Assembly: GCA_042408875.1 (NCBI GenBank)
Contig: JBHOQS010000015.1
Location: 79,299 to 143,298, forward strand
DNA from: Chloroflexota bacterium
GTDB lineage: Bacteria > Chloroflexota > UBA11872 > JBHOQS01
Direction: 5' to 3'
Length of the DNA stretch: 64,000 bases
Below the pieces are notes generated by a model. It was given only the letters and a program-made list of their open reading frames with translations. It was not told the DNA's origin and searched no databases. Positions within the stretch are counted from its first letter, which is position 1, and each line of letters starts with the position of its first letter. Shown piece after piece: positions 1 to 64,000 of this stretch. Made by a program: the position numbers and the translations under genes.

Positions 1-1000
1 TGTTGACCGAGAAACCACCGCCGATGCCGCCGGCTACAGTGAGCCTGATGTTCGGGTTCACCAGTGGGAACGGGAAGTAGCCGTAGTCAAAGCCGAGGAA
101 CTGCTGCTTATTGCGCTCGTAGGTCGCCAGCGCCCACGTCCCGTTGGGCCACATCGCCACCTTGCCGGAGGGGAAGTCATTGCCGGCGTTCCACTGCGGG
201 TCGTAGGGGTTCTTGGGCAGGTACTCCAGGTTCTGGAGATCGACGATGAGCTGCGCGGCGCGGGTCGGTCCCTCGCTATCCCAGCGTCCGTTGCGGTACA
301 GGATCTCCTCCGTGCCGTCCTTGCCGATCACAGCCATGAGGATTGCGCTGTAGAGATGTCCCGGCGACGCCCGGCCGGTCGCCACGGTCAGCGGCTGCAC
401 ACCGGCGGCTTTGATCGTCTTGCACAGGGTGAGGAGCTGGTCGTAGTCCGACGGCAACTGGCAGATGCCGAGTTCGTCGAAGACTCGCTTGTTATAAAAC
501 ACGGGAATAAACTCGACCTCATGCGGCACGCCCCAGGTCTTGCCGTTGATCATGCCGCGCTTGCGTGCCCAGGGGAAGATGCGCTTAAGGTTAGGCATCG
601 TAGCGTAGTAGGGGTCAAGGGCCAGCACCTGTTCGGCATCGACCAACGGCTGCTGATAGGACGGCGGGATATCGCGTTGCCAGGTATCCGGGCCGATGCC
701 CGCGGCCAGGGCGGCGAAAAGCTTCTGCTCGCGGTTTTCGCCGGCCGGCGGGCCAATGACATTGACCGTGACCTGGGGATACACCTGCGCGAAGCTCTTC
801 AGCATCTCGTCCCAGAGCCGCCTGGCCAGGTCGCTGCCGCTCTCTGCCCAGAACTCAATCGTGCCAGACGGCGCAGCGCTCCTGGCCGGCGCCGGCTGAG
901 CTGGTGCGCTGGCGCGACACGCTGAGAGCAGTGCAGTAATTCCTGCGGCACTGGTCTGCAGCCACATGCGGCGGCTCTGACGGATCGGACGTATGTTCAC
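1..1000 (-). CDS. ABC transporter solute-binding lipoprotein (sugar type); 3' end lies beyond window start
   Basis: Minus-strand frame open from GTG 1000..998 to position 1 with no stop; AGGAGG about 7 nt upstream; N-terminus MNIRPIRQSRRMWLQTSAAGITALLSAC has a twin-arginine-like motif and lipobox Cys; C-terminal part resembles family-1 solute-binding proteins. Not in ORF track because no stop in window. Confidence 0.6.
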   Translation of the reverse strand, partial: MNIRPIRQSRRMWLQTSAAGITALLSACRASAPAQPAPARSAAPSGTIEFWAESGSDLARRLWDEMLKSFAQVYPQVTVNVIGPPAGENREQKLFAALAAGIGPDTWQRDIPPSYQQPLVDAEQVLALDPYYATMPNLKRIFPWARKRGMINGKTWGVPHEVEFIPVFYNKRVFDELGICQLPSDYDQLLTLCKTIKAAGVQPLTVATGRASPGHLYSAILMAVIGKDGTEEILYRNGRWDSEGPTRAAQLIVDLQNLEYLPKNPYDPQWNAGNDFPSGKVAMWPNGTWALATYERNKQQFLGFDYGYFPFPLVNPNIRLTVAGGIGGGFSVN

Positions 1001-1177
1001 GGCGCTACCTCCTGTGCACTGTTCCCGAGACCTCTGCCACTACCTCCTGGGGAGCCTCTGCCACACAACACGTCGTCCCATGTGTCAGGCTGTGAGCAGG
1101 GCCTGCGGCGGCATTCTGTCCCGCGCTCGTTGTGTCCTGGCCAGACCCTGCTCCGACGGCCGGTGGCCATCCTAGGA

Positions 1178-2185
1178 TCAGCTCGAGCCCCGCACGACCA
1201 GCCGGGCCGGCAGCATCTCGTGGCGCGGCTCCGGCGGGGCCTGCCCGCCCAGCCGCGCCAGCAAGAGCTCGGCGGCAGTGGCGCCGAGCATGGCGACCGG
1301 CTGGGCGACAACCGTCAGCCCTGGCTGCATCAGGGCGGTCCAGGTCGTGTCGTCGAACCCGACCAGCGCCAGGTCATCCGGGATGCGCAGGCCCCGATCG
1401 CGCACCTCCCGCACCATCCCGAGCGCGCTCAGGTTGTTCGCCGCGATGATCGCATCCGGGGGTGGGCGCAGCGCCAGGAGCTGCGCCGTCGCCGTCCGGC
1501 CGCCGGCCTCCGTGTAGTCGCCCGGGGCCACCAGCTCTGAATCGACCGGCAGCCCGTGCATGCGCAAGGCCTGCCGGTAGCCTTCGAGCTTGTCGTCGGC
1601 GGTGGAGATGCCTGGCGGCCCGGCGATGAAGCCGATGCGCCGGCGGCCGCGCGCCACCAGGTGTGCCACTGCTTCGTATGCACCAGTCCGTACATCCACC
1701 GCCACCCAGTCCCATGGTGCGCCGGGGATACGCCGGTCCATCAGGACCACCGGCAGCGATGCCGGGATCAGCGCCAGCAGTTGCGCCGCAGCGATCTGGG
1801 TGGGAGCGAGCACCAGCCCATCGACGCGGCCAGCGCAGAGTACCTGCACGTCCCGCCGTTCGGCGCCGGGGTCTCGCGCCGCGTTGGAGACCAGCGTGGC
1901 ATAGCCGGCGGTGGCCAGGGTATCCTGCGCAGCCTGCACCGCCTCGGTAAAGTGGGGGTTCATGATCGTCGGGATGACGATGCCGACGGCCTGCGTCCGC
2001 TGGGTGCGCAGGCCACGGGCCAGCGCGTTAGGCTGGTAGCCCACCCGCCGCGCTGCAGCCATAACGTGCTGGCGCAGGACGGGGTGCACCGTTGGATGTC
2101 CGTTCAGGGCCCGCGAGGCCGTCGAGACAGACACGCCCGCCTCGCGGGCCACGTCCTCTAGCTTCGGGATGCGGGGCTCAGACAT
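1178..2185 (-). CDS. LacI/GalR family transcriptional regulator
   Basis: 335 aa ORF; N-terminal HTH LEDVAREAGVSVSTASRALNG followed by periplasmic-binding-protein-like sugar-binding core typical of LacI repressors. Confidence 0.9.
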   Translation of the reverse strand: MSEPRIPKLEDVAREAGVSVSTASRALNGHPTVHPVLRQHVMAAARRVGYQPNALARGLRTQRTQAVGIVIPTIMNPHFTEAVQAAQDTLATAGYATLVSNAARDPGAERRDVQVLCAGRVDGLVLAPTQIAAAQLLALIPASLPVVLMDRRIPGAPWDWVAVDVRTGAYEAVAHLVARGRRRIGFIAGPPGISTADDKLEGYRQALRMHGLPVDSELVAPGDYTEAGGRTATAQLLALRPPPDAIIAANNLSALGMVREVRDRGLRIPDDLALVGFDDTTWTALMQPGLTVVAQPVAMLGATAAELLLARLGGQAPPEPRHEMLPARLVVRGSS

Positions 2186-2304
2186 CGATTGTCCTCAGCA
2201 AGCGTTTTCTCCCAGTGTAGCGTTGCACCGTTGCCGCGTCAAGCGGCCCCAGGGCTGCGGCTGCCGCGGCTTCCTGCCTGAAGAACTTCGTGAAAAGATG
2301 CACA

Positions 2305-2333
2305 TTGACTTGCCTGAGGCCCGGTGCTATAGT
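2305..2333 (+). promoter_or_regulatory. Sigma-70-like promoter for cytochrome bc operon
   Basis: TTGACT (2305..2310), 17-nt spacer, TATAGT (2328..2333) in the divergent LacI / cytochrome b intergenic region. Confidence 0.5.
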
Positions 2334-2424
2334 AGGGCCGGCTGTGCTGGAACAGCGCGCGTCGCGCCGGCACAGCCGGCGCGCAGGGGGCGACCCCGAC
2401 CCTCAGGGACGGAGGCTTGCAGCA

Positions 2425-3168
2425 GTGGCCACGCGCATGGCGGATATGCCGCAGCGGCTGTACGACCGGCTGCGGCAGACCAATGTATGGAAGTCGTTCT
2501 TCCGCACCGGCTACCCGGACAACCGGCGCGACCGCAACCTCATCATGGTGGAGAATACATTCCTGCATCTCCACCCGGCGCAGGTTCGGCGATCGGGCAT
2601 CCGCACGACCTACACGCTCTGTCTGGGTGGCATCTCGTTCTTCCTGTTTCTTGTGCTCACGGTCACAGGCGTGCTGTTGATGTTTTACTACGTGCCCTCG
2701 GTGGAGCGGGCGTACTCCGATATCCAGGCGCTGGAGACGTCAACGACGTTCGGCATGCTGCTGCGGAACATGCACCGCTGGGGCGCGCACGCCATGGTGA
2801 TCACGGTATTCCTGCACATGGCGCGGGTATTCTATACGGGCTCGTACAAGCCGCCGCGCGAGTTTAACTGGGTGATCGGGGTCGTGCTGCTGGTGCTCAC
2901 GCTACTGCTCTCGTTCACGGGTTACCTGCTGCCGTGGGACCAGCTGGCCCTGTGGGCAATCACCGTCGGCACGAATATGGTGGGCGCCGCGCCGTTCCTG
3001 GGCAAGCAGATCCGCTTCCTGCTGCTCGGCGGCGCTGAGGTTGGACCGAACGCCCTGATCCGCTTCTATACGCTGCATGTGATCGGCCTGCCGTTGCTTG
3101 CCGCCACGTTCATGGCAGTCCACTTCTATCGTATCCGCCGTGACGGAGGCATCTCCGGCCCGCTCTAG
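2425..3168 (+). CDS. Cytochrome b6-type subunit of cytochrome bc complex (N-terminal heme-binding domain)
   Basis: ORF 2290..3168 trimmed to GTG 2425 (GGAGG 2411..2415, 9 nt upstream; ATG 2437 alternative) because the longer ORF would include the promoter. Four hydrophobic helices with paired His ([19 protein letters not shown]...AVHFY) as in cytochrome b6. Confidence 0.85.
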
Positions 3169-3225
3169 TTGCGGCGCAGGCAGCTACGTCAGAGCCAGAC
3201 TCAACCAGAGAGGGGGCGAGACACC

Positions 3226-4218
3226 GTGGCAACTGAGCAACCGCCCAGAGCGAACCAGTCCCAGCCCGGTGAGGGTGCCGCGGGAGCTGGCCAGGGACCC
3301 CGTCCGGTGCTGCGGCCGACTACGCCGCGGCCGGTCGCTGGCCAGGGCGCGGCTCAGCAGCCGGCCGCGCCGGGCCAGCCCGCTGCGCCTCCCGCCACGG
3401 CTGCGGGCGCCGCACGCCCGGCCACCGGAGCGGCTGCGGCTGCCGCTCGTCCGGCTACTGCGGCTGCCGGCGCAGCGCCACCGCGCCCGGCTGCTGAGCC
3501 GCGCCGGCGTGAGGAGCGCGTCAATACGTGGCCCAACCTGCTCATGCCCGAGTTCACCGCCGCTGTGGCGGTTACGCTCGGCCTCTTTGTCCTGGCGATC
3601 CTGCTGAACGCGCCGCTGGAGGAGCACTCCACGGTGAGCATCACGCCGAACCCGTCGAAGGCACCGTGGTACTTCCTGAACCTTCAGGAGCTGCTCCTGC
3701 ACATGCACCCGGCGCTGGCCGGCGTGATCGTGCCCACGGTGCTCATCTTGGCGCTCATGGCGATCCCGTATATCGACACCGATCCCAAGGACGTGGGCAT
3801 CTGGTTCACCTCGCCGCGCGGCCGGACGATCGCTATTCAGAGCGCGCTTTTCGCTGCGGTAGTGAATGTCGTGCTGATCATCTTCGATGATCCACGAATC
3901 GTGGGTACTCGCCGTCTAGTGCAGAATATCTGGTCTGCGCTTGGTCTGCCGAAGATGCGGCTGTTTACGATTTTGGATCAGCCGCTTGAGCTGCCGACCT
4001 TCATCAACGAGACGCTGATCCCGGTCATCTTGATGATCGGGCTGCCGTACCTGCTGATCCAGTACTATAAGCGCCGCGGGGCGACGGTGCGGGAGCAGTG
4101 CATCGCGTTCTTCAGCGGATTCCTGGCCACGTACATCGTGCTCACCCTCTTCGGCACGGTGTTCCGCGGCCCGGCGATGCTGCTGTACTGGCCCTGGGCC
4201 ATGCCGCCGCGCACGTAA
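3226..4218 (+). CDS. Cytochrome bc complex subunit IV-like protein (cytochrome b C-terminal domain) with Pro/Ala-rich N-terminal extension
   Basis: ORF 3169..4218 starts at TTG; GTG 3226 is in frame with GAGGGGG upstream. C-terminal three-helix region (PWYFLNLQELLLHMHPALAGVIVP...) resembles PetD / subunit IV. Confidence 0.75.
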   Translation: MATEQPPRANQSQPGEGAAGAGQGPRPVLRPTTPRPVAGQGAAQQPAAPGQPAAPPATAAGAARPATGAAAAAARPATAAAGAAPPRPAAEPRRREERVNTWPNLLMPEFTAAVAVTLGLFVLAILLNAPLEEHSTVSITPNPSKAPWYFLNLQELLLHMHPALAGVIVPTVLILALMAIPYIDTDPKDVGIWFTSPRGRTIAIQSALFAAVVNVVLIIFDDPRIVGTRRLVQNIWSALGLPKMRLFTILDQPLELPTFINETLIPVILMIGLPYLLIQYYKRRGATVREQCIAFFSGFLATYIVLTLFGTVFRGPAMLLYWPWAMPPRT

Positions 4219-4387
4219 CGGCAAACGGCACGGCCGGCGGGCGAGCAGCGACGCTCCTGGCTACTGCTCGACCTCCGCGAGCGATCAGTGCGAGACGAGC
4301 AAAGACGAGCAACGACTGAGACGAGCAAAGACTGGCAAGGTCTACTCAACACGTAGACCCGGTACCTGGACGTGAAGGAGCATAACG

Positions 4388-4999
4388 ATGGCGGAAGAGC
4401 GCCCAACTCCGGCTCCTGCTGCTGCAGCAGCGGCCGCACCTGCTGTGGCGGGCACAGCCGCGCCCCGACCGCGGCCGGCTGCAGCGGAGCCGGGCCTGGA
4501 TGAGGCCACCCTGGCCCGCCGGCGCATCCTGCGCTTCGCCGGCTGGGCGGCGGTAGCCACCTTGCTTCTCGAGTTCGGCGGCTGCTTCGTCGGCTTCTTC
4601 TATCCCTTGCGCACCGGCGCCTTCGGCAGCCGCATCCCCGCCGCCAGCCTAGCCGCCCTCAAAGTGGGCGACGTGCTAGACAACGTGGAGGGCCGCTTCT
4701 ATCTGGTGCGCCTGCAGGAGGGCTTGATGGCCTACTACAAGCGCTGCACGCACCTGGGCTGCACCTACCGCTGGTTCCCTCAGGACAAGATCGACTTCGG
4801 CGGCCGCACCTACGAAGGGCTGTTCCGCTGCCCCTGCCATGGCTCGGTGTTCAACCGCTACGGCGAGGTGGTGGGTGGACCGGCGCCGCGGCCGCTGGAC
4901 ATCATGGCGATCATTATCCAGGGGGATACCGTGATCGTGGACACCGGTAAGATCACCGAACGCGAGCGCTGGGACCCCAGCCAGGCAGTCAAGGTCTGA
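4388..4999 (+). CDS. Rieske [2Fe-2S] iron-sulfur protein of cytochrome bc complex
   Basis: CTHLGC and CPCHGS Rieske boxes; RRRILRF twin-arginine signal; AGGAG 7 nt upstream of ATG. Confidence 0.9.
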
Positions 5000-5020
5000 T
5001 CACCCCCAGCGAGGAGACGC

Positions 5021-6010
5021 ATGGCCGAAGAACCGCGAACCCCGCCTGCACCGCCAGCTCCGCCCGCGGCACGGCCCGCCGCAGCGCGCCCGGCAGCCGC
5101 CGCGCCGGCTGAAGAGGCGCCGCGCGGCATGAGCTACGAGGCCCGTCGGGCCTGGGCGCTCATTCTGCCTGCGCTCATTGGCTTGGTTGCTATGCTGTAC
5201 TGGGCCTATGAGCCTGCGCGCATGCAGGCTGCCGCTGAGCGCCAGCGCCGGGTGGAGATCCAGCGCGGCGCGCATATGTTCGCCCAGTACTGCACCCCCT
5301 GCCACGGCATTAGCGGCCAGGGAGGCGCCGGGCAGAACGGCGGCTATGCTCCAGCCCTGAACTCGGCGACGTACAAGGCTACCGATGACCCGAAGATCCA
5401 TACGCACCCAGCCGATACCCCCGAATACAAGCACACCATCGATTTTCTGACCAAGACGATCGCCCGCGGTCGTGCCATTAAGCTCCCGCAGAACCCGGCC
5501 GATCCCAATAGCCCGCTGGTAGACGTCCAGGTCATGCCGAAGTGGGCCGAGAGCGAGGGCGGGCCGCTGAACCAGCAGCAGATCCTGGAGATCGCCCTGT
5601 TCATCGCCTACGGGACCGACGAGGACTGGGAGCATATGTCGGCGCAGGCGACCCCGGTGCCGGTGCCCACACCGCTGCCGATGCCGCGCTTTGCGGACCT
5701 ACCGCCGGGAGATCCCCGCCGCGGGGAGGCCCTCTTCCGTGGCGGCGCTCAGCCACCATGTATTTCGTGTCATATCTTCGGCCAGACTGCTGCGGCGCCC
5801 GACCTTCAGCGTAATGCGCCGGAGTGGGACCGGCGGAAACCCGGCATGTCGGCCCAGGAGTATGTCCTGGAGTCCATCTGGAACCCGAACGCCTACGTCG
5901 TGCAGGGGTACCAGCCGAACATCATGCCGCAGATCTACTCCCGCCAGCTCACCCCGCAGCAGATCGCTGATCTCATCGCCTATCTGATGACGCTGCGAGG
6001 TGGGAGCTAG
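5021..6010 (+). CDS. Membrane-anchored diheme cytochrome c
   Basis: Two CxxCH heme motifs (CTPCH, CISCH); N-terminal Pro/Ala-rich region and a hydrophobic anchor; GAGGAG RBS. Confidence 0.85.
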   Translation: MAEEPRTPPAPPAPPAARPAAARPAAAAPAEEAPRGMSYEARRAWALILPALIGLVAMLYWAYEPARMQAAAERQRRVEIQRGAHMFAQYCTPCHGISGQGGAGQNGGYAPALNSATYKATDDPKIHTHPADTPEYKHTIDFLTKTIARGRAIKLPQNPADPNSPLVDVQVMPKWAESEGGPLNQQQILEIALFIAYGTDEDWEHMSAQATPVPVPTPLPMPRFADLPPGDPRRGEALFRGGAQPPCISCHIFGQTAAAPDLQRNAPEWDRRKPGMSAQEYVLESIWNPNAYVVQGYQPNIMPQIYSRQLTPQQIADLIAYLMTLRGGS

Positions 6011-6159
6011 AGAGAAGAGAATAGATATAGATATAGATGTAATCCGTCGTGCGTAAGGCTCCACGAGCCAGTCCGCTATGCGGCAGAGGCATCGCTTCGT
6101 GGCGGGTCTGGTCGAGCTTCTGCGCATGATGGATTCAGCACTGCGACCCGGAGCAACCC

Positions 6160-6819
6160 ATGGGGCGTGCCGAGGCACTCGTCCGACTTTACCGCTGTGG
6201 TGTCGTCGCCATTATGCGCAAGACGGAGTCGGCGCTGGCGATCGACGCCGCAGAGGCGCTGCTCGCGGGCGGGGTGGACCTGATCGAGGTGACGATGAAT
6301 ACGCCCGGGGCCCTGGAGATGATCCGGGATCTCACGGCCCACTTTCCGCAGGACCGCGCTTTGATCGGCGCCGGCACAGTGATGGATGTTGCCGCGGCAC
6401 AGGCGGCGATCGAGGCCGGCGCCGAATTCATCGTCTGCCCGCACCTCGATGAGAAGATCGTGGCGTATGCCGGCCATCATGATGTCATGGTAGTGCCGGG
6501 CACGCTCACGCCGACAGAGGTCGTACGCGCGATGGCTGCCGGCGCAGACGCGATCAAAGTGTTCCCCGCTGGGCCGCTCGGCCCAGGCTACATCCGCGAT
6601 CTGCTCGGCCCGCTGGATACGGCCCGCCTGGTGCCCACCGGTGGCATCACGCCGGACAATGCCGAGGCGTACATCCAGGCCGGGGCCTTCGCCCTGGGCG
6701 CCGGCTCGGCGCTGGTCGATGCCAAGACCGTGGCTGCGCGCGACTTCGACACCCTTATCCAGCGCGCCCGGCGCTTTGTCAACGCTGTGCAGCGCGGCCG
6801 CAGCGCCCGCAGGGGCTAG
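6160..6819 (+). CDS. eda: 2-dehydro-3-deoxyphosphogluconate (KDPG) / 4-hydroxy-2-oxoglutarate aldolase
   Basis: VDLIEVTMNTPGA, GAGTV, FIVCP, PGTLTPTEV, IKVFPA motifs characteristic of the Eda aldolase family. Confidence 0.85.
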   Translation: MGRAEALVRLYRCGVVAIMRKTESALAIDAAEALLAGGVDLIEVTMNTPGALEMIRDLTAHFPQDRALIGAGTVMDVAAAQAAIEAGAEFIVCPHLDEKIVAYAGHHDVMVVPGTLTPTEVVRAMAAGADAIKVFPAGPLGPGYIRDLLGPLDTARLVPTGGITPDNAEAYIQAGAFALGAGSALVDAKTVAARDFDTLIQRARRFVNAVQRGRSARRG

Positions 6820-6827
6820 CTCCAGGC

Positions 6828-7745
6828 GTGTCAGTCAGCTCCCCCGATCTGAGCGTCATCATCGTCAGCTTCAACACGCGCGCGCTGCTCGAAGCGTGCC
6901 TGCGCTCCCTCGGCCAGACGCGCGTCGCGCTCGAAGTCTTCGTCGTTGACAATGGCTCCACCGATGGTTCGGTGGAGCTCGTACGGGCCCAGTTCCCACA
7001 GGTGCGGCTGCTCCTGCCGGGGCGAAACCTAGGGTTTGCCGCGGCAAACAACATGGCCCTACGCCGGGCTACGGCGCGCCATGTCCTGCTGCTTAATCCG
7101 GATGCTGCGGTCGAACCCGGCGCCCTCGAGGCTGTAGTAAACTTCCTCGACCAGCATCCTGATGTCGGCGCGCTGGGCGGGCAGCTTACCTACGGCGATG
7201 GCAGCTTCCAGCACTCGGTGTTCCACTTTCCAACACTGCCGATGATCTTTCTGGACTTCTTCCCTCTGAACCATCGCCTGCTGAACTCTCGACTGAACGG
7301 GCGCTACCCGCGCCGCTGGTACGACCGATCGTTCGATGTTGACCATCCGCTGGGGGCGTTTATGGCCGTGCGCCGCACAGTGCTCGAAGACGTCGGCCTG
7401 CTTGACCCCAGCTATTTCATGTACTGTGAGGAGATCGACTGGGCCTATCGTATCCGCCGCGCTGGCTGGCGCATCTGCTACGTTCCTGACGCGCGTGCGG
7501 TGCACCACGCCGGCCAGAGCACCAGCCGACTCCATCGGCAGATGTTCGTCGAGCTCTATCGCAGCCGCTATTTGCTGTATCGCCGCTATCGCTCTATAGT
7601 ATTTTGCCAGGCTGCCCGCGCCATCGTGCGCGCCTGTTGTCTCGTCACGATTGGACGTGACGCGCTCCTGGTGCTGGCCGGGCGACTGGATCCGGCCGTT
7701 GCCCGTGGCCGACGTGAGGTGCTGTTGGCGGCTGCAGCATTGTGA
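6828..7745 (+). CDS. Glycosyltransferase family 2
   Basis: LSVIIVSFNTRALLEACLRSL ... VVDNGSTDGS ... GFAAANN GT-A fold signature; GTG start 9 nt after eda stop. Confidence 0.85.
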   Translation: MSVSSPDLSVIIVSFNTRALLEACLRSLGQTRVALEVFVVDNGSTDGSVELVRAQFPQVRLLLPGRNLGFAAANNMALRRATARHVLLLNPDAAVEPGALEAVVNFLDQHPDVGALGGQLTYGDGSFQHSVFHFPTLPMIFLDFFPLNHRLLNSRLNGRYPRRWYDRSFDVDHPLGAFMAVRRTVLEDVGLLDPSYFMYCEEIDWAYRIRRAGWRICYVPDARAVHHAGQSTSRLHRQMFVELYRSRYLLYRRYRSIVFCQAARAIVRACCLVTIGRDALLVLAGRLDPAVARGRREVLLAAAAL

Positions 7746-8539
7746 ACGCCTTCGCTGCGCGAGCCACTGTTATGGGCGTCACCGCAATCGTGCTCACCCG
7801 CGATGAGGAGCGCCACATCGTGCCCTGCCTCCAGACGCTGGCCTGGGCCGGCGAGCTGATCGTGGTTGATTCCGGGAGCCAGGACCGCACTGTTTCCTTA
7901 GCGCGCCGTGCCGGGGCACGCATTGTGTGTCGGGAATTCGATAATTGGGCTAAACAAAGACAATTCGCGCTCGGGCTGGCGCGCTATCCCTGGGTACTCT
8001 TCGTTGATGCTGATGAGCGCGTGACACCGGAGCTGGCCGCTGAGGTGCAGGCTGTTACCGCCCAGCCAGAGGGGGAGATCGCCGGTTACTGGATGCCGCG
8101 CCGCAACTTGATCCTCGGACACTGGATGCGCGCAACTGGCTGGTATCCCGATTACCAGCTCCGCCTGATGCGCCCGGACCGCAGCGAGTATGACTTCACA
8201 CGGCCGGTCCATGAGCTCGTGCGGCTGCACGGGCCGGCAGCGTATCTCCGGGGACATCTGCTCCATTACACTGGTGATGACCTGCGCCGCTTTCTACGCA
8301 AGCAGGAGCAGTACGCTTGGTACACTGCGGAGCAGATGTTCCGTGCGGGCACTCGTCCGAAGCTGCGCAACTATGTGCTCCAGCCATGGCGCGAGTTCTG
8401 GCGCCGGATGTGGTCCTACCGTGGCTACCGTGATGGCCTGCACGGACTCGCGCTCAGCCTGCTGATGGCCTATTACACCTGGCGCACCTATGTCACGCTT
8501 GGCCGGCGGTGGCACGGGTATGGCCGCCCAGCTCAGTAG
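7742..8539 (+). CDS. Glycosyltransferase family 2
   Basis: TAIVLTRDEERHIVPCL ... VVDSGSQD ... FVDADERV; GTGA start/stop overlap with upstream GT2 (ATG 7772 is an alternative start). Confidence 0.8.
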   Translation: MNAFAARATVMGVTAIVLTRDEERHIVPCLQTLAWAGELIVVDSGSQDRTVSLARRAGARIVCREFDNWAKQRQFALGLARYPWVLFVDADERVTPELAAEVQAVTAQPEGEIAGYWMPRRNLILGHWMRATGWYPDYQLRLMRPDRSEYDFTRPVHELVRLHGPAAYLRGHLLHYTGDDLRRFLRKQEQYAWYTAEQMFRAGTRPKLRNYVLQPWREFWRRMWSYRGYRDGLHGLALSLLMAYYTWRTYVTLGRRWHGYGRPAQ

Positions 8540-9530
8540 CGCTCGGCCGGACGTCACCGTCGTAATTGTGAGCTGGAACGTCCGCGGCTTCCTGGCGCGC
8601 TGTCTCACTACTGTGCAACGAGAGGCACAGACGGCGCCGTTCGCCACACAGATCGTGGTCGTGGACAACGGATCGACCGATGGCACACTGGACATGCTGG
8701 CACGGCAGTTCCCGGAGGTCTCTGTGCTGGCGAGTTCGTCGAACTGCGGGTTCGGCGCCGCCAACAATCGGGCCCTGGCTCGCTGTGCCACCCGCTACGC
8801 CCTAGTGCTCAATCCCGACACCGAGCTCCTGCCCGGTGCGCTGGCCAGCCTGGTCGCCGAGCTTGAGGCACATCCTGATGCGGCCGTCTGCGGACCGATG
8901 CTGCTCAATGCCGATGGATCCGTGCAATCATCACGGCGTCGCCTGCCATGCGCGATGACTGGCTTTGTCGAGAGTACCCTTGTCCAGCGGTTCCTGCCTG
9001 ACCTCACACTGCTGCGCCACTATTACGCCGCCGACCGGCCCAATGACGTGGCACAGGAAGTCGATTGGGTGACCGGCGCAGCTATGCTCGTGCGCGTGAA
9101 CGCGGCACGCCAGGTAGGGCTCTTTGACGAGGGGTTCTTTATGTTCTCTGAGGAGCTCGACTGGTGCTGGCGCTTCCGGCGTGCCGGATGGACCGTGCGG
9201 TACACGCCGGCGGCGCGGGTGATCCACTATGGCGGCCAGAGCACGGCCCAGGTGCCGCTCAGGCGCCAGTTACTGTTCCTCCACGGGAAATACCGCCTGT
9301 ATCGCAAATACTTTGGCCGTGCTCTAGAATTGGCGCTGCGAGGTTTCATCTTCTGCACCTATGTGGCCCAACTTCTCGAAGAGGCAGTGAAGCTACTCTA
9401 CCGGGCTGAGCAGCGTCCCCTCCGCGCCGAACGGGCGCGGACGTTCATGCACATTCTGCGATGGCATGTACAGGGCTCGCCGCTGCCGGTCCCTCGGAGT
9501 GGCGCGCCCGCGGCGGAGCCAGTGCGATGA
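8520..9530 (+). CDS. Glycosyltransferase family 2
   Basis: VTVVIVSWN ... VVDNGSTDGT ... GFGAANN; ORF 8490..9530 trimmed to ATG 8520 (MAAQLSS...), overlapping the end of the upstream gene. Confidence 0.85.
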   Translation: MAAQLSSARPDVTVVIVSWNVRGFLARCLTTVQREAQTAPFATQIVVVDNGSTDGTLDMLARQFPEVSVLASSSNCGFGAANNRALARCATRYALVLNPDTELLPGALASLVAELEAHPDAAVCGPMLLNADGSVQSSRRRLPCAMTGFVESTLVQRFLPDLTLLRHYYAADRPNDVAQEVDWVTGAAMLVRVNAARQVGLFDEGFFMFSEELDWCWRFRRAGWTVRYTPAARVIHYGGQSTAQVPLRRQLLFLHGKYRLYRKYFGRALELALRGFIFCTYVAQLLEEAVKLLYRAEQRPLRAERARTFMHILRWHVQGSPLPVPRSGAPAAEPVR

Positions 9531-10792
9531 CGTACCGCATCTGCCTGGTCTCCGGTGAGTACCCGCCCGCTCAGGGCGGTGTGGGCGATTACACTGCCTG
9601 CCTGGTCGCTGAGCTCGCGCGCCGGGGCCATGAAGTGCTCATCGCCACCTCGCGGCGCATTCCGGCATCGGCAGGCGGCAATGTTTTCGTATACCCGCTG
9701 GTCGAGCGGTGGAATGCCGCTGCCCTGCCAGTCCTGCAGGCTTTCCTGCGCCAGGTCCGCCCCGACGTCATCCACATTCAGTATCAACCTGCCGCCTACA
9801 GTATGGAGTGGGCGATCTGCCTGCTGCCAGCAATGATCCGGCACATGAACTGGCGTCCGCAGGCGCGGGTGGCTGGCAGCCCGCTCGGCCGGCCGCTTGC
9901 CGGCGCGCGTCCCCTGGTGGCAGTGACCTGCCATGATCTGCGTGTGCCCTGGCTCTTTCCGAAGGCCGGGCCGCTGCGCGAGCTGCCGCCGCGGCTCATG
10001 CGCTGCGCCAGTGATACCGTCATCGCCGTTGCCGCCGAAGACCTGGCGCTGCTTCGGGCGCGCGGCGAGGCGATGCGTGCAACGCATATTCCGATCGGCA
10101 GCAACATCGCGGTAGCGCCACCACCCGGCTACCGGCGCGAGGCATGGCGCGCCGCCCACGGCGTCGGCCCTGACGAGCAGCTCATCGGCTTTTTCGGCTT
10201 TGCGAACGCCAGCAAAGGGCTAGACACCTGGTGGCAGGCCCTGGAGGTGCTGCTCCACGCCGGGCGGCCGGTCCGGCCCGTGCTGATCGGCGGCACAGCT
10301 GGTGACAGCGACGCGACCAATGCGGGCCAGGTGCGGGCGTTGGAGCACTGGCGTAGCAGCAGCGCTGCCGGCCGGCGCGCCATTGTGACGGGCTTCCTCC
10401 CCCCGGCCGAGGTGTCGGCCTGGCTGCTGGCGTGTGACGCTTGCGCACTGCCCTTCCGCGATGGCGCGTCGCTTCGCCGCGGGAGCCTGCTCGCCGCCCT
10501 ACTCCACGGTGTTCCCGTGGTCACGACTTTCCCGCCCAGGGCTGGGACCGCGTTGGAGCCGGGCCGACATGTGCTGTGCGTGCCGCCCGACGACGCTAGC
10601 GCGCTGGCCGCTGCCCTGGCACAGCTCCTCGACGACTCCGAGCTCCGCGAGTGCCTTGCCCGGGCCGGCCGTGCACTGGCCGGGCAGTACACCTGGACCG
10701 CCATCGCCGCACAGCACTTGCGCCTGTACCAGGACCTCCTAGCGCGCCTTCGTCCCCACACCCCGAGCATCCCTGCAGAGGAGTGTCTATGA
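9527..10792 (+). CDS. Glycosyltransferase family 4 (GT-B, retaining)
   Basis: ORF 9461..10792 trimmed to ATG 9527 (MTYRICLVSGEYPPAQGGVGDY), ATGA overlap with upstream stop; C-terminal GT4-type nucleotide-sugar binding region. Confidence 0.85.
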   Translation: MTYRICLVSGEYPPAQGGVGDYTACLVAELARRGHEVLIATSRRIPASAGGNVFVYPLVERWNAAALPVLQAFLRQVRPDVIHIQYQPAAYSMEWAICLLPAMIRHMNWRPQARVAGSPLGRPLAGARPLVAVTCHDLRVPWLFPKAGPLRELPPRLMRCASDTVIAVAAEDLALLRARGEAMRATHIPIGSNIAVAPPPGYRREAWRAAHGVGPDEQLIGFFGFANASKGLDTWWQALEVLLHAGRPVRPVLIGGTAGDSDATNAGQVRALEHWRSSSAAGRRAIVTGFLPPAEVSAWLLACDACALPFRDGASLRRGSLLAALLHGVPVVTTFPPRAGTALEPGRHVLCVPPDDASALAAALAQLLDDSELRECLARAGRALAGQYTWTAIAAQHLRLYQDLLARLRPHTPSIPAEECL

Positions 10793-10811
10793 TCCCCGGT
10801 GAGGTGCGGCA

Positions 10812-13800
10812 GTGCATGTGAGGCTGCCCGCTCGCAGCTCCTCGTCCCGTCCGGTGCACCTTCCTGGCGGTGCCACTGTGGGCGCGCCGGGCGCGCGCCC
10901 GCCCATGGTGCCGCTCGGCGTACTCGCGCTGACGCTGCCCGCGTTCCTCGTGCGGCTCTGGGGTATCGATTGGGAAAACCTCTGGTGGGATGAGGCGCTC
11001 AGCGTGTACCGTGCCAGCTCGACCTGGCCGGAGTTGCTCACGAACACGATCCGCATCCAGGGGACAGAGACGAAAGACCTGCACCCGCCGCTGTATTTCG
11101 TCTTCCTCCGCCTGTGGATGCTCGGTGCCGGCCAGAGCGAGTTCGCCGCGCGCGCGCTCTCAGCTATGCTCGGCGTGCTCCTCGTGCCCCTCGGAGCCGC
11201 GCTGGCGGCCCGGTTGGTCGGGCGCCGGGCCACGCTGCCCGCGGCAGCTCTGGCGGCGTTCTCTCCGTTTGCCGTGTGGTACGGCCAGGAAGCGCGCATG
11301 TACACGCTTGTGCCGCTGCTCAGCGCGCTCTCGGTCTACGTGCTGCTCCGGGCACTCGAAGAGCAACAGCTCAGGCTCTACGTGGCGTATCTGGCCACCA
11401 CCGCGGCGCTGCTCTACACACACTACTTCGGTCTCTTTCTCCTGGCGGTCCACGCCGGTTGCGTACTGCTAGCGGCGCGACAACAGGCGCGCCGTGGCCT
11501 GCGCTGGAGTCTCCACCCGCTGCGCGCTCCCGACCGGGCTGTGCCGCTCCTGGCGGTGCTCATCGGCGCACCGCTCACACCGTATATCGTGTGGCGGCTC
11601 ACGACGGGGCATGAGTGGGGACGCCGGCTCATCTCGCTGCCGCAGATCCTCTGGGACACCTGGCGTGTGCACCTGGCCGGCCTGGCTGGTGGCTGGCATG
11701 CCGAAGCGCTCAGCGTGGCTGTCGCGGGCGCATGCGCGGTGGTCGCGCTGGTTTTGTCCAGGCAGCGGTCCCCTCGCCCGGCACTGGCGCTGGGACCGTC
11801 GAGCGTCGGGGGGAACGGCCATCCAAGCCATACGGGCCATGCGAACTCTGCAGGTGCTGTATACCGAGCTGCCGGACCGCGCTGGGATATGCTGGCCATC
11901 TATCTCCTCGTCCCTGTAGTGGCGATCTTCCTGCTTTCGCTGATCAAGCCGCTCTTTGGCCACATCAGGTATATGAGCATCGTGTCGCCGGCGCTGTACA
12001 GTGCATTGGGTGGGGCCATCGCCTCCTCTCGCCGTGGCGGTGTGCTGCTGGCCGGCCTAGCCGGCCTGGCGATGCTCTACGGGAACGCTGCCCAGCGTCT
12101 TGACCCCGCCTCGAGGCGCGAGGCATACGCCGCGGCCATGCAGTTCGTCGAGCGCCACAGCCAGCCGGGGGACGCCGTCATCTTCTACGCGAACGGCTCG
12201 GAGCCTGCGTTCCTCTATTACGTCAAGCGCGGGCTCCCGTGGTACTCGCTGCCGCGCCCGGAGCACGACCGCACCGACCCGCGGCTGATCGGAGAAGAAT
12301 TGGCGCCTATCGCGCAGGCCCACCCGCGTGTCTGGCTGGTCACCCTGGGCGCGGAGATGGCCGACCCGCGTGGGCTGATCGTCGAATGGCTGGAGACACA
12401 TGCGGTACGCAGCCTGAGCGCCAGCTTCTGGGGTGGCGGCTTCGGCAGAGCGCTTGAGGTGGCGCGCTATGAGACCCGGCCAGTGTACGGGACTGCACGT
12501 GCGGAGGTCACCGGGCTCGGTGCCGGCGGGACTAGCACTTGGCCCGGTGCGCTGCTGGTGCAGGCGGCCAGCCCAGGCGTCAATCTGGGGAACGCGCTGC
12601 GTTTGCACCAGGCCGTTTTTATCGTTGACACCGGCGCCGGCAGCGCCACAGCAACCTATTACTGGGAGGTGCTTCGCCCGGTTACGAACGAACTCGTGGT
12701 GTCAACCCGTATCGTGGACGGTGAAGGGCGAACGTGGGCGCAGCGCGACAGCCCGCCTCTGAATGGCAGCGCCCTGGCCTCCCAGTGGCAGGCCGGCACG
12801 TTCGTCCGCGATGTTCACGACCTGACGCTTGAGGACGGGATGCCACCCGGCCACTATTACCTTGTGCTGGAGGTCTACTCGCTCCCGGCACAGCGTGGTC
12901 TGGAAATTATAAACGAGCAGGGCATCGGCAGCGGGACGCTGGTCCGTCTCGGTGAATTCACGACTGTCGCACCCGCGCCTGCTGTGCCTCCCCGGCGACT
13001 GCTCCCCGTCCGCATGGGCCCGATCGACTTGCTGGAGGCCCGCCTGGGAACCGGGAGCGCGAAACCTGGCGAGCGCCTGCGGGTCCAGGGTCTGGTGCAG
13101 CTCACTGGGCAGGGCGCCGCTGGGGTAGCTGGCGGGGCTGGCGCGCCACAGCCGGTTCTGCGCGCGCGGCTGGTAGATGCGCAGGGCCATACCGTACGGG
13201 AAGCCAGTGCGCCGCTCGGGCTACTGTTCGGGGAGGATACTGGGCAGGACCGCGGTCGCGGTGCTGTGCTGGGATGGAAGCTGGACCTCCTGCTTCCCGC
13301 GGGCTTGCCGAGCGGCCGCTACCGTGCACAGGTCGCCCTTGACGCGCCCGGCGCCAGGGCTGCTGCGATCCGCTGGGGACGCCTGCTGCACCCGTCGGTG
13401 TGGCGTCCTGCAGTCTCCAGCGATGGTGGCCCGGCCACTGCGCCGGCGTTGCGCTGGCCGCGCCCGGCGGGTCACCCGGTTGGCGGCGGCTGGGTCGAGG
13501 TCGGCGAGGTCCTCGTCCAGGGACGCACTCCTGACCTCCATTCCCCGCGGCCGCAGCATGTCATCTCGGTGCGGGTGGGCGAAGCCATCCAGCTCATCGG
13601 GTATGATGTGAGCACGACGAGCATACGGCCCGGCGAGACGCTCTACCTCACGCTCTACTGGCGCTGCACCGCAGCGATGGAGACCAGCTATACCGTCTTC
13701 ACGCACCTACTCGATCCGTCCGGCCGGCTGCGCGGCCAACATGATGACATACCCCACCGCGGTGAGCTCCCGACGACGAGCTGGGTTGCTGGGGAGTACA

Positions 13801-13985
13801 TCACCGATCGCTATGAGCTCCAGCTCGCTGCAGACGCACCGCCTGGAATATACTGGCTGGAAGTCGGCATGTATGATGCCCGTACGCTGGTCCGGTTACC
13901 GCTCTACGCTGATGGCGCGCGGCTTGCGGACGACCGCGTGCTTCTGACACAGATCATGGTGCAGCCCGCCGCACCACTGCAATGA
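10812..13985 (+). CDS. GT-C fold glycosyltransferase, PMT/ArnT (GT39/GT83)-like, with large C-terminal extracytoplasmic domain
   Basis: 1057 aa; multi-helix N-terminal membrane domain with a DE motif in the first loop (WWDEALSVY); GTG start with GAGGTG upstream; C-terminal domain carries repeated PPG.Y.L..G.YD motifs. Confidence 0.75.
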   Translation: MHVRLPARSSSSRPVHLPGGATVGAPGARPPMVPLGVLALTLPAFLVRLWGIDWENLWWDEALSVYRASSTWPELLTNTIRIQGTETKDLHPPLYFVFLRLWMLGAGQSEFAARALSAMLGVLLVPLGAALAARLVGRRATLPAAALAAFSPFAVWYGQEARMYTLVPLLSALSVYVLLRALEEQQLRLYVAYLATTAALLYTHYFGLFLLAVHAGCVLLAARQQARRGLRWSLHPLRAPDRAVPLLAVLIGAPLTPYIVWRLTTGHEWGRRLISLPQILWDTWRVHLAGLAGGWHAEALSVAVAGACAVVALVLSRQRSPRPALALGPSSVGGNGHPSHTGHANSAGAVYRAAGPRWDMLAIYLLVPVVAIFLLSLIKPLFGHIRYMSIVSPALYSALGGAIASSRRGGVLLAGLAGLAMLYGNAAQRLDPASRREAYAAAMQFVERHSQPGDAVIFYANGSEPAFLYYVKRGLPWYSLPRPEHDRTDPRLIGEELAPIAQAHPRVWLVTLGAEMADPRGLIVEWLETHAVRSLSASFWGGGFGRALEVARYETRPVYGTARAEVTGLGAGGTSTWPGALLVQAASPGVNLGNALRLHQAVFIVDTGAGSATATYYWEVLRPVTNELVVSTRIVDGEGRTWAQRDSPPLNGSALASQWQAGTFVRDVHDLTLEDGMPPGHYYLVLEVYSLPAQRGLEIINEQGIGSGTLVRLGEFTTVAPAPAVPPRRLLPVRMGPIDLLEARLGTGSAKPGERLRVQGLVQLTGQGAAGVAGGAGAPQPVLRARLVDAQGHTVREASAPLGLLFGEDTGQDRGRGAVLGWKLDLLLPAGLPSGRYRAQVALDAPGARAAAIRWGRLLHPSVWRPAVSSDGGPATAPALRWPRPAGHPVGGGWVEVGEVLVQGRTPDLHSPRPQHVISVRVGEAIQLIGYDVSTTSIRPGETLYLTLYWRCTAAMETSYTVFTHLLDPSGRLRGQHDDIPHRGELPTTSWVAGEYITDRYELQLAADAPPGIYWLEVGMYDARTLVRLPLYADGARLADDRVLLTQIMVQPAAPLQ

Positions 13986-15952
13986 GCCGGCGTGCGGGTC
14001 GTGGAGGCAGCATGACGAGAACGGTGCTCAGCCCGCCTGAGCAAGCCGCGTACTCTGTACCGGCACAACAGGCCGCGCCTCATCCACCGCACCGTGCTGC
14101 CAGCGTGGCCGTAGCTCTCCTTGCTGTCTGGTGCTTCTTCGTCAGTGCGGTGTACAGCGTTGCCACGCCGATCTTTGAGGCGCCGGATGAGCCCTTCCAC
14201 TTCGCCTATGTCCGCTGGCTTGCCTCCGGCCGCGGCCTGCCCGTGGTCGATCCGCTCCGGCCGGAAGCCTGGCGCCAGGAAGGCACGCAGCCGCCGCTCT
14301 ACTACGCGATCGGGGCGCTGCTCACCAGTTGGCTTGATACGGGCGACCTCCCGCTCGTGCTCGCATTCAATCCGCACGCCCGTCTAGGCGTCCCCGACGC
14401 CACGGACAATCGCAATGCGGTGATCCATACCCCTCGTGAGCATTTTCCGTACCGAGGCTCCGTGTTCGTGGTGCATCTCCTGCGGCTGCTCTCTGCCGCG
14501 CTGGCCGCCCTCACCATCCTGGCCACGTACATGCTGGCGAGAGCGGTGTGGCCAGAGCGGCGGAGCGCGGCCCTGCTCGCTGCGGCGCTCGTGGCCGCGA
14601 ATCCTATGTTCCTATTCATCAGCGCATCAGTGAACAACGACGCGCTGGCTACGCTGCTTGCGACGACTTGCCTGACACTCACGGTATACGCCGCAGTGCG
14701 GCCCTCTCGCTGGGGTGCGCTGGCAGCCGGGGCAGCTGGTGGGCTGGCGCTGCTGGCGAAGCTGAACACTGCGTGGGTTATCCCACTGGCCGCGCTCTAT
14801 ACCGGCATGTGCACATACCGTCGGGAGGGGCCGGGCGCGGCGCTGCGCGCTGTCAGTGCGATGCTGCTGGCCGCCGTCGCGGTGGCCGGCTGGTGGCCGG
14901 CGCGCAATCTGCTGGTCTACGGCGACCTGGCTGGCCTGGCCGCGCACCTGGCCGTGATGGGCAGCGCGCCCCGCCGCGAGGTCGCCCAGCTTCTCGACGA
15001 GCTGGCAGGGCTGCGTTTCGCTTTCTGGGGCATCTTCGGCTGGTTCAATGTCCTGCCACCGCTCGCCTACTACATCCCCTTCTGGAGCGCCACCTGCGCG
15101 GGGCTAGTCGGGCTGGCCTTGCAGGTAGGTTCGGGACGCCGGGGCAGCTCACCCGTGACTGTGCCCGCGCGACCTGGCCAGGCGCCACTGTGGCTGCTTA
15201 CCGGGGCGGTCCTCTCGGCCCTGGGCAGCCTGCTGTGGTGGACCCTCCAGACACAGGGCGCACAAGGGCGGCTGCTCTTTCCGGCGTGGCCCGCTGCGGC
15301 GGTCCTGCTGGTCTACGGCTGGGAGCGGCTTGCCGGCGCGCGCCGGTTGCTCCCCTTCGGGAGCGCTCTCGTAGCTGCACAGGCCGTGCTCGCTGCCGTG
15401 ACCCCGCTCGCCGTGATCGCCCCGGCCTATCACCTTCCGGCCGACAGCCAGCCAGGGCTCGGCCAGGCCCGTCCCGCGGCAGCGGGGACCGGCGAGCTCT
15501 GGCGGTATGACGGCCGTATCGCTCTGCTCGCAGCGGAGCTTCCAGCCACTGTGCGCCCCGGCGAGCCAGTAGTAGTTACCCTGCACTGGCGAGCGCTGGA
15601 CGCGCCGGGCCGGAACCTGTCGGTGTACGTCCAAGTCCTGGCGCCGTCGGGCCGTAAAGTCGGGCAGCGCGATAGCTTCCCCGGCGGAGGCCTCGCACCC
15701 ACAGTCTACTGGCGTGCCGGTGATGAACTCATCGAGCGCGTTACCGTACCGCTGGAGCCCGACCTGCCACCTGGGGAGTATACGGTCCTGGTCGGCCTGT
15801 ACGATCTCGCGCCGCCGGCCCATCTGTTCCTGCCAGCGCCGGCCTCCAGCGACCGCATCCGTGACTCCCGCTACATCGTCGCCGGAACAGTGCGCCTCGT
15901 AGCTACGCAGCCCGAGGCAGGACAGGCTGCCGGGGAGGGCGGACGGCAGTGA
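13982..15952 (+). CDS. GT-C fold glycosyltransferase, PMT/ArnT-like
   Basis: 656 aa; ATGA overlap with upstream gene; first loop APDEPFHFAYV; multiple TM helices; C-terminal LPPGEYTVLVGLYD motif shared with the upstream paralog. Confidence 0.75.
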   Translation: MSRRAGRGGSMTRTVLSPPEQAAYSVPAQQAAPHPPHRAASVAVALLAVWCFFVSAVYSVATPIFEAPDEPFHFAYVRWLASGRGLPVVDPLRPEAWRQEGTQPPLYYAIGALLTSWLDTGDLPLVLAFNPHARLGVPDATDNRNAVIHTPREHFPYRGSVFVVHLLRLLSAALAALTILATYMLARAVWPERRSAALLAAALVAANPMFLFISASVNNDALATLLATTCLTLTVYAAVRPSRWGALAAGAAGGLALLAKLNTAWVIPLAALYTGMCTYRREGPGAALRAVSAMLLAAVAVAGWWPARNLLVYGDLAGLAAHLAVMGSAPRREVAQLLDELAGLRFAFWGIFGWFNVLPPLAYYIPFWSATCAGLVGLALQVGSGRRGSSPVTVPARPGQAPLWLLTGAVLSALGSLLWWTLQTQGAQGRLLFPAWPAAAVLLVYGWERLAGARRLLPFGSALVAAQAVLAAVTPLAVIAPAYHLPADSQPGLGQARPAAAGTGELWRYDGRIALLAAELPATVRPGEPVVVTLHWRALDAPGRNLSVYVQVLAPSGRKVGQRDSFPGGGLAPTVYWRAGDELIERVTVPLEPDLPPGEYTVLVGLYDLAPPAHLFLPAPASSDRIRDSRYIVAGTVRLVATQPEAGQAAGEGGRQ

Positions 15953-18408
15953 CCCGTGGCGACCTCGCGGCGATCGCCGCCGTGCTGCTGCTTCCGGTGG
16001 CGCTGTTCTGGCGCGTGCTGTTCGACGGCGCGACCATGCCGCCGGGCGGCGGTGACTTCGCCGCGTTCGTCTACCCCAACTTCGTCTTCGCCGCACGCTG
16101 GCTCCAGCAGGGCACACTGCCCCTGTGGAATCCCCACTTCTTTTCCGGCGCGCCGTTCCAGGCCGACGTGCAGACCGGGCTCTTCTATCCATTGAACCTC
16201 CTCGCGCTGCTCAGTGCACGGCCATTCACCTACCGGGCGCTTGAGCTTCTGGCCATCGCCCACTACAGCCTGACTGGCCTGCTTATGTGGCTCTACCTGC
16301 GGCGCCTGGGTGTCGGACAGCTTGCCTCCCTGGCCGGGGCTGCGGCGTGGCAGGCCTGCGGGTTCCTGGTCGCACACCTCGGGCATTACAACATGCTGGC
16401 TGTAGCGGCCTGGCTGCCTGGCCTGCTCCTTGCCCTGGAGGCCGCCCTGCCGGCCCTGCGAGGGCCCGCGCTCGGGCGCGCGGCGCGGCCGGTGGGAGCC
16501 GCTGCCCTGGTGTACGGGCTGTCGGCGCTGGCCGGACACACGCAGATGACACTGTACCTGGGCCTCGCCGGGACGATCTACCTGCCGGCTCGTCTGCTGA
16601 CTAGCCTGGATGCCGGACCGGCCGCCAGCGCCCTGCGCGGCAAGCTGCTGGCGCGCGGGCTCGCTGCTGCGGCGCTCGTGCTTATGCTCGGTGGCGGCAT
16701 CGCTGCGGTGCAGTACCTGCCCACCCTGGAGCTAGCGCGGGTCTCGGTACGCGCAGCTATCACGTTTGAGCAGGGCCGTGAGTTCGCCCTGCCTGCGGCC
16801 GCCCTGCTGCTGTTCCTGGCGCCGGGCTTCTTCGGCTCGGCCCAGACCGGGATATGGTATCTTTCCAGCCTGACCGAGAGCTACACCTACACCGGCATCG
16901 TCGTGCTGGTGCTCGCCTCCGCCGGGGTCCTGCTGCCACGCCCACAGGTGCGGCGCCTTGCGCTCCTGCTGGCAGCCCTGGCGGCGGGGAGCTTGCTGCT
17001 CGCCCTCGGCGATGAGACCGCGTTGTATGGATGGCTGTGGCGAGGGGTGCCGCTCTTCGATCGATTGCGTGCGGCAGGGCGTTTCCTGCTGCTCACGCAC
17101 GTTGCCCTTGCGACCCTCGCTGCGCTCGGGCTCGACGGCCTACGGCCGCCCTGGGGCACCCGCCACCGCCTGTTTGTTGATCGCCTGCTAGCGGCCTGGG
17201 GGCTGCTGCTGGCCGCCCTGGTCCTGCTGGCGCTGCCCACTGGCTATCTGGGTCTGGCGCTATATGCCAGCCGCGATGCCGTACTGGCCCAGCGAGCCGG
17301 CGCAGCACTGGGATCGCTGACGGTCGCCGCGCTGCTTCTAGGCCTGACCCTGGGGCTCCTGGCCCTCTACCGGTCCGGCCGGCTGGGCTGGACATCCTTC
17401 GCTGGACTCATGCTTGTCCTGTTGCTGGCCGACCTCCACGGCGCGAACGGGCGCTACAACCCTACGACTGCTGATATCCTCTCAGCCTACCGCCATCCCG
17501 AGGCTGTGCAGTTCCTTGCCTCCCAGCCAGGCATCTTCCGAGTGGACAGCGACACCGGCATCGACGATATCTGGCACCCCAGCCTGCCGGCGCTGGCTGG
17601 CTATGAGAGCACCTGGGGCCTGTTCAACCCGCTCGGCCTGGCCGAGTATCAGGTGCTGCTCAAGGGCCACCTCCGCGACCGCTCGAGCAGGCTCTACCAG
17701 TTCCTGAATGCACGCTATCTGGTGGTGAAGAAGGGCGAGCGCCCGCCCGGTGAAACGTTCCGTCCGGTGTTCCTCCAGGACCCGCGGGTCGACATTTACG
17801 AAAACGCCCAGGCGCTCCCGCGGGCGTTCGTCGTGTACGACGCTCAGGTCGTGGACGGCCGCGCGGCCGCGCTGGCAGCCATCACCACCCCCGGTTTCGA
17901 TCCGGCGCGCACGGTTGTGCTCGAACGCAGCCAGGGAGATATACCGGCCAGCGCTGCCCCGTCGCCGCAGCCCTCCTTCACACCCGCTGAGCTCGAACAG
18001 ACAGGACCTGGACGGCTGCGCGTGCGCGTGCAGGCAGCGCGTCCAGGCTGGCTGGTGCTGAGCGAGGTCTGGTACCGCGGTTGGCATGCGAGGGTGGACG
18101 GCCAAGCTGCACCGGTGCGACGTGCCAACTGGCTCTTCCGCGCCGTGCCGGTGGATACGGGAGAGCACATCGTCGAGCTCTGGTTTGCCCCTGCCACCTT
18201 CGTCGCAGGAGCGGCGATCAGTGTCGCATCGCTGCTGGCGTGCCTGGTCCTGCTCTCACCGCTCCCCCAGCGCCTGGGCAGAGGCAGAGTGCAGGCGCCG
18301 TCTTCAGGGCGCTGTACGCCAGATATGTGCGATCCGCTGCACGACGGTGATGCTCGAGATGATGGCCAGCGCAGCAATAGCGATTTCCAGCGTCGGCCGG
18401 CCGAGTAG
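15949..18408 (+). CDS. YfhO family membrane glycosyltransferase-like protein
   Basis: 819 aa; GTGA overlap with upstream gene; N-terminal FDGATMPPGGGDFAAFVYPNFVFAARWLQQGTLPLWNPHFFSGAPFQADVQTGLFYPLN is characteristic of YfhO; many TM helices. Confidence 0.8.
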   Translation: MTRGDLAAIAAVLLLPVALFWRVLFDGATMPPGGGDFAAFVYPNFVFAARWLQQGTLPLWNPHFFSGAPFQADVQTGLFYPLNLLALLSARPFTYRALELLAIAHYSLTGLLMWLYLRRLGVGQLASLAGAAAWQACGFLVAHLGHYNMLAVAAWLPGLLLALEAALPALRGPALGRAARPVGAAALVYGLSALAGHTQMTLYLGLAGTIYLPARLLTSLDAGPAASALRGKLLARGLAAAALVLMLGGGIAAVQYLPTLELARVSVRAAITFEQGREFALPAAALLLFLAPGFFGSAQTGIWYLSSLTESYTYTGIVVLVLASAGVLLPRPQVRRLALLLAALAAGSLLLALGDETALYGWLWRGVPLFDRLRAAGRFLLLTHVALATLAALGLDGLRPPWGTRHRLFVDRLLAAWGLLLAALVLLALPTGYLGLALYASRDAVLAQRAGAALGSLTVAALLLGLTLGLLALYRSGRLGWTSFAGLMLVLLLADLHGANGRYNPTTADILSAYRHPEAVQFLASQPGIFRVDSDTGIDDIWHPSLPALAGYESTWGLFNPLGLAEYQVLLKGHLRDRSSRLYQFLNARYLVVKKGERPPGETFRPVFLQDPRVDIYENAQALPRAFVVYDAQVVDGRAAALAAITTPGFDPARTVVLERSQGDIPASAAPSPQPSFTPAELEQTGPGRLRVRVQAARPGWLVLSEVWYRGWHARVDGQAAPVRRANWLFRAVPVDTGEHIVELWFAPATFVAGAAISVASLLACLVLLSPLPQRLGRGRVQAPSSGRCTPDMCDPLHDGDARDDGQRSNSDFQRRPAE

Positions 18409-18888
18409 CAACCCCAGGCCCAGCGCCACCACCCGCTCCGGACGCTGAAAGAGGCCGACCTTACACTCGAGCCCCAACCCCTCGGCGCGAGCACGGGCAT
18501 AGCTAACCATGAGCGAGCCGATCACCGCCATGTACGTGAGCGCCAGCTCCAGCAGCGAGCCACCGTGCTGGTAGTAGTATAGGAGCACGCCGAAGAACAG
18601 CGCCGCCTCGGAGATGCGGTCCATAGTTGAATCGAAGAAGGCCCCGAAAACAGTCTTCCTGTTCGCCACGCGGGCGAGCGCACCGTCGAGCATATCGAAG
18701 GCGCCGGAGAACAGCACCAGCGCGCCGCCCCAGGCGAGGTGGCCGCTAGCGATCACCGCAGCCGTGGCCAGGTTCAACAGGAAGCCGACCAGGGTCAGGG
18801 CGTTGGGCGAGACGCCGAGGCGCGCCAGCGGCGTAACGCTGCCCTCTGCCACGCGGCGAGCCAGATCAACCAGCCAGGAGGCGAACAT
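18304..18888 (-). CDS. CDP-alcohol phosphatidyltransferase (candidate phosphatidylinositol-phosphate synthase)
   Basis: FDMLDGALARVANRKTVFGAFFDSTMDRISE matches D-x2-DG-x2-AR...G-x3-D-x3-D; last gene of the PI/PIM operon. Confidence 0.85.
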   Translation of the reverse strand: MFASWLVDLARRVAEGSVTPLARLGVSPNALTLVGFLLNLATAAVIASGHLAWGGALVLFSGAFDMLDGALARVANRKTVFGAFFDSTMDRISEAALFFGVLLYYYQHGGSLLELALTYMAVIGSLMVSYARARAEGLGLECKVGLFQRPERVVALGLGLLLGRPTLEIAIAALAIISSITVVQRIAHIWRTAP

Positions 18889-18891
18889 AGG

Positions 18892-20058
18892 CTAGCCCGT
18901 GCTCGGCAGCAGCACACCCGGCACTGGGCGCCGCTGCGCAGCAAGGATGTCTTCGTAATAGGCCAGGATACGCCTGGCGATGCGGTCCCAGGCATAGGCC
19001 TGCACGCGGCGCCGGCCAGCCTCGGCCAGCCGGGCCCGATAGCCGTCATCGGCAATCAGACGGGTCAGCGCCACCGCCAGCGCCGTCGCATCCCCAGGCG
19101 GCACCAGCAGGCCGGCCTCACCCGCCGCCAGGACTGTGCGATAGCCCTCAATGTTAGAGGCCACCACCGGCTTGCCCGCCGCCATGGCCTCCAGCAGGAC
19201 GATCCCCTGGCTCTCCCGGCCGATCGCCGGGGCGCAGAACAGATCGCAGGACTTATAGTAGCGGATCTTGTCCTCGGGCGAGACGAAGCCCTTGAAGAGC
19301 ACGTCGGTCAGACCAGCCTGCCGCACGAACGTCTCGTAGGCCGCGCGCTGCTCGGCCTCGAAGGCGCCGACCACGAGCAGGCGCACGCTGGGGAATTGCT
19401 GCTTCACGTACGTGAGCGCCTGAAGTAGGTAGAGCAGCCCCTTGCGCTTCTCCAGGCGCCCTACGAAGAGGATGTTCAGGTAACCGTCGCGCAGCTCTGG
19501 GAAGGGCGCCAGGCGCGGGTCGGCGAACTGCTCCAGGTCCACGCCGTTGGGAATGATCTCGTACGTGGCCGGGAAGTACGTGCTGATGAACCGCATGGCC
19601 GCCGTCGAGACAGCAATGCGCCCATGAAGCTTGGCGAAGTAGCGCGCCAAGATCGGCTTACCCAGGCGGTAGCCGGTGTAGGAGCGGCGCGCCGCATGGA
19701 AGGTCGCCACGTTGACGGTCGTGGAATGGCGCAGCACAGTAATCGGTACTGCTGGCGCGAACGGCTCGTGTAGATGGATAATATCGAAGTTCTCGGCGGC
19801 AAGGATCTGCTTCACCCGCCGGGAGAGGGTGAGCGACAGGTTGATGCGCGCCACCGCCTGATTGGCCGGCACACCAATGATCCGCTCTCCCACGCGGTAG
19901 AGGTTGTCGCACGGGAGCTCACGCTCGTCTTTCGAGGACGGCGCCAGAATGCGCACCTGGTGGCCCAGCCGCCGAAACTGCTGGTCAAGGTGCCGGATGT
20001 GCTCGGTGACGCCGCCCGGATAAGCAAAGTCGTATGGCGAGACCAGGGCGATCTTCAT
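18892..20058 (-). CDS. pimA: GT4 glycosyltransferase, PimA-like (phosphatidylinositol mannosyltransferase candidate)
   Basis: ORF 18892..20139 trimmed to ATG 20058 (ATGA overlap with upstream stop). MKIALVSPYDFAYPGGVTEHIRHLDQQFRRLGHQVRILAPSS resembles the N-terminus of mycobacterial PimA as I recall it (recalled, not aligned); C-terminal GT4 motif region. Confidence 0.8.
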   Translation of the reverse strand: MKIALVSPYDFAYPGGVTEHIRHLDQQFRRLGHQVRILAPSSKDERELPCDNLYRVGERIIGVPANQAVARINLSLTLSRRVKQILAAENFDIIHLHEPFAPAVPITVLRHSTTVNVATFHAARRSYTGYRLGKPILARYFAKLHGRIAVSTAAMRFISTYFPATYEIIPNGVDLEQFADPRLAPFPELRDGYLNILFVGRLEKRKGLLYLLQALTYVKQQFPSVRLLVVGAFEAEQRAAYETFVRQAGLTDVLFKGFVSPEDKIRYYKSCDLFCAPAIGRESQGIVLLEAMAAGKPVVASNIEGYRTVLAAGEAGLLVPPGDATALAVALTRLIADDGYRARLAEAGRRRVQAYAWDRIARRILAYYEDILAAQRRPVPGVLLPSTG

Positions 20059-21017
20059 GGGCGTTCCCCTGCAAGTGTACCGGCGGCCGACTGCGACGCG
20101 GTCTCTTCTGCTGGCCACATGCGACGGAACAGCACCCACTGGCCGGGATCGGCTGCGATCGCCCGCTCCATCATCTCGGCTAATCGCTGCGTCCCGGCGA
20201 TAAGGTCGGCAAGCTCATCTGCCGTGCGCGGCACCTGGAAGAGCGGCTCCACCCAGGCATGGAAGCGGTCACCCGGCAGGCGCCTGGCAAAGGCCATCGA
20301 GATAGGTGCGCCGCTCAGGCGCGCCAGGCCCGCCGGACCTTCCGGCAATCTAGTCGTGCGCCCGAAGAAGCGCACCGGCACGCCCTGTCCCCCGCGGGGT
20401 AGGAAGTCTGCTGCGATGCCGACGATCTCGTTTCGGCGGAGGGCTCGCAGCAATGTGCGCAGACTATTGTGCTCCGGTACGATATGCAGGCCCTTGCTCC
20501 CACGCAGGTGCACTAGCAGTTCCCACAGCCGCTGAGAGCGAGGCACCTCCATCGGCACCCACGCCTGAAACCCGTGCAAGGCGAAGTACTGCCCTACCCA
20601 GTCGATGTTGCCGTAGTGGGCCATGCAGAGCACCAGCCCTTTCCCTTCGCCCAGCGCGGCCTCGATATGCTCCCACCCCTCTATATGTAACACCCGGTCG
20701 AGCTCTTCGGCACGCAGCAGCGGGATACGAAACAGGTCGACGTAGTTCCGTGCTGCGGTGCGAAAGCAGCGGCGCATCGTCTGGTGCACCAGCCGTCTCT
20801 GCTCCTGAGGCGGCAGCGTGGCGAAGACCACCTGAAGGTTCGCGCAGAGGTTCCGCCGCGCCGGACGGGCCGCATAGCAGGCCCCCAGCGCGGCGGCATC
20901 GGCCAGGGCATAGGCAGCCCGGCGCGGCAGCTTCGGGACCGCCCAGGCCCCGGCGCGAAAAAGCCAGTACACGACCGTGTCGCTCAGGCGCTCCGCGGCC
21001 ACGGCCGTCTCACTCAT
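20055..21017 (-). CDS. Lysophospholipid/lipid A-type acyltransferase (LpxL/HtrB/PatA-like)
   Basis: 323 aa; HYGNIDW acyltransferase motif region; overlaps both neighbours by 4 nt. Confidence 0.8.
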   Translation of the reverse strand: MSETAVAAERLSDTVVYWLFRAGAWAVPKLPRRAAYALADAAALGACYAARPARRNLCANLQVVFATLPPQEQRRLVHQTMRRCFRTAARNYVDLFRIPLLRAEELDRVLHIEGWEHIEAALGEGKGLVLCMAHYGNIDWVGQYFALHGFQAWVPMEVPRSQRLWELLVHLRGSKGLHIVPEHNSLRTLLRALRRNEIVGIAADFLPRGGQGVPVRFFGRTTRLPEGPAGLARLSGAPISMAFARRLPGDRFHAWVEPLFQVPRTADELADLIAGTQRLAEMMERAIAADPGQWVLFRRMWPAEETASQSAAGTLAGERP

Positions 21018-21955
21018 GCGAGGCCGGTGCCCGCCTCAGGCTGCGCCGCCGGCCCTGGCGCTTCCAGAAGCCCGCGTTCCGCCGGCTGGACCGGCGCACT
21101 GGGCCACATCGGCCGGAACATGTACCACTGATCGGGATGCAGGCGGATAATCCCCTCCAGGCCCTGGACGATCTGCTGCATCAGCGCCTGGACCTCCTGC
21201 TCGAAGTTGCCCGTCGAGGCCGGGATGATCGGCGGCGCAATCACGCCGGAGTAGGTGTTGTCTCGGTTCCGCCACATGCCCATCGGCACGACCACCGCGC
21301 CCGTCTTTAGCGCCAGCGCCGCGGCGCCAGCCGGCACGTTCGTGCGCTGTCTGAAAAAGGTCACCTCGACACCGCTGGCGTCAACGGGCCGGTCGATCAG
21401 GAGGCCGACGATCTGGTTTCGCCGCAGCACCCGGAAGAGCTTGCGCGCTGCGCCGTCCACGTCGATCACTTCGATGCCAGTGTGCCGGCGGATGCCCTGG
21501 ACCAGCTCGTTGAGCTGGGGCGGCTTGAAGGTATCCGCCACCACAGTGACTTTGAAGGTACGGGCCAGGAACGCCGCGCCCACATCCCAGTTCCCGAAGT
21601 GCCCGCTGACGAAGATGACCCCCTTCCCGTGCGCCAGCGCCTCCTCCAGGTGCTCCCACCCGCGCACGTGCCGGACAGCGCGGGCGATCTCTTCGGGCGA
21701 GAGGTGCCGCAGGCGCAAGAACTCCGCCAGGTACTTGGTGTAGTTGCGCATAGAGCGCCGGGCGACGAGCTTGACCTGCGGATGGTCGGGCGGCAGACCA
21801 AGCACCTGGGCCATGTTCTGCAAGGTGATCTGGCTCTTCTCGCGCCACAGCCAGTAGAAGCACTCGCCGGCGATTACTGCGACCAGGTAGACCAGCCAGC
21901 TAGGCAGTACCTTCACCAGCGCGCTGCACACGCGCATCAGTACGTAGGTAAGCAT
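21014..21955 (-). CDS. Lysophospholipid/lipid A-type acyltransferase (LpxL/HtrB/PatA-like), paralog
   Basis: 313 aa; GHFGNWD motif; ATGA-type overlap with downstream acyltransferase. Confidence 0.8.
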   Translation of the reverse strand: MLTYVLMRVCSALVKVLPSWLVYLVAVIAGECFYWLWREKSQITLQNMAQVLGLPPDHPQVKLVARRSMRNYTKYLAEFLRLRHLSPEEIARAVRHVRGWEHLEEALAHGKGVIFVSGHFGNWDVGAAFLARTFKVTVVADTFKPPQLNELVQGIRRHTGIEVIDVDGAARKLFRVLRRNQIVGLLIDRPVDASGVEVTFFRQRTNVPAGAAALALKTGAVVVPMGMWRNRDNTYSGVIAPPIIPASTGNFEQEVQALMQQIVQGLEGIIRLHPDQWYMFRPMWPSAPVQPAERGLLEAPGPAAQPEAGTGLA

Positions 21956-22012
21956 ACCTTTCCCACCGCTCCCGTCCTGCGCCCACTCCTAAAGCACACG
22001 CCGTCTACGAGT

Positions 22013-23236
22013 CTACGAGCACTCACCTGCGTCGTTGTGGGGGCGTGCCTGGTCAGCGCCTGCGCCTTCGCTACTGCCGGCCCGTGCTGAGCGGGGACGT
22101 GCCCGCTCGGCTGCCGGGCCGCCCTCGCGCTCCGCCGCCGCGCGCAGCGTTGCCGAAGTCAGGTTTGACTCGCCACGGATAAACGCCTCGACGAGATTAC
22201 GCGCCTCGGTATCGCTGTACTGCACCGGCGGCGACTTCATGAAATACGCCGATGGCCCTAGCACTGTGCCAGCCAGCCCGCGATCCATCGCCAGCTTGCA
22301 GCAGCGCACCGCATCGATCACGACACCAGCAGAGTTCGGTGAGTCCCACACCTCCAGCTTGAGCTCGATGTTCAGCGGCACATCACCGAACGAGCGCCCT
22401 TCCAACCGGATGTACGCCCATTTGCGGTCGGCCAGCCACGGCACGTAGTCGCTGGGGCCGATGTGCACGTTCTCGGACCCGATGTCGTAATCGAGCTGTG
22501 AGGTCACCGCGTTGGTCTTGCTTTCTTTCTTGGAGGCCAACCGTGCGCGCTCGAGCATGTTCAGGAAGTCGGTATTGCCGCCCACGTTGAGCTGGTAGGT
22601 GCGCTCCAGGCGCACGCCGCGCTCACGGAACAGGTTCACGAGTACGCGGTGAAGGATCGTGGCGCCCACCTGCGACTTAATGTCATCACCGATCACCGGC
22701 AAGCCACGGCTCTCGAAGCGCCGTTGCCAGTACCGCTCGCGCGCGATGAACACAGGGATGCAGTTGACAAAGCCACAGCCGGCGTCGAGCACCTGCTCGA
22801 CATACCACTTGGTCGCTTCTTCTGATCCCACTGGCAGGTAGTTCACCACCACGTCGGTCCCGGTGTCTCGTAGGATCTCCACGATGTCATCGGTTGAACC
22901 CGGCGCTTTCCGGATGACCCCGGCCAGATACTGGCCGATGCCGTCGTGCGTCATACCCCGATACACCGGCACACCCAGGTGCGGGACATTGGCGAACTTT
23001 ACGGTATTGTTCGGCGCGGTGAAGATCGCCTCGCTCAGATCGCGGCCCACCTTGCGTTCATCGATGTCGAACGCAGCGCTGAACTCGATATCGCCGATGT
23101 GATAGCCACCCAGATCAACATGCATGAGCCCCGGCACGAACTCATCGGTCGGGGCATGGCGATAGTAATGAACACCCTGGACCAGTGCCGACGCGCAGTT
23201 GCCGACGCCGACGATCGCCACGCGAACCTTGCTCAC
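22013..23236 (-). CDS. ino1: myo-inositol-1-phosphate synthase
   Basis: [28 protein letters not shown] ... [22 protein letters not shown] ... [19 protein letters not shown], typical of bacterial/archaeal MIPS; GTG start with AGGAGA RBS; about 50-aa C-terminal tail beyond the usual end. Confidence 0.88.
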
Positions 23237-23243
23237 CCACCGT

Positions 23244-23340
23244 CTCCTTTTATATTTATTTTATTATATTTATTTTTTTATTATATTATTTTTTATTATG
23301 CTATTTATGTTAGCTTGCATTATCTTTTGGTTGTATTATT
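23244..23340. promoter_or_regulatory. Extreme AT-rich island upstream of ino1 operon (probable promoter / unwinding element)
   Basis: About 95 bp almost entirely A/T in a GC-rich genome, directly upstream of the ino1 RBS and downstream of the ArsR gene stop. Confidence 0.5.
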
Positions 23341-23444
23341 GACTTCTCGTCCTAGCCCGGTTGCCCGGCGTCAAGCGTGCCGGGTATGCCCAGCACGGGC
23401 TCACGCCCAGGCAGTACGCCTGGCACACCGTCCAAGCCAGTGCC

Positions 23445-23831
23445 CTACCCAAGCGGCGCCTGTGCTTCCTCACCGACACGTGAAGTCCCGGCAGCGTTCT
23501 GGAGGCCTAGCTCGGGCACCGGCCCGCCTGCCGTGCCAGTGTAGACGAGCGCTTCGAGCTGCCGCAGGGCGCTGTGGAGGACAGCGTGGTCCAGCGTGCA
23601 GTAGACCTGCCGGCCCAGCTTCTGCGTGCGCACCAGCCCTGCCTTGCGCAGAATACGCAGGTGCCACGACATCAGCGGCTGGCTGATCCGCAGCGCACGC
23701 CCTAGCTCAGATACCGTCGTCTCGCCTGAGCGCGCCAGATGCTGCACCACCCGCAGGCGCGAGCGATCGCCCAGCGCCTTGAACAGCGCAGCCAGCTCGC
23801 GCAGCGCAGCCGCATCAGCCCCGCGTGACAT
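23445..23831 (-). CDS. ArsR/SmtB family transcriptional regulator
   Basis: LKALGDRSRLRVVQHLARSGETTVSELGRALRISQPLMSWHLRILRKAGLV winged-helix HTH typical of ArsR. Confidence 0.8.
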   Translation of the reverse strand: MSRGADAAALRELAALFKALGDRSRLRVVQHLARSGETTVSELGRALRISQPLMSWHLRILRKAGLVRTQKLGRQVYCTLDHAVLHSALRQLEALVYTGTAGGPVPELGLQNAAGTSRVGEEAQAPLG

Positions 23832-24195
23832 GCCGAACCGAACTCTTCCAGGTGACTCGTTCCGTCGCGCCTACCATCTCTCCGGTGCGCGCCCAGCCCG
23901 GATGCATCAAGCGGCGTTGATCAAACAAGTATTGAATAAACGACTATTAATTAAACACTCGTTGATGCATTCCAGCGTGTATGCTACCGTAGCGCTGGAC
24001 GCCTGTCAAGCACAGCGCCTGCGGCCGTGGGTCAGGGCGAGGGCTGCCCGGCGCGCCGCCGGCAGCGCCCGCTGGAGGTGCCAGCGGGCCGCTTGCATCC
24101 CTCGCCAGAACGGCCTACCATAGCAGCCGAAGGCTAGCTGCCGAACGCTGGCGGCTACAGGCTACACATCAGGAACGCAGTGCGATTGGCTCGCC

Positions 24196-24231
24196 GCAGC
24201 GATCGCTGGACCGGCAGCGATCGCTGGACCG
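24196..24231. repeat. Two tandem 18-bp repeats each containing the perfect palindrome CAGCGATCGCTG
   Basis: gcagcgatcgctggaccg x2 immediately upstream of the GGAGG RBS of the E1 alpha gene. Confidence 0.7.
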
Positions 24232-24252
24232 GCAGCGAAGGAGGCAGGACCG

Positions 24253-25257
24253 ATGGCCACGACTGTGCCCCGCACGCAGCTTGAGATCCAGGAGCTCGGC
24301 CTCGACCGCGCCAGGCTGGCCTGGATGTACCGCACGATGCTGCGCATCCGCCGCTTCGAGGAGCGGGTGAAGCAGCTCTTCCGGGACGCTCGCCTGCGTG
24401 GCAGCGTGCACCTGTATATCGGCGAAGAGGCCGTGGCGACCGGTGCCTGCGCCGCGTTGCGCCCGGACGATTACATCACCAGCACCCACCGCGGCCATGG
24501 CCACTGTATCGCCAAGGGGGGCCGGCTCGATCGTATGATGGCCGAGCTCTACGGACGTGAGACCGGCTACTGCAAGGGCAAGGGCGGCTCGATGCACATC
24601 GCCGACCTGGACTCCGGGATCCTGGGGGCCAACGGGATCGTCGGCGCAGGCATCCCTATCGCCGCCGGCGCGGCCCTGGGGGCACGCATTTTGGGGCGAG
24701 ACCGAGTCGCGCTCGCCTTCTTCGGCGATGGGGGTGCCAACCAGGGCGCCTTCCACGAGGGTATCAACTTCGCCGCGGTGCAGAAGCTGCCGGTCGTGTT
24801 CGTCTGCGAGAATAACCTGTACTCGCAGACCACACCGAACAAGTACACTATCGCCGGCGGCTCAGTAGCGCGCCGCGCCGAGGCATACGGCATCCCCGGC
24901 GAGCAGGTGGATGGCCAGGACGTGCTGGCAGTATACCGCGCGGTTAAGGCGGCCGTGGACCGCGCCCGCGCCGGCCAGGGGCCCTCGCTGATCGAGTGCT
25001 TGACCTACCGCTTCGAGGGGCACTTCCTGGGCGACCCCGAGACGTACCGCTCGCGTGAAGAGGTGCAGGAGTGGCGCGAGAAGCGTGATCCGATCCCGCT
25101 CTTCGCCGCCAAGCTGATCGCGGCCGGCCAGTTCTCGCAGGCCGAGCTCGACCAGATGGACCAGGAGGTGCTGGCCGAGGTCGAGGACGCGGTGCGCTTC
25201 GCCGAGAGCAGCCCGCTGCCACGCCTCGAGGCGCTCTGGGAAGATGTGTATGCCTGA
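24253..25257 (+). CDS. Thiamine-diphosphate-dependent 2-oxoacid (pyruvate/acetoin-type) dehydrogenase E1 alpha subunit
   Basis: GDGGANQGAFHEGINFAA ... YRFEGH TPP-binding E1 alpha signatures. Confidence 0.9.
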   Translation: MATTVPRTQLEIQELGLDRARLAWMYRTMLRIRRFEERVKQLFRDARLRGSVHLYIGEEAVATGACAALRPDDYITSTHRGHGHCIAKGGRLDRMMAELYGRETGYCKGKGGSMHIADLDSGILGANGIVGAGIPIAAGAALGARILGRDRVALAFFGDGGANQGAFHEGINFAAVQKLPVVFVCENNLYSQTTPNKYTIAGGSVARRAEAYGIPGEQVDGQDVLAVYRAVKAAVDRARAGQGPSLIECLTYRFEGHFLGDPETYRSREEVQEWREKRDPIPLFAAKLIAAGQFSQAELDQMDQEVLAEVEDAVRFAESSPLPRLEALWEDVYA

Positions 25258-25332
25258 GCATGAGCCTGGGCGCAGCGTGAGCCCAGGCTCAAGTGGACGC
25301 GAGCATGTGCAGTGGCGGGGAAGGGAGCACCG

Positions 25333-26304
25333 ATGCGTGAGATAACCTACTCTCAGGCGCTGAACGAAGCGCTGCGCGAAGAGATGCTGCGCGACCCGGC
25401 GGTCTTCCTCATCGGCGAGGACCTGATCCAGCCGACCTACGGTGTAACGCGCGGTCTCTATGAGGAATTCGGGCCGCAGCGCGTGATCTGCACGCCGATC
25501 TCCGAGGTCGCCATCGCTGGCGCGGCCACGGGCGCGGCGGTGGTGGGCGCCAGGCCGGTGGCCGAGATCATGTACTCCGACTTCTCCACCATCGCCATGG
25601 ACCAGATCGTCAACCAGGCGGCCAAGATGCGCTACATGTTCGGCGGCAAGGCACGGGTGCCGTGGGTCATGCGCATGACTACCGGCGCCGGCCGCGGCAA
25701 TGCCGCCCAGCACATGCAGAGCCTGGAAGCCTGGTTCGTGCATGTGCCCGGCCTGAAGGTCGTGCTCCCCTCAACGCCATACGACGCCAAGGGCCTGCTG
25801 AAGAGCTCCATCCGCGATGACAATCCGGTCATCTTCCTGGAGCACAAGCTGCTCTATGCCACCAAGGGCCCGGTGCCTGAAGGCGAGTATACGGTGCCGC
25901 TGGGCAAGGCCGACATCAAACGCCGTGGCGAGCACGTGACCATCGTTGCCACCTCGCGGCAGGTGCTTTTCGCCCTCGAGGCCGCCGACAAGCTGGCTGA
26001 AGAGGGTATCTCGGCCGAGGTGATCGATCCCCGCTCGCTCATGCCGCTTGACAAGGAGACGATCCTGGAGTCGGTGAAGCGTACCCACCGCGCGGTAGTC
26101 GTGCATGAGGCCGTCGAGCGCGGCGGCGTGGCCAACTGGATCGCTTCGATCATCCAGGAAGAGGTCTTCGATTACCTGGATGCGCCGGTTGTACGCGTCT
26201 GTGGCGAGAATGTGCCCATTCCCTTCGCCCAGAACCTGGAAGCTGCGGCCATCCCGAACCCCGAGCGCATCGCTGAGGCTGTGCGGAAGATCACGATTTT
26301 GTGA
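25333..26304 (+). CDS. 2-oxoacid dehydrogenase E1 beta subunit (transketolase-like)
   Basis: ORF 25312..26304 trimmed to ATG 25333 with AAGGGAG RBS; MREITYSQALNEALREEM ... typical E1 beta. Confidence 0.9.
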   Translation: MREITYSQALNEALREEMLRDPAVFLIGEDLIQPTYGVTRGLYEEFGPQRVICTPISEVAIAGAATGAAVVGARPVAEIMYSDFSTIAMDQIVNQAAKMRYMFGGKARVPWVMRMTTGAGRGNAAQHMQSLEAWFVHVPGLKVVLPSTPYDAKGLLKSSIRDDNPVIFLEHKLLYATKGPVPEGEYTVPLGKADIKRRGEHVTIVATSRQVLFALEAADKLAEEGISAEVIDPRSLMPLDKETILESVKRTHRAVVVHEAVERGGVANWIASIIQEEVFDYLDAPVVRVCGENVPIPFAQNLEAAAIPNPERIAEAVRKITIL

Positions 26305-26366
26305 GCGATCCCACCCTCCCGCGCGGGCAGGAGCTGGGGTGGGGTAACTACAACTACAGGTGCTCC

Positions 26367-27671
26367 ATGCCATCGCCGTTGACGATGCCGCAGCTCGGCA
26401 TCACCATGACTGAGGGAAAGATCACGCGCTGGCTCAAGCGCGAGGGTGACACTGTCTCTGCCGGAGAGCCGGTGTGCGAGATTGAGACCGACAAGATCAG
26501 CACGACCGTCGAGGCAACGACGGCCGGCACGCTCGGGCGCATCCTGGTCCCGGAGGGCGCCAGCGCCCCGGTTGCGGCGCCCATCGCCCTGATCCTGGCA
26601 CCGGGAGAGTCGCTGGAGGGCGCCCCGACCGCCCCCGCGGCGGTGACCGCAGGGCCCAGGCCGCCTGCCGCGCAGAGCGCCGCGGAGCCAGCCGCCGGCG
26701 TGGCTGTCGCGGAAGCCGCTGCGCCGGCAGCTCCGGCCGAAGTCGAGCGGGTGCGCGCGACGCCGATGGCCCGGCGGGTGGCTGAAGAGCTCGGCATCGA
26801 CCTGCGTACCGTGCGCGGCAGCGGCCCGCACGGCCGTATCGTCGAGGCCGATGTGCGCCGTGCTGCTGCTGAGCGAGCGGCCGCAGCGCCTGCTGCTGCC
26901 GCGGCCGCGCCACCGCCGGTGATGCCACCCCCCGCCCCGGCCGCGCCAGCCCCGGCGGCTCCGCCGGCCATCCGTACGATCCCTCTGACCGGGATGCGCC
27001 GCACGATCGCCCGGCGGATGCTAGAGAGCCTTCAGCAGTCGGCGCAGCTCACCCTCACCACCGAGGCCGACGCCACGGCACTCGTGGCGGCGCGCACTCG
27101 GCTGGTCGAGGACTGGCAGGCCGTCGCGCGCGCGCAGGGCCAGGAGACGCGCGGGCCCAGCTACAACGACCTGCTGATCAAGCTCTGCGCTCGCGCGCTC
27201 ACTGAGCACCCCATGCTCAATGCGCGCCTTGCCGGCGACCAGATCGAACTGCTCGCCGAGGTGCACATCGGCCTGGCTGTGGCCCTGGACGATGGCCTGA
27301 TCGTGCCGGTCGTGCGCAACGCCCACCAGAAAGACCTGCGCCAGATCGCCGCCGAGACGGCCGAACTGGTGCAGCGAGCGCGCACTGGCATGCTCACTCT
27401 CGACGAGATCACCGGCGGCACGTTCACGATCACCAACCTGGGCATGTACGATGTGGACTTCTTTACACCGATCCTGAACCCGCCGGAATGTGCCATCCTG
27501 GGTGTCGGGCGCATCGTGGACCGCCTGGTGCCCTCGCCTGCCGGGCCTGTCACGCGTCAGTTCATGCCGCTGAGCCTGACGTTCGACCACCGTATCGTGG
27601 ACGGCGCACCTGCTGCACGGTTTCTCCAGCGGATCAAGCAACTGATCGAAGACCCGGTGCTGGCCCTGTGA
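26367..27671 (+). CDS. Dihydrolipoamide acyltransferase E2 (lipoyl, E3-binding and catalytic domains)
   Basis: ORF 26301..27671 trimmed to ATG 26367 (MPSPLTMPQLGITMTEG); lipoyl-lysine motif EIETDKIST; Ala/Pro linkers; catalytic DHRIVDGA. Confidence 0.85.
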   Translation: MPSPLTMPQLGITMTEGKITRWLKREGDTVSAGEPVCEIETDKISTTVEATTAGTLGRILVPEGASAPVAAPIALILAPGESLEGAPTAPAAVTAGPRPPAAQSAAEPAAGVAVAEAAAPAAPAEVERVRATPMARRVAEELGIDLRTVRGSGPHGRIVEADVRRAAAERAAAAPAAAAAAPPPVMPPPAPAAPAPAAPPAIRTIPLTGMRRTIARRMLESLQQSAQLTLTTEADATALVAARTRLVEDWQAVARAQGQETRGPSYNDLLIKLCARALTEHPMLNARLAGDQIELLAEVHIGLAVALDDGLIVPVVRNAHQKDLRQIAAETAELVQRARTGMLTLDEITGGTFTITNLGMYDVDFFTPILNPPECAILGVGRIVDRLVPSPAGPVTRQFMPLSLTFDHRIVDGAPAARFLQRIKQLIEDPVLAL

Positions 27672-27684
27672 AGGAGAGAGTGCA

Positions 27685-28926
27685 GTGGCTATTGCGGTAA
27701 GCAAGCAAACGGTGCGCATCCCCTGGGCAGCGTTCTTCGGCGATACGGAGATCGAGCTGGCGTTCCCGGCGGAGTGGGACGTCGAGGTCTATCCGCCAGC
27801 GGACGGGCCGGACATCGGTGAGGATGGCATCGCCCAGGCGTTCGCCAACCCTATCGGCACGCCGCGCCTCGCTGAGCTCGCCCATGGCCGGCGCTCGGCG
27901 GTTATCATCGTGGATGACCTCTCTCGGCCGACCCCGGCGCACCGCCTGGTCCCGCGTGTGCTGGCCGAGCTCGAAGCTGGCGGTCTCAGCCGCGACCAGA
28001 TGCTCGTCATCATGGGCGTGGCCAACCACCGGCCGCTCACTCGCGAGGACATGGTGAAGAAGCTGGGCGAAGCGGTCGTCTCTACCGTACGCGTGAAGAA
28101 CCACTTCTCCTGGGCGCATTGCGCGTATATCGGCACGACCTCCCGCGGCACGCCAGTGGCGCTGAACAAAGACTTCCTCGCTGCCGATCTGAAGATCCTG
28201 GTCGGGAGCATTGTCCCGCACGGGAAGCCCGGTTTCGCCGGTGGCGCTAAGCTGGTGCTTCCCGGCGTGGCCTCGATCGACACTGCCTACGCCTGGCACG
28301 GTCCCGACGGCCCGCCGGGCGGGCTGATGAAGGTGGAGACCGAGGCGCGCCTGGACGCCGAAGAGGCGGCGCGCATGGCCGGGGTTGATGCCATCGTCAA
28401 TGTGATCCCGAACTCACGGCGTGGCATCGCCGGACTGGTCGTGGGTGACCTCGTGGCGGCCCATCGCGCTGGTGTGGCTATTGCCCAGCGCGTCTTCGCC
28501 ACGCGAGTGCCTGCCGGCGTGGATATCGGCGTCTTCACGGCATATCCAAAGGACACCGAGTACTGCCAGCTCAGCCTGGCGTTCAATGTGTGGTGGTCGG
28601 CGGCAGAGCCGATCGTGCACGAGCGCGGCACGATCGTAGCTTGCACCGCCGCCAGCGAGGGCCCGGGCTTCCATTCACTGATGGGGCCGGGGATGCGCCT
28701 GGGCGGTGAGTGGGGCGCCATGCGCAATCTCCGCCGTCCCTTCATGCCGCGGCAGATGATCATCTTCTCCCCCGGCATCTGCGAGAACGATCTCTCTCCA
28801 GAGGCACGTGCCGAGATGACCCTGTGCCGCACCTGGTCTTGCGTAGTTGAGCGGCTGCGCGAGCTCCACGGCAGCTCTGCCCGCGTGGCCGTCTTCCCGT
28901 GCTCGGCCATGCAGCTCGCTGCCTGA
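27685..28926 (+). CDS. LarA-like (DUF2088, lactate racemase family) protein
   Basis: GTG start with AGGAGAGAG RBS 4 nt upstream; IIVDDLSRPTP and HGKPGFAGGAK motifs resemble LarA family signatures as I recall them (not aligned). Confidence 0.65.
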   Translation: MAIAVSKQTVRIPWAAFFGDTEIELAFPAEWDVEVYPPADGPDIGEDGIAQAFANPIGTPRLAELAHGRRSAVIIVDDLSRPTPAHRLVPRVLAELEAGGLSRDQMLVIMGVANHRPLTREDMVKKLGEAVVSTVRVKNHFSWAHCAYIGTTSRGTPVALNKDFLAADLKILVGSIVPHGKPGFAGGAKLVLPGVASIDTAYAWHGPDGPPGGLMKVETEARLDAEEAARMAGVDAIVNVIPNSRRGIAGLVVGDLVAAHRAGVAIAQRVFATRVPAGVDIGVFTAYPKDTEYCQLSLAFNVWWSAAEPIVHERGTIVACTAASEGPGFHSLMGPGMRLGGEWGAMRNLRRPFMPRQMIIFSPGICENDLSPEARAEMTLCRTWSCVVERLRELHGSSARVAVFPCSAMQLAA

Positions 28927-28934
28927 GCGTCTCC

Positions 28935-28966
28935 TCGTACAATAGACACATCGTACAATAGACACA
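28935..28966. repeat. Tandem direct repeat 16 bp x2 (tcgtacaatagacaca)
   Basis: Perfect duplication just downstream of the LarA-like stop, within a lower-GC 439-bp intergenic region. Confidence 0.8.
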
Positions 28967-29022
28967 GTGGCGTTGTCCGGTGATAACGCCCCTGTGCTTG
29001 AAACGTGCTCCTGTCCAGAATG

Positions 29023-29037
29023 TTTACTACTAGTAAA
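29023..29037. promoter_or_regulatory. Perfect palindrome TTTACTA-C-TAGTAAA (candidate operator)
   Basis: 7-bp inverted arms around a central C in the leader of the sugar ABC transporter operon. Confidence 0.4.
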
Positions 29038-29230
29038 TTGATAAATGGTGCACATCAGCACAAGCCACTGCACCGATTGTGTCCTTTTCAGGGATTCAGT
29101 AGAATAGCCTATGCCTTATAGGCGTCACATGCTTTACAGACAGGCAGAAACGTCTGGCACACCGCAGGCGCTCTCTGCCATGAGGTTTGCGACGCACTGT
29201 ACGACATACGTACGATATACTGTCCTCTAT

Positions 29231-29294
29231 GAAGACACGCATGGCGCGGAAGACACGCATGGCGCGGAAGACACACATGGCGCGTCAAGACACG
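29231..29294. repeat. Tandem 18-bp repeat, about 3.5 copies (gaagacacgcatggcgcg)
   Basis: Copies at 29231, 29249, 29267 (one mismatch) and a partial fourth; non-coding, upstream of the permease start. Confidence 0.8.
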
Positions 29295-29365
29295 TTGTTT
29301 CGACGTATGAGGTAGTCGTGCCGCTGCTGCCGCAGAGGCAGCGCCGCTGGAAAACTGGAGGTGCT

Positions 29366-30307
29366 ATGTCGGCTGACCGTGTTCTGGCACCGCCATCACC
29401 GCTCACCATAGCGCGACGAGCACGCTGGTCTGCCCTGGGGCCGGACTGGAAGATCGGGTACGCGCTGGTTCTACCGGTCGTCAGCATCCTGCTCGCATTC
29501 ATCGCTGTTCCCTTCCTGACCTCGATCTTGATGAGCTTCCAGGACATACGAGCCGGCGGGGACGCGGTGTTCGTCGGCCTGCGCAACTACACCAGTCTGC
29601 TGTTCGGTGCGAACCGGGCGCGCTTCCTCAATAGCGTGTGGGTGAGCTTCCTGTATACGTTCGCCGCTATTGTGTTGAAGTTCATCCTGGGTATGACGCT
29701 GGCGCTGGTGCTGCATAGCGCTATCCGCGGCCGCAACTTCTTCCGCGCGCTCCTCTTCCTGCCGTGGTCTATCCCCGCTGTGGTCAGCGCGTACGCCTGG
29801 AAGTGGATCTACGACGATATGCGCGGCGTCCTGAACGTGGAGCTCAGCTACTTCGGCCTGATCAAGGAGCCCATTCTCTGGACTGCCGACATCAACCTGG
29901 CGCTCTGGGCGGTGGTCGCAGCAGTAGTCTGGCAGGGCACGCCCTTCTGGACTATGACCTTCCTCGCCGGGCTCCAGTCGATCCCTCATGAGCTCTACGA
30001 TGCCGCGCATATCGACGGCGCCGGCGCCTTGCAGAGCTTCTTTTATGTCACATTACCCAGCCTGGCCAATGTGATCCTGGTGACGGTGCTGCTCTCGACT
30101 ATCTGGACAGCCAACGGCCTCCAGTACGTGTACATCCTCACGGCGGGCGGGCCGGCGAACAGCACAGAGATCTTCCCCATGCTAGCGCTGAACCTGGGTC
30201 TGCGGGCGTACGACCTGGGCATGGGGGCCACGGTGCCGCTGATGTTCTTCCCGTTCTTTGCCGTGCTGATCGTTATTCTGACCAGGCGCATGCTTCAGCA
30301 TGAGTAG
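29366..30307 (+). CDS. ABC transporter permease (MalF/UgpA-type sugar permease)
   Basis: ORF 29111..30307 trimmed to ATG 29366 with GGAGGT RBS; the upstream part of the ORF spans the tandem repeats; EAA-type loop region. Confidence 0.85.
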   Translation: MSADRVLAPPSPLTIARRARWSALGPDWKIGYALVLPVVSILLAFIAVPFLTSILMSFQDIRAGGDAVFVGLRNYTSLLFGANRARFLNSVWVSFLYTFAAIVLKFILGMTLALVLHSAIRGRNFFRALLFLPWSIPAVVSAYAWKWIYDDMRGVLNVELSYFGLIKEPILWTADINLALWAVVAAVVWQGTPFWTMTFLAGLQSIPHELYDAAHIDGAGALQSFFYVTLPSLANVILVTVLLSTIWTANGLQYVYILTAGGPANSTEIFPMLALNLGLRAYDLGMGATVPLMFFPFFAVLIVILTRRMLQHE

Positions 30308-30391
30308 CGCCGGGACCGCCGGGCTGAAGCCCGGAGTCGCGCTGGCGCCTGCGCCGTGGAAGAGCGAGGAGCAAGAAGCACAAGGAGACAG

Positions 30392-31291
30392 ATGACGGTG
30401 GAGCGAGCGACGACGCTGGGAACAGGGATGCGGGCGCGGAGCTCCGTGCTGGCCGTCCTGACCCACAAGAACCGCCACTGGCTGGCGCTGGCGTACGTCA
30501 TCGTGGTCGTGGCCAGCCTGTGGGCGATCTTCCCCTTCTACTGGATGCTGCTTACGTCGGTGCGCCATGAAAGCGAGATGTACAGCCGCGATCCGGCGCT
30601 GTGGCCGAAGTCTTTCACGTTGCAGCATTACCATTCCGCGCTGTTTGCATCAGGCTTCCCGCGCTTCTTTGCGAACAGCTTCATCGTCGCTGCCAGCACG
30701 ACGGTGGTCTCCGTTATCGCCGGAGCGATGGCGGCCTACGCGCTCACCCGGCTCCGCTTCGCCGGCCGTCCGCTGATCGCCCGCATGCTGGTGGTCAGCT
30801 ATCTGGCCCCTGGTTCAGTGCTGTTCATCCCGCTCTTCGCCCTGTTCGTGTCCCTCCGCCTCACCAATACGCTGCACGGCCTGGTGCTGGCGCACCTGAC
30901 GTTCACCGTGCCGTTCTCCACCTGGATGCTGATGGGCTATTTCCGCACCATCCCGGTCGAGCTCGAAGAGGCCGCGCTTGTGGACGGGGCTACGCGCTGG
31001 GGCGCCCTGTGGCGCGTGGTCGCTCCGCTCTCGGCGCCGGCGCTGGTCGTTGTCGCGGTGTTCTCGTTCACGCTCTCATGGAACGAATTCCTCTATGCCC
31101 TGGTGCTGGTCCAGCGCAAGGAGCTCATGACCGCGCCGGTCGGGCTGACCTTCTTCCAGACCGCCGATCTCTTCTACTGGGGCGCGATCATGGCGGCGTC
31201 TACCCTGATGGCGCTCCTGCCGGTGCTGCTGTATATCATCGGGCAACGCTGGGTGATCGCTGGCTGGACTGCCGGCGCAGTCAAGCACTAG
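30392..31291 (+). CDS. ABC transporter permease (MalG/UgpE-type sugar permease)
   Basis: ORF 30356..31291 trimmed to ATG 30392 with AGGAG RBS; EAA loop VELEEAALVDGATRWGALWRVVAP. Confidence 0.85.
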   Translation: MTVERATTLGTGMRARSSVLAVLTHKNRHWLALAYVIVVVASLWAIFPFYWMLLTSVRHESEMYSRDPALWPKSFTLQHYHSALFASGFPRFFANSFIVAASTTVVSVIAGAMAAYALTRLRFAGRPLIARMLVVSYLAPGSVLFIPLFALFVSLRLTNTLHGLVLAHLTFTVPFSTWMLMGYFRTIPVELEEAALVDGATRWGALWRVVAPLSAPALVVVAVFSFTLSWNEFLYALVLVQRKELMTAPVGLTFFQTADLFYWGAIMAASTLMALLPVLLYIIGQRWVIAGWTAGAVKH

Positions 31292-31369
31292 CACGCGTTG
31301 TCGAGGGTAGCAGGCATCAATAGTCCTCATGCTGACATCATGCCAACAATCATCAAGGGAGGCACACAG

Positions 31370-32704
31370 ATGCGTACCGCATTGACGCGACGAACGGCCC
31401 TCGGTCTGTTCAGCGCCGGGATGGGAGCTGGCCTGGCGGCTGCCTGCGCACCCGGCGCAGGCGGGGGGCAGGTCACGACCGGCGGAAAGGGCGCCCAGAT
31501 CACCGTCTGGCGCGGCAGCGACTACATCCCCGAGGTCAATGCCTACTTAAAGGAGATGTGGGAGCAGTACGCCAGGGAGAAGGAGCTCAAAGTCGCCCTG
31601 GAAGAGAAGAGCGGCAACTGGAACGACCAGCTCATTGCCGCTGTCCAGGCCGGTACGCCGCCCGATATTGTGGGTGTGTTCGACTACCAGACCCAGTACT
31701 GGCGCAGCCAGGGCCAGACCATCGATGTCACCGACATGGTCACCCGCTACCGCAGCGCGGAAGGCGGCTTCTTCGACTATGTGAACGCCACCACGATGCA
31801 CCAGGGCAAGTACTACGGTGTGCCGCTGGCGGTGAATGCCTGGCCCTTCCACGTGCGTCAGGACATCCTGGACCGGCAGGGCGGGAAGTGGCCGGATAGC
31901 TGGGAACAGTTCCGCGCCATCTCGCGGGCCGTGACCAGAGCGCCGGACTTCTACGCCTACGGCATGACCCTCGGCCGGACGAACGACGTGAACAACCACT
32001 TCCTGGGTACCTTGTGGACCTTCGGTGGCAAGCTCCAGAACGACGATGGCAGCCTGGCCGTGGATGCGCGCAACAGCGCCTGGCTGGAGACGTTGAACCT
32101 CATCAAGAGAATGTATGAGGAGGACAAGATCATCCCGCCGGGCGCGATCAACTGGGACGACGGCGCCAACAACAACGCCTACCAGGGCGAGCAGATCGCC
32201 TGGACCTCTAACCCCACCAGCATCTACACCTGGCTGGCGCGCAATAACAAGCCGGATATCCTGAAGGCCACGAAGTTCTACCCCTATCCGAAGGGGCCGG
32301 CAGGCCAGTACGGCCAGGTCGATGTGTGGGCACACGTGATCTTCAAAGCGAGTAAAGCGCAGGCAGAGGCGAAGGGCGCGCTCGAATACGTGCTGCGGCC
32401 CGAGCGCTACAAGACCTACATCGAGAATCTCAAGGGCCGCTTCCTGCCGGTGTACAAGAACTTCGTGGACCTGCCAATGTGGAAGGAGAACCCGGCGTAC
32501 GCCGAGTATGGCAACATCGCCCGGAACGGCCGCATCATGGCCTATTCCTCGTCGCCGTCGCCGGCATACTCCGATATTACGACGAAGTTCCTGATCGGCG
32601 ATATGATGCAGGACCTACTGGTCAAAAAACAGACGCCCCAGCAGGCGTTGCAGACTTTTGTCGAGGCAGCCAAGGCAATCTACGAACGCTACCGGGGACG
32701 CTAG
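31370..32704 (+). CDS. ABC transporter solute-binding protein (sugar type), Tat/lipoprotein-like signal
   Basis: ORF 31298..32704 trimmed to ATG 31370 with GGGAGG RBS; MRTALTRRTALGLFSAGMGAGLAAAC signal with lipobox. Confidence 0.85.
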   Translation: MRTALTRRTALGLFSAGMGAGLAAACAPGAGGGQVTTGGKGAQITVWRGSDYIPEVNAYLKEMWEQYAREKELKVALEEKSGNWNDQLIAAVQAGTPPDIVGVFDYQTQYWRSQGQTIDVTDMVTRYRSAEGGFFDYVNATTMHQGKYYGVPLAVNAWPFHVRQDILDRQGGKWPDSWEQFRAISRAVTRAPDFYAYGMTLGRTNDVNNHFLGTLWTFGGKLQNDDGSLAVDARNSAWLETLNLIKRMYEEDKIIPPGAINWDDGANNNAYQGEQIAWTSNPTSIYTWLARNNKPDILKATKFYPYPKGPAGQYGQVDVWAHVIFKASKAQAEAKGALEYVLRPERYKTYIENLKGRFLPVYKNFVDLPMWKENPAYAEYGNIARNGRIMAYSSSPSPAYSDITTKFLIGDMMQDLLVKKQTPQQALQTFVEAAKAIYERYRGR

Positions 32705-32728
32705 CGCGACGGGCCGACCGCACGCACT

Positions 32729-32758
32729 GACCCCTCCCCGCCATGGCGGGGAGGGGTC
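32729..32758. terminator. GC-rich hairpin between convergent genes (bidirectional terminator candidate)
   Basis: gacccctccccgcc atgg cggggaggggtc perfect inverted repeat; no clear U-tract. Confidence 0.4.
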
Positions 32759-32796
32759 TCTCCAAGCGGCAGGGGATGCCTGGCCGTCCTGCTGTG

Positions 32797-34419
32797 CTAG
32801 CGCTTCCTCACCACGACATCCCGCAGCCAGGGCAGCACCACCGGGGCGACGATGGCGTTCTGCACGTGCGGCTTCATCAGCACGTAGTTTCGGCTGTGGT
32901 ACAGGGGCACGATCGGCGCTTCGTTCACGATGAGCTGCTCTGCTTCATGGTAAAGGCGGTACCGCTGGCCCTGGTCCCGCTCAGTGCGCGCTTGCTCGAG
33001 CAGGCGGTCCACCTCGCTGTTGGCGTAGAACGTATGGTTCTCCCCGCTCTCGCTGTGAAAGAGCAGGTCGAGGAAGTTCTGTGGGTCGGGGTAATCGGCC
33101 ACCCAGCCGAGCTCAAACATCTGCGGGCGGTTGCGCGGCCGGTCGAGCTCCTGCATGAACGTGCGGAAGTCTACCTGCCGCACCGTGACATCGACGCCAA
33201 GGTTGCGCTTCCACATGTCGAGCACTGCCCGCAGCACGCGACCCAGACCGCCAGTTTCGCCGCTGGTGACTAGGGTGACAGGTGGCAGGCCCGAAGCATC
33301 GTGGTACGAGGTCTCCGCGAGCAGGCGGCGCGCCCGCGCCGGGTCGAAGTCCAGCCCGACGAGCTTCTCGTTGTAGCCCGGCAGACCCGGCGGAAGCACC
33401 CCTCGCGCCGGAATGGCCATGCCCCGCAGCACCACGCGGGCGAGCTTCTCTTTGTCGATGGCGAGGGCAAAGGCCTGGCGGACTTTGACCTCGTCGAAGG
33501 GGCGAGCGCGCACGTTGAACCCGATGTAGTTCACGTCCAGCATATCGACAGTGCGGAGCTCTTTGCTAAGCGGGTTCTTCTTGTCGGTCGCCCGATCAAT
33601 GTCGGCCAGCGTCACCGGAGCAACATCGAGCTCGCCGCGCTCGTACAGCGCCATCGCGGCTTGCGGGCCAAGGTCCAGCAGGAACTCAACGCGCGCTAGC
33701 GCCGGCTTGCGTCCGTAATAGGCATCGTTCCGCACGAGTACGATGCGCTCGTCTTCGTCCCAGCGCGCCAGACGGAACGGCCCGGTGCCGTTCGGCTCAC
33801 GATACCAGTCCCTGCCCTTGTCGACGTTCGCCCGATCGACCACAAACGCCGTAGGATAGGTCAGCTTGGCCAGGAAGTACGGCTTCGGCGCGTCAATGGT
33901 AATCTCGATGGTGAAGTCGTCCTTGACCTGTACACCGGCGATCTCACGGGCGTTGCCCCGCAGCCGCTCGCGCACGCCCTGGATGTCGCCCAGGTACGTC
34001 TGCGCTACCGGCGATTGTAGCGCCGGATCAGTCGCCCGCTCGAGCGAGTACTTAACGTCCTGGGCGGTGACCTCCCTCCCGCTGTGAAAACGCACGCCCC
34101 GCCGGAGCTCGAAGGTATAGGTGCGACCGTCCGGGCTCACCGTCCATCTAGCAGCGAGATCTGGCACCACCTGGAGCTTCGTATCGAGGGCGACCAGGCC
34201 GCTGAAGATCTCTACGAGGTAGTTCGCTGAGGTGACGTCCTGGGCCACGGCCGGGTCGAGCGTGGTCGGGCTGCTGCCGATCAGGGCAAGGACCTGCTCG
34301 CCCCGCGCGCCACCGACCAGCCTGTCTAGCTCAGGCAGGCGGACGCGGCAGCCGGTTGCAGCGACAGCCGGCAGAGTCGTCAGGAGATACGCTAGGGCGC
34401 GCCGACGGTTCGTACGCAT
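32797..34419 (-). CDS. ABC transporter solute-binding protein, family 5 (peptide/nickel/oligosaccharide type)
   Basis: 540 aa; signal peptide with lipobox (LPAVAATGC); family-5 SBP architecture; no adjacent permease genes. Confidence 0.8.
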   Translation of the reverse strand: MRTNRRRALAYLLTTLPAVAATGCRVRLPELDRLVGGARGEQVLALIGSSPTTLDPAVAQDVTSANYLVEIFSGLVALDTKLQVVPDLAARWTVSPDGRTYTFELRRGVRFHSGREVTAQDVKYSLERATDPALQSPVAQTYLGDIQGVRERLRGNAREIAGVQVKDDFTIEITIDAPKPYFLAKLTYPTAFVVDRANVDKGRDWYREPNGTGPFRLARWDEDERIVLVRNDAYYGRKPALARVEFLLDLGPQAAMALYERGELDVAPVTLADIDRATDKKNPLSKELRTVDMLDVNYIGFNVRARPFDEVKVRQAFALAIDKEKLARVVLRGMAIPARGVLPPGLPGYNEKLVGLDFDPARARRLLAETSYHDASGLPPVTLVTSGETGGLGRVLRAVLDMWKRNLGVDVTVRQVDFRTFMQELDRPRNRPQMFELGWVADYPDPQNFLDLLFHSESGENHTFYANSEVDRLLEQARTERDQGQRYRLYHEAEQLIVNEAPIVPLYHSRNYVLMKPHVQNAIVAPVVLPWLRDVVVRKR

Positions 34420-34464
34420 CGTCCTCGTCAGTCAGTATACCACTAGGTCGGTAGTTTATTGGTT

Positions 34465-35316
34465 TCAAACCGATAAAGTCCCCCCAATACCAAAGACCTC
34501 CTGTGCCCGCTCCAGGAACCAGCGATGGGCGCGAGGACGCCCGGCGACCCATTCACCGCGCCAGATCGTCGGCGGCCGCCCGGCCCAGTCGCTGGCGGCG
34601 CAGCCTGCCTCCTGAACGAGCAGAGCCGCCGCGGCGACATCCCAGGGGTTAAGGCTGGGGTGGTAATGCAAGTCCAGACGTCCGGCGGCTACATAGGCCA
34701 GCGCCAGTGCCGCGGAGCCGAGCACCCGTACAGCTTCGGCCTCCGGCGCCAACCGCGCGGCCAGGGTATAGGCGCGTCGGCGCATCTCTGGATGGGAGGA
34801 TGCATCGAAGGACACCAGCCAAGCGCGGTCAGCCTCTGCGTCTTCTGGTGGCACCGACAGCGGCTCGCCATTGCGTTGCGCGCCGCGGCCGGCCACAGCG
34901 GTGAACAGCTCGTCTCGCAGCGGATCGTACAGCGCTGCGACGACCGGCGTGCCGTCACACACGAGGGCGACCGACACACAGAAGAACGGCACACCCCAGG
35001 CGAAGTTGGTCGTGCCATCTAACGGATCGACGATCCACTGGCAGCCAGCGTGCCGTGGCACTGCCTGGGGCGCCAGCTCCTCGGACAGGAAGCCGTGGTC
35101 GGGGAACTCCCTCCGCACGAGTTCACGGACGGCCGTATCCGCGGCTACGTCGATTTCTGTGACGATGTTCCCGTGTCCTTTGGAGGCGCGCCAGAAAGTG
35201 CCACCGAAGCCCTTGCGCACGATCTCCCCGGCGCGACGCGCTGCCTCAGTAGCAACATTGAGCGCGCTGCGCCCGCTTGCAGCGCGCAGGACGGACCGGC
35301 CTTCGCCTGCCGGCAC
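34465..35316 (-). CDS. Inositol monophosphatase family protein (IMPase/SuhB-like)
   Basis: ORF 34465..35376 trimmed to GTG 35316 after a purine-rich RBS; WIVDPLDGTTNF and downstream IMPase metal-binding motifs. Confidence 0.8.
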   Translation of the reverse strand: MPAGEGRSVLRAASGRSALNVATEAARRAGEIVRKGFGGTFWRASKGHGNIVTEIDVAADTAVRELVRREFPDHGFLSEELAPQAVPRHAGCQWIVDPLDGTTNFAWGVPFFCVSVALVCDGTPVVAALYDPLRDELFTAVAGRGAQRNGEPLSVPPEDAEADRAWLVSFDASSHPEMRRRAYTLAARLAPEAEAVRVLGSAALALAYVAAGRLDLHYHPSLNPWDVAAAALLVQEAGCAASDWAGRPPTIWRGEWVAGRPRAHRWFLERAQEVFGIGGTLSV

Positions 35317-35591
35317 CCTGTTCTCTCTCTTCTCTTCTCCCTCCGCTACTCTCCGCTGCTCCCTGCTGCTCTCCATAAGAGCCCTGCTGCTCCAAAAATA
35401 TTCCTATTTCTCATACTCTCTCATATACCCTTGAAAGGCAACGCTGGCATTCTAGCACCGCCGAGGAGCCGCCCCCAAACCGGCTCCCGCCCGGCGTCGC
35501 AGCGAAGATCCACCGTCTTGTTCCAACGATAGGCGCGTGCTATTGTTGTCCTACGAAAGGGCTTCCTGAAGAGACCGAAGCAGAGGCGTCC

Positions 35592-36644
35592 ATGGTACGT
35601 GACAGGGCGCTCGTCACGCATGGCTCTCGTCGCGTGCTGGGCCGGCGCCTGGTCCTGGCGGCGAGCAGCCTGCTGATGGCCTGTGCCACGCGCAGTGCCT
35701 CGACGGATGCACCCGCCACTCAGCCGCGGGACACGCCCGTCGTGCCGGGAGGGCCGGCGGTCGAGCGCGGCCCGGGCCGCTGGTACAGCCTCGCGCCAGC
35801 GCCGACACCGCGCAGCGAGGTGGCCGCTGCCGCAGTGCAGCGCAGTATTCTCCTGGTCGGTGGCTTCGTGCAGAATGGCGGCGTCTCCAACGTTGCCGAA
35901 GAGTACGATATCCCCGCCGACCGCTGGCGGCCGCGGGCGTCTCTCCCGAAGCCCGTGCACCACCCTGCTGCGGCGGCGCTGGATGGAAGGCTCTTCGTGG
36001 CCGGTGGTTTCGATGAGCGCGGGGCGCCGCTAGCCGACCTCTGGGAGTTCGACCTCACCGCTGATCGCTGGATCGCCCGTGCCCCCATGCCATCGCCGCG
36101 TGGCGCGCTCGCTCTCGTTGCGCTCGATGGACAGCTCTACGCTGTAGGGGGCGTTGGCCCCGGTGGTGATGTCGGCGCGAATGAGGCGTACGATCCAGTT
36201 GCGGACCGCTGGACACGCCGGCGGCCCATGCCGACGGCTCGCGACCATCTCGCCGCAGCTGTAGTGCGCGGCCGCCTCTACGTGATCGGCGGCCGCGTCG
36301 GTGGCTTCGATCGGAATCTAGATCGCAACGAAGTGTACGATCCGCAGAGTGATAGCTGGGCGCTACGCCGGCCCATGCCCACTCCGCGCAGCGGCATTGC
36401 CGCCGCAGCCGTCGGAGAGCGCATCTATGTCTTCGGTGGCGAAGCGCCCTCGAAGACATTCAACGAAAATGAAGAGTATGACCCGGCCGCCGATGCCTGG
36501 GCCGCGCGCGCTGCCATGCCGGTGGCGCGGCATGGCCTGGCGGCGGTCACAGTGGGCGGGACAATCTATGTGCTTGCCGGCGGCCGCACGCCTGGCCTCT
36601 CGGTCAGCGGGCTGAATGAGGCATTCACGCCCGGCGCGGGATAG
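35592..36644 (+). CDS. Kelch-repeat beta-propeller lipoprotein
   Basis: Repeated GG..Y.FGG / R...P.PR.. units; N-terminal signal with LLMAC lipobox. Confidence 0.75.
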   Translation: MVRDRALVTHGSRRVLGRRLVLAASSLLMACATRSASTDAPATQPRDTPVVPGGPAVERGPGRWYSLAPAPTPRSEVAAAAVQRSILLVGGFVQNGGVSNVAEEYDIPADRWRPRASLPKPVHHPAAAALDGRLFVAGGFDERGAPLADLWEFDLTADRWIARAPMPSPRGALALVALDGQLYAVGGVGPGGDVGANEAYDPVADRWTRRRPMPTARDHLAAAVVRGRLYVIGGRVGGFDRNLDRNEVYDPQSDSWALRRPMPTPRSGIAAAAVGERIYVFGGEAPSKTFNENEEYDPAADAWAARAAMPVARHGLAAVTVGGTIYVLAGGRTPGLSVSGLNEAFTPGAG

Positions 36645-36674
36645 AGAGGCTCCGGGCCGGCGCCTGCCGGAGCA

Positions 36675-38804
36675 GTGGGCTGTGCAGACGCGCACGCTGA
36701 ATCGGACCAGGTGACTATTCGCGTTAAAGTCGCGTTCCTCTTCACGGTGGGCGCGGCGCTGGTGCTCGGCAGCGCTACCTTCCTGGCGCTGTCCCTGTAC
36801 CAGCAGCAGGCCGACCAGTACCGCCGCCAGGCCGACCAGGCCCTCCGGGCGCAGCTCCAGCGCGGGCTTGACTCCGTCACCCCGCTGCTTGACCAGGAGC
36901 GCCTGAAGGCGTTGTCCGGCGCCGAAGTGGTGGCCAGTCGCGTGGCCGTGCAGAATGCCCTCTCGGGGGGCGATACACGCCAGCTCCTCCAGCTCTTAAA
37001 CACGCTGCGCGGGCAGTTGCGTCTGAGCCGCTTGGTGGCCGTCGATGCCAGCGGGAAGGTACTCGTCGCACAGCCTGCTACGAACCAGGCGTTCGACAGC
37101 TTCGGCCCGGTCAGGCAGGCGCTGCGGGGCCAGCCGGCTCCCGTAGCGCTGGTCGAGGCCGACGGGATCCTGGCCTACCTCTCGGCCGCGCCCGTAACGT
37201 CAGGCGGCGAAGTTATCGGCGCCGTCGTGGCCCTGGCGCAGCTTGACAATACGTTTTTCGCCAACGTCGCCCGCGTGACTGGGCACGAGGCCGCGCTGGT
37301 GATGGTGCAATCCCGCGAGCCGCGCCGGCTGCGGCTGGCAGCGCTCTCGCCGGGCATCAACCGCGGCTGGGCCTTTGCGGAAGATAAAACCGTCGATCCA
37401 CAGCTCTGGCTAGACAGCGGGGACAGGGTTACCCAGACCCGCCTCGGTGATGTTACCTATACCGTTGCTCTGCGCGCCCTGCGCAGCGGCAACCAGACGC
37501 TGGCCAACTTCCTGGTCGCCCAGCCGGTGCCGGTGCCGGGCGACCCGCTCGGGCCAACGCGCCAGTCGTTCATCATCCTGAGCATTGGCGCCACACTGCT
37601 CGCCGCTGTGGTCGGCTGGCTGATCGGCTGGGTGCTATCGCGCCGGCTCACTGTCCTGGCCACGGTGCTGCGCGCCGCGCGCGCCGGCACGCTGGCACCA
37701 CGCCTGCCTGCGGGGCGCGACGAGCTCGGCCGCCTTGCCAGTGAGGTGGTAGCCTTCCGAGACGAGCTGGCCGGCCGGCTGGCCCAGACCGCCAGGGTGC
37801 GCGACCGGCTGCGCGCAGTGCTGGACAGCCTCTCTGACGGCATCGTCGTCACGGACTCCCAGGGGGCGCTCCTCTATGTCAACCACGCTGCCTGCTGCCT
37901 GCTCGGCTTGCCAGAGCGCGAGGACCTGGGGGAGCAGGCGGTAGCGCCGCTGCTGGCCGCGCTGCCGGCCGCTGGAGAAGCGCATGAACTTCGCACCGGT
38001 GACCGCATGCTGCTCCTGCGCAGCGAGGAGGTCGCCGCCTGTGACAGCGCGGAGCGCGTGCGGGTGACCACGATCCGCGATGTGACCCAGGAGCATGCGC
38101 TGGAGCGCTTGAAAAGCGATTTCGTCTCCAGTGTCTCACACGAGCTGCGCACGCCACTTACGTCGATCAAGGGCGCTGTGGATCTGCTGCTGGAAGAACA
38201 GACCGGCAGGCTCACCGCCGTGCAGCGGCGCTTCCTCCACGCCATTCACCGGAACAGTGAGCGGCTGATTGCGCTTGTCAGCGACCTCCTCGATCTCTCG
38301 CGCATTGAGGCCGGCCGCGTGGAGCTAGACGTGCGGGCCCTGGACACCTTCGCGCTAGTGCGCGGCGCGGTGCTGGCGCACAGCGACCTCTTCGCTGCGC
38401 GAGAGCAGCAGGTCAGCCTGGAGGTGCCCGCGGACATCGCTCCCGTGCGCGGTGATCGCCAGCGCGTCGAGCAGATCCTGGCCAACCTCTTGAGCAACGC
38501 AGCCAAGTACACCCCGCGGGGCGGACGCATCTATGTCTCGGCGCGTGCCTGCGACGGTTATGTCGAAGTCGCCGTCGCAGACAGCGGGCCCGGCGTGCCG
38601 CCGGAGGAGCGTGAGCTCGTGTTCGAGAAATTCTACCGCGGCGGCGACGCCCTCACGCGCCAAGAGCAGGGCACCGGTCTGGGCTTGACGATCGTCAGAT
38701 CGCTGGTGGAGCTCCAGGGCGGCCGCGTGTGGGTAGAGGATGCGCCTGGCGGCGGCGCCCGCTTCGTGTTTACCCTTCCGCGAGCCGAGGGCGAGGAGGA
38801 GTAG
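36675..38804 (+). CDS. Sensor histidine kinase (HAMP, PAS, HisKA, HATPase)
   Basis: H-box SHELRTPLTSIKGAVDLL; N, G1, G2 boxes at C-terminus; start uncertain (GTG 36675 per ORF track, GTG 36711 alternative). Confidence 0.85.
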   Translation: MGCADAHAESDQVTIRVKVAFLFTVGAALVLGSATFLALSLYQQQADQYRRQADQALRAQLQRGLDSVTPLLDQERLKALSGAEVVASRVAVQNALSGGDTRQLLQLLNTLRGQLRLSRLVAVDASGKVLVAQPATNQAFDSFGPVRQALRGQPAPVALVEADGILAYLSAAPVTSGGEVIGAVVALAQLDNTFFANVARVTGHEAALVMVQSREPRRLRLAALSPGINRGWAFAEDKTVDPQLWLDSGDRVTQTRLGDVTYTVALRALRSGNQTLANFLVAQPVPVPGDPLGPTRQSFIILSIGATLLAAVVGWLIGWVLSRRLTVLATVLRAARAGTLAPRLPAGRDELGRLASEVVAFRDELAGRLAQTARVRDRLRAVLDSLSDGIVVTDSQGALLYVNHAACCLLGLPEREDLGEQAVAPLLAALPAAGEAHELRTGDRMLLLRSEEVAACDSAERVRVTTIRDVTQEHALERLKSDFVSSVSHELRTPLTSIKGAVDLLLEEQTGRLTAVQRRFLHAIHRNSERLIALVSDLLDLSRIEAGRVELDVRALDTFALVRGAVLAHSDLFAAREQQVSLEVPADIAPVRGDRQRVEQILANLLSNAAKYTPRGGRIYVSARACDGYVEVAVADSGPGVPPEERELVFEKFYRGGDALTRQEQGTGLGLTIVRSLVELQGGRVWVEDAPGGGARFVFTLPRAEGEEE

Positions 38805-38830
38805 CCAGGGGCGAGAAGGAGCCGGGGAGC

Positions 38831-39517
38831 ATGGAGATCCTGCTCGTCGATGACGATCCCGATATCGTGGACATCGTGAGCTACTCGCTACGGCGGGATG
38901 GCCATCAGGTGCTGGTCGCTCGCGACGGGCGGCAGGCACTGGAGATCGTCGAGCGTTCAGAGCCGGACCTGATCCTGCTGGACGTAATGCTCCCGTACAT
39001 CTCCGGGTTCGAGGTGTGCCGCCGCATTCGCCAGCGCAGCCGCGTACCGATCATCCTGCTCACTGCCCGTGGCGAAGAGGGCGACAAGGTGTGGGGCCTC
39101 GATCTGGGTGCGGACGACTATATCACGAAGCCCTTCAGCCATAAAGAGCTGCTCGCGCGGGTGCGGGCGGTCGCTCGCCGCACGCTGCTCGATGAACCGC
39201 GCGGCGAGCACGGGTCGCTCACCATCGGTGACCTGCACATTAACTTCTCGACCCGCGAGGTTTTCGTCGGAAGCCGGCAGGTTGAGCTCACCCCCAAAGA
39301 GTACGACCTGCTGCGCTGCCTGGCGCTCAACGCCGGCCGCCCGGTCACACACGAGGTGCTGCTGAACTTCGCCTGGGGCAGCAGCCGCTCTGAAGGCGAC
39401 ACCGATATGCTGAAAGTGCACATCCGTCACCTCCGTGAGAAGATCGAACGCAATCCCAGCGCGCCCGAGTACATCCTGACCGTGCGTGGGGTCGGCTACC
39501 GCATGCGGCGGCCGTAA
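38831..39517 (+). CDS. OmpR-family response regulator
   Basis: ORF 38729..39517 trimmed to ATG 38831 with GGGGAG RBS; receiver domain (LLVDDD, LILLDVMLP) plus winged-helix (ILTVRGVGYR). Confidence 0.9.
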   Translation: MEILLVDDDPDIVDIVSYSLRRDGHQVLVARDGRQALEIVERSEPDLILLDVMLPYISGFEVCRRIRQRSRVPIILLTARGEEGDKVWGLDLGADDYITKPFSHKELLARVRAVARRTLLDEPRGEHGSLTIGDLHINFSTREVFVGSRQVELTPKEYDLLRCLALNAGRPVTHEVLLNFAWGSSRSEGDTDMLKVHIRHLREKIERNPSAPEYILTVRGVGYRMRRP

Positions 39518-39593
39518 GCCGGGATCAATCAGGCAAAACTCCTGATGCGCAGCGCCCCGCCAGCCAGTACAACAAGCAGTGTGAACAAACTAT

Positions 39594-39617
39594 GTGGATG
39601 ATCACCTGATCATCCAC
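39594..39617. promoter_or_regulatory. Perfect palindrome GTGGATGATCA-CC-TGATCATCCAC
   Basis: 11-bp arms with a 2-nt centre, between the response regulator stop and the RBS of the NnrS-like gene. Confidence 0.45.
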
Positions 39618-39634
39618 CCGCCGGGGAGGAAGTA

Positions 39635-41080
39635 GTGACGCTTTCTGCCAATATGACGCATGCCCAGCCACTGCCAACGCGCCAGGCAGTGACACACGAA
39701 GGGCCGTTCAGCTTCCGTTCTTATCTTGTTGCCGCTTTCGCCCTTGCGCTCACCGCGGGGTTCGGCACCGGTGCTTACCTGGCAGCCGCTGCCTGGATCC
39801 AACCGTTGCCCGGCACGCTTTGGCCGGCGCTCGTGCAGATGCACGGCCACGCGCAGCTTTTCGGCTGGGCTGCGCTCTTCGTCTTCGGTATTCTGTTCCA
39901 TCTGCTGCCGCGTATGCGCGGTGCTGCGCCAACGCTGGCCCGGCCGGCGCTGCCGCTGCTGGGGCTGTACCTGACCGGGGTGCTCCTTCGTCTCGGCGGC
40001 CAGCTCGCGCTGGCGCTGGCTGGTGGCGCGGGCTTCTGGGCCCTGCTTCTTGGAGCGGGCGCGCTGCTGGAGCTGGCCGCCGGACTCGGCTTCACCGCCA
40101 TCATCGCTCGCATCTTGCGCGCTGGGCCCTCCCTGGCGACGCGCCAGGGGCTGAGCGCTGCGTTGCCCCTATTGATCCTGAGTGCGCTGAGCTACGTCAG
40201 CGCCACTCTGCTGGCCGGTGGGGGCGGGCTTGTGGCCGCCCTGGCGCGTTCTGCGGCCATCCCGGCTGCGCTCGCTGCATCGAGCGAGACCCTGGCTCTA
40301 TATGGCTTTCTGCTCGGTATCGCTTTCGGTGTATCGGCGCGTATGCTTCCGCTCTTCCTTACCGTGCCGGGCATCTCCGCCGCCCGGCTGCGCGCTCTCG
40401 CTGCACTCCTGGCGTTGGGCGTGGCGGGCCGCGCCATCGAGCCGTGGCTCGACGCTGCCACGGGGATTCTTGCTGGAGCCACAGGCTCGCTCGCGCTGGG
40501 CCTCGCCTTTCTCCTCTATGTGTGGGAGCTCGATCTGCCTCTGCGGCGCCGCCCGGTGCCGTGGCGAGCCAATCTGGAGCGCCGCAACGCGGCCCTGCGA
40601 GCCGCAGGCAAGCCCGACCGCGGGATTATGCCGGACAACGGAGAGTACGGCCGGTTCGAGTGGGCGGTGGTGCCGGCACACACCTGGCTGGCCCTTGCTG
40701 GGCTGCTGGCGCTGGCTGCGGGGGCAGGCAGGCTGCTGGGGTGGCCGGTGGCGGGGCTGCACGACGCCGAGCGGCACGCGGTCGCTGCTGGCTACCTGAC
40801 GGCGCTCATGCTGGGCATGGCCGTGCGGCTCCTACCGAACTTCACCGGCCGCCACCTGCGCCACCTCTGGCTGGTTGATATCCTGGCCGCAACCCTGGCC
40901 CTTGCGGCAGCCGGACGGACCGGCGGGCCGATCCTGGCGGCGCTGGGCGTCTCTTGGGCGCTGGCTGGAGCGCTGCCCGCCCTCGCCGGCATCGCCGGGC
41001 TGGCTGCGCTGGTGCTCACCCTCGTCCTGATCATGCCGCTGCTCTACCCGGTTCGGCCCCGCCAGCCCGCCACAGCGTGA
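39635..41080 (+). CDS. NnrS-like polytopic membrane protein (putative heme-copper NO-stress protein)
   Basis: GTG start with GGGGAGGAAG RBS; QMHGHAQLFGWA and internally duplicated LPNFTG / His-containing helices reminiscent of NnrS; about 12 TM helices. Confidence 0.6.
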   Translation: MTLSANMTHAQPLPTRQAVTHEGPFSFRSYLVAAFALALTAGFGTGAYLAAAAWIQPLPGTLWPALVQMHGHAQLFGWAALFVFGILFHLLPRMRGAAPTLARPALPLLGLYLTGVLLRLGGQLALALAGGAGFWALLLGAGALLELAAGLGFTAIIARILRAGPSLATRQGLSAALPLLILSALSYVSATLLAGGGGLVAALARSAAIPAALAASSETLALYGFLLGIAFGVSARMLPLFLTVPGISAARLRALAALLALGVAGRAIEPWLDAATGILAGATGSLALGLAFLLYVWELDLPLRRRPVPWRANLERRNAALRAAGKPDRGIMPDNGEYGRFEWAVVPAHTWLALAGLLALAAGAGRLLGWPVAGLHDAERHAVAAGYLTALMLGMAVRLLPNFTGRHLRHLWLVDILAATLALAAAGRTGGPILAALGVSWALAGALPALAGIAGLAALVLTLVLIMPLLYPVRPRQPATA

Positions 41081-41103
41081 TGGCATGCGCTCCCCAGGCA
41101 TGG

Positions 41104-41976
41104 CTACGGTGCAAGGGCAAGGCCGAAGACCCCGGCGGCGATCAAGAACGACCCGGCGACGCGGTAGCGCCCGTACGGCTCGCCCAGCACGATGGTGCCG
41201 AGCAGGGCGCCGAAGACGATCCCCAGCTCGCGGGCTGGGGCGATGTAGCTCACGCGGCTGAAGGTCAGCGCCAGCAGCACCAGCAGGTACGCCAGGGGTG
41301 CCAGCACTGCCGCCGCGATGATGGCGCGCTTGTGCAGCTCCCACTCCTCCACCAGCGCCGCGCGCCCGCGCCCCAGCACGACCGGCGCCGCGGCCAGGCC
41401 CTGGGACAGGAACACAAAATAGTTGTAGAGCGGCGGCGCGACCAGCTCGACACCGCGCTTGTCCCAGGTGCTGTACGCAGCGATCACCACACCCGTCGCC
41501 AGGGCGTACAGGAGGCCGGGATCACGCAGGGACGCGCGCAGCGCCGCCATGCTGGACGGCCTGAGCCCGCGCAGGTGCACCAGAAAGACGCCCAGCACAA
41601 TGGCGATGATCGCCGTGGCGCCACCAGGAGAGACGTGCTCTCCCAGCGCGAGCACGGCAATAAGCGGGATGAGGGCGATGCCGGTGCCGCGGGCCACCGG
41701 ATAGACCAGCGAGAGATCGCCGTGGCGGTAGGCCAGGCTGAGCAGGAAGAAGTAGGCGATGTGGAAGGCCATGGTCCCGCCGATGTAGAGCCAGCCCTCG
41801 GCCGGCACCGGGCGGACGAGCGCGGTCATGGCCGCCAGCGGCAGATAGAGCATCGCTGCTGTCGCGGTGAACGCCCAGCTAAAGACCAGCGGATCGCGGC
41901 TGCGCTTGGTGAGGAAGTTCCAGGCAGCGTGGGCGAAGGCAGATGCCAGCACAAGCGCCAGCGCTACCCCGGTCAT
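41104..41976 (-). CDS. EamA/DMT superfamily transporter
   Basis: 290 aa, about 10 TM helices, duplicated EamA-like halves. Confidence 0.8.
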   Translation of the reverse strand: MTGVALALVLASAFAHAAWNFLTKRSRDPLVFSWAFTATAAMLYLPLAAMTALVRPVPAEGWLYIGGTMAFHIAYFFLLSLAYRHGDLSLVYPVARGTGIALIPLIAVLALGEHVSPGGATAIIAIVLGVFLVHLRGLRPSSMAALRASLRDPGLLYALATGVVIAAYSTWDKRGVELVAPPLYNYFVFLSQGLAAAPVVLGRGRAALVEEWELHKRAIIAAAVLAPLAYLLVLLALTFSRVSYIAPARELGIVFGALLGTIVLGEPYGRYRVAGSFLIAAGVFGLALAP

Positions 41977-42018
41977 ATGCGCCGCCCGGCCGGCCGCCTG
42001 CCCGCGCTGCCCAGGTAG

Positions 42019-43995
42019 CTAGATGCCCCGGCCGGCGCCCGACCGGTCCAGCGCCGGCACTGTCGAGGCGAGCTCCAGGCCGGCCTCCGCACGGGGGCGC
42101 TGGCGGAACTGCAAGCGGTAGAGCCGTGCATACAGGCCATTGCGTGCCAGAAGCTCCTCGTGCGTGCCCTGCTCGACCAGCCGGCCCCGGTCGAGCACCA
42201 GGATCAGGTCGGCCGCCAGGATCGTTGAGAGCCGGTGCGCGATCACTAGGCTGGTCCGGCCCTTCATCAGCGGCTCCAGCGCAGCCTGGATCAGCGCCTC
42301 AGAGGTGGAGTCCAGGGCACTGGTAGCCTCGTCGAGGATCAGGATGCGCGGGTTCTTCAGGATAGCACGCGCGATCGAGACGCGCTGCTTCTCTCCGCCT
42401 GAGAGCCGAAAGCCGCGCTCGCCGACAACAGTATCATACCCCTGCGGCAGCGACATGATGAAATCGTGGATGTACGCGGCCTTGCACGCCGCGATCATCT
42501 CTTCCTCGGTAGCGTCCGGGTTGGCGTACAAGAGGTTCTCCCGCAGGCTGGCGTGGAATAGGAACGTTTCCTGCGTGACCATGGCGATCTGCCGCGTCAG
42601 CGACTCCAGGGTGACGTCGCGCACGTCGTAGCCATCGATCAGCACCCGGCCGGCCGTCGGATCGTAGAAGCGCGGCACGAGGTAGGTGATCGTGGTCTTG
42701 CCGGCGCCGCTCGGGCCCACCAGCGCCACAAGTTGGCCAGGCTGGATATCGAACGAGACATCGTGGAGCGCCAGCCGCCGCTCCTGCCGCGCCGCAGCCT
42801 GCCCTCGGCGCCCGACCTCCGCGGCTTCATCCAGGGGCTGGTAGGCAAACGACACATGCTCGAAGGTAATGCGGCCTTTGATAGAGGACAGTACGATGGC
42901 ATTCGGCCGCTCCTCGATCTCCGGGCGCATGTCCAGGTACTCGAAGATGCGATCGAAGAGCGCCAGCGCGCCCTGGATATCCACGTAGATGTTGGCGAGC
43001 TGCGTGACCGGACGGTAGAGGTTGCTCAGATACGCCACGAAGGCGACCACCGTCCCGACGCTGAGCTCCTGCTGAATAGCCAGGTGGCCGCCGTACCAGT
43101 AGATCACTGCCGGACCGGCCGCGCTCAGAGCCCCCAGCGCCATGAAGAACCAGCGCCCCACCATGGCCTGCTTGATCTGCAGGGCCATGAGCTCAAGGTT
43201 CTTCCGGCGGAAGCGCTCTCGTTCGTAGGCCTCCCGCCCGAAGATCTTGGCCAGCACGAAGCCGCTGATCGAGAGCGTCTCCTGCATGATACTGGTGAGT
43301 TCTGCCTGCTTCTCCTGGGCCTGCCGCGAGATGCGATGGCGGATCCTGCCCACGCCGCGCGTCGGCAGCACAAATGCCGGCAGCACCACCAAGGCCAGGA
43401 GCGCCAGCTTCCAGTTCATGGCGAAGATGACGACCAGCGTGGACAGGACCGTGAGCACGTTGGTCACGATGCTGACCAACGTGCCGGTGACCACCCCCTG
43501 GACACCGCCGACATCGTTGGAGACGCGAGACATGATCTCGCCGGTGCGGGTGGCCGTGTAGAAGCGCAGGCTCATGCGCTGGAGGTGCGCATAGAGCTGG
43601 TTCCGCAGATCGAACATGATGCCCTGGCCGACCCGCACGTTGAGGTAGTTCTGCGCCACGCCGATCAAGCCGTTGGCTACCGGCACAGCTAGCATGGCCA
43701 GCACCAGCAGGTTGAGCAGGCTGGCCTCGCCGTACGGAATGGCATGGTCGATGATGGCGCGGACGATCAGGGGGGGCAGCAGACCGATGACGCTGGTTGC
43801 CGCCACGCAGGCCAGGATCAGCAGCCAGCTCTGCCAGTACGGCGTCAGGTACCCGGCGATACGGCGAAGCTGTGCGACCTCGACCTGGACCGGCGGGCCG
43901 TCATGGCTGAAGCGCATGTGATCCAGGCCAAAGGTGCGTCCCCCCATGCCGCCAAACGCGCGGCCGCCTCCACCGTATCCCCCGTACCAGCTCAC
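42019..43995 (-). CDS. ABC exporter, fused permease/ATPase (MsbA/multidrug type)
   Basis: 6-TM domain then Walker A GPSGAGKTT, signature LSGGEKQR, Walker B ILILDEATSALD; Gly-rich N-terminal tail; start overlaps MerR stop. Confidence 0.9.
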   Translation of the reverse strand: MSWYGGYGGGGRAFGGMGGRTFGLDHMRFSHDGPPVQVEVAQLRRIAGYLTPYWQSWLLILACVAATSVIGLLPPLIVRAIIDHAIPYGEASLLNLLVLAMLAVPVANGLIGVAQNYLNVRVGQGIMFDLRNQLYAHLQRMSLRFYTATRTGEIMSRVSNDVGGVQGVVTGTLVSIVTNVLTVLSTLVVIFAMNWKLALLALVVLPAFVLPTRGVGRIRHRISRQAQEKQAELTSIMQETLSISGFVLAKIFGREAYERERFRRKNLELMALQIKQAMVGRWFFMALGALSAAGPAVIYWYGGHLAIQQELSVGTVVAFVAYLSNLYRPVTQLANIYVDIQGALALFDRIFEYLDMRPEIEERPNAIVLSSIKGRITFEHVSFAYQPLDEAAEVGRRGQAAARQERRLALHDVSFDIQPGQLVALVGPSGAGKTTITYLVPRFYDPTAGRVLIDGYDVRDVTLESLTRQIAMVTQETFLFHASLRENLLYANPDATEEEMIAACKAAYIHDFIMSLPQGYDTVVGERGFRLSGGEKQRVSIARAILKNPRILILDEATSALDSTSEALIQAALEPLMKGRTSLVIAHRLSTILAADLILVLDRGRLVEQGTHEELLARNGLYARLYRLQFRQRPRAEAGLELASTVPALDRSGAGRGI

Positions 43996-44528
43996 GCGTC
44001 CCTCTCCTCCTCGAGCTGCGCCAGACGCTCTCGCAGCCTGGCCAGCCGATGGGCATATCGTTCACGCAGCGCCTGCATCTGGGCGATGCGCCCGTCGATG
44101 GTGGCAAGCTGCTCCTGGAGCACCTCGAGGGCCTGCTGGATCACCGCGCGCTTTTCAGCGGGATCGCTCGCTCGCTTGCGCTCTTGCCGGAGCTGGTGCA
44201 GGAGCTCGTCAGCCTCGACAATACGCTTAATCTCGGCGAGCGAGATGCCCAGCAGCCGCTTGAGCTGCACGATATTTTCCAGGCGGCGCACATCCGCTTC
44301 CGTGTACAGGCGGAAGCCACCTTCCATGCGCGCCGCTGGCGGCAGCAGGCCGATTTCCTCGTAGTAGCGCAGGGTGCGTTGGGTGAGCCCGGTGCGCTCT
44401 GCTACTTCGCCGATCTGCATGTAGCGCGGCTCGCCGCCGTTCGTCTGGCCGCCCTCTGGCGGATCAGACAACGCCACGTTCTCCGCGGCGCGCTCCGTTG
44501 AGCTCTTCCGCATAGCCCCTGCCTTCAT
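43992..44528 (-). CDS. MerR family transcriptional regulator
   Basis: MQIGEVAERTGLTQRTLRYYEEIGLL HTH and C-terminal coiled coil; GGAGAGAGGAG RBS. Confidence 0.85.
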   Translation of the reverse strand: MKAGAMRKSSTERAAENVALSDPPEGGQTNGGEPRYMQIGEVAERTGLTQRTLRYYEEIGLLPPAARMEGGFRLYTEADVRRLENIVQLKRLLGISLAEIKRIVEADELLHQLRQERKRASDPAEKRAVIQQALEVLQEQLATIDGRIAQMQALRERYAHRLARLRERLAQLEEERDA

Positions 44529-44627
44529 CGCAGGCTCCTCTCTCCAGAGACTAGCATACCTTTACGTTAACGTCAAATTTTGAGGCGCGATATCACGCGA
44601 GAGCGTGTGCCAGTGGGGCCGGCAGCC

Positions 44628-46205
44628 TCAGCGCCGCCGCTTGCGCCGGAAGAACATATCCCGCAGCGGCTGTCCCTGGCGGTAGTGGAACCAGATGCGG
44701 TTCACCTCGTCCAGCGGCTGGGGCTGCGCCGGAGGCGCCTGGGGCGCAGCGTCCGGTTCGGCTGCTGAAGAGGCTGGAGCTGGAGAGACGACATCGGCCA
44801 GCGTCGAAGGCTGAGCCGGCTGGGCGGGCCGCGAGGCTTCCTCCGGCGGAGGCTCGCTGTGGCGTAGAGGTGGCGCCGCGCTCTGGCGCACCGACGCCGG
44901 CGCCGCAGAAGGATTTCCCAGCTGCGCGGGAACGGGCTGTGGCTCAGCTGTCGGGGTCGGCATCTCCAGTGGCACGCCGGCCCGCTGCGAAGGCGGCTCG
45001 GCCGGTCGGCGCGGGGCGTCCTCCTTTGAAGGCGAAGCCGGACGAGGCTGGGAAGGCGGTACGTCCGGCTGCACAGGGGGCGCGGGCCGCGGCGGCGGGC
45101 GCACCGCTCTCGTCGGTGCCGCTGCCTCGAGCGTGCTGGCCAGAGCAGGGTCATGGCCGCGCAGCAGCTCGACCAACCAGGTGAATACCGGGAGGCGGTG
45201 TTCGATAGCGATGGCATGCGCCGCTGCCACCTCACGGGCGATCAGTGCTACAAGCTGCGGATGGACCTCGATCAGCGCCGCAGCCAGCCGGCGCCATTCA
45301 CTCCGCACCTCCTCGCGCCGGCCGGCGTCGGGGAAGTAGATCAGTCGCAGCGCCACCTGCCCGCTAGACATGCTGTCGTTGAAGCCAAGCTCTCGGAACG
45401 CCAGCGCCTCGGCGCCAGGCTGCATCGAAGCGGGCTGCGTGGAACCAGGCGCGATCCCGGCCATGGCGAGCCACTGGTAGCGCGCCAGCACCCGGCTGAG
45501 CACAGATGCCTGCGCGTCTCTCGACGGCCCGTGCATGCTTAGGTACAGGTACGCGCGATAGTAGTCGGCAGCGCGCTCTCTATCCTGCCGCTGGAGCTGG
45601 GCACTCCTAGCAAGCAAAGCGGCATGCAGAGCAGTGGCGCGCGCCAGGGCATAGCGCGCCAGGAGCTGGCCGAGTGGCGCTGCGGGCTCGGGCGCGCCGT
45701 GCGCTCCTCTAGCGGCCAGGCGCTGCGTCACTGCCTGGAGAATCGTTCCGGCGGTATCACTAGCACCCGGCTGCTCCGGGTGCGGCGGCGTTGAGGACTG
45801 CTGCATCGCCTGGCGCACGTCATCGACGAGCAACTCCGTCCAGGTATAGCCGTCAGGCAGGCCAAGCTGCGCCGGGGTGACGAACCGGTGAGGCCGGTCT
45901 AGTTGCACGCGGGGTGGCGGCGCTGCGCCGGGCTCGGCGCCAGTCCGGGCCTGCGGCGAATGACCGAGCGGCGCACGCGCTGCCGCATGCGCTTCCGCAC
46001 CACACCATCCCTCCTGCAACAAGGCTGTGGCGACGCGCAGGGCATCCCAGGCGCGGCGAAAGGCAGCGCGCGCCTCCCCTGTATGCCCTCGCTCATCCGC
46101 CGCCAGTGTCTCCCGCAGGGCGGTCGCGGCCAGGCTCAGGGCTGCCACAGCCGGCTCATGCGGTGTCGCCATGGCTGATAGCTCCCTTTGGCGCCCCCAG
46201 GCCAA
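44628..46205 (-). CDS. Hypothetical protein with long Pro/Ala-rich disordered C-terminal region
   Basis: 525 aa ORF, no competing long ORF on the opposite strand; no recognised domain; basic C-terminal tail RIWFHYRQGQPLRDMFFRRKRRR. Confidence 0.45.
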   Translation of the reverse strand: MAWGRQRELSAMATPHEPAVAALSLAATALRETLAADERGHTGEARAAFRRAWDALRVATALLQEGWCGAEAHAAARAPLGHSPQARTGAEPGAAPPPRVQLDRPHRFVTPAQLGLPDGYTWTELLVDDVRQAMQQSSTPPHPEQPGASDTAGTILQAVTQRLAARGAHGAPEPAAPLGQLLARYALARATALHAALLARSAQLQRQDRERAADYYRAYLYLSMHGPSRDAQASVLSRVLARYQWLAMAGIAPGSTQPASMQPGAEALAFRELGFNDSMSSGQVALRLIYFPDAGRREEVRSEWRRLAAALIEVHPQLVALIAREVAAAHAIAIEHRLPVFTWLVELLRGHDPALASTLEAAAPTRAVRPPPRPAPPVQPDVPPSQPRPASPSKEDAPRRPAEPPSQRAGVPLEMPTPTAEPQPVPAQLGNPSAAPASVRQSAAPPLRHSEPPPEEASRPAQPAQPSTLADVVSPAPASSAAEPDAAPQAPPAQPQPLDEVNRIWFHYRQGQPLRDMFFRRKRRR

Positions 46206-46516
46206 GCTCCCCCCACACCATCCTGTGCACTAACACCAGTACTGCGCCCAGTCTACACGATGGCATGCCCGGGGCATAGGGGCGATCTCCCTGATCCCGC
46301 CCGGCCAGGCCCTCAGATACAGGAGCGATTCTCCCCTCTGCCCTGGCGCACTGCTCTATGCGAAACCGCACCGGCAATGCCAAGCGCGCCGGGCGGTGCC
46401 AGGGAGGCAATGCTACAATACTGGTGCGCAATGCTGGTGTGGCAGCTCCGAACGAATGCCTGGAGGCGAACGCGCGCCGATCGGGACCGGCGCGCCCTGC
46501 ACGGTGATGCTTTGCT

Positions 46517-48544
46517 GTGAGGGAACCCACCGTGGTCCAGGTTGATGCGGCCCTGAGTGAGCAGGCGTTGCGGTACTGGGAGGCCGTGCTCGCGGGCGCC
46601 GACCCGCAGGCGCCCCTGATCGAGGACTGGCAGCAATGGCACGCTGAGTCGCTCGCGGCAGCTGGTCGCGCTGCTGCGCACCTGTGCCGTGAGTGGCTCC
46701 CGCTTGCCACCTGCATCGAGCGGCTGGGCCGGGGGTTCGAGGCGTGTGTTGGCGCTGCTCGACCGCAGCCCGACGCACAGGCGGCGTTACGCTGTCTTCA
46801 GGAGCTGGTGCTGGCGGTCACTCGCGTCTATGAGACGAGCGGCGGCATGGCGGCGCGAGAGACCGAGCGACTGCTGGCCGCGCGGGTACGTCAGCTTGCT
46901 GCCGTGCACCGGGTCACCTCGGCGGCAAACTCGAGCCTGGATCTGGACCACACGCTTGCCGAGATCGTCGCTGCCGTCCACGAAGTAATCCAGAGCGACC
47001 GGGTGTCGATCTTCTTGTATGATCCGGCGACCGACCGGCTGGTGCTGCGCGCCACCATCGGGCTCAATCCGGCAGCAGTTGGCTCGGTATCGCTGCGGAT
47101 GGGTGAGGGTGTCACCGGCTGGGCCGCGCTCCAGGGCAAGCCCGTGAGCGTGCGGGACGGCTGGACCGACCCGCGCTTCAAGTACGTGCCCGAGCTGGCT
47201 GAGGAGCCCTACCATAGCTTCCTGTCTGTCCCGATCATCCTCTTCACCGGTGGCTCCGACAAGCTGATTGGTGTACTGAATATCCAGACCAAGGAGATCA
47301 AGGACTTCACGCCGGAGGAGATAGCCTTCGCTGAGACAGTGGCTGGCCAGATCGCCATCGCTATTGAGAACGCGCGGTTGTACGAGCAGACCGACGAGCA
47401 ACTCCAGGAGAAGATCCGCCAGCTTGCCACGCTCAGCCGTGTGACGGCCGATATCGCCCGCCATCTTGACGTCCAGACGGTGCTGGACAACATCGCCAGT
47501 GCAGCCGTGACGCTGAGCCGCGCCGACATGGCGGCGATCTTTCGCCTCGACCCCGAGACCGGCGAGCTCTCGATCGTCGCCTCGCATGGCCTGTCTGAGC
47601 AATACCGCTCGATCCGCGTGCGCGTAGGCGAGGGCGCCATTGGCATTGCGGTCGCCACGAAACAGCCAGTGGCGATTACCGATGCACTCACCGACCCCCG
47701 CCTTGCCTTCGTCGCCGAGCAGGTTCGGGACGAGGGCTATCGCTCCATGTTCTGCGTGCCGCTGGTGAGCCGCGACCGCGTCCTCGGTGGTATCTCGCTG
47801 TACACCCGCGAGCGCCACGAATTCAGCCAGGAGCAGATCGACCTGCTGTTCACCTTCGCGAACGAGGCCGCCATTGCTATCGAGAACGCCCAGCTCTACG
47901 AGGAGGCACAGCGCGGGCTAGCAGTGAAGGACATGCTGCTCAAGGAGATGCACCACCGCGTCAAGAACAATCTCCAGACGGTCGCCTCGCTGTTGAAGCT
48001 CCAGATGCGCCACAGTGAGCCGGGCGCTAATGTTGAGCCGCTGGCGCACTCCATCGCCCGTATCGAGAGTATTGCCGCCGTGCATGACCTGCTCTCTCAG
48101 GAGGAAATCGGGCTCACCACGGTCAGGCAGATTGTGCGCAAGATCATTGACATCGCCAGCCACTCCCTGATTGAGCCGCAGGTCCAGGTGCAGTTCAGCA
48201 TCAACGGCGCCGAGGAGCGTATCTCCTCCCGCCACGCCACCGTGCTGGCCCTGGTGCTCAATGAGCTCATCGCCAACGCGGTCACCCATGGCTTCGAGGG
48301 TCGCCAGAGCGGCACCATTCGCATCAGCAGCTCCAGCGATGGTCGGATGCTGCGTATCGAAGTGGCGGACGACGGCATTGGCCTGCCGCCCGGCTTCGAT
48401 GCCGAGCGGGACAAGGGGCTGGGGCTCACCATCATCCGCACGCTCGTCACCGAAGACCTCAAGGGCTGCTTCGAGCTCCGCTCGGCCCCCGGCGGTGGCA
48501 CCGTGGCTATCGTCGTTTTCCCCCATACCCTGGCCGCAGCCTGA
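46517..48544 (+). CDS. GAF-domain sensor histidine kinase (HisKA_2/HWE-type H-box)
   Basis: Two GAF-like regions then H-box MHHRVKNNLQTVASLL and HATPase motifs (LNELIANAVTHGF, DDGIGLP, GLGLTI). Confidence 0.85.
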   Translation: MREPTVVQVDAALSEQALRYWEAVLAGADPQAPLIEDWQQWHAESLAAAGRAAAHLCREWLPLATCIERLGRGFEACVGAARPQPDAQAALRCLQELVLAVTRVYETSGGMAARETERLLAARVRQLAAVHRVTSAANSSLDLDHTLAEIVAAVHEVIQSDRVSIFLYDPATDRLVLRATIGLNPAAVGSVSLRMGEGVTGWAALQGKPVSVRDGWTDPRFKYVPELAEEPYHSFLSVPIILFTGGSDKLIGVLNIQTKEIKDFTPEEIAFAETVAGQIAIAIENARLYEQTDEQLQEKIRQLATLSRVTADIARHLDVQTVLDNIASAAVTLSRADMAAIFRLDPETGELSIVASHGLSEQYRSIRVRVGEGAIGIAVATKQPVAITDALTDPRLAFVAEQVRDEGYRSMFCVPLVSRDRVLGGISLYTRERHEFSQEQIDLLFTFANEAAIAIENAQLYEEAQRGLAVKDMLLKEMHHRVKNNLQTVASLLKLQMRHSEPGANVEPLAHSIARIESIAAVHDLLSQEEIGLTTVRQIVRKIIDIASHSLIEPQVQVQFSINGAEERISSRHATVLALVLNELIANAVTHGFEGRQSGTIRISSSSDGRMLRIEVADDGIGLPPGFDAERDKGLGLTIIRTLVTEDLKGCFELRSAPGGGTVAIVVFPHTLAAA

Positions 48545-48712
48545 GCAGCCTGGCACGTCGATGTGCGTGCTGTACCGCCGGGCCTCTCTCCTCCGGTTGC
48601 CGATCTCTCGTGCACGCGCCGGTGCACGGTGAAACACGTCAACGTGCCTCGTACGTTATGCGTAATGGTATCGCTCGTGAGAGCACGAAGACCCGGCGCA
48701 TGCGAGGTGTCC

Positions 48713-50983
48713 ATGGCTATCGGCTCTGGCACACTCAAGCTCCTCGCGGCGCGCCCGGCCCGCGGGCGTGTCGTAGTCCTCGCGCTTGCCCTGCCCATCG
48801 CACTGCTGGTTACGATCCTTGCAGGAGTAGCCGTCTGGCAGTTCAGCGTGGGCGACCGCATCGTGCCAGGCGTCCGCGCTGCCGGCCTCGATCTCTCCGG
48901 CCGCACGGTCGAGGAGGCGCGGGCACACATTGCCGCGCGGCTGGAGGAGCAGGGTCGGTCGACGCTCACGCTGCTGGCCGGCGAGCAGCGCTTTGCGGCC
49001 ACGCTGAGCGAACTCGGGCTGGAGATCCACCCGGGCGAGGTGGAGACGCTCGCGCTGCGCGCCTGGCAGCTGGGCCGCCGCGGCACCCTCCTGGCACGGC
49101 TCCGCGAGCAGCTTGCCCTGCTGCGCCAGCCGGTCGAGCTCACCGTGCAGACCCAGGTGAACCGCATGCAGCTCGAAGCCACGCTGGCACGCCTGGGCGG
49201 CGAGATCAACCGCCAGCCGGTTGACGCCGCGCTAGTGATCAGCGACGACGTTTCGGTGCCCTCGCGCGCCGTGCAGATCACGGCGTCCCAGCCGGGCCGG
49301 CGCCTGGACGTCGAGGCGAGCATCTATCCGCTGCTCCGGGCCGTCGGGCGCGCCTCCAGCGATCCTGTGGAGCTCATAGTCGATACGATCCCTCCCCGCA
49401 TCGTCGAGGCGGATCTGGAGACGGCACGCCAGCAGGCGATACAGGCGCTCAGCGCACCGTTGCTGCTGGAGCACCAGGGCCGCACCTGGCAGCTTGATCC
49501 GGCCGCCATCGCTGGGATGCTCCAGGTTGCGTACGACGCCGGACCGCCCTACCACCTGTCACTCGACCCGGCGGACGTGCGCGCCTTTGTGGAGAAGGCC
49601 GCGGGTGAGGTTGGTACCCCGGCGCGCAACGCCCGGCTTGAACTCACTGGCACGGAGGTCACCGTACGGCCGGGGACTGCCGGCCTCGTGGTAGACATGG
49701 ATGCCACGGTCGCGGCGCTCCAGCATGCCGTCTTCAGCACCGCGCGCACGGTGCCGCTGGCCGTGCACGCGCGCGAGCCGGCGATCAATGCAGCGGCGCT
49801 CGAGCCGCTCAGGACCCGGGCGAACCGCTTGATCTCGCGACCTGTCACGGTGACGTATGCCGATCAACGCTGGACACTGGAGCCGGCGGATCTGGCGAAG
49901 GCGTTGCGCCTGCCTGACACTGCAAGGGCAGAGAGCGCAGCCCAGCTCAGCGTAGGTCTGGACCAGGCTGCGCTGGAGAAGCAGATCCGCACGCTGGCGG
50001 CGAAGCTGCGTCTTGAGCCCGAGGATGCTGTGCTGGCCGTTCAGGGTACGGAAGTGGTCATCCGGCCGGGCAAGGACGGGCAGGCCGTCGACGCCGCCGC
50101 TGCTGCCCAGGCGGTCATCGCCGCGGTCCAGGCATCCGGCGATGGCCCTATTCCTCCGGTGCCGCTCCGGCTCGTCCCGGTGCAGCCACAGCGCACTGCA
50201 CAGTCGCTGGAGCCGGCGCGCCGGCGCGCGCAGCAGTTGATCGGCGCACCGATCGTGCTACGCTCCGGCACTGCCACGTGGAGCCTCACCCCTGCGGAGC
50301 TGGCCGCGGCGCTCGTCTTCGGGGAGACGAACGATAGGGAGGTTTTCCCGTACCTCAGCCGGTCGAAGATCATCGAGTACCTCCAGCGCCTGGCACCTCA
50401 GATCGAAGCGACGGCCGGGGGGAGCCCTGCTGGTAGCCCTACCCCCACTGGAACGCCCGGCCAGCCCGCCGCGCCGCCCAGGAAAGTTGACCTGGAAAAG
50501 ACCGCCCTGGCAGTGTGGGCTCGTGCCAACAGCGATGACCGCACAGTCACCGTGGAGTTTGTCACCGGGGAGACCGCGCGGCCGGAAGCGCCGCAGAAGA
50601 TGCCGCCGCTGGCCGGCAAGTGGATCGAGGTCAACCTGGCAGCGCAGCGCCTCACCGCGTACGAGGGCGACTGGCCGGTCATGTCCACCCTGATCAGCAG
50701 TGGATTACCTCGCACCCCAACCCCGAAGGGCACGTTCGAGATCTTCACCAAGCTCCGCTACGATGACATGCGCGGTGGCTCCGTGGCCGCGGGCGATTAC
50801 TACTACCTCCCGAAGGTGCCGTACGTGATGTACTTCGCCGCCGGTGGGTATGCGCTGCACGGCACCTACTGGCACAACAACTTCGGCCGGCCGATGAGCC
50901 ACGGCTGCGTGAACCTGACCACCCGAGACGCCGAATGGCTGTTTAACTGGGCCCCAATAGGCACAAAGGTCGTCATTTTCTAG
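48713..50983 (+). CDS. L,D-transpeptidase (YkuD domain) with large N-terminal extracytoplasmic repeat region
   Basis: ORF 48563..50983 trimmed to ATG 48713 with GAGGTG RBS; N-terminal TM anchor; C-terminal HGTYWHNNFGRPMSHGCVNL catalytic His/Cys motif. Confidence 0.8.
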   Translation: MAIGSGTLKLLAARPARGRVVVLALALPIALLVTILAGVAVWQFSVGDRIVPGVRAAGLDLSGRTVEEARAHIAARLEEQGRSTLTLLAGEQRFAATLSELGLEIHPGEVETLALRAWQLGRRGTLLARLREQLALLRQPVELTVQTQVNRMQLEATLARLGGEINRQPVDAALVISDDVSVPSRAVQITASQPGRRLDVEASIYPLLRAVGRASSDPVELIVDTIPPRIVEADLETARQQAIQALSAPLLLEHQGRTWQLDPAAIAGMLQVAYDAGPPYHLSLDPADVRAFVEKAAGEVGTPARNARLELTGTEVTVRPGTAGLVVDMDATVAALQHAVFSTARTVPLAVHAREPAINAAALEPLRTRANRLISRPVTVTYADQRWTLEPADLAKALRLPDTARAESAAQLSVGLDQAALEKQIRTLAAKLRLEPEDAVLAVQGTEVVIRPGKDGQAVDAAAAAQAVIAAVQASGDGPIPPVPLRLVPVQPQRTAQSLEPARRRAQQLIGAPIVLRSGTATWSLTPAELAAALVFGETNDREVFPYLSRSKIIEYLQRLAPQIEATAGGSPAGSPTPTGTPGQPAAPPRKVDLEKTALAVWARANSDDRTVTVEFVTGETARPEAPQKMPPLAGKWIEVNLAAQRLTAYEGDWPVMSTLISSGLPRTPTPKGTFEIFTKLRYDDMRGGSVAAGDYYYLPKVPYVMYFAAGGYALHGTYWHNNFGRPMSHGCVNLTTRDAEWLFNWAPIGTKVVIF

Positions 50984-50989
50984 CGCCAA

Positions 50990-51628
50990 ATGTCCTTGCT
51001 GCCCGCCCGGCGCTGTGTTAAGATTCCCATGCGCCGGAGAGTTGGGCCAGGCACGTACCGAAGTGAACCCGCTGGGGACATAGCGGAGCGACGCGGACCG
51101 CCACCGGCGGTCCGCTTTGCCGATTCGCAGGCGGCAGATGCGTCGCAAGCGGCGCTGGGGATGGTGCCCGGTTCCGGGACCGGGGTGTTTGAGAACGAGG
51201 TGGAGGCAACGCACGTGGCGAAGCCGTCACGGGCGGGCGACCCTGCGAGCGGGCGAGGCACAGGCGGAGCGGCACCGCGGCAGGCAGAGCGTAGCCGAGA
51301 GCGCCTGCCTGATGATGACCCGCTGGCCGTCGTAGCAAACGCGGAAGTCAACACAGCGTTTGCGTTCGCGCTGCGCCAGGCCCTCAAGGAGGCAGCGCCC
51401 GAAAAACCTGAAGCAAAAGAAACAAAAGAAGAAAAGAAGGCTGAGGTCAAGCGGAAGCGCTGCGCCGACTGCTGGAACTGTATTATCTTCAAAGACGAGA
51501 ACGGTCACCTGATGGGCCGCTGCAAGAAGAATCTGTGGCTTAAACCCACGTATTCGTACGAGGACATTAATAACGATCGCGTGCGGCGCTGGCACGCCGA
51601 TTGCCCCGAGTACGACGACAGCGAGTAA
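50990..51628 (+). CDS. Hypothetical protein with Lys/Glu-rich linker and C-terminal Cys/His cluster (zinc-ribbon-like)
   Basis: C-terminus CADCWNCIIFKDENGHLMGRCKKN...RWHADCPEYDD; local drop in GC in the 3' part; start uncertain (GTG 51215 with GGAGG RBS is an alternative). Confidence 0.45.
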   Translation: MSLLPARRCVKIPMRRRVGPGTYRSEPAGDIAERRGPPPAVRFADSQAADASQAALGMVPGSGTGVFENEVEATHVAKPSRAGDPASGRGTGGAAPRQAERSRERLPDDDPLAVVANAEVNTAFAFALRQALKEAAPEKPEAKETKEEKKAEVKRKRCADCWNCIIFKDENGHLMGRCKKNLWLKPTYSYEDINNDRVRRWHADCPEYDDSE

Positions 51629-51661
51629 CAAGCACGCCCACGTATCTGTTCTGGTAGACCG

Positions 51662-51697
51662 AGCGCTGCCCGGCCACAAGCGCGGCCGGGCAGCGCT
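51662..51697 (+). terminator. Intrinsic terminator hairpin
   Basis: agcgctgcccggcc (loop acaagcgc) ggccgggcagcgct, 14-bp perfect stem, followed by ATTTCT. Confidence 0.55.
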
Positions 51698-52115
51698 ATT
51701 TCTGCGCTACGCTAATACGCTACAGCCTCGCTCTTGTCTATCACACCGCGATCTCGCCTGCTGCCGCTCGCGCTGGCATGCCTCTTGCACGGTGTCCCCT
51801 GACGCAACTACCAGGGCTGGTGTGACGATGGTGGAATGGGCTCCGGGTTCTTGAGCGGGTTGCGCAGGCGCAGCAGCCTCTACCTCCTCTGGCGCAGGCA
51901 GCGGTGGTATAGCTTCGGGTGGTCTCCGTTCAGCCGCCTTGCCCGCGCAGCTGCACAGGACCTGGTAGGAGAGGTAGCGCATACGCCACCTCTCCTACCA
52001 CCACAAAGCCAGAGACCACCCGCGTGGCACAGTCCCGAGGCGCAGACGTGACCAAGAACAGTGCCGCGGTCCGCCACCTGCCCATCGCCATCACTGATAG
52101 TCTGGAGAGGTGAGT

Positions 52116-52541
52116 ATGGCAGAGAGCGAGGGCCCCGGCCATACCAGCGCCACGGCTGCGCACATCCTTGTCGTGGATGATAGCGCCCAGATCCGTGCCC
52201 TGCTGGTGGAAGCGCTCCAGCAGGCTGGCTATCGGGTGCATGCCGCTGCGAACGGTGCGGAGGCGCTGGCAATCGTGGAGCGAGACCACGTGGATCTGCT
52301 GCTCCTGGACCTGATGATGCCTCAGATGAGCGGGTGGACCGTGCTCCAGTACCTGAGCCAGTGCTCGCCACCTGTGCCACGCGTCATCGTCATCAGCGCC
52401 GCGGTCAATCTTCGAGGCGTCCAGGGCGCTCCCCTAGTTATTGCAACGCTGCGCAAGCCCTTTGATCTAGAGCACCTGCTTGACCTGGTGGGTAAGGCGA
52501 CCAGCTCCCCTTCGGCTCCACTACCGCCGCCGGCACGCTGA
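52116..52541 (+). CDS. Single-domain response regulator (CheY-like receiver)
   Basis: ATG 52116 with GGAGAGG RBS; ILVVDDS, LLLLDLMMP, VIVISA, LRKPF receiver signatures. Confidence 0.8.
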   Translation: MAESEGPGHTSATAAHILVVDDSAQIRALLVEALQQAGYRVHAAANGAEALAIVERDHVDLLLLDLMMPQMSGWTVLQYLSQCSPPVPRVIVISAAVNLRGVQGAPLVIATLRKPFDLEHLLDLVGKATSSPSAPLPPPAR

Positions 52542-52629
52542 CCGGCATGCGGTGAGCGGCTGCGCTGGCACAGGACAGTGGAGGACGGGAGAGTGCCACC
52601 GCAGCGCGCCGAGGTCTCGCCCGGTGCCC

Positions 52630-53793
52630 TCACCAGGTCTTGGCGTAGACGCCAGACGAAAGCGCTGCGGCAACGCGCTCCTGTGCACGCAGGAGCTCAG
52701 CGTGATAGTCCGGTACCAGCACGCGCTCCAGGTGCCCGTCCACACGCACGAGGTCCCACAGGCCCCAATGGTCGAACCGGCCGGTATGCCATTGCGGGAA
52801 GTCGATGATCGGATACAGGCAGATCCCATGGAGATCGACACCGTGCTCCATGGCCGCTAGCGACTCGTCCACCACATAGCGCAGCCATGGGGCCCGCCAC
52901 TCGCCCCAGCACGCTGTCTCCCCGATGATCATCGGGCGTCCGTAGCGACGGTGGGCGTCGAGCAGTTGCTCTCGCAGCGGTTTGCGCCGCGGGTCACGCA
53001 TGTCCAGCGGCTCGAGCGGCCGGCCGTATTCATACTGGCCGGTCCAGTAGACGTTCACTGCGACGATGTCCAGGTGCCGCGGCGTGCCGCCAAGCTCGGG
53101 CTCGAGCCTGCCACACAGCATATCCCAGCCGTGCCACATATAGCTCTCATAGGTTGCTGCCGCCTCGGCTAGCTCGGGGTGCCCCACCGGCACGGCGACA
53201 TGGATCATCGGGTCCGCATGCACGAACCGGGCATCGGGCTGCACCTGCCAGATGGCGTTCATACCGGCGATGGCCGCCCGCACTAAGCTCTTCTTGAGCT
53301 CCCAGCCGCGCTGGTGCTGGAACGGCGCCCACCAGGCGACCTCGGCCCCAGCCCACGAGAAGAACGAGATCTCGTTCACCGGCGTGTAGAAGCGCGTCTC
53401 CGGGTATTCCCGGCGCACGTGCCGTGCGAACGCCTCGCAGAACCGCGCGAACCGTTCTGCCAGTTGCGGAGAAAAGGGATCGATGTCCTGGGGATACCCG
53501 TAGTGAAACAGGTCCCAGATCTGGACCATGCCCGTGCGGCGCCCGGCGTCGATGAGCGGCTGTATCGCTGAGAAGTCATACTCGCCGGGCACACGCTCGA
53601 TGAGGTTCCACGGTGCGCCTTCGCGCACTGCCTGGATATGTACGGCACGAAGCCGTTGGTAGTCGTCGTAGGCGAAGCGATCGTGCTGCGTTGCCTGAAG
53701 CTGGTTCATCATCCGTCCTTCCCGAGTGACCGGTGTCGAACACTCGAAGCCGGCCAGGAAGAAGCTCGGAAAGAGACGCTCGCGTCCTTCCAT
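52630..53793 (-). CDS. Clan GH-A glycoside hydrolase (GH1/GH5-like TIM barrel)
   Basis: Candidate acid/base NE (YTPVNEISF) and nucleophile E (IIGETACWG) in positions typical for clan GH-A; family not assigned. Confidence 0.55.
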   Translation of the reverse strand: MEGRERLFPSFFLAGFECSTPVTREGRMMNQLQATQHDRFAYDDYQRLRAVHIQAVREGAPWNLIERVPGEYDFSAIQPLIDAGRRTGMVQIWDLFHYGYPQDIDPFSPQLAERFARFCEAFARHVRREYPETRFYTPVNEISFFSWAGAEVAWWAPFQHQRGWELKKSLVRAAIAGMNAIWQVQPDARFVHADPMIHVAVPVGHPELAEAAATYESYMWHGWDMLCGRLEPELGGTPRHLDIVAVNVYWTGQYEYGRPLEPLDMRDPRRKPLREQLLDAHRRYGRPMIIGETACWGEWRAPWLRYVVDESLAAMEHGVDLHGICLYPIIDFPQWHTGRFDHWGLWDLVRVDGHLERVLVPDYHAELLRAQERVAAALSSGVYAKTW

Positions 53794-54030
53794 GACCTCC
53801 TTCTATCCTCCTATCGCGTGCATTGCGTGCCACACGGTCACGCGTCTGCTAGCGAAGGCGCTTTAGCCCCTTTAGCATAGAAACAACGTATAGCAGGAAA
53901 CGTATAGCAGGATTCGTGCCATACGTGGCTACGAAGCCGAAGGCGGTCCCATGCGTCCCACGACGCGCCGGGCATACCGCTCCACCGCCCCGGTAGAACT
54001 TCTCGGATAGATGTTGGATAGATGGCAGCG

Positions 54031-54093
54031 ACATTGTTCATTAAGACATTGCTCATTAAGACATTGTTCATTAATAAGACATTGTTCGTTAAG
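54031..54093. repeat. Tandem 15-bp repeat, 4 copies (acattgttcattaag, one with 3-bp insertion)
   Basis: Copies at 54031, 54046, 54061, 54079 in a low-GC stretch; additional short duplications at 53885..53913 and 54005..54023. Confidence 0.8.
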
Positions 54094-54269
54094 ATGATCG
54101 TCTCGTCTGTGAGCCGGTCGAGCAGGGAGCGGTCGTGTGAGACGAGAAGCAGCGTGCCGGCGAAGTGTCTGAGCGCTGCTTCGATCTGCTCGCGGGTCGG
54201 GATATCCAGATGGGTCGGCTCGCCCAGCAGCCGGACGTCCGGCTGCGTACCATGGATTACTTCCAGCAT
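54075..54269 (-). pseudogene. Remnant of an ABC-type ATPase (Walker B / D-loop / H-loop region only)
   Basis: ORF 53838..54269 begins MLEVIHGTQPDVRLLGEPTHLDIPTREQIEAALRHFAGTLLLVSHDRSLLDRLTDETIIL, resembling the C-terminal end of an ABC nucleotide-binding domain with Walker B Asp replaced by Gly; no Walker A or signature motif; then runs into the tandem repeat. Confidence 0.4.
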
Positions 54270-54607
54270 CGTCTCTCCCTCCCGGTGCCCGGACCGCCGA
54301 GCGCCGCCCGAACGGCAGCGCTGAGAACGCAGCCGCGCCCATGGCAGGATAGGAGTGCAGTCGGGCAGAGAAGGGAAGGACCCGCCGGGTATCTACTGTG
54401 GGGACACGGCTGCGCTTCGCGCGCTACACCGTCTGCACCGTGACTGCGCAGCGTTCTCGGCTGTCCCTTACCGCAGCATCGTACGTCCCGGCCTTGGCGC
54501 GAGGCTTAGACTCGAAAGTAGCCTGTCCGCGGGAACATTGATATACTACGACATCGAGGCCGCGTGCGCAACCTGGGTGAGTTCCGGCAGCGAGAAGCGC
54601 TGGACAC

Positions 54608-55240
54608 ATGATCATTCACGTCTTTACCGGTGGGCCGGTGGCGACGAACGGCTACCTGGTCGTGGACGAGCCCACCCGCCAGGCAATGATCGTGGACGCG
54701 CCGATGGGCGCGGCCCGCGCTATGCTGAGCTGGGTCCATCAGGACCAGGCCACGATCGCCCTCATTGTGGCCACACACGGCCACTGGGACCACATCGTGG
54801 ACCTCGCTGAGCTGCACGAGCGCACCGGCGCGCCGGTAGCTGTCCATCCTGACGATCGCCCCAAGCTTGAGCAGCCGGGCAGCGCGCTGGTTCAACTCCC
54901 CTTCACCATCCGGCCGGTCACGCCGCAGCGGGAGCTCCGGGAGGGGGAGATCGTGGAGACCGGCCTGCTGCGCTTTGAGGTGCTGCACACGCCGGGCCAC
55001 TCACCCGGCGGGATCTGCCTCTATGAGCGCCAGCAGGGAGTGCTCTTCGCCGGGGATACGCTCTTCGCCGGCAGCTATGGCCGCACTGATCTCCCCGATG
55101 CCGATGAGGCGGCGATGATGGCTAGCTTGCGCCGGCTTGCGGCCCTGCCACCTGAGGTGCAAGTCTACAGCGGCCACGGCGAGATGACCACGATCGGGCG
55201 CGAGGCGGGGTGGATCAGACGCCTGGCAGGCAGCAGGTAA
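54608..55240 (+). CDS. MBL-fold metallo-hydrolase (glyoxalase II-like)
   Basis: THGHWDH metal-binding motif, HTPGHSPGG, later conserved Asp/His. Confidence 0.85.
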   Translation: MIIHVFTGGPVATNGYLVVDEPTRQAMIVDAPMGAARAMLSWVHQDQATIALIVATHGHWDHIVDLAELHERTGAPVAVHPDDRPKLEQPGSALVQLPFTIRPVTPQRELREGEIVETGLLRFEVLHTPGHSPGGICLYERQQGVLFAGDTLFAGSYGRTDLPDADEAAMMASLRRLAALPPEVQVYSGHGEMTTIGREAGWIRRLAGSR

Positions 55241-55340
55241 CACTCCAGAGGCAATAATTTTTTTTATTTTATTTTTTCTCATTTTCGTAGGGCCGTACCG
55301 CCAGGGCCGTACATCGGGCAGTCGTGGTGCATCCCGGAAC

Positions 55341-56591
55341 TCATGCTCCAGCGGCGGCCGGCTCAGCCTGCTGCACGCCCACCTCGCTCACCCCACGCTC
55401 TGCGACCTGCCGGCAGTCTCTGAGTGCCAGTACGATCTCCTCGCGTACGCTGGGGTCCTGCTCGACATCGAGACGACGCTCCAGGGCAGCCACGGCCTGC
55501 TGCTTGAGCGCGGGCGGAACAGCAGAGCTCGCCGCGAGACGTCCCAGTGCCCAGGCGGCGTGCCCGCGCACAACTGGATGGTCGTGCTGCTCTAGCACCC
55601 GGATCAGCGGCGGCACTGCTGCCGGGTCGCCGCTGTTGCCCAGCGCCACACACACGTTGCGCTGCAGGCCCCAGCGCTTGGCCCGCAGCACCGGCGAGCC
55701 GCGGAATCGCTGGCGAAACGCAGCGTCGTCCAGCTCGAGAAGCGGGATGAGCTCAGGCAGCGCCTGCTCCGGCGAGGCCGGCTCGAACTCAGCGACCCGC
55801 GTCAGCACCGGCCGGGCGTTGTAGGGGCACACATCCTGGCAGATGTCGCAGCCGAAGATCCAGTCACCCATCTGCGCCCGCAGCTCGCGCGGGATCGGAC
55901 CGCGGTTCTCGATCGTGTGATAGGAAATGCACTTGCGGTTATCCAGCACACCTGGTGCCACCAGTGCGCCGGTAGGGCAGGCGCGCAGGCACAGCGTACA
56001 GCGCCCGCAGGGTTGCTTCTGCGACGGCGCGTCGGGCACGAGCTCGCAGTCCACGATGAGCTCGGCCAGAAACACGAACGAGCCCTTGGGCGTGAGCAGG
56101 CAGGTGTTCTTGCCGGGCGAGCCCAGACCCGCTCGACGTGCCACCGCGCGTTCAGCGAGCGGGCCGGAGTCCACGAAGTAGCGAAAACGTGGCCGACGCC
56201 CGGTGGCCCGCTCCAGATAGTCCACAATTTGGAAGAGCTTCTTCTTGAGCACGTCGTGGTAGTCACGCCCCCAGGCGTAGCGGGCGATGCGGCCGCGCGG
56301 GCGGCCCGGCTCTCCAGCAGGCAGGCGCGCCGCCGAGCGATACGAGACGCCCAGTGCAATGATCGCCCGCGCCTCGGGCAAGAGCGCTCGCGGATCGGTC
56401 GCCCGCCGCACACGCTCGGCGGTGAACCAGTGGTAGCCGTCCATCAGGCCGGCCTCCAGGCGCTCCAGCATACGCGCCCGATCCTCCTCGAACAGCTCCG
56501 GCCCGGTGATGCCGACCAGGTCGAAGCCTAGTGAGCGCGCATAGCGTTTGAGCTCGTTCGTCAGCGTCTGCGGGTCAGGCGACATCGACAT
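55341..56591 (-). CDS. queG: Epoxyqueuosine reductase
   Basis: Two ferredoxin-type Cys clusters (CGRCTLCLRACP, CDICQDVCPYN) and C-terminal HEAT-like repeats typical of QueG. Confidence 0.85.
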   Translation of the reverse strand: MSMSPDPQTLTNELKRYARSLGFDLVGITGPELFEEDRARMLERLEAGLMDGYHWFTAERVRRATDPRALLPEARAIIALGVSYRSAARLPAGEPGRPRGRIARYAWGRDYHDVLKKKLFQIVDYLERATGRRPRFRYFVDSGPLAERAVARRAGLGSPGKNTCLLTPKGSFVFLAELIVDCELVPDAPSQKQPCGRCTLCLRACPTGALVAPGVLDNRKCISYHTIENRGPIPRELRAQMGDWIFGCDICQDVCPYNARPVLTRVAEFEPASPEQALPELIPLLELDDAAFRQRFRGSPVLRAKRWGLQRNVCVALGNSGDPAAVPPLIRVLEQHDHPVVRGHAAWALGRLAASSAVPPALKQQAVAALERRLDVEQDPSVREEIVLALRDCRQVAERGVSEVGVQQAEPAAAGA

Positions 56592-56686
56592 AGCCGGGTG
56601 TCGCTGTGGAAGAGTGTGCGGACCTCTCCATGCCGTGTCCCCTTCGGTTACGGTGTGAGGCCCCGGCCACCTGTCCGCTCTATGTT

Positions 56687-56723
56687 CCCCTCCCCTCTTA
56701 GGGGAGGGCCGGGGGAGGGGTCC
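56687..56723 (-). terminator. GC-rich hairpin downstream of the MscS gene (terminator candidate), same motif family as 32729..32758
   Basis: cccctcccc tctta ggggaggg plus adjacent gggggaggggtcc; shares CCCCTCCCC / GGGGAGGGGTC cores with the hairpin at 32729..32758; no U-tract. Confidence 0.35.
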
Positions 56724-56730
56724 TCACCTG

Positions 56731-57519
56731 CTACTTCGGTGCGGTGATATCGGCTTCCGGCGCCACGTTGCGCAGCTCCCACACGACTTGTGGCAGCACC
56801 TGCTCGACCAACGGGGCCCAGAAGCGCAGGCGGAATGTCGCTTTGCCGCCGGCCGTGCCTTCCAGCCACACCGCTGGCTGAGGCTCAGGCGCGAGCTCTG
56901 CCACCTTCCTCACTGCAGCCTCCAGCCGCTCTTTTATAAGGTGCAGGTCTTCTTCACCGGGCGCCACCGTAATCAGGAGCTCGCCCCGCTGCGCCGGGTA
57001 TGCCGATCGGTTAATAATCACCGACGAGTAAATCGTAGCATTCGGCACGATGATACGCATATTGTTTTCCGTGCGCAGCATCGTGGTCCGCAGGGCAATG
57101 GTCTCGACCTCGCCACGGTGCCCGCCCGGCAGCTCAATGCGGTCGCCGATGCGGAACGGCCGCTCGATAAGGATGTAGAGCCCGGCCACCAGATTGGAGA
57201 GCACATCGCGGAGCGCCAGGCTGATCGCCAGGCCGGCCACGCCGAAGACCGTGACCGACGCCTCAGGCGGGATCCCCAGCAGTGGCAGCGCCACGAGCAC
57301 GCCCAGCGCGATGAGCCCGAAATAGACCAGGTTCTCCAAGATCAGGATCACATGGGCGTCGGCGCGAGCGCGCAAGAGGGCATGCTTCAGGCCTCGCTGG
57401 CTCCAGCGCGCCAGGAAGTAGGCTACGCCGACGACCAGCAGCGCAGCGATGAGCTGGCGCAGCACGACGTACGGATCGATGGCCGGAAACGGGATCTGAT
57501 ACGTCATGACCGGTGGCAT
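56731..57519 (-). CDS. Small-conductance mechanosensitive channel (MscS family)
   Basis: Three N-terminal TM helices then the MscS beta-domain (GDRIELPGGHRGEVETIALRTTMLRTENNMRIIVPN). Confidence 0.85.
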   Translation of the reverse strand: MPPVMTYQIPFPAIDPYVVLRQLIAALLVVGVAYFLARWSQRGLKHALLRARADAHVILILENLVYFGLIALGVLVALPLLGIPPEASVTVFGVAGLAISLALRDVLSNLVAGLYILIERPFRIGDRIELPGGHRGEVETIALRTTMLRTENNMRIIVPNATIYSSVIINRSAYPAQRGELLITVAPGEEDLHLIKERLEAAVRKVAELAPEPQPAVWLEGTAGGKATFRLRFWAPLVEQVLPQVVWELRNVAPEADITAPK

Positions 57520-57580
57520 GGCCTGGACCGCTCGTCTTCCGCGTGTCTGTGTGGAGCGTACTTCTGGTACTCACAACGTC

Positions 57581-57608
57581 ACAGGGGCGCACGGCCGTGC
57601 GCCCCTGT
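57581..57608. other. Perfect 28-bp palindrome ACAGGGGCGCACGG/CCGTGCGCCCCTGT
   Basis: Fully self-complementary; lies between the aminotransferase stop and the MscS start; followed by two direct repeats of ccgaaatcgtactg (57624..57654). Confidence 0.7.
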
Positions 57609-57717
57609 ACCGGAACAGCTCTCCCGAAATCGTACTGTACCGAAATCGTACTGAAAATGGCGCTGAAAGTGGCATCGAAAAATCACAAAGAAACCGCAAC
57701 ACGCACGCCGCGCGACG

Positions 57718-58860
57718 CTATGCGGCCGGGAAACGGCGCAGCCGCTCGAGCGTCTCCTCCAGCACGGCCATAGAGGCAGCATAGCTCATGCGGATGTGCC
57801 CTTCGCCGTAGAACGCCGCGCCAGGCACCGTTGCAATGTGCGCCTCGTTCAGCAGCCGTTCGGCGAAGGCCATGGAATCGCCCCCCGGAACCCGTGGAAA
57901 GACGTAGAAGGCGCCCTCGGGCGTGGGGCAACTCCAGCCTAGCTCGGTCAGGCCCTGCACCAGGAACGTGCGCCGCCGCGCGAACTCGGCGATCATGGTC
58001 TGCACACAGTCCTGCGGACCATTCAGGGCGGCCACTGCGGCAACCTGCGCGATCGACGTAGCGTTCGACGTGCTGTTGCTGTTGAGGTCGATGATACCTT
58101 TGATGATGGGTGCCGGCCCGGCAGCGTAGCCAACCCGCCAGCCAGTCATGCCATACGTCTTGGAGAGGGTGTTGACCACGATCGTCAGCGCCTTGACGTC
58201 GGGGCCGAACGACGCCACGCTCGGCTGCATCCCACGCTCGTAAATAAAGTGCTCGTACGTCTCGTCAGAGATCAGCAGGAACCCGCGTTCCACAGCCAGC
58301 CGGGCAATAGCCCGCAGCTCCTCCTGCTCGATGATCACCCCGGTGGGATTTGAGGGGCTATTCAGCACGAGGGCGCGGGTGCGGGGCGTGAGGCAGGCAG
58401 CGACATCGGCCGCGCGCAGCTTGAGGTCTGCCTGCATGGGCGCCAGCACCGGCACGCCGCCGGCCAGCTTCACCTGCTCGATGAAGGTCGGCCAGATCGG
58501 CACCGGGACAATCACCTCGTCGCCCGGATCGAGGATAACCTGGAACAGGTTATACAGCACATGCTTACCGCCGGCGCAGATCACGACCTCAGACGGCGCA
58601 TAGGCCAGTCCGTTCTCACGCTGGAGCTTGGCAGCGACGGCCTCGCGCAGCTCCGGAATGCCGGCAGAGGGCGTATACTTCGTGAAGCCATCCCGGATCG
58701 CTCGAATCGCGGCCTCTTTGACATGCTCAGGCGTGTCGAAATCCGGCTCGCCGACGCTCAGGTTCAGCACCTTGGCACCGCGGCGCGCCAGCTCCTTCGC
58801 GCGGGTATCCATCGCCAGCGTAGGCGATGGAGCCAGCTCGCGGATGCGCCGCGAGACCAT
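57718..58860 (-). CDS. Aspartate/aromatic aminotransferase (class I, PLP-dependent)
   Basis: ORF 57718..58926 trimmed to ATG 58860 (MVSRRIRELAPSPTLAMD, typical AspAT N-terminus); SVGEPDFDTP, NSPSNPTG, PLP-lysine region TLSKTYGMTGWR. Confidence 0.85.
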   Translation of the reverse strand: MVSRRIRELAPSPTLAMDTRAKELARRGAKVLNLSVGEPDFDTPEHVKEAAIRAIRDGFTKYTPSAGIPELREAVAAKLQRENGLAYAPSEVVICAGGKHVLYNLFQVILDPGDEVIVPVPIWPTFIEQVKLAGGVPVLAPMQADLKLRAADVAACLTPRTRALVLNSPSNPTGVIIEQEELRAIARLAVERGFLLISDETYEHFIYERGMQPSVASFGPDVKALTIVVNTLSKTYGMTGWRVGYAAGPAPIIKGIIDLNSNSTSNATSIAQVAAVAALNGPQDCVQTMIAEFARRRTFLVQGLTELGWSCPTPEGAFYVFPRVPGGDSMAFAERLLNEAHIATVPGAAFYGEGHIRMSYAASMAVLEETLERLRRFPAA

Positions 58861-58952
58861 CCGCACGCTTCCGGCCGTGCCCGGCGCCTGCCCCTGCACT
58901 GTCACCACTTTCTCCCTCTCTTGCAACCGGCTACCTCGTGCAATCCGTGGCG

Positions 58953-58994
58953 TACTGCCTATACATACTGCCTATACAGCATACTGCCTATACA
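58953..58994. repeat. Three direct copies of tactgcctataca
   Basis: Copies at 58953, 58966, 58982 in the intergenic region upstream of the aminotransferase gene. Confidence 0.8.
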
Positions 58995-59097
58995 GGGCTC
59001 TTCCAGGGCAAAAGCTACTTCTTCCCTGCACACCTCACAGGGATTTGGCGCAACAAGAGTCCTTCGGCAGTGCGACGTTCCTGCCACACCTGCAGAA

Positions 59098-59670
59098 CTA
59101 TACCATCCGGCTACGGAGGGAGTCGAGACGCGCGGCGAGCTGGGCGGCATGTGCGTCGCAGCAGCGATCGGTCTTGCGGTCGGTGTCGTCGAGCGTGTTC
59201 GAAAAGTACATCACGCAGGCCGGGTCAGCGCAGTGCTCCAGGCCATACGTATGTCCGAGCTCGTGCACGGCCTCCTTGACCGCCCGCGCTAGCAGCACCT
59301 GCTGGTCGGGAGGCTGCCCCCAGAATTCGGGGCGTAGGCGCGCCAAGGCGATCACAGCGGCAGGACCGCCGCGCTGGGCCTGGCCGAAAATGAAGTTCAG
59401 GCCAGGGGCAAACAGATCAAGGTCAGCCACGCCCAGCAGACGCTCTGCGTTGCCACGGAGCGCGAGCAGCCGTTGCAGGATCGGCGCAGCCAGATACTGC
59501 CTGCGCCGCGGCACAAAGGCCTCGTGGGGAGGGGAGGGTCCGTGGGGCTCCAGGCGAACGGCGCGGCCGGGAAACCGCGCCGCAATGGCCGGCAGCAGCC
59601 CGCTGAGGATGTCGTGGGGCACGTCTCCGATAGGCACAAGCACGATAACTGGCTGGTTCGTCTGCACCAT
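59098..59670 (-). CDS. Archaemetzincin-like zinc metalloprotease (M54 family)
   Basis: HELGHTYGLEHCADPACVMYFSNTLDDTDRKTDRCC matches HExxHxxGxxHCxxxxCxM...CxxC. Confidence 0.8.
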   Translation of the reverse strand: MVQTNQPVIVLVPIGDVPHDILSGLLPAIAARFPGRAVRLEPHGPSPPHEAFVPRRRQYLAAPILQRLLALRGNAERLLGVADLDLFAPGLNFIFGQAQRGGPAAVIALARLRPEFWGQPPDQQVLLARAVKEAVHELGHTYGLEHCADPACVMYFSNTLDDTDRKTDRCCDAHAAQLAARLDSLRSRMV

Positions 59671-59841
59671 ACGCCCTAGCCTTTCACGTAGTTTTATATA
59701 TTTTTCCTTACTTTTCCTCCCTAACCCGTATCCCTAACTCGTACCTCCATTGACTCAGGTCGTTGAGTATGCTACCCCGGTCATGGAGTCACAGCATAGG
59801 AGCGCCTGCAGGGAGCCAGCGCCACCGAGGAGGAGACGCAC

Positions 59842-60627
59842 ATGTACACCTACGAAGGGATGCTTGCTGAGACGATCACCATGGCCGGCCACAACGGCGA
59901 CCTGATCGAGGCCTACCTGGCACGCCCGCTGGGCATGATCCAGGTGCCCGGCGTGGTGGTCATCCATCACATGCCCGGCTGGGATGAATGGAGCAAAGAG
60001 GTCACCCGCAAGCTGGCCTACCACGGCTACGCGGCTATCTGCCCGCATCTCTTCTCCCGCTGGGGACCGGGCCGCTGGGATGACCTGGCCGCAGCCGCTC
60101 GCGCTGCCGGTGGGCCACCAGATGCCCAGGTGATGGGCGATATTGCGGCGGCAGCACAGCTCCTGCGCACGCAGCCCTGGGCGAACGGCAAGGTAGGGGT
60201 GATTGGCTTTTGCTCCGGCGGCCGCCACGCCTACATCGCTGCCTGCCGCGTCCCCGGCCTCGATGCGGCGGTTGATTGCTGGGGCGGTCGGGTGGTGGTA
60301 CGTCCAGAGGAGCTGAACGAGCGCCAGCCGGAGGCCCCGATTGATATGACCAAAGATATGGCCTGCCCCCTGCTGGGCATCTTCGGCAACGAGGATACCA
60401 ACCCCGACCCGGCGCAGGTGGACCGCATCGAGGAAGAGCTCCGCAAGTACGGGAAACAGTACGAGTTCTACCGCTACGATGGCGCCGGCCATGGGTTCTT
60501 CGCCGTGGACCGGCCGTCGTACCGACCGCAGCAAGCGGTTGATGGCTGGCAGAAGGTGTTTGCCTTTTTCGAGCGGTACCTGCGCACCGCTCCATCCGGA
60601 GCGGCAGCTGCTGGCTCGCCGTGGTGA
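59842..60627 (+). CDS. Dienelactone hydrolase family protein
   Basis: GAGGAGGAG RBS; alpha/beta-hydrolase with nucleophile motif GFCSGG and C-terminal Asp/His. Confidence 0.85.
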   Translation: MYTYEGMLAETITMAGHNGDLIEAYLARPLGMIQVPGVVVIHHMPGWDEWSKEVTRKLAYHGYAAICPHLFSRWGPGRWDDLAAAARAAGGPPDAQVMGDIAAAAQLLRTQPWANGKVGVIGFCSGGRHAYIAACRVPGLDAAVDCWGGRVVVRPEELNERQPEAPIDMTKDMACPLLGIFGNEDTNPDPAQVDRIEEELRKYGKQYEFYRYDGAGHGFFAVDRPSYRPQQAVDGWQKVFAFFERYLRTAPSGAAAAGSPW

Positions 60628-60670
60628 GCAATCAGGAGACGACCAGGGCACGAACTAGGAGACGCAGACG

Positions 60671-60958
60671 ATGTGTACGATGATCTGCCGGACTGTTGAC
60701 ATCCAGGGCCAGGGCAAGGGCCCGGCCGGATGGATTACTCTGACGCAGGCGCATGTCGCATATGACCACCCTGTCAGCGCGCCATTCGACCACGCTCTGC
60801 TGCTCGACTTCGTTGACAGCGCAGCGGGGCCGGGCGCGCGTGTCATCGTTGAGCTCAGCCCCGACGCCGCCCGCGCCCTGGTCCAGGCGATCGAGGCAGC
60901 CCTGCAAGAGGCTGAAGTCCAGCACGCCCTTGGTGCAGCCGGCGGCCATGCCGGGTAG
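60671..60958 (+). CDS. Small hypothetical protein
   Basis: 95 aa, GGAGACG RBS, coding-like composition; no recognised motif. Confidence 0.5.
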   Translation: MCTMICRTVDIQGQGKGPAGWITLTQAHVAYDHPVSAPFDHALLLDFVDSAAGPGARVIVELSPDAARALVQAIEAALQEAEVQHALGAAGGHAG

Positions 60959-61126
60959 TGAGGGCCGCGACGCCGCAACGCTCTTTCGCAACGCTCTTTA
61001 GAGAGGCGGCTGCGGTGCTCGTACGGCGCCGCAGACATCACAGCGGCTTCGAGGCAGCCCGGACGCGAGCGAGGCCCCCCGTGGAGAGGGCCTCGTTGTG
61101 CCCGGAAGATTGGATACCCGTAGAAG

Positions 61127-61494
61127 TGGTGGAGATGGGGGAGAGTCGAACTCCCCGTCCAGAGCCGATCCGCCGAAAGTGCCTACAAGCTTAGCCGACC
61201 TTTTGCTCTCGCACATCCGGCACCGATCGGCGGGTGCGACGGATGCGCCAGCTCATGCGTCTTTGCCGGATCCTATGAGCCTCAGACCCGGCGCACTCCG
61301 GCATTGTCACGCCCGTTCACTCCCCACCGGAGCGAGGGAGTGGCGGACGACGCTGTGCGGCTTCGTTAGGCCGCCAGAGCGTAGCTGTACTGCGGCTTGG
61401 CAGTTATTTTTTCGCCGGTTGTTTTACGAGACGGTTACCGGCACCTCGGCTTGCCACTTCCGACCAATCGACCCTGTCGAAACCCGACATCCCC
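61127..61494 (-). ncRNA. ssrA: tmRNA (transfer-messenger RNA)
   Basis: Minus-strand 5' end GGGGAUGUCGGGUUUCGACAGGG and 3' end ...GGGGAGUUCGACUCUCCCCCAUCUCCACCA (T-arm, acceptor stem pairing with the 5' end, encoded CCA); internal tag frame ends ...YSYALAA then UAA. Confidence 0.85.
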
Positions 61495-61524
61495 GCTTGG
61501 ATGCCCGGTTTAGGGCAGCCGGCA

Positions 61525-61545
61525 CCTTACTATTATACACTACCG
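61525..61545 (-). promoter_or_regulatory. Candidate -10 element (TATAAT) for tmRNA precursor
   Basis: Reverse complement of 61532..61537 is TATAAT, about 40 nt upstream of the mature tmRNA 5' end; no good -35. Confidence 0.35.
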
Positions 61546-61595
61546 TGGGTGCCGCCGGTAGCGCGCCGGCGGGCCTGGTGCATCACAGGCGCGAG

Positions 61596-61838
61596 TCACT
61601 GTCCGCCCATGGAGCGGACGACAACGAGCAGGAGCACCAGCACAAGCACCAGGACGATTCCCAGCTCGAAGACGTGTCCGAGAAGGCTGACGAGCCAGTC
61701 GCCAACCCCTCCCTCATTATCTCGCGGGTGGACCCGGTAGTTCACGGCTGCGCTCTCCTCCCTGGCCACAGTGTCATATCGTCGCCACCATACCAGGAAG
61801 GTCCATCCAGGGCAGCCTCTCAGGTCCCGGCCGGCCAC
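61596..61838 (-). CDS. Possible small tail-anchored membrane protein (hypothetical)
   Basis: 80-aa ORF with C-terminal hydrophobic helix LGIVLVLVLVLLLVVV; GTG start, weak RBS; overlapped only by an ORF judged spurious. Confidence 0.25.
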   Translation of the reverse strand: MAGRDLRGCPGWTFLVWWRRYDTVAREESAAVNYRVHPRDNEGGVGDWLVSLLGHVFELGIVLVLVLVLLLVVVRSMGGQ

Positions 61839-62028
61839 ACCAGCCTAGCCCGGTCGGATGCATCCGGCAGGCCATGGCGGTCACAGTGCCGCAGCGCCAT
61901 CCAGGAGCCGTCACCGCCCGTCATGGAGCGCCGGGCTCTCCCAATAGCTCCACTGTGGTTTGTGGTTAAGGGCGCCACACAGAGATAGGCGTGCCGGATC
62001 GCTCTGCCTGCGGCGCCCCACGGATGCC

Positions 62029-63393
62029 TCAGTCCAGGTATTTCGCAAACACCGAATTGGCGAAGTCCTCGGCCTGCTTCATACCCTCACGGACGCCGAT
62101 CTTCCCCATCAGCGCGTCGGTCACGATCTGCGTCACCTGCGCGCGGTATTCGGCCAGCGGCGCCTTGTAATGAGCCGGCAGCGGACGCGTCGCCAGCAGC
62201 GACTCCCGCAGCAGGCGCCGGCCGGAGGGCGGGCCGGCCTTCTCGGGATTGGCGTAGGTCTCCGTCGCCGAGTCAAGGCGCGCTGGCACTTCTTGGAACA
62301 GGCTGACGATCCGATCCTGCACCGGCTTGGTCAGCATGTACTTCATGAACTCCCAGGTGGCTTCGACCTGCTTCGTCTGCGCGTTCATCACCAGGGCGCG
62401 CAGGTTGGCTGCGCTCCCCGTCTTGCCCGTCTGCGGGGACTTGGGGACGAAGCTGGCGTCCCAGCGCAGCCCGGCCACTTGCATGTTTTGCTGGAATACC
62501 CAGTCGCCCACCGTGCTGATCGCCGCCAGACCCTGGTGGAACATCTGCGTGGTGTTAAGGCCCGTCGCTGCGATCTCCTCTTGGATGGGCGCGACGCGAT
62601 GCTTCTGGATCAGGCTTGCCAGGAACTCGATGGCTTCGACTGCCTGGGGCGCGGCAAGCGTGCAGCGCTTCAGATCAGGGGTGAAGTAGCTGCCGCCGTT
62701 GGCGTAGACGAAGTTCAACCAGCCGCTTTCGTCGCCCGTGATGACAATGAAGCCAAATCGTGTCTCCTGCGGCGTGGTCCCGCGGCGAGTGAGCTTCTGC
62801 GCGTATTCCAGCAGGGCGTTCCAGTCCCACCTGTCGCCGAGCTCCACCGGGGACTTCAGCCCGGCAGCTTCGAGGTAGGCCAGGTTGAACACGCTGGCGA
62901 TCGTGCTGTAGTCCCAGGGCCAGCCAGTGATCTTGCCCTCGATACGGTACCACTCGTCGTACGCCCTCAGCACCGCAGCGTGGTCGCTGGTGGCTGCCTT
63001 GTCTCTGCTGATCAGGGCGGAGAGGTCGCGCAGAAGACCCTGGGCCGCCCAGGAGCGAGCGTTGGTGTTCATAAGAAAGACATCTGGTCCTACGTTGCCG
63101 GCCAGCGCGGCGGTAAGCTTGTTCCAGTAGTCCGGTAGCGCCGGCACGAAGGTGACCGTCACGCCGGTCTGCCGCGCATTGAACTCGTTCACCAGGGTTT
63201 CGAAGCCGGGGTTGTAGCCGGTGCCCCACTGCCAGAACTCAGGCGTACCCGTTACCTGTGCAGCAGGTGCCTGGGCACCAGGTGCTGTGCCGGCGCGCGT
63301 GCAGGCCGCCAGCGCGCCCGCGCCGGCGAGCCCGGCGATTCCCAGAGCAGAGCGCAACAAACCGCGCCGTGTGGTCCCAGTACTCTGCAACAT
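62029..63393 (-). CDS. ABC transporter solute-binding protein (sugar type) with Tat/lipoprotein signal
   Basis: MLQSTGTTRRGLLRSALGIAGLAGAGALAAC signal; family-1 SBP features. Confidence 0.85.
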   Translation of the reverse strand: MLQSTGTTRRGLLRSALGIAGLAGAGALAACTRAGTAPGAQAPAAQVTGTPEFWQWGTGYNPGFETLVNEFNARQTGVTVTFVPALPDYWNKLTAALAGNVGPDVFLMNTNARSWAAQGLLRDLSALISRDKAATSDHAAVLRAYDEWYRIEGKITGWPWDYSTIASVFNLAYLEAAGLKSPVELGDRWDWNALLEYAQKLTRRGTTPQETRFGFIVITGDESGWLNFVYANGGSYFTPDLKRCTLAAPQAVEAIEFLASLIQKHRVAPIQEEIAATGLNTTQMFHQGLAAISTVGDWVFQQNMQVAGLRWDASFVPKSPQTGKTGSAANLRALVMNAQTKQVEATWEFMKYMLTKPVQDRIVSLFQEVPARLDSATETYANPEKAGPPSGRRLLRESLLATRPLPAHYKAPLAEYRAQVTQIVTDALMGKIGVREGMKQAEDFANSVFAKYLD

Positions 63394-63443
63394 GGTCTTT
63401 CCCTCCCGCGAGCGTTAAAAAGTCTTGCCCGTGCATGTGCGGG

Positions 63444-64000
63444 TTACGCCGTCTGCGCGCGGCGTAGGAGCTCGTTCATCGGCCCGCGTAGATCGTTCAT
63501 CGCTCCCTGCACGCTCTTCTCCCCGCGCAGCACAGCGTTCCACTGCTGGTCAAAGAGCGTCTGCACCTCGGGGCCTGCCTTGGGGATACGCCATACCCGC
63601 ACGATGCGTGCAGTCTCTACATAAGTGTCGTAGTTTTCCCATGGGAGCAACAGTTTGCGGAACGTGCCGTTGTCGTAGAGCGACTTGCGCACCGGCTGCG
63701 GACGGCTCGATTCCAGCAGGATCTGCGCACCCCCTTCCCACTGGGTCACGAAGGCACACAGCTTATACGAGTCATCGTGTTGCTTGGAGTCTTTGAGGAT
63801 GCCAAAGCCATTGTTGCCGTCCCGGGTCCAGCGACCGGCCGGCCCTTTGGGGACAGGGGCGATCCCCAGCTCAAACGTAGCTACGTCTTTCAGGTCGGGC
63901 ACATAGAACTTCCCGCCGTACTGAATGCCAATACGCCCGGAGTTGATGCGCCGGCTGTTGATCGCCGGAATGGCTTGCACCTCCGGCCCTACCGGCACCA
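63444..64000 (-). CDS. ABC transporter solute-binding protein, C-terminal part (5' end beyond window)
   Basis: Frame open to the window edge; C-terminal sequence typical of sugar SBPs (...FDQQWNAVLRGEKSVQGAMNDLRGPMNELLRRAQTA). Confidence 0.65.
   Translation of the reverse strand, partial: VPVGPEVQAIPAINSRRINSGRIGIQYGGKFYVPDLKDVATFELGIAPVPKGPAGRWTRDGNNGFGILKDSKQHDDSYKLCAFVTQWEGGAQILLESSRPQPVRKSLYDNGTFRKLLLPWENYDTYVETARIVRVWRIPKAGPEVQTLFDQQWNAVLRGEKSVQGAMNDLRGPMNELLRRAQTA

Follow-up and report, generated by a model that had tools for sequence, protein, structure and literature searches.

The window examined here, a 64,000-nucleotide stretch of a Chloroflexota metagenome-assembled genome, probably holds two separately conserved modules lying tail to tail: a phosphatidylinositol (PI) glycolipid operon and a surface glycoconjugate operon. 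The earlier note had read the same 16 kb as a PI-anchored lipoglycan locus, possibly outside the actinobacteria. All named close homologues are from Chloroflexota (Anaerolineae or Caldilineaceae included), and the host is indeed not an actinobacterium; the early PI/PIM part of the reading is supported, whereas it is doubtful that the glycosyltransferase (GT) cluster belongs to it. The twelve genes were all confirmed at the coordinates given in the note, each with a highly significant domain match, and profile-HMM assignment of each gene agrees with the content it described. Within each strand, neighboring genes share 4 bp or have at most 57 bp between them, and the genes thus form two convergent operons, a GT set on the plus strand and a PI set on the minus strand. 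The overlap reported between them is present at the level of the open reading frames (105 bp, 18304-18408). It arises from the 35-residue tail of the YfhO protein, which is disordered in the AlphaFold model and missing in an 81%-identical orthologue, whose end lies 4 bp before the stop of the phosphatidylinositol-phosphate (PIP) synthase (PIPS) gene. At the other end of the GT set, 9 bp separate the end of a KDPG aldolase gene (6160-6819) from the first GT2 gene.

The minus-strand operon is of PI/early-PIM type, as had been proposed, and by sequence it matches PimA, PatA and PIP synthase specifically rather than as generic family members. The ino1 gene (22013-23236) encodes a myo-inositol-3-phosphate (L-myo-inositol-1-phosphate) synthase (PF01658, 3.6e-38; TIGR03450, 5.9e-160, 532 bits against a cut-off of 638). 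Two acyltransferases of the LpxL/HtrB superfamily follow. The first (21014-21955) scores 195.7 bits against the PIM acyltransferase model NF005919 (cut-off 209), finds Mycobacterium smegmatis PatA (5f2t) as its top PDB match at 108 bits compared with 51 for LpxM, and retains the HX4D histidine and an acidic residue aligned to E200 of PatA (PMC4792965). The second (20055-21017; NF005919, 155 bits) is its paralogue, with 31-33% identity by blastp. The PimA-like GT4 (18892-20139) aligns with PimA (PDB entry 2gej) over its full length (residues 23-401, 237 bits, E 3.7e-69), the next unrelated GT4 scoring 91 bits; its start is likely at 20058, giving 388 residues as in the gene call, and it is 55-64% identical to homologues at other Chloroflexota loci. 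PIPS (18304-18888), a CDP-alcohol phosphatidyltransferase, has an intact DxxDGxxAR-x8-G-xxxD-xxxD motif and scores 155 bits against the PIP synthase model NF045883 (cut-off 170) and 162 bits against NF040950 (cut-off 180); among PDB entries it comes closest to the PIP synthases of Renibacterium and M. tuberculosis (about 95 bits). The PIPS, PatA and Ino1 scores all fall slightly under the NCBIfam equivalog cut-offs.

Module 1 (23831-18304, minus strand) very probably makes PI together with an acylated inositol glycolipid similar to mycobacterial PIMs; these matches give good support to an early pathway of PIM type. Ino1 would convert glucose-6-phosphate to inositol phosphate, and PIP synthase would couple this to CDP-diacylglycerol, forming PI-phosphate. 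Dephosphorylation to PI would fall to a phosphatase whose gene lies elsewhere; neither a PIP phosphatase nor a PimB-like second mannosyltransferase was found in the window. On the cytoplasmic face the PimA-like GT4 would transfer a hexose to the inositol (mannose being the likeliest, with GDP-mannose as donor), and one or both PatA-like enzymes would acylate the product to an acyl-glycosyl-PI resembling Ac1/Ac2PIM1. Cultured Chloroflexota have been documented to contain PI as a major polar lipid, along with unidentified glycolipids (PMC12453558).

Conservation of module 1 was assessed at 86 other loci, comprising six PatA-homologue contexts and 80 PimA-anchored metagenomic loci. PimA is followed by PIPS in all 86 wherever the contig permits, and the module is therefore conserved across the phylum. 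Upstream of this core there is usually Ino1, PatA (one to three copies), a PHP phosphatase or ArsR; ino1 is usually present, and PatA or the PHP phosphatase often. Tandem PatA pairs occur at 13 loci, and a PHP-domain gene sits in the PI operon of other lineages. No published description of a conserved Chloroflexota PimA-PIPS module was found in the literature.

The closest known counterpart is the early PIM pathway of mycobacteria and corynebacteria (pgsA1-patA-pimA, Rv2612c-Rv2610c, plus ino1). Homologues of all four activities are present here in one operon, and the predicted chemistry, from PI to glycosyl-PI to acyl-glycosyl-PI on the cytoplasmic face, is alike. The actinobacterial gene order is pgsA1-patA-pimA; here it is reversed, with PimA ahead of PIPS. 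The Chloroflexota operon further differs in its host phylum, in the inclusion of ino1 and an ArsR regulator, in its two PatA paralogues and in the lack of PimB' and of an Rv2609c-like Nudix gene, while its scores stay slightly below the equivalog cut-offs and its sugar is a prediction. The Bacteroides inositol-lipid cluster (MIPS-PIPS-PIP phosphatase; PMC9246714) is also a non-actinobacterial operon with inositol-phosphate synthase and PIP synthase. However, it feeds PI and inositol sphingolipids and lacks PimA and PatA, whereas the present operon is built round PimA-PIPS.

Module 2 (6828-18408, plus strand) would be a lineage-specific, translationally coupled operon that assembles or decorates a surface glycoconjugate, using four cytoplasmic Leloir GTs (three GT2, one GT4) and three extracytoplasmic GT-Cs. 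GT2a (6828-7745; PF13641, 3e-27; PF00535, 1e-25) matches EpsD, MftF, PgaC and chondroitin synthase in NCBIfam and PDB searches. Its paralogue GT2c (8490-9530; PF00535, 2.9e-21; 40% identity) matches chondroitin synthase, EpsD, MftF and rhamnosyltransferase, not polyprenol-phosphate sugar synthases. Both look like soluble Leloir enzymes, not synthases of Ppm1/GtrB type, which make polyprenol-phosphate sugars; GT2b (7742-8539; PF00535, 1.5e-13) is uninformative, with weak matches to GmaR (37 bits), TIGR04283 and AglJ (28 bits). The GT4 (9461-10792; PF13692, PF00534) has no specific subfamily, its top PDB matches being weak and generic (46 bits; PimA, 29 bits), and no PimB-like signal was seen in it.

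The first GT-C (10812-13985; 1057 residues; PF13231, 1.3e-10) is of GT39/ArnT-like (PMT_2) type. A membrane core with a periplasmic domain (residues 35-560, approximately) is followed by three β-sandwich repeats, in place of the MIR domains of protein O-mannosyltransferases. Residues W58, D60, E61, D89, H91, P92, P93 and Y95 are invariant among 34 homologues, and NCBI labels homologues of this protein "glycosyltransferase family 39"; loop-1 Asp-Glu and HPPLY-type motifs are shared with protein O-mannosyltransferases and ArnT (GT39/GT83, PMT_2), and the WWDE and HPPLY motifs of loop 1 are ones we take to be GT39-type. A PDB search gave no sequence-level match. In Foldseek the AF2 model (pLDDT 79) is closest to ArnT, with target-normalised TM-scores of 0.59 for ArnT and 0.51 for Pmt4, and weakly matches EmbA/B; its C-terminal domains match macroglobulin/Ig-like folds. 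The second GT-C (13982-15952; 656 residues) is a DUF2142/PMT_2-type membrane protein (PF09913, 5.8e-10; PF13231, 3.7e-7; PF02366, 3.7e-5), with a C-terminal β-sandwich domain; its residues 513-633 share 37% identity with residues 926-1045 of the first GT-C. The third (15949-18408; 819 residues; PF09586, 7e-11) belongs to the YfhO family, and the overlap with the PIPS gene covers its final 35 residues. Its AF2 model (pLDDT 87.6, residues 789-819 disordered) matches AftD, ArnT, OST and AftA, the best solved structure being mycobacterial AftD. The three GT-Cs gave no GT87 or Arabinose_trans profile match, and PimE does not appear in the 50 best structural hits of the YfhO or 1057-residue models. 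Profile searches of module 2 found no priming phosphoglycosyltransferase, flippase (Wzx), polymerase (Wzy) or ABC exporter.

Over evolutionary distance the two modules are independent by sequence comparison, lying side by side only in close relatives. Only one relative, L090 at 81% identity, retains all 12 genes in this arrangement. PIPS, PatA or Ino1 lie within 10 kb at none of 80 loci with YfhO homologues of 27-41% identity, a paralogue-rich family whose members may not be true orthologues, and PI genes are likewise missing within 10 kb in both contexts of the 1057-residue GT-C (L172, L173). One locus (L091) holds YfhO alone. In L070 a GT2-GT4-YfhO-methyltransferase-PMT_2-Wzy_C cluster with no PI genes adjoins genes for GDP-mannose dehydratase, phosphomannomutase and polyprenyl synthase, and in L172 the GT2 next to the homologous GT-C is clearly of Ppm1/GtrB type. 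Where GT-C-like genes do occur in the PimA-anchored loci, they lie at most 1.3 kb from the PI operon (L111, L085, L118/L119, possibly L101). Across the 86 loci, three or four independent cases were counted in the 210 kb of flank nearest the operon, compared with zero in the 397 kb farther out (binomial p about 0.01-0.04). In L111 the gene lies directly downstream of PIPS in the same orientation, and it shares 37% identity with the catalytic N-terminal core of the 1057-residue GT-C. This proximity and homology make it plausible that GT-Cs elaborate a PI glycolipid outside the cytoplasm in Chloroflexota, the present cluster being a candidate only.

It is unlikely that the whole block is one LM/LAM-like locus, in which a PimA/PatA primer would be extended by the GT2s and GT4 in the cytoplasm, flipped, and then elongated or branched by GT-Cs using polyprenol-phosphate sugars. 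Lacking priming and export genes of its own, module 2 would need its acceptor and lipid anchor from elsewhere, which would fit a pre-made lipid such as glycosyl-PI. Its position against the PI operon, retained in the close relative, the recurrence of GT-C genes beside such operons, L111, and the modeled resemblance of the 1057-residue protein to ArnT, a lipid-modifying GT-C, are all consistent with this. However, the adjacency is lost beyond close relatives, the halves being conserved separately, and the operons are convergent and hence separately transcribed. Compared with LM/LAM and higher-PIM assembly (PPM/DPA-dependent PimE, MptA/B/C, EmbC, AftB-D), GT-C-fold genes likewise adjoin PI/PIM genes and AftD and EmbA/B appear among the fold matches, but the linkage is not conserved, and a Ppm1-like GT2, a GtrA-like flippase and a PimB-like GT4 are missing from the cluster. 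The note had likened the block to LM/LAM assembly and had counted grouping of the GT-Cs with protein O-mannosyltransferase or teichoic-acid enzymes, together with an absence of inositol-containing glycolipids, against its reading; the families found are PMT_2/GT39-ArnT-like, DUF2142 and YfhO, not GT87 (PimE) or Emb, nor MptA/B. Action of module 2 on the module 1 lipid is rated doubtful, and another acceptor is slightly favored, with the remaining probability given to neither.

Module 2 could instead, with a somewhat better but still less than even chance, glycosylate proteins or decorate a cell-wall or sheath polysaccharide, unrelated to the PI operon, in the manner of actinobacterial Pmt (GT39) or of YfhO-type enzymes. 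The YfhO family glycosylates LTA/WTA (PMC5836110, PMC8035078) and its streptococcal relatives glycosylate proteins (PMC12041528); PgfM1/2 matches appeared in the profile search. The Pmt4- and ArnT-like features and family name of the 1057-residue GT-C point the same way, its modeled Ig/macroglobulin-like domains suggest polymer or protein binding, and homologous GT-Cs cluster with one another and with GT2, Wzy_C and GDP-mannose genes, not PI genes. As in the CsbB/GtcA/YfhO and GtrA/B/C multi-component systems (PMC5836110, PMC8035078), YfhO-family and other GT-Cs are present and would presumably draw on polyprenol-phosphate sugars on the outer side of the membrane, but the cluster lacks their GtrB/CsbB-type GT2 and GtrA/GtcA flippase. 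It also has no acceptor protein or teichoic acid genes, the acceptor cannot be read from family membership, and the recurrent adjacency of GT-Cs to PI operons elsewhere would go unexplained. Chloroflexota are not known to synthesize teichoic acids. For the minus-strand operon, a non-PIM product is improbable, be it a mycothiol-like inositol glycoside (MshA route), lipid A-type acylation or an archaeal-style GlcNAc-PI/GPI-like lipid. TIGR03450 is named for mycothiol organisms, PIPS scores equally against an archaetidylinositol-phosphate synthase model, and the sugar specificity of the GT4 is a prediction. Yet that GT4 reaches only 66-71 bits against MshA, far below PimA; a membrane CDP-alcohol transferase with PatA-type acyltransferases suits a lipid, not a soluble thiol; lpx genes are absent and the acyltransferase is nearer PatA than LpxM; and another hexose on PI would still give a PIM-like glycosyl-PI.

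Returning to the PI operon of the two-module reading, the minus-strand unit probably extends upstream of ino1 to a co-oriented ArsR/HTH_5-type regulator (23445-23831; PF12840, 3e-13; PF01022, 1e-12) and includes a leader or promoter region (23237-23345). The leader is the lowest-GC stretch in the entire window (19% against 66% GC) and holds one sigma-70-like match on the minus strand (23313-23285). Regulator and leader probably control the operon, and an HTH homologue precedes ino1 or PatA at 11 other loci.

The genes that the earlier note had described for this block were all recovered by ORF listing and profile searches, at the positions it had assigned to them. On the minus strand, ino1 (22013-23236) is followed by two LpxL/PatA-type acyltransferase genes (21014-21955 and 20055-21017), a PimA-like GT4 gene (18892-20139, with a probable start at 20058) and a CDP-alcohol phosphatidyltransferase gene (PIPS, phosphatidylinositol-phosphate synthase; 18304-18888), and the unit is extended by an ArsR-type HTH gene (23445-23831). 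The plus strand carries seven genes, each of which overlaps or almost abuts the next: GT2a (6828-7745), GT2b (7742-8539), GT2c (8490-9530), a GT4 termed GT4x (9461-10792), a PMT_2-type GT-C of 1057 residues (10812-13985), a DUF2142/PMT_2 GT-C (13982-15952) and a YfhO-family GT-C (15949-18408). As ORFs, the YfhO and PIPS genes do overlap convergently, by 105 bp (18304-18408). The overlap stems from the last 35 residues of the YfhO protein, a C-terminal tail which the AlphaFold model shows as disordered and which the 81% identical orthologue of the close relative L090 lacks. The flanking genes, cytochrome bc/Rieske genes and a KDPG aldolase upstream and pyruvate dehydrogenase genes downstream, are unrelated to the two modules. 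The KDPG/KHG aldolase gene (6160-6819, plus strand) ends 9 bp upstream of GT2a, and is placed likewise in L090; co-transcription with the glycosyltransferase operon is possible, with no evident functional connection.

The minus-strand GT4 aligns over its full length with Mycobacterium smegmatis PimA (E = 3.7e-69, 237 bits; PDB entries 2gej and 4n9w, 237 and 233 bits, residues 23-401). This similarity is specific and far above that to other GT4 families (next unrelated GT4, 91 bits; MshA, 66-71 bits; PimB', 56 bits). PimA itself uses GDP-mannose to mannosylate the 2-OH of inositol in phosphatidylinositol (PI); by sequence the GT4 is PimA-like, and the same mannose transfer is predicted for it. 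The first PatA-like protein is closer to PatA (5f2t, 108 bits) than to the lipid A late acyltransferases (LpxM, 51 bits). Aligned on the published PatA catalytic residues (PMC4792965), it keeps the HX4D motif, with HFGNWD aligned to HSGNWD, and has Asp at the position of the catalytic E200. PIPS contains a complete CDP-alcohol motif (DMLDGALAR-x8-GAFFDSTMD), and its best matches are PIP synthases of the PgsA1 type from Renibacterium and M. tuberculosis (5d92 and 6h53, approximately 95 bits). NCBIfam scores for PatA (NF005919, 195.7 against a cut-off of 209), PIPS (NF045883, 155 against 170) and Ino1 (TIGR03450, 532 bits) each fall slightly under the equivalog cut-offs, as expected because the phylum is distant. 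These matches to PimA, PatA, PIPS and Ino1 bear out the earlier identification of the operon as a PI/early-PIM module, and a PI/PIM-like function is well supported and probable. Mycothiol (MshA) and lipid A readings of the operon were both rejected on the relative scores.

The chemistry can be laid out on the model of the established mycobacterial pathway. PIPS would form PI-phosphate from inositol phosphate and CDP-diacylglycerol, dephosphorylation would yield PI, and PI would be glycosylated before acylation of the resulting glycosyl-PI. No PIP phosphatase is encoded in the PI operon of the window. Several Chloroflexota PI operons have, directly upstream of PimA, a gene for a PHP-domain protein of approximately 250 residues (loci L088, 10900-11637; L089, 10930-11667; L111, 4813-5592; L118, 9252-10004), and in the window operon this position is occupied by the second PatA paralogue. 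The PHP protein embedded in the operon is a candidate for the PIP phosphatase, and the second PatA paralogue for an inositol acyltransferase. An inositol monophosphatase-family gene (34465-35376, minus strand; PF00459, 199 bits) lies 11 kb from the PI operon; its product may provide free inositol or, conceivably, fill the role of the missing PIP phosphatase. At two further loci (L107 and L109), three tandem PatA-like genes lie upstream of PimA, which suggests multiply acylated products.

Homologues of PatA with 40-52% identity are numerous, and their loci display the order [ArsR]-ino1-PatA-(PatA or PHP-domain protein)-PimA-PIPS, with PimA-like proteins 55-64% identical to that of the window. 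A metagenome scan anchored on an alignment of these PimA-like proteins added 80 PimA loci of 48-63% identity (metagenomic, without taxonomy). Across the 86 related loci, PIPS comes after PimA wherever there is enough sequence. Approximately half have ino1-PimA-PIPS, and the remainder contain between one and three PatA genes in addition, in many cases with an ArsR gene and in many with a PHP-domain gene directly ahead of PimA. The predicted module is thus conserved across Chloroflexota. In the actinobacterial operon the order is pgsA1-patA-pimA (Rv2612c-Rv2610c); the window, in contrast, has ino1-patA-patA-pimA-pips, and its homologues are from Chloroflexota. As PimA followed by PIPS differs from the actinobacterial order, the loci are not actinobacterial contaminants. 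Every named close homologue of the YfhO, PatA-like and 1057-residue GT-C proteins is from a Chloroflexota MAG (including Anaerolineae, Caldilineaceae and Promineifilaceae), and a PatA fragment labelled Chloroflexota is 85% identical. The host thus lies outside the actinobacteria, which was the proviso that the earlier note had attached to novelty. Elsewhere in the window, an 806-residue protein (48563-50983, plus strand) with predicted PG_binding_4 repeats and a YkuD L,D-transpeptidase domain indicates that the envelope of the organism contains peptidoglycan.

PI is a reported major polar lipid of cultured Chloroflexota, where unidentified glycolipids and phospholipids accompany it (PMC12453558). 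Among bacteria, inositol lipids count as rare (PMC9246714), and production of PIM and LM is assigned to Actinomycetes, of which PIMs and the lipoglycans derived from them are regarded as a hallmark (PMC13223929). In the literature covered, from which most subscription journals are absent, no account was found of PimA, PatA, PIMs or lipoglycans in Chloroflexota. Given a Chloroflexota host and the conservation of the operon throughout the phylum, the module is a variant, not found described in that literature, of a known kind of pathway. The conserved ino1-patA-pimA-pips operon predicts that PIM-like lipids are among the "unidentified glycolipids/phospholipids" of Chloroflexota (PMC12453558) and, if this is true, PimA/PatA biology extends to an abundant environmental phylum.

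Sequence searches with the three GT-C proteins of the plus-strand cluster gave no match to solved structures, and folds were assessed from AF2 models. The YfhO protein model (pLDDT 87.6) best matches AftD, ArnT, OST subunits and AftA among solved structures. The model of the 1057-residue protein (pLDDT 79.3) has an ArnT/Pmt4-like core, with target-normalised TM-scores of 0.59 for ArnT and 0.51 for Pmt4; its top Foldseek matches are ArnT, AglB and Pmt4, with EmbA/B at low TM-score. In 34 homologues of this protein W58, D60, E61, D89, H91, P92, P93 and Y95 are invariant, residues which we take to be the acidic loop-1 and HPPLY motifs typical of GT39-like enzymes. D36 of the YfhO protein is invariant in 35 homologues. 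Both proteins thus combine the fold and the acidic loop-1 motif of the GT-C superfamily, and the DUF2142 protein is assigned to it by Pfam matches alone. At E ≤ 0.01 the only Pfam families matched by the three are PMT_2, DUF2142/PMT and YfhO. None matches the GT87 (PF09594, PimE/MptC) or Arabinose_trans/Emb GT53 profiles, and no mannosyltransferase equivalog is found among their NCBIfam matches. They differ in this from the GT-Cs of PIM, LM and LAM synthesis (PimE/MptC, Emb), their families being ArnT/PMT-like and YfhO instead. Residues ~575-1052 of the 1057-residue protein form three β-sandwich repeats that match macroglobulin and immunoglobulin-like domains. The repeat occurs once at the C-terminus of the DUF2142 protein (residues 513-633) and has no Pfam match. 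It is also C-terminal in many other Chloroflexota GT-C proteins.

With 40% identity to each other, GT2a and GT2c are paralogues that resemble soluble Leloir enzymes (chondroitin synthase, EpsD, MftF and a rhamnosyltransferase); a Ppm1/GtrB-type identity was ruled out for both by PDB phmmer and NCBIfam searches. Matches of GT2b are weak (GmaR, TIGR04283 and, at 28 bits, AglJ), and those bearing on the Ppm1/GtrB type are weak and ambiguous. None of the three GT2 proteins has a clear likeness to a polyprenol-phosphate sugar synthase. As a positive control, the GT2 encoded beside a homologous GT-C at comparison locus L172 matches ArnC, PgfS and Dol-P-hexose transferases. GT4x gives generic, weak GT4 matches, on which its identification as PimB' was discarded. 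The plus-strand cluster contains no priming phosphoglycosyltransferase, flippase, polymerase or exporter, nor a small four-helix membrane gene of the GtrA-like flippase kind. It therefore differs from the three-component system of a GtrB/CsbB-type GT2, a GtrA flippase and a GT-C.

Whether the 16-kb block is one PI-anchored lipoglycan locus, as the earlier note proposed, depends on whether the two modules are linked. When 185,579 species genomes were scanned with an alignment of YfhO homologues, 80 Chloroflexota loci were recovered at 27-41% identity, a range at which orthology is uncertain in this paralogue-rich family. PIPS, PatA and Ino1 are absent within 10 kb of all 80 (tblastn with all window proteins), and approximately 20 have other GT-C genes with the shared C-terminal repeat. 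Locus L070 (groundwater Chloroflexi, 1-19537) carries a more complete counterpart of the plus-strand cluster, with a GT2 (41% identity), GT4 (38%), YfhO, methyltransferase, PMT_2 GT-C and Wzy_C-like gene, and no PI genes; upstream are genes for GDP-mannose 4,6-dehydratase, an epimerase, phosphomannomutase and polyprenyl synthase, a content that hints at mannose- or fucose-derived sugars. A YfhO homologue of 42% identity stands alone, and PI genes are absent from both examined contexts of homologues of the 1057-residue protein. The 12-gene arrangement is retained only in L090. The modules are, in short, conserved independently, and this, together with GT-C families of the ArnT/PMT and YfhO kinds rather than PimE or Emb and the lack of donor-synthase or flippase partners in the 64-kb window, leaves a single lipoglycan locus partly supported and somewhat unlikely. 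An independent role of the plus-strand cluster, in a surface glycan or in protein glycosylation, has close to an even chance.

The linked reading draws support from the lack of a primer of the cluster's own and from the recurrence of GT-C genes at PI operons of other lineages. The flanks of the 86 PI-operon loci amount to 210 kb of near flank (≤2 kb from the operon) and 397 kb of more distant sequence, in which ORFs of at least 380 residues and at least seven hydrophobic segments were listed and then classified. Four GT-C-like ORFs were found, all ≤1.3 kb from the operon, and none in the 397 kb of farther flank, in agreement with a PMT_2 profile search. L111 has a co-oriented PMT_2 gene 613 bp downstream of PIPS; L085 has a convergent PMT_2 gene at 1.3 kb; and L118, with its duplicate L119, encodes a nine-helix protein with a sub-threshold GT87 match (E 0.004), its gene lying downstream of PIPS and a thioredoxin gene in the same orientation. 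A protein of 661 residues and 17 helices at L101 is unclassified, with no Pfam, NCBIfam or YfhO-profile match. For three or four independent cases, confinement to the near zone by chance has a probability of ~0.04 to 0.014, and the clustering is suggestive, not strong. At L111 the genes form a tight co-oriented string, ino1-PatA-PatA-PHP-PimA-PIPS-orf-GT-C, and the GT-C shares 37% identity with the catalytic N-terminus of the 1057-residue protein, whose lineage provides its best matches within the collected homologues. It is tempting to speculate that Chloroflexota, with their atypical single-membrane envelope, generally make PIM-like acyl-glycosyl-PI that GT39-like, DUF2142 and YfhO GT-Cs extend outside the membrane in several lineages, that of the window among them; this general scheme we consider unlikely. 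If such extension is true, the product would be a PI-anchored, LM/LAM-like lipoglycan built by GT-C families other than those of Actinobacteria, and the link would reveal how surface glycans are anchored in a poorly understood envelope.

Between the ArsR-type gene and ino1 lies a 109-bp leader (23237-23345) of 19% GC, the lowest-GC segment and most extreme compositional dip of the 64 kb (66% GC overall), with one sigma-70-like match. It is not conserved at other Ino1 loci, which have only ordinary intergenic dips of 10-25 points. The window also contains a tmRNA gene (61127-61494, minus strand; Rfam RF00023, 182.7 bits) with the tag peptide AKPQYSYALAA.

Follow-up and report, generated by a model that had tools for sequence, protein, structure and literature searches.

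In mycobacterial EmbC and AftD, C-terminal carbohydrate-binding modules keep the polysaccharide at the active site. The Wzt domain, which is cytoplasmic and attached to an ATPase, holds O-antigen. For proteins of the DUF2142 family, extracytoplasmic polymerization or ligation of lipid-linked oligosaccharide has been proposed; among the DUF2142 GT-C proteins of Lactococcus, WpsI is the proposed cell-wall polysaccharide polymerase and WpsJ a proposed transferase (PMC12599335, PMC9746298). A three-component glycosylation model combines a CsbB/GtrB GT2, a GtrA/GtcA flippase and a YfhO/GtrC GT-C enzyme for glycosylation outside the cytoplasm (PMC7389260).

We analyzed seven genes (g1 to g7) in a 64-kb window, i.e. 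the whole stretch of DNA under study, from an uncultured Chloroflexota bacterium that most probably belongs to the Anaerolineae class. With moderate confidence we read them as one operon, possibly including the preceding eda gene, that would assemble an extracytoplasmic envelope polysaccharide or glycan. All seven ORFs are on the plus strand between 6828 and 18408, as the sequence-only reading of this DNA had noted:

6160-6819, plus strand: eda, Eda (KDPG/KHG aldolase), NCBIfam TIGR01182 at 190.9 bits against 156
6828-7745, plus strand: g1, cytoplasmic GT2 glycosyltransferase, 305 aa, WbbL/EpsD-like
7742-8539, plus strand: g2, GT2, 265 aa (255 aa from ATG 7772), GmaR/SunS/KdtX-like subgroup
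8520-9530, plus strand: g3, GT2 glycosyltransferase, 336 aa; longest ORF from 8490
9527-10792, plus strand: g4, GT4 (GT-B fold) glycosyltransferase, 421 aa; longest ORF from 9461
10812-13985, plus strand: g5, GT-C (PMT_2/ArnT-PMT-like) enzyme, 1057 aa
14012-15952, plus strand: g6, GT-C (DUF2142/PMT_2-like), 646 aa from ATG 14012 (656 aa from 13982), one C-terminal module
15949-18408, plus strand: g7, YfhO-family polytopic membrane protein, putative GT-C, 819 aa, without the module

The seven ORFs share a coding-type GC3 bias, and the gaps between them do not exceed 26 nt. These gaps and the stop/start overlaps argue for co-translation. Neither a sigma-70-like promoter nor a convincing terminator was found inside the cluster, and the arrangement looks like an operon. 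The set recurs with its order unchanged in relatives with 72-92% protein identity. The eda stop codon precedes the g1 start by 8 nt, a spacing that is identical in the relative locus L002; the transcription unit may begin with eda.

The family calls made earlier (three GT2, one GT4, two ArnT/PMT-like GT-C proteins and a YfhO homolog) all stand, with Pfam scores above the curated cut-offs. g1 matched Glyco_tranf_2_3 at 96.5 bits and Glycos_transf_2 at 90.6 bits, the latter model also detecting g2 (51.4 bits) and g3 (76.6 bits; cut-off 23.3 in each case). The GT4 domains of g4 (Glyco_trans_1_4, Glyco_trans_4_4, Glycos_transf_1 and Glyco_transf_4) scored 43-55 bits against cut-offs of 26-30. With 40% identity (E 6e-62), g1 and g3 are WbbL/EpsD-like paralogues. 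PDB matches of g1 were Leloir GT2 enzymes, chondroitin synthase among them. Among solved proteins, g2 came closest to the protein O-GlcNAc transferase GmaR (2e-8), followed by ThuS/SunS, SunS being a peptide S-glycosyltransferase. ArnC, GtrB and DPMS were absent among the PDB matches of both g1 and g2. As a comparison query we used an ArnC-like GT2 from locus L073, which matches ArnC at 2.5e-20; against the window it returned weak general GT2 similarity only. A CsbB/Ppm1-type polyprenyl-phosphate transferase identity was rejected for the operon GT2s, none of the three resembling ArnC, DPMS or GtrB. The comparison with CsbB/YfhO and Ppm1/Pmt systems, which the sequence-only reading had proposed, therefore fails on the GT2 partner.

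The absence of a flippase, polymerase and chain-length regulator, noted earlier, was confirmed across the genes of the 64-kb window: no flippase (GtrA/GtcA-type or other) and no Wzy/Wzz were found among them, nor an initiating phosphoglycosyl transferase or a polyprenyl-phosphate GT2. The pathway is thus incomplete as seen in the window. Like the three-component system, the locus has a YfhO-family protein (g7), depends on GT-C enzymes and would act outside the cytoplasm; unlike it, neither the operon nor the window has a CsbB/GtrB-type GT2 or a GtrA-type flippase. With the WpsI/WpsJ systems of Lactococcus/Streptococcus, whose roles are themselves proposals, it shares a GT-C protein above the DUF2142 threshold (g6) and an operon with several cytoplasmic GT2/GT4 enzymes. 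In contrast, the WpsA/WpsB initiator, WpsG flippase and WpsH co-polymerase are without counterparts in the window, and lactococcal WpsI/WpsJ are not reported to carry the module of g5 and g6.

Beyond close relatives, only sub-sets of the genes recur, namely g5 with g6, GT2-GT4-g6 and g5-x-YfhO. In loci L007, L017 and L030, a g4 homologue (40-43% identity) immediately precedes a g6-like GT-C gene, and the order 3-module GT-C, 1-module GT-C, YfhO recurs in L071. That the full set is not conserved more widely, and that components of one complete route are absent from the window, would fit several unrelated envelope glycosyltransferase genes lying side by side and serving different substrates, e.g. 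for separate decorations. We give this reading very little credence: it is at odds with the signs of co-translation, and the recurrence of sub-sets in distant genomes argues for functional coupling of g4 with g6, g5 with g6 and g5 with YfhO.

Both GT-C calls pass their HMM thresholds. g5 scored 42.1 bits for PMT_2 (cut-off 26.1) and has a polytopic GT-C fold, with a membrane domain at residues 33-430 and an alpha/beta domain at 439-555, followed by three beta-sandwich modules. W58, D60 and E61 in its first extracytoplasmic loop are invariant in 55 homologues, and the HPPLY motif (H91-Y95) is invariant or nearly so. g6 exceeded the cut-offs for DUF2142 (39.0 against 30.1), PMT_2 (30.9 against 26.1) and PMT (23.9 against 22.7). 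After its first transmembrane segment, D69 and H73 are conserved in all 23 family members and E66 in 21; a QPPLYY motif and D119 are kept in 21-23 of the 23. The sequence-only reading had taken g5 and g6 for paralogous enzymes. This did not hold, since BLASTP finds no similarity between their membrane domains (E 1.1); the family matches place them in different GT-C subfamilies, PMT_2 and DUF2142, with the module alone common to both.

PMT_2 and PMT membership, a matching fold, an acidic D-E motif after the first transmembrane segment and HPPLY are features shared with ArnT (GT83) and PMT (GT39). Unlike those enzymes, g5 and g6 carry extra beta-sandwich modules (three and one, respectively), and the operon contains no ArnC/Ppm1-type GT2. 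No MIR family, as in eukaryote-type PMT (GT39 sensu stricto), was among the Pfam matches of g5 and g6, and the GT-C proteins showed no sequence-level match to a solved ArnT or PMT. In fold comparison, Pmt4 scored only slightly above ArnT, AglB and ALG12, so PMT function is not singled out by the fold. The expected donor is a polyprenyl/dolichyl-phosphate monosaccharide; ArnC/DPMS-like GT2 genes adjoin g5 homologues in L073 and L072.

One alternative is protein O-glycosylation, in which Pmt-like g5 and g6 would transfer mannose or another sugar from polyprenyl phosphate to Ser/Thr residues in secreted proteins or S-layer proteins, with the modules binding the protein substrate or its glycan. 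The nearest solved relatives of g2, which glycosylate proteins or peptides, count against a polysaccharide product. However, the fold is not PMT-specific, and a Ppm1/DPMS-type GT2 is absent from both operon and window (the genome may carry one at another site). A Pmt system would also need fewer enzymes than the three additional Leloir transferases and three distinct GT-C proteins seen here. The surroundings of related genes suit a complex polymer better: GT-C genes in other Anaerolineae form arrays of up to eight in tandem, Wzy_C genes follow such arrays in L071 and L026, and in L017 genes for GDP-mannose dehydratase (Gmd) and phosphomannomutase (PMM) lie upstream of GT2-GT4-g6-g6-g5. Overall, protein O-glycosylation appears rather unlikely.

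The third membrane protein, g7, matched Pfam YfhO at 41.6 bits (cut-off 28.5), the aligned part being residues 688-758 only; its N-terminal 688 aa alone scored 6.7 bits. We nevertheless assign it to the YfhO family because PF09586 is present in every one of its full-length homologues (25-91% identity), several of which bear the name YfhO family protein. Fusions to MOP flippase (MOP/Wzx) or PMT_2 domains occur in some of them. D36, W60, P69 and Q75 do not vary among 37 homologues, and g7 aligns from end to end with the YfhO protein of the L071 triad at 29% identity. Retention of the acidic motifs in g6 (E66, D69, H73) and g7 (D36) speaks for the polysaccharide reading, as do the published proposals for the lactococcal DUF2142 proteins. 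An envelope polysaccharide is also favored by the context in other Chloroflexota, namely Wzy_C, Gmd/PMM, ArnC/DPMS-type GT2 genes, YfhO-flippase fusions and the recurring gene order.

The module shared by g5 and g6 occurs four times in the operon:

12549-12971, plus strand: g5 module A, residues ~580-720, contains MPPGHYYLVLEVYSL; module HMM E 2e-33
13008-13511, plus strand: g5 module B, residues ~733-900, contains LPSGRYRAQVAL; a degenerate copy, with insertions of low confidence
13557-13961, plus strand: g5 module C, residues ~916-1050, contains APPGIYWLEVGMYDA
15494-15901, plus strand: g6 module, residues ~505-640 (numbered from 13982), contains LPPGEYTVLVGLYDL; module HMM E 9e-37

All three instances of the C-terminal motif quoted in the sequence-only reading were recovered, and module B adds a fourth, degenerate one. 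That reading had also proposed a duplicated C-terminal domain; homologous modules are indeed present in g5 and g6, but g5 has three copies rather than two. By BLASTP, g5-C and the g6 module share 37% identity over 122 residues (E 6e-24), g5-A matches g5-C at E 1e-12, and g5-B matches g5-A at E 1e-3. The similarity is far beyond chance, and the alignments mark the four modules as homologous. Within the window, module B does not reach the module HMM threshold, but in most homologues the HMM does detect the middle module.

The module is a widespread beta-sandwich domain of ~130 residues without a Pfam model. Its predicted structure is a confident beta-sandwich (pLDDT 97), closest to Wzt O-antigen-binding domains and GH2 Ig-like domains. 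In the model of g5, module A has beta strands at 581-718, and module B folds into a beta-sandwich spanning 733-902, in which the loops 769-775, 807-814 and 857-884 are disordered. The g6 module matched Pfam Wzt_C (PF14524) below threshold (E 1.2e-3, 19.3 bits against 30.4), and g5 modules A and C gave no match at E up to 10. The fold is the same as in the Wzt C-terminal domain, but the Pfam score is sub-threshold and the module follows a GT-C membrane domain, the topology of which leads us to expect it outside the cell membrane. The conserved residues W950, W991, Q976, D978 and E995 are suggestive of sugar binding. The fold suggests a glycan-binding module, which probably holds a cell-surface polysaccharide. 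EmbC/EmbA/EmbB and AftD have the same order of a polytopic GT-C domain and then one or more beta-sandwich domains that are extracytoplasmic (as inferred for g5 and g6); as with Emb, the GT-C genes lie in tandem and the extra domains presumably serve to retain the polysaccharide acceptor.

For the envelope polysaccharide operon, we propose the following route. From their family membership, g1-g4 would act as soluble Leloir enzymes at the cytoplasmic face, using nucleotide sugars to assemble a glycan on polyprenyl phosphate as carrier. The lipid-linked product, a sugar or oligosaccharide, would cross the membrane with the help of a flippase encoded elsewhere. Judging from their fold and catalytic motifs, g5, g6 and g7 may then pass sugars from lipid-phosphate donors to the growing extracytoplasmic polymer, each probably forming another linkage or serving another step (extension, branching or ligation). 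The modules, situated outside the membrane behind the catalytic domain, would bind the polysaccharide acceptor or product and hold it at the active site.

A second gene set converges on g7:

18304-23236, minus strand: PI/PIM-like gene set (inositol-1-phosphate synthase, two PatA-like acyltransferases, GT4, PIP synthase)

From its gene families this is a candidate phosphatidylinositol/PIM-like glycolipid gene set; the top NCBIfam matches are below cut-off (PIP synthase, 155.4 against 170; PIM acyltransferases, 155 and 196 against 209), and Ino1 was identified through Pfam Inos-1-P_synth in L002. In our reading, the combination of Ino1, PatA-like, GT4 and PIP synthase genes is that of the mycobacterial pgsA1-patA-pimA operon. 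g7 and the PIP synthase gene share 105 nt at their 3' ends. This direct downstream position on the opposite strand, and its retention in L002 and L003, are consistent with the GT-C enzymes extending the glycosyl-phosphatidylinositol of the neighboring operon into a lipomannan-like lipoglycan, comparable to actinobacterial PimE, MptA/B/C and Emb. We regard such a lipoglycan as quite unlikely. The two gene sets are adjacent in close relatives only.

Overlapping starts and stops had been claimed at five positions, four of which are plausible. g2 and g3 overlap by 20 nt (8520/8539), g3 and g4 by an ATGA (9527/9530) and g6 and g7 by a GTGA (15949/15952); these three match independent gene calls on the identical metagenome contig L001, where g3 starts at the position equivalent to 8520. 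At 7742, gene callers picked ATG 7772 instead, and two of three substitutions in 7742-7771 against a 72-90% identical relative are synonymous; a GTGA overlap of g1 and g2 is plausible here. The fifth overlap, at 13982, is not conserved, its frame being broken by a 1-nt indel in a relative, and was rejected as the g6 start. ATG 14012, with a GGAGG site 7 nt upstream, is the better candidate.

Seven long ORFs with a GC3 bias of the coding type occupy positions 6828-18408 on the + strand. The families proposed for them in the sequence-only reading were borne out by Pfam, with every assignment above the curated cut-off, including the GT-C calls for g5 and g6:

g1, g2 and g3, + strand: GT2
g4, + strand: GT4
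g5, + strand, 1057 aa: PMT_2
g6, + strand, 656 aa: DUF2142, PMT_2 and PMT
g7, + strand, 819 aa: YfhO

None of the seven received an equivalog-level assignment from NCBIfam. g1 and g3, at 40% identity, are true paralogues. The YfhO match of g7 is limited to residues 688-758; scored separately, the N-terminal 688 residues gave nothing useful. However, PF09586 was present in all full-length g7 homologues, several of which are named YfhO family proteins. Catalytic motifs are conserved. The g7 family has an invariant Asp (D36) after the first membrane helix, and the g6 family carries the motif P-x-x-E-x-x-D-E-x-x-H, followed by Q-P-P-L-Y-Y, with D69 and H73 conserved in 23/23 members. The proposal that g5 and g6 are GT-C paralogues did not hold in the usual sense: their membrane domains have no BLASTP similarity (E 1.1), and a recent duplication was rejected on this ground. 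g5 and g6 are distant members of one superfamily with a C-terminal module in common. Searching solved structures by sequence with g5, g6, g7 and the g5- and g7-family profiles produced no meaningful match. Fold comparison alone was informative, with Pmt4 as the best match.

The C-terminal parts of g5 and g6 had been described as sharing the motif PPG.Y.L..G.YD. All three quoted peptides are present, as is a fourth, degenerate copy, LPSGRYRAQVAL. These peptides mark homologous segments of ~130 residues each, three in g5 (modules A, B and C) and one in g6. Module C of g5 and the g6 module are 37% identical (E 6e-24); within g5, module A matches C with E 1e-12 and B matches A with E 1e-3. An AlphaFold model of g5, based on a 55-sequence alignment (pLDDT 81.5, pTM 0.76), comprised a helical membrane domain (residues 33-430), an alpha/beta domain (439-555) and three successive beta-sandwiches (~580-720, 733-900 and 916-1050), the middle one with disordered insertions. 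The last module, predicted on its own, reached a pLDDT of 97.3. In this single-module model the motif forms a tight turn (PPG) and the next long strand of a beta-hairpin, which makes it a predicted determinant of the fold. Conservation of polar and aromatic residues, W950 and W991 among them, is highest just before it, in the loop-helix segment Q-x-D-x-x-P...P-T-x-x-W-x-x-G-E. Of the duplicated extracytoplasmic carbohydrate-binding domain proposed earlier, the repeated domain stands, with a predicted beta-sandwich fold; its glycan ligand and its position outside the cell are presumptive.

The module has no Pfam model at the sequence level and gave only sub-threshold matches (Wzt_C with E 1e-3 for the g6 module; MalQ_N, RbmA-like FnIII and DUF4832 in homologues). 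The labels PF21226 (MalQ_N) and PF16116 (DUF4832) on some homologues were all below threshold and were discarded. A profile of the three window modules, run against 1.84 billion cluster representatives (50% identity clustering), matched 24,764 proteins at E <= 1e-3, with 15,951 of them reaching E <= 1e-10. The typical match was a protein of 900-1100 residues with three tandem copies. A word-index search with the module profile returned almost exclusively short fragments from 1-kb contigs, with little information on architectures; the exhaustive representative search proved more useful, as did scanning the fetched loci with an HMM. In databases, proteins combining GT-C and module are named merely "glycosyltransferase family 39 protein".

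Overlaps of starts and stops had been claimed at five junctions. Those at 8520, 9527 and 15949 match independent gene calls (8520/8539; 9527/9530, ATGA; 15949/15952, GTGA). At 7742, a GTG start overlaps the g1 stop and ATG 7772 is the alternative; in the 30 nt ahead of ATG 7772, 2/3 substitutions relative to a related sequence are synonymous, and GTG 7742 is a plausible start of g2. The overlap at 13982 was not supported: in a relative, the 13982 frame is destroyed by a 1-nt indel located ahead of 14012, and ATG 14012 has GGAGG upstream. The g4 stop and the g5 start are separated by 19 nt, with a GAGGTG site ahead of g5, and all gaps between the seven genes are <=26 nt.

A promoter and terminator scan, whose weight is low in a Chloroflexota genome, found no sigma-70-like promoter, and terminator-like hairpins were all within coding sequence and were not counted as terminators. 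The strongest (11710-11751) is a GC-rich hairpin of 17 bp with TTTTG behind it; it lies in sequence coding for a membrane helix of g5 and probably does not act as a terminator. Gene content and order are unchanged on an identical 18.7-kb metagenome contig and on two contigs from relatives (72-92% protein identity). We infer that g1-g7 are co-transcribed. The eda stop lies 8 nt ahead of g1, with the same spacing in the relatives (L002 among them), so the transcription unit may begin further upstream. A co-directional run starts well ahead of g1:

2290-6819, + strand: cytochrome b-like, Rieske and c-type cytochrome genes, then an Eda-type KDPG/KHG aldolase gene

Named homologues were all from Chloroflexota, mainly Anaerolineae, including Thermoflexales and Ca. 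Roseilinea, and these names are the basis of the taxonomic placement. The HMM scan of fetched loci revealed runs of 5-8 consecutive co-directional GT-C genes with 1-4 modules each in Anaerolineae:

L007, L010, L011, L019, L020, L021, L026 and L037: GT-C arrays

Array members were mostly of the g6 type with two modules, interspersed with g5-type members with three. A g4-like GT4 and a g1/g3-like GT2 lie directly 5' in L007, L017 and L030. At L017, genes for GDP-mannose 4,6-dehydratase and phosphomannomutase (620-3199) are located just 5' of a GT2-GT4-g6-g6-g5 series, which hints at a product containing mannose or 6-deoxyhexose. A Wzy_C gene (O-antigen ligase/polymerase family) is found directly 3' of the GT-C array in two Chloroflexota loci unrelated to each other (L071, 17746-19320; L026, 18383-19843). 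Methyltransferase genes are neighbours in L071 and L073, and in L071 a YfhO gene follows a 3-module and a 1-module GT-C. Several g7 homologues are fusions of ~1350-1400 aa that join YfhO to MOP/Wzx flippase domains (PF01943, PF13440) or to PMT_2 (P0352, P0373, P0374, P0388; P0369, P0378, P0379). Given these arrays and recurrent neighbours, the window contains a minimal version of a much-expanded system. That g1-g7 are independent, unrelated glycosyltransferase genes is unlikely because of their tight packing and the recurring sub-sets.

The suggested comparison with CsbB/YfhO and Ppm1/Pmt systems fails at the GT2 partner. g1 matches chondroitin synthase and other Leloir GT2 enzymes, and g2 matches GmaR (2e-8) and the S-glycosyltransferases SunS and ThuS. 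The structure-database relatives of g1 and g2, being of another GT2 type, rule both out as donor synthases, and g3 is ruled out by its identity to g1. Genes for polyprenyl-phosphate glycosyltransferases of the ArnC/DPMS type do adjoin or lie near g5 homologues in two other genomes, whereas the window has none:

L073, 9244-9945: 233-aa GT2 directly 5' of the g5 homologue (ArnC 2.5e-20; archaeal DPMS 1e-15)
L072, 15041-15763: gene of the same type

Used as query against the window, the L073 protein found nothing beyond weak general GT2 similarity. The remaining window genes encode no flippase, Wzy or Wzz, as had been noted before, and no phosphoglycosyl transferase. A protein O-glycosylation system is a less likely alternative. 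In its favour are the top structural match, Pmt4, and the similarity of g2 to GmaR, but it leaves the Wzy_C and Gmd/PMM neighbours and the large paralogue arrays without explanation.

A second operon lies next to g7 and is convergent with it:

18304-23236, - strand: genes for inositol-1-phosphate synthase, two PatA-like acyltransferases, a GT4 and PIP synthase

Together these genes correspond to the mycobacterial pgsA1-patA-pimA locus with ino1 added; the NCBIfam assignments are top matches, yet below the cut-offs. Its gene content suggests that this Chloroflexota lineage may produce acylated glycosyl-phosphatidylinositol lipids, and our literature search found no paper on PIM in Chloroflexi. 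With Ino1, acyltransferase, GT4 and PIP synthase genes adjacent, a lipoglycan built on the product of this operon is an attractive alternative. However, only very close relatives share the adjacency, and the operons converge. Functional coupling was downgraded because the adjacency is absent in all distant loci. The 3' ends of the g7 ORF and the PIP synthase gene overlap by 105 nt on opposite strands (18304-18408). In L002, g7 is 785 aa long, with 3 nt between its end and the PIP synthase gene; g7 tails vary and contain many indels.

The most economical reading is that g1-g7 form an operon for an extracytoplasmic envelope glycan. Inside, the soluble GT2 and GT4 enzymes would act on a lipid carrier; outside, three different GT-C enzymes would use lipid-phosphate-linked donors, with the modules as putative acceptor- or product-binding domains. 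Donors, acceptor and module ligand are putative. EmbC and AftD use carbohydrate-binding modules in the way proposed for g5 and g6, as binders of acceptor or product. The envelope-glycan reading also fits the roles put forward for WpsI and WpsJ, both DUF2142 proteins, in the assembly of lactococcal wall polysaccharide (PMC12599335, PMC9746298), and for YfhO in the glycosylation of teichoic acid (PMC7389260). A more far-reaching version, which we consider rather doubtful, is a Chloroflexota-specific wall or sheath polysaccharide machinery with a core of module-bearing GT-C enzymes, Emb/Aft-like but of independent origin. Each GT-C paralogue (this operon has two, other Anaerolineae as many as eight consecutively) would add one defined linkage from a polyprenyl-phosphate sugar, and the tandem modules would serve as acceptor-specific clamps or rulers fixing the order of addition. 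In this lineage, the PIM-like glycolipid of the neighbouring operon might even serve as the polymer's anchor.

Already known are GT-C enzymes that carry additional carbohydrate-binding domains, and so are operons combining Leloir with GT-C transferases. New are a module family without a Pfam model or a solved structure detectable by sequence search, on which we found no paper; the presence of three GT-C subfamilies within one compact operon; and the expansion into tandem arrays in Anaerolineae. Literature searches combining Chloroflexi or Chloroflexota with GT-C, GT39, ArnT or phosphatidylinositol mannoside turned up no relevant work. Members of the Chloroflexota abound in hot springs, sediments and wastewater sludge, but their cell-envelope chemistry and biosynthesis are poorly known. 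In this operon a very large uncharacterised family, a GT-C domain with 1-4 beta-sandwich modules, is represented in compact form. The defined module with its high-confidence predicted fold would permit a new domain model, and as a 130-residue soluble domain it would permit binding experiments; it would also open a route to the identity of the polymer in the envelope. Pending a ligand or phenotype, practical benefits are modest.

Elsewhere in the window, two ORFs of coding-type composition (39635-41080, 481 aa; 52630-53793, 387 aa) had no Pfam match at E <= 1e-5. An 806-aa protein (48563-50983, + strand) combines three PG_binding_4 repeats with a YkuD L,D-transpeptidase domain, a domain content that indicates a peptidoglycan wall in the source organism. 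A tmRNA gene (61127-61494, - strand) encodes the tag peptide AKPQYSYALAA.

What the first reader, a model, noticed from the sequence alone, without database searches (positions are those of the whole stretch)
18304..23236. Five-gene phosphatidylinositol / PIM-type operon (ino1, acyltransferase x2, pimA-like, CDP-alcohol phosphatidyltransferase)
All five genes are on the minus strand with 4-nt start/stop overlaps at 21014..21017 and 20055..20058 and a 3-nt gap at 18889..18891, implying one translationally coupled operon. The PimA-like N-terminus resembles mycobacterial PimA, and the components match the mycobacterial pgsA1-patA-pimA module with ino1 added. The duplicated acyltransferase suggests two distinct acylation steps.
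Basis: partly seen in the sequence, partly recalled or inferred. Interest (0 to 1): 0.65.

Follow-up and report, generated by a model that had tools for sequence, protein, structure and literature searches.

The report
Chloroflexota inositol-lipid mannoside operon
An uncultured Chloroflexota bacterium carries one tightly packed operon whose enzymes match those mycobacteria use to make phosphatidylinositol and its first acylated mannoside, which suggests this "mycobacterial" glycolipid chemistry also exists in a second phylum, though no lipid has been measured.

Summary
Five minus-strand genes (ino1, two PatA-like acyltransferases, a PimA-like GT4, a PIP-synthase-type transferase) lie at 18304-23236. 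The junctions are ATGA, ATGA and a 3-nt gap.
- The transferase scores 155-162 bits with PIP/AIP synthases, against 63 (DIPP synthase) and 31 (PgsA). It keeps the Arg pair specific to PIP synthases.
- The GT4 scores 232 bits against M. smegmatis PimA, against 91 for the next GT4. It keeps Tyr9, the IP-binding loop, Arg196, Lys202, Glu274, Ser275 and Glu282. Asp253 is lost.

The organism is an uncultured Chloroflexota. In 80 related genomes, pimA-pips adjacency holds in 65 of 67 loci and ino1 lies upstream in 37 of 56. The acyltransferases number 0, 1 or 2.

The two acyltransferases are ancient paralogues in a fixed order, and both keep the catalytic residues. Either type can be the only one in a cluster, so "two sequential steps" is plausible but unproven.

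No PIP phosphatase is present in the window. Relatives often carry a PHP phosphoesterase directly upstream of pimA.

Verdict: a credible, uncharacterised variant of the known PI/PIM pathway. Sugar donor, acylation sites and product are inferred.

The parts
22013..23236 (-). ino1: myo-inositol-1-phosphate (inositol-3-phosphate) synthase, 407 aa, GTG start. About 50 aa of low-complexity C-terminal tail lie beyond the family model.
   Evidence: Pfam Inos-1-P_synth 130 bits. NCBIfam TIGR03450 532 bits, E 5.9e-160, below the equivalog cutoff of 638. 69-79% identical homologues sit upstream of pimA in 37 of 56 related loci.
21014..21955 (-). AT1: PatA-like acyl-CoA acyltransferase (LPLAT/LpxL superfamily), 313 aa. 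It is the first of two paralogues.
   Evidence: Pfam Lip_A_acyltrans 155 bits. Best NCBIfam hit is PIM acyltransferase PRK07920 at 196 bits (cutoff 209); the next hit is 138 bits. PDB: PatA 108 bits against LpxM 51. It keeps His126, Arg164, Trp130 and an Asp at the Glu200 position.
20055..21017 (-). AT2: second, more divergent PatA-like acyltransferase, 320 aa. Its start overlaps the AT1 stop (ATGA).
   Evidence: NCBIfam PRK07920 155 bits; the next hit is 95 bits. PDB: PatA 68 bits against LpxM 35. 33% identical to AT1. The AlphaFold model (pLDDT 90.6) matches PatA best (TM 0.85 normalised to PatA, E 1.6e-19), then LpxM at 0.67. His126, Arg164 and an Asp at position 200 are kept; the acceptor-pocket aromatics differ.
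18892..20058 (-). pimA-like GT4 glycosyltransferase, 388 aa. Its ATG overlaps the AT2 stop (ATGA).
   Evidence: PDB: M. smegmatis PimA 231.7 bits, E 1.6e-67, full length; the next GT4 scores 91 bits, MshA 66-69 and PimB' 57. 37% identity to PimA over 365 aligned residues. Tyr9, Arg68, His118, Arg196, Arg201, Lys202, Glu274, Ser275 and Glu282 are invariant in 120 Chloroflexota homologues.
18304..18888 (-). pips: phosphatidylinositol-phosphate synthase-type CDP-alcohol phosphatidyltransferase, 194 aa, starting 3 nt after the pimA stop.
   Evidence: Pfam CDP-OH_P_transf. NCBIfam: AIP synthase 162.5, Bacteroides-type PIPS 159.6 and PIPSynth 155.4 bits, against DIPP synthase 63 and PgsA 31. PDB: R. 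salmoninarum and M. tuberculosis PIP synthases about 94-96 bits. Signature D65xxDGxxAR...GxxxDxxxD90 plus R152 and R185, which align to RsPIPS R153 and R191.
23445..23831 (-). ArsR/SmtB-family winged-helix regulator, 128 aa. It is the probable regulator of the cluster and lacks the classical CXC metal site.
   Evidence: Pfam HTH_20/HTH_5. NCBIfam HTH_metalloreg 82.6 bits. Homologues sit at the head of the cluster in 13 related loci (cluster 17). A conserved TTGACA-N17-TAATATATAA promoter and palindromic element lie upstream of these genes.
23237..23444 (-). ArsR-ino1 intergenic region. It holds a promoter-like site (CTAACA-17-AATAAT, 23313-23285), a 90% A+T stretch (23249-23328) and an AAGGAG ribosome-binding site before the GTG.
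   Evidence: Sequence, promoter scan, composition. Related loci carry sigma-70-like promoters upstream of ino1.

Best explanation
The block is a single operon for de novo synthesis of phosphatidylinositol by the bacterial 'PIP' route, followed by conversion of that lipid into an acylated phosphatidylinositol glycoside, most probably a mono-mannoside (AcPIM1-like). The inferred steps are as follows. (1) Ino1 cyclises glucose-6-phosphate to L-myo-inositol-1-phosphate. (2) The PIP synthase transfers the phosphatidyl group of CDP-diacylglycerol to inositol-1-phosphate, giving PIP. (3) A phosphatase not encoded in the operon removes the phosphate to give PI. [quoted passage not shown] (5) AT1 and AT2, PatA-like acyl-CoA-dependent acyltransferases with a His/Asp charge relay, acylate the glycolipid. 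AT1 probably acts like PatA (6-OH of the mannose). AT2 acts at a second site or with a different acyl chain. The overlapping stop and start codons couple translation of AT1, AT2 and PimA, and PIPS follows 3 nt later. The upstream ArsR-family protein probably controls transcription. What is shown: gene presence, order and coupling; family membership by sequence and fold; conservation of catalytic and substrate-binding residues; and phylum-wide synteny. What is inferred: every substrate, the sugar, the acylation sites and the regulator's role.
For: PimA is by far the best structural relative of the GT4 (232 bits against 91), and PimA-specific features are kept: Tyr9, the extended beta3-alpha3 IP loop and Ser275. 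Also kept are Arg196, Lys202, Lys256, Glu274 and Glu282, which are essential in M. tuberculosis PimA. The PIPS keeps the 8-residue CDP-alcohol signature and the Arg153/Arg191 pair that recognises inositol phosphate. Both acyltransferases keep His126 and Arg164 and carry Asp at the Glu200 position, and the AT2 model superposes best on PatA. Junctions are given. For synteny, pips follows pimA in 65 of 67 loci, ino1 lies upstream in 37 of 56, and the full five-gene order recurs in L006, L007, L029, L038 and L083. PI is a reported major polar lipid of cultured Chloroflexota (PMC12453558).
Against: No lipid or enzyme data exist for this organism. All five proteins score below the NCBIfam equivalog cutoffs. 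Asp253 of the PimA nucleotide-base loop is not conserved (Pro here), Lys256 is Leu in 37 of 120 homologues, and Gln18 is Thr, so the donor could differ from GDP-mannose. No PIP phosphatase, PimB'-type second mannosyltransferase or GDP-mannose synthesis gene was found in the 64-kb window. Most related clusters have no acyltransferase (40 of 56), and single-acyltransferase clusters carry either type. No paper in the searchable library reports PIMs in Chloroflexota.
Confidence: 0.7

Rival explanations
1. The pathway is the same, but the GT4 transfers a sugar other than mannose (for example glucose or GlcNAc from a UDP-sugar). The product would then be an acylated glycosyl-PI that is not a PIM in the strict sense.
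For: The loop that contacts the nucleotide base in PimA differs: Asp253 is Pro in the window and variable in the family, Lys256 is Leu in 37 of 120 homologues, and a family-specific Glu sits at position 254 in 100 of 120. Identity to PimA is only 37%. Donor specificity in GT4 enzymes is known to shift between relatives (general knowledge).
Against: Ser275, which in PimA packs against the mannose and is Gly in PimB', is invariant, as are Glu274, Gly277 and Glu282. The margin over every non-PimA GT4 structure is large.
Confidence: 0.15
2. The two acyltransferases are not PIM acyltransferases. They would be general lysophospholipid or glycerolipid acyltransferases, or lipid A-type late acyltransferases as existing automatic annotation says, and merely co-located with PI synthesis genes.
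For: JGI names the homologues 'KDO2-lipid IV(A) lauroyltransferase' or 'lauroyl/myristoyl acyltransferase'. Both score below the PRK07920 cutoff. The PatA mannose-stacking aromatics are only partly kept, especially in AT2. 40 of 56 related clusters lack them.
Against: The best HMM and best structure for both are PatA, well ahead of the LpxL/LpxM models, which score 20-140 bits against cutoffs of 248-540. Arg164, which hydrogen-bonds the mannose O2 in PatA, is invariant in all 47 homologues. Whenever they are present in a cluster they lie between ino1 or ArsR and pimA, often with overlapping codons. No lipid A genes were seen in the window.
Confidence: 0.1
3. The cluster makes a soluble inositol-phosphate compatible solute (di-myo-inositol phosphate or a mannosylated derivative) or a mycothiol-like inositol glycoside, rather than a membrane lipid.
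For: ino1 plus a CDP-alcohol transferase plus a glycosyltransferase is also the parts list for DIP or mannosyl-DIP. Close relatives were recovered from metagenomes only.
Against: DIPP synthase scores 63 bits against a cutoff of 580, and there is no cytidylyltransferase domain or gene. MshA scores 87 bits against a cutoff of 462 and 66-69 bits in the PDB, against 232 for PimA. Two membrane-type lipid acyltransferases are translationally coupled to the GT4.
Confidence: 0.03

Closest known systems
Mycobacterial pgsA1-patA-pimA operon (M. tuberculosis Rv2612c-Rv2611c-Rv2610c), with ino1 encoded elsewhere
   Same: The same three enzyme families are clustered: PIP synthase, a PatA-type acyl-CoA acyltransferase and the PimA GT4. 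Catalytic and substrate-binding residues are conserved. The inferred chemistry is the same: Ins-1-P + CDP-DAG -> PIP -> PI -> PIM1 -> AcPIM1.
   Different: The phylum differs (Chloroflexota). The gene order is reversed (AT-AT-pimA-pips instead of pgsA1-patA-pimA). ino1 is inside the operon. There are two paralogous acyltransferases instead of one. An ArsR-family gene sits at the head. All proteins fall below the actinobacterial equivalog cutoffs, at 27-37% identity. PimA Asp253 and Gln18 are not kept.
Bacteroides thetaiotaomicron inositol-lipid cluster BT_1522-BT_1526 (PMC9246714)
   Same: MIPS and a PIP synthase are clustered, and PI is made through a PIP intermediate. The window PIPS scores 159.6 bits on the BT_1523-type model.
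   Different: The Bacteroides cluster has a PgpA-type PIP phosphatase and an inositol-phosphoceramide synthase, and it has no glycosyltransferase or PatA-like acyltransferase. The window has no PgpA-type gene. Some relatives have a PHP phosphoesterase instead.
Archaetidylinositol-phosphate synthase pathway of Archaea
   Same: The window transferase scores highest on the archaeal AIP synthase model (162.5 bits, cutoff 180). The acceptor, inositol-1-phosphate, is the same.
   Different: The archaeal enzyme uses CDP-archaeol. Nothing in the window indicates ether lipids, and donor specificity cannot be read from the sequence.
Lipid A late acyltransferases LpxL/LpxM
   Same: The same LPLAT fold and HX4D/E catalytic motif; the AT2 model aligns to LpxM with TM 0.67.
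   Different: Scores are much weaker than to PatA. The genomic context is inositol lipid, not lipid A.

Membership tests
PimA (GT4 phosphatidylinositol alpha-1,2-mannosyltransferase) | Full-length similarity to characterised PimA clearly above other GT4 enzymes | tested here: met
   231.7 bits, E 1.6e-67, residues 1-374, against M. smegmatis PimA. The next GT4 scores 91 bits, MshA 66-69 and PimB' 57. Identity is 37% over 365 aligned residues.
PimA (GT4 phosphatidylinositol alpha-1,2-mannosyltransferase) | Tyr9 in the beta1-alpha1 loop (strictly conserved in PimA; Asp in PimB'), the extended beta3-alpha3 'IP-binding' loop, and Ser275 (Gly in PimB') | tested here: met
   Features as described in PMC2988379. 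Tyr9 is present in 117 of 117 ungapped homologues and Ser275 in 120 of 120. The loop region aligns without the 10-residue PimB' deletion.
PimA (GT4 phosphatidylinositol alpha-1,2-mannosyltransferase) | Residues essential by mutagenesis in M. tuberculosis PimA: R196, K202, D253, K256, E274, E282 | tested here: inconclusive
   R196, K202, E274 and E282 are invariant. K256 is kept in the window (82 of 120 in the family). D253 is Pro in the window and variable in the family, with Glu at +1 in 100 of 120.
PimA (GT4 phosphatidylinositol alpha-1,2-mannosyltransferase) | [quoted passage not shown] | not testable with these tools
   Needs an enzyme assay or lipid analysis.
PatA (PIM acyltransferase, LPLAT superfamily) | Catalytic His126 (HX4D motif) and the Glu200 charge-relay partner | tested here: met
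   His is present in 47 of 47 homologues. Position 200 is acidic in all (Asp in 46 of 47), a conservative change from Glu. The window motifs are HFGNWD in AT1 and HYGNID in AT2.
PatA (PIM acyltransferase, LPLAT superfamily) | Mannose-binding residues Tyr83, Trp84, Trp130, Phe160 and Arg164 | tested here: inconclusive
   Arg164 is present in 47 of 47. AT1 keeps Tyr83 (in the window) and Trp130 (20 of 24). AT2 has Asn83-Tyr84 (20 of 23) and a variable position 130. Phe160 is aliphatic in both.
PatA (PIM acyltransferase, LPLAT superfamily) | NCBIfam equivalog PRK07920 score at or above its cutoff (209 bits) | tested here: not met
   AT1 scores 195.7 and AT2 155.3 bits. PRK07920 is the best family for both, but both are below the cutoff.
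PatA (PIM acyltransferase, LPLAT superfamily) | PatA-like fold | tested here: met
   The AT2 AlphaFold model (pLDDT 90.6, pTM 0.87) has PatA chains as its top 12 PDB hits (TM 0.80-0.86 normalised to the target), then LpxM at 0.67. AT1 was not modelled.
Bacterial PIP synthase (PgsA1 / class I CDP-alcohol phosphotransferase) | Signature D1xxD2G1xxAR...G2xxxD3xxxD4 | tested here: met
   DMLDGALARVANRKTVFGAFFDSTMD at residues 65-90; the signature is as given in PMC4634129.
Bacterial PIP synthase (PgsA1 / class I CDP-alcohol phosphotransferase) | The Arg pair (RsPIPS R153 in an RxxR motif, and R191) that recognises inositol phosphate, described as absolutely conserved in PIP synthases | tested here: met
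   R149-P-E-R152 and R185 align to RSER (R150/R153) and R191 of the R. salmoninarum enzyme.
Bacterial PIP synthase (PgsA1 / class I CDP-alcohol phosphotransferase) | NCBIfam equivalog cutoffs (PIPSynth 170; AIP synthase 180; BT_1523-type 350) | tested here: not met
   155.4, 162.5 and 159.6 bits: close to, but below, the first two cutoffs. It belongs to the PIPS/AIPS family but is not an equivalog of any curated subgroup.
DIPP synthase (considered and rejected) | Fused or adjacent inositol-1-phosphate cytidylyltransferase, and a DIPPS-type transferase domain | tested here: not met
   63.3 bits against a cutoff of 580. No nucleotidyltransferase domain occurs in the protein or in the window genes scanned.
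PgsA phosphatidylglycerophosphate synthase (considered and rejected) | TIGR00560 / PRK10832 score | tested here: not met
   31.3 bits (cutoff 109) and 23.5 bits (cutoff 304).
myo-Inositol-1-phosphate synthase | Inos-1-P_synth domain and full-length match to bacterial INO1 | tested here: met
   Pfam 130.5 bits (cutoff 27). TIGR03450 532 bits over model positions 1-355, below the actinobacterial equivalog cutoff of 638.

The most novel reading that the evidence does not exclude
Chloroflexota, a mostly uncultured phylum, would make multiply acylated PI-mannosides. AT2 would be a dedicated second-site (for example inositol) acyltransferase, an activity whose enzyme was still unidentified in mycobacteria as of 2022 (PMC9490103). 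The PHP phosphoesterase found next to pimA in relatives would be the PIP phosphatase. The convergent GT2/GT4/GT-C cluster beside the operon would extend the PI-mannoside anchor into a lipomannan-like lipoglycan.
Probability: 0.12. Interest if true: 0.7.

Novelty: new variant of a known kind. Interest (0 to 1): 0.42.

Why it matters
PIMs and their biosynthetic module are usually treated as a hallmark of mycobacteria and related Actinobacteria. Here the module recurs across Chloroflexota: about 600 pattern matches in species-representative genomes, with the top 80 loci spanning Dehalococcoidia, Anaerolineae, Chloroflexia, Thermomicrobia and Ktedonobacteria, plus one Dormibacteraceae genome. That predicts a class of glycosyl-PI lipids in a second, environmentally abundant phylum, and may explain some of the 'unidentified glycolipids/phospholipids' reported for isolates. 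It also offers natural experiments: clusters with 0, 1 or 2 PatA paralogues, and clusters with or without a PHP phosphoesterase. These could help assign two steps that were open in the papers read here, the PIP phosphatase outside Bacteroides and the second PIM acylation. A practical point: homologues of both acyltransferases are currently auto-annotated as lipid A lauroyltransferases, which is probably wrong.

Tried and rejected
- **Rfam scan.** Scanning 17500-24800 at E<=1 gave only a sub-threshold chance hit, so no riboswitch or known RNA lies in the ino1 leader.
- **A+T-rich ino1 leader.** I asked whether it is a conserved element. It is not: 40 related loci, and the relative whose PimA is 88% identical, lack it.
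- **PIP phosphatase.** I looked in the window for a PgpA-type, HAD or PHP gene. tblastn with 21 PHP proteins found nothing, and Pfam scans of the other window genes found only an IMPase-family gene 11 kb away.
- **Neighbouring glycosyltransferase cluster.** I tested whether the convergent cluster (6828-18408) is a PimB'/PimE/Mpt-type extension system. Its proteins hit only generic families. It co-occurs with the operon only in close relatives and not in the 80 species-level loci. The link is therefore unsupported.
- **Literature.** Ten full-text searches found no paper linking Chloroflexi or Chloroflexota with PimA or PIMs. They also gave no confirmation of my recollection that Thermomicrobia contain phospho-acylmannoside diol lipids, so that point remains memory only.
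- **Internal terminators.** The scan found none above chance.
- **Rejected readings.** DIP synthesis, mycothiol synthesis, PgsA and lipid A acylation were considered and rejected (see the membership tests).

Full report
**Observation**

| Gene | Coordinates | Length |
|---|---|---|
| ino1 | 22013-23236 | 407 aa (GTG start) |
| AT1 | 21014-21955 | 313 aa |
| AT2 | 20055-21017 | 320 aa |
| GT4 | 18892-20058 | 388 aa |
| CDP-alcohol phosphatidyltransferase | 18304-18888 | 194 aa |

The mechanical ORF for the GT4 extends to a GTG at 20139. The ATG at 20058 is the real start. An independent gene call on an identical metagenomic contig uses it, and all homologues begin MKIALVSPYD.

Read directly from the sequence, the junctions are:
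- GCATGAGTG, an ATGA overlap between AT1 and AT2.
- CCATGAAG, an ATGA overlap between AT2 and the GT4.
- TAGCCTATG, a 3-nt gap between the GT4 and the transferase.
- A 57-nt gap between ino1 and AT1.

Third-position G+C is 0.78-0.87 for all five genes, in a window of about 66% G+C. No terminator-like site above chance lies inside the block.

**What the genes are**

Pfam gives Inos-1-P_synth, Lip_A_acyltrans twice, the Glycos_transf_1/Glyco_transf_4 domains, and CDP-OH_P_transf.

*Acyltransferases.* With NCBIfam, the best model for both is the PIM acyltransferase PRK07920. AT1 scores 196 bits and AT2 155 bits, against a cutoff of 209. The lipid A LpxL/LpxM models lie far below their own cutoffs.

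*Phosphatidyltransferase.* It scores 162.5 bits (archaeal AIP synthase), 159.6 (Bacteroides-type PIPS) and 155.4 (PIPSynth). DIPP synthase scores 63.3 and PgsA 31.3.

*Solved structures.*
- The GT4 hits M. smegmatis PimA over its full length at 231.7 bits (E 1.6e-67). The next GT4 scores 91 bits, MshA 66-69 and PimB' 57.
- AT1 and AT2 hit PatA at 108 and 68 bits, against LpxM at 51 and 35.
- The transferase hits the R. salmoninarum and M. tuberculosis PIP synthases at about 94-96 bits.

**Residue-level tests**

*PIP synthase.* The transferase has the full class I signature D65xxDGxxAR...GxxxDxxxD90. It also has R149xxR152 and R185, which align to RsPIPS R150/R153 and R191. PMC4634129 describes that Arg pair as binding the inositol phosphate, absolutely conserved in PIP synthases and absent from eukaryotic PI synthases.

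*PimA.* The window protein is 37% identical to M. smegmatis PimA over 365 aligned residues.
- PMC2988379 lists what separates PimA from PimB': Tyr9, the extended beta3-alpha3 IP-binding loop, and Ser275. All three are present, and Tyr9 and Ser275 are invariant in 120 Chloroflexota homologues.
- Six residues are essential by mutagenesis in M. tuberculosis PimA (PMC13533801). R196, K202, E274 and E282 are invariant in the family. K256 is kept in the window.
- D253 is not kept. It is Pro here and variable in the family, with a family-specific Glu one position later.

The second refutation condition is therefore not met. The donor nucleotide-sugar, however, remains an inference.

*PatA.* PMC8519569 names His126 as the general base, Glu200 as its charge-relay partner, and Tyr83, Trp84, Trp130, Phe160 and Arg164 as mannose contacts. 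Across 47 Chloroflexota homologues:
- His126 and Arg164 are invariant, and position 200 is always acidic (Asp).
- AT1-type proteins keep Trp130 in 20 of 24.
- AT2-type proteins have Asn83-Tyr84 in 20 of 23 and a variable position 130.

An AlphaFold model of AT2 (pLDDT 90.6) matches PatA best (TM 0.80-0.86 normalised to PatA), then LpxM at 0.67.

**Organism and distribution**

The window is from an uncultured bacterium. An identical sequence occurs in Logan assemblies of SRR24490439. AT2 also has an identical copy on a 451-kb NCBI contig. The named relatives of the GT4 are Chloroflexota MAGs. JGI already labels many of them 'phosphatidylinositol alpha-mannosyltransferase'.

The best 80 loci are almost all labelled Chloroflexota: Dehalococcoidia, Anaerolineae, Chloroflexia, Thermomicrobia and Ktedonobacter. 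One is Dormibacteraceae, and two are labelled Proteobacteria.

| Feature in those loci | Count |
|---|---|
| pips follows pimA on the same strand | 65 of 67 with enough flank |
| ino1 within 4 kb upstream | 37 of 56 |
| 0 / 1 / 2 PatA-like genes | 40 / 9 / 7 of 56 |

The conserved core is therefore ino1-pimA-pips. The tandem-acyltransferase form in the window is a minority elaboration. It recurs in L006, L007, L029 and L038. It also recurs in L083, a relative whose PimA is 88% identical. L083 shares the whole neighbourhood, from the 2-oxoacid dehydrogenase genes (PDH-type E1/E2) to the glycosyltransferase cluster.

**The two acyltransferases**

AT1 and AT2 are 33% identical. I built a neighbour-joining tree of the 47 homologues, rooted on a PatA fragment. 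Every first-position gene groups with AT1, and every second-position gene falls in one clade with AT2. The duplication therefore predates the divergence of these lineages, and the gene order has been kept since.

Clusters with a single acyltransferase complicate this:
- L003, L010, L012-L014 and L016 carry an AT1-type gene.
- L011, L018, L051, L056, L065 and L081 carry an AT2-type gene.

A strict AT1-then-AT2 sequence is therefore not required. Different acyl chains or different sites are equally possible. In mycobacteria, the enzyme that acylates the inositol of AcPIMs was unidentified as of 2022. It was also predicted to be unrelated to PatA (PMC9490103). AT2 as an inositol acyltransferase is an attractive speculation and nothing more.

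**Missing and additional parts**

The PIP-to-PI phosphatase is not in the operon. PMC4634129 calls it unidentified in bacteria. In Bacteroides it is the PgpA-type BT_1525 (PMC9246714). No PgpA-type gene is in the window.

In 20 of the 80 related loci, a PHP-domain phosphoesterase of about 250 aa lies directly upstream of pimA, often with a 4-nt overlap. It is a candidate for this step, but it has no homologue in the window. An IMPase-family gene lies 11 kb away at 34465-35376.

An ArsR/SmtB-family gene (23445-23831) heads the cluster here and in 13 related loci (cluster 17). A conserved TTGACA-N17-TAATATATAA promoter with a palindromic element lies upstream of those genes. I treat it as the probable regulator; this is inferred.

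**Mechanism, as inferred**

1. Ino1 makes inositol-1-phosphate.
2. PIPS joins it to CDP-DAG, giving PIP.
3. An unassigned phosphatase gives PI.
4. The PimA-like GT4 glycosylates the inositol 2-OH, probably with mannose.
5. AT1 and AT2 acylate the product from acyl-CoA.

Only the genes, their coupling, their family membership and their residue conservation are shown. All substrates and products are inferred. My confidence is about 0.7.

The rivals are:
- A different sugar donor (0.15).
- Acyltransferases with another lipid substrate (0.10).
- A soluble inositol solute or a mycothiol-like product (0.03).

**Comparison and novelty**

The closest known system is the mycobacterial pgsA1-patA-pimA operon. 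The window differs from it in these ways:
- The phylum is different.
- The gene order is different.
- ino1 is included in the operon.
- There is a second PatA paralogue.
- An ArsR-type gene sits at the head.
- Scores are sub-equivalog throughout.

PI is a known major lipid of Chloroflexota isolates, alongside 'unidentified glycolipids and phospholipids' (PMC12453558). I found no paper in the searchable library connecting the phylum with PIMs or PimA.

I rate it a new variant of a known kind, of moderate interest. It is predictable from standard annotation. It is also uncharacterised, phylum-wide and readily testable.

Noticed in passing
Related loci, e.g. L007 9147-10004, L008 9243-10004, L038 9225-10004, L045 9276-10004 (pimA starts at 10001): In 20 of the 80 related Chloroflexota loci, a PHP-domain metallophosphoesterase of about 250 aa sits directly upstream of pimA, often overlapping it by 4 nt. 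It hits Pfam PHP + PHP_C, and NCBIfam CehA/McbA metallohydrolase at 72-79 bits. It is a candidate for the PIP phosphatase step. It has no homologue in this window.
   Followed up: partly
window 23249-23345 (minus strand, directly upstream of the ino1 GTG): This stretch is 87-90% A+T (90% over 23249-23328). It is the only place in the 64-kb, 66% G+C window where a 100-nt span exceeds 80% A+T. It has a loose 15-nt periodicity, a promoter-like CTAACA-17-AATAAT and an AAGGAG ribosome-binding site. It is not conserved in 40 related loci or in the relative whose PimA is 88% identical, and its function is unknown.
   Followed up: partly
window 23902-24009 (minus strand, upstream of the ArsR-family gene); L083 6010-6165: A promoter-like TTGACA-17-TAGCAT (24009-23981) is followed by three direct repeats at 15-nt spacing: GTTTAATTAAT, GTTTATTCAAT and GTTTGATCAAC (23956-23916). 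They are bracketed by the inverted repeat ATGCATCAA/TTGATGCAT (23970-23962 and 23910-23902). By eye, the close relative L083 has about seven such 15-nt units, although Tandem Repeats Finder did not report that array. More distant loci share TTGACA-N17-TAATATATAA...TTTAT. This is a likely operator array.
   Followed up: partly
window 6828-18408 (+ strand), convergent with the operon: A glycosylation cluster of three GT2 genes, one GT4 and three large GT-C-type membrane proteins (PMT_2 1057 aa, DUF2142/PMT 656 aa, YfhO 819 aa). It is conserved next to the operon only in close relatives (L001, L083-L085). All family hits are generic, so a link to PI-mannoside extension is unsupported.
   Followed up: partly
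window 18304-18408: The YfhO-like ORF (+ strand, ending at 18408) overlaps the 3' end of pips (- strand) by 105 nt. In the relative L083, the YfhO gene is 34 aa shorter and ends 4 nt from pips, without overlap.
   Followed up: partly
window 34465-35376 (-): An inositol-monophosphatase-family gene (Pfam Inositol_P 199 bits; NCBIfam SuhB-type 166 bits and HisN 157 bits, both below cutoff) lies 11 kb from the operon. Whether it acts on inositol phosphates is unknown.
   Followed up: partly
window 61127-61494 (-): A tmRNA gene (Rfam RF00023, 182.7 bits; ARAGORN tag peptide AKPQYSYALAA).
   Followed up: yes
window 24196-24238: A perfect 18-nt tandem repeat, GCAGCGATCGCTGGACCG, in 2.4 copies. It lies in the divergent intergenic region between the ArsR-family gene and the 2-oxoacid dehydrogenase E1-alpha gene (which starts at 24253).
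   Followed up: no
Homologues P0122-P0160 of AT2; cluster members P0163 and P0168: Public automatic annotation names the PatA-like acyltransferases 'KDO2-lipid IV(A) lauroyltransferase' or 'lauroyl/myristoyl acyltransferase', while the adjacent GT4 is named 'phosphatidylinositol alpha-mannosyltransferase'. The lipid A label is probably a misannotation.
   Followed up: partly
L006 (JBLNDL010000011.1) and L021 (JAJPKF010000019.1): Two MAGs labelled Sphingomonadaceae and Proteobacteria carry Chloroflexota-type clusters whose PimA is 53-57% identical to the window's. L006 has ino1, both acyltransferases, pimA and pips; L021 has pimA and pips. Mis-binning, mislabelling or gene transfer could explain this; it was not resolved.
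   Followed up: no
window 22013-22160 (C-terminus of ino1): ino1 carries a low-complexity Ala/Arg/Gly/Glu-rich tail of about 50 aa beyond the end of the MIPS family model. The gene is 404 aa in the relative L083, so the tail seems to be kept in close relatives.
   Followed up: no
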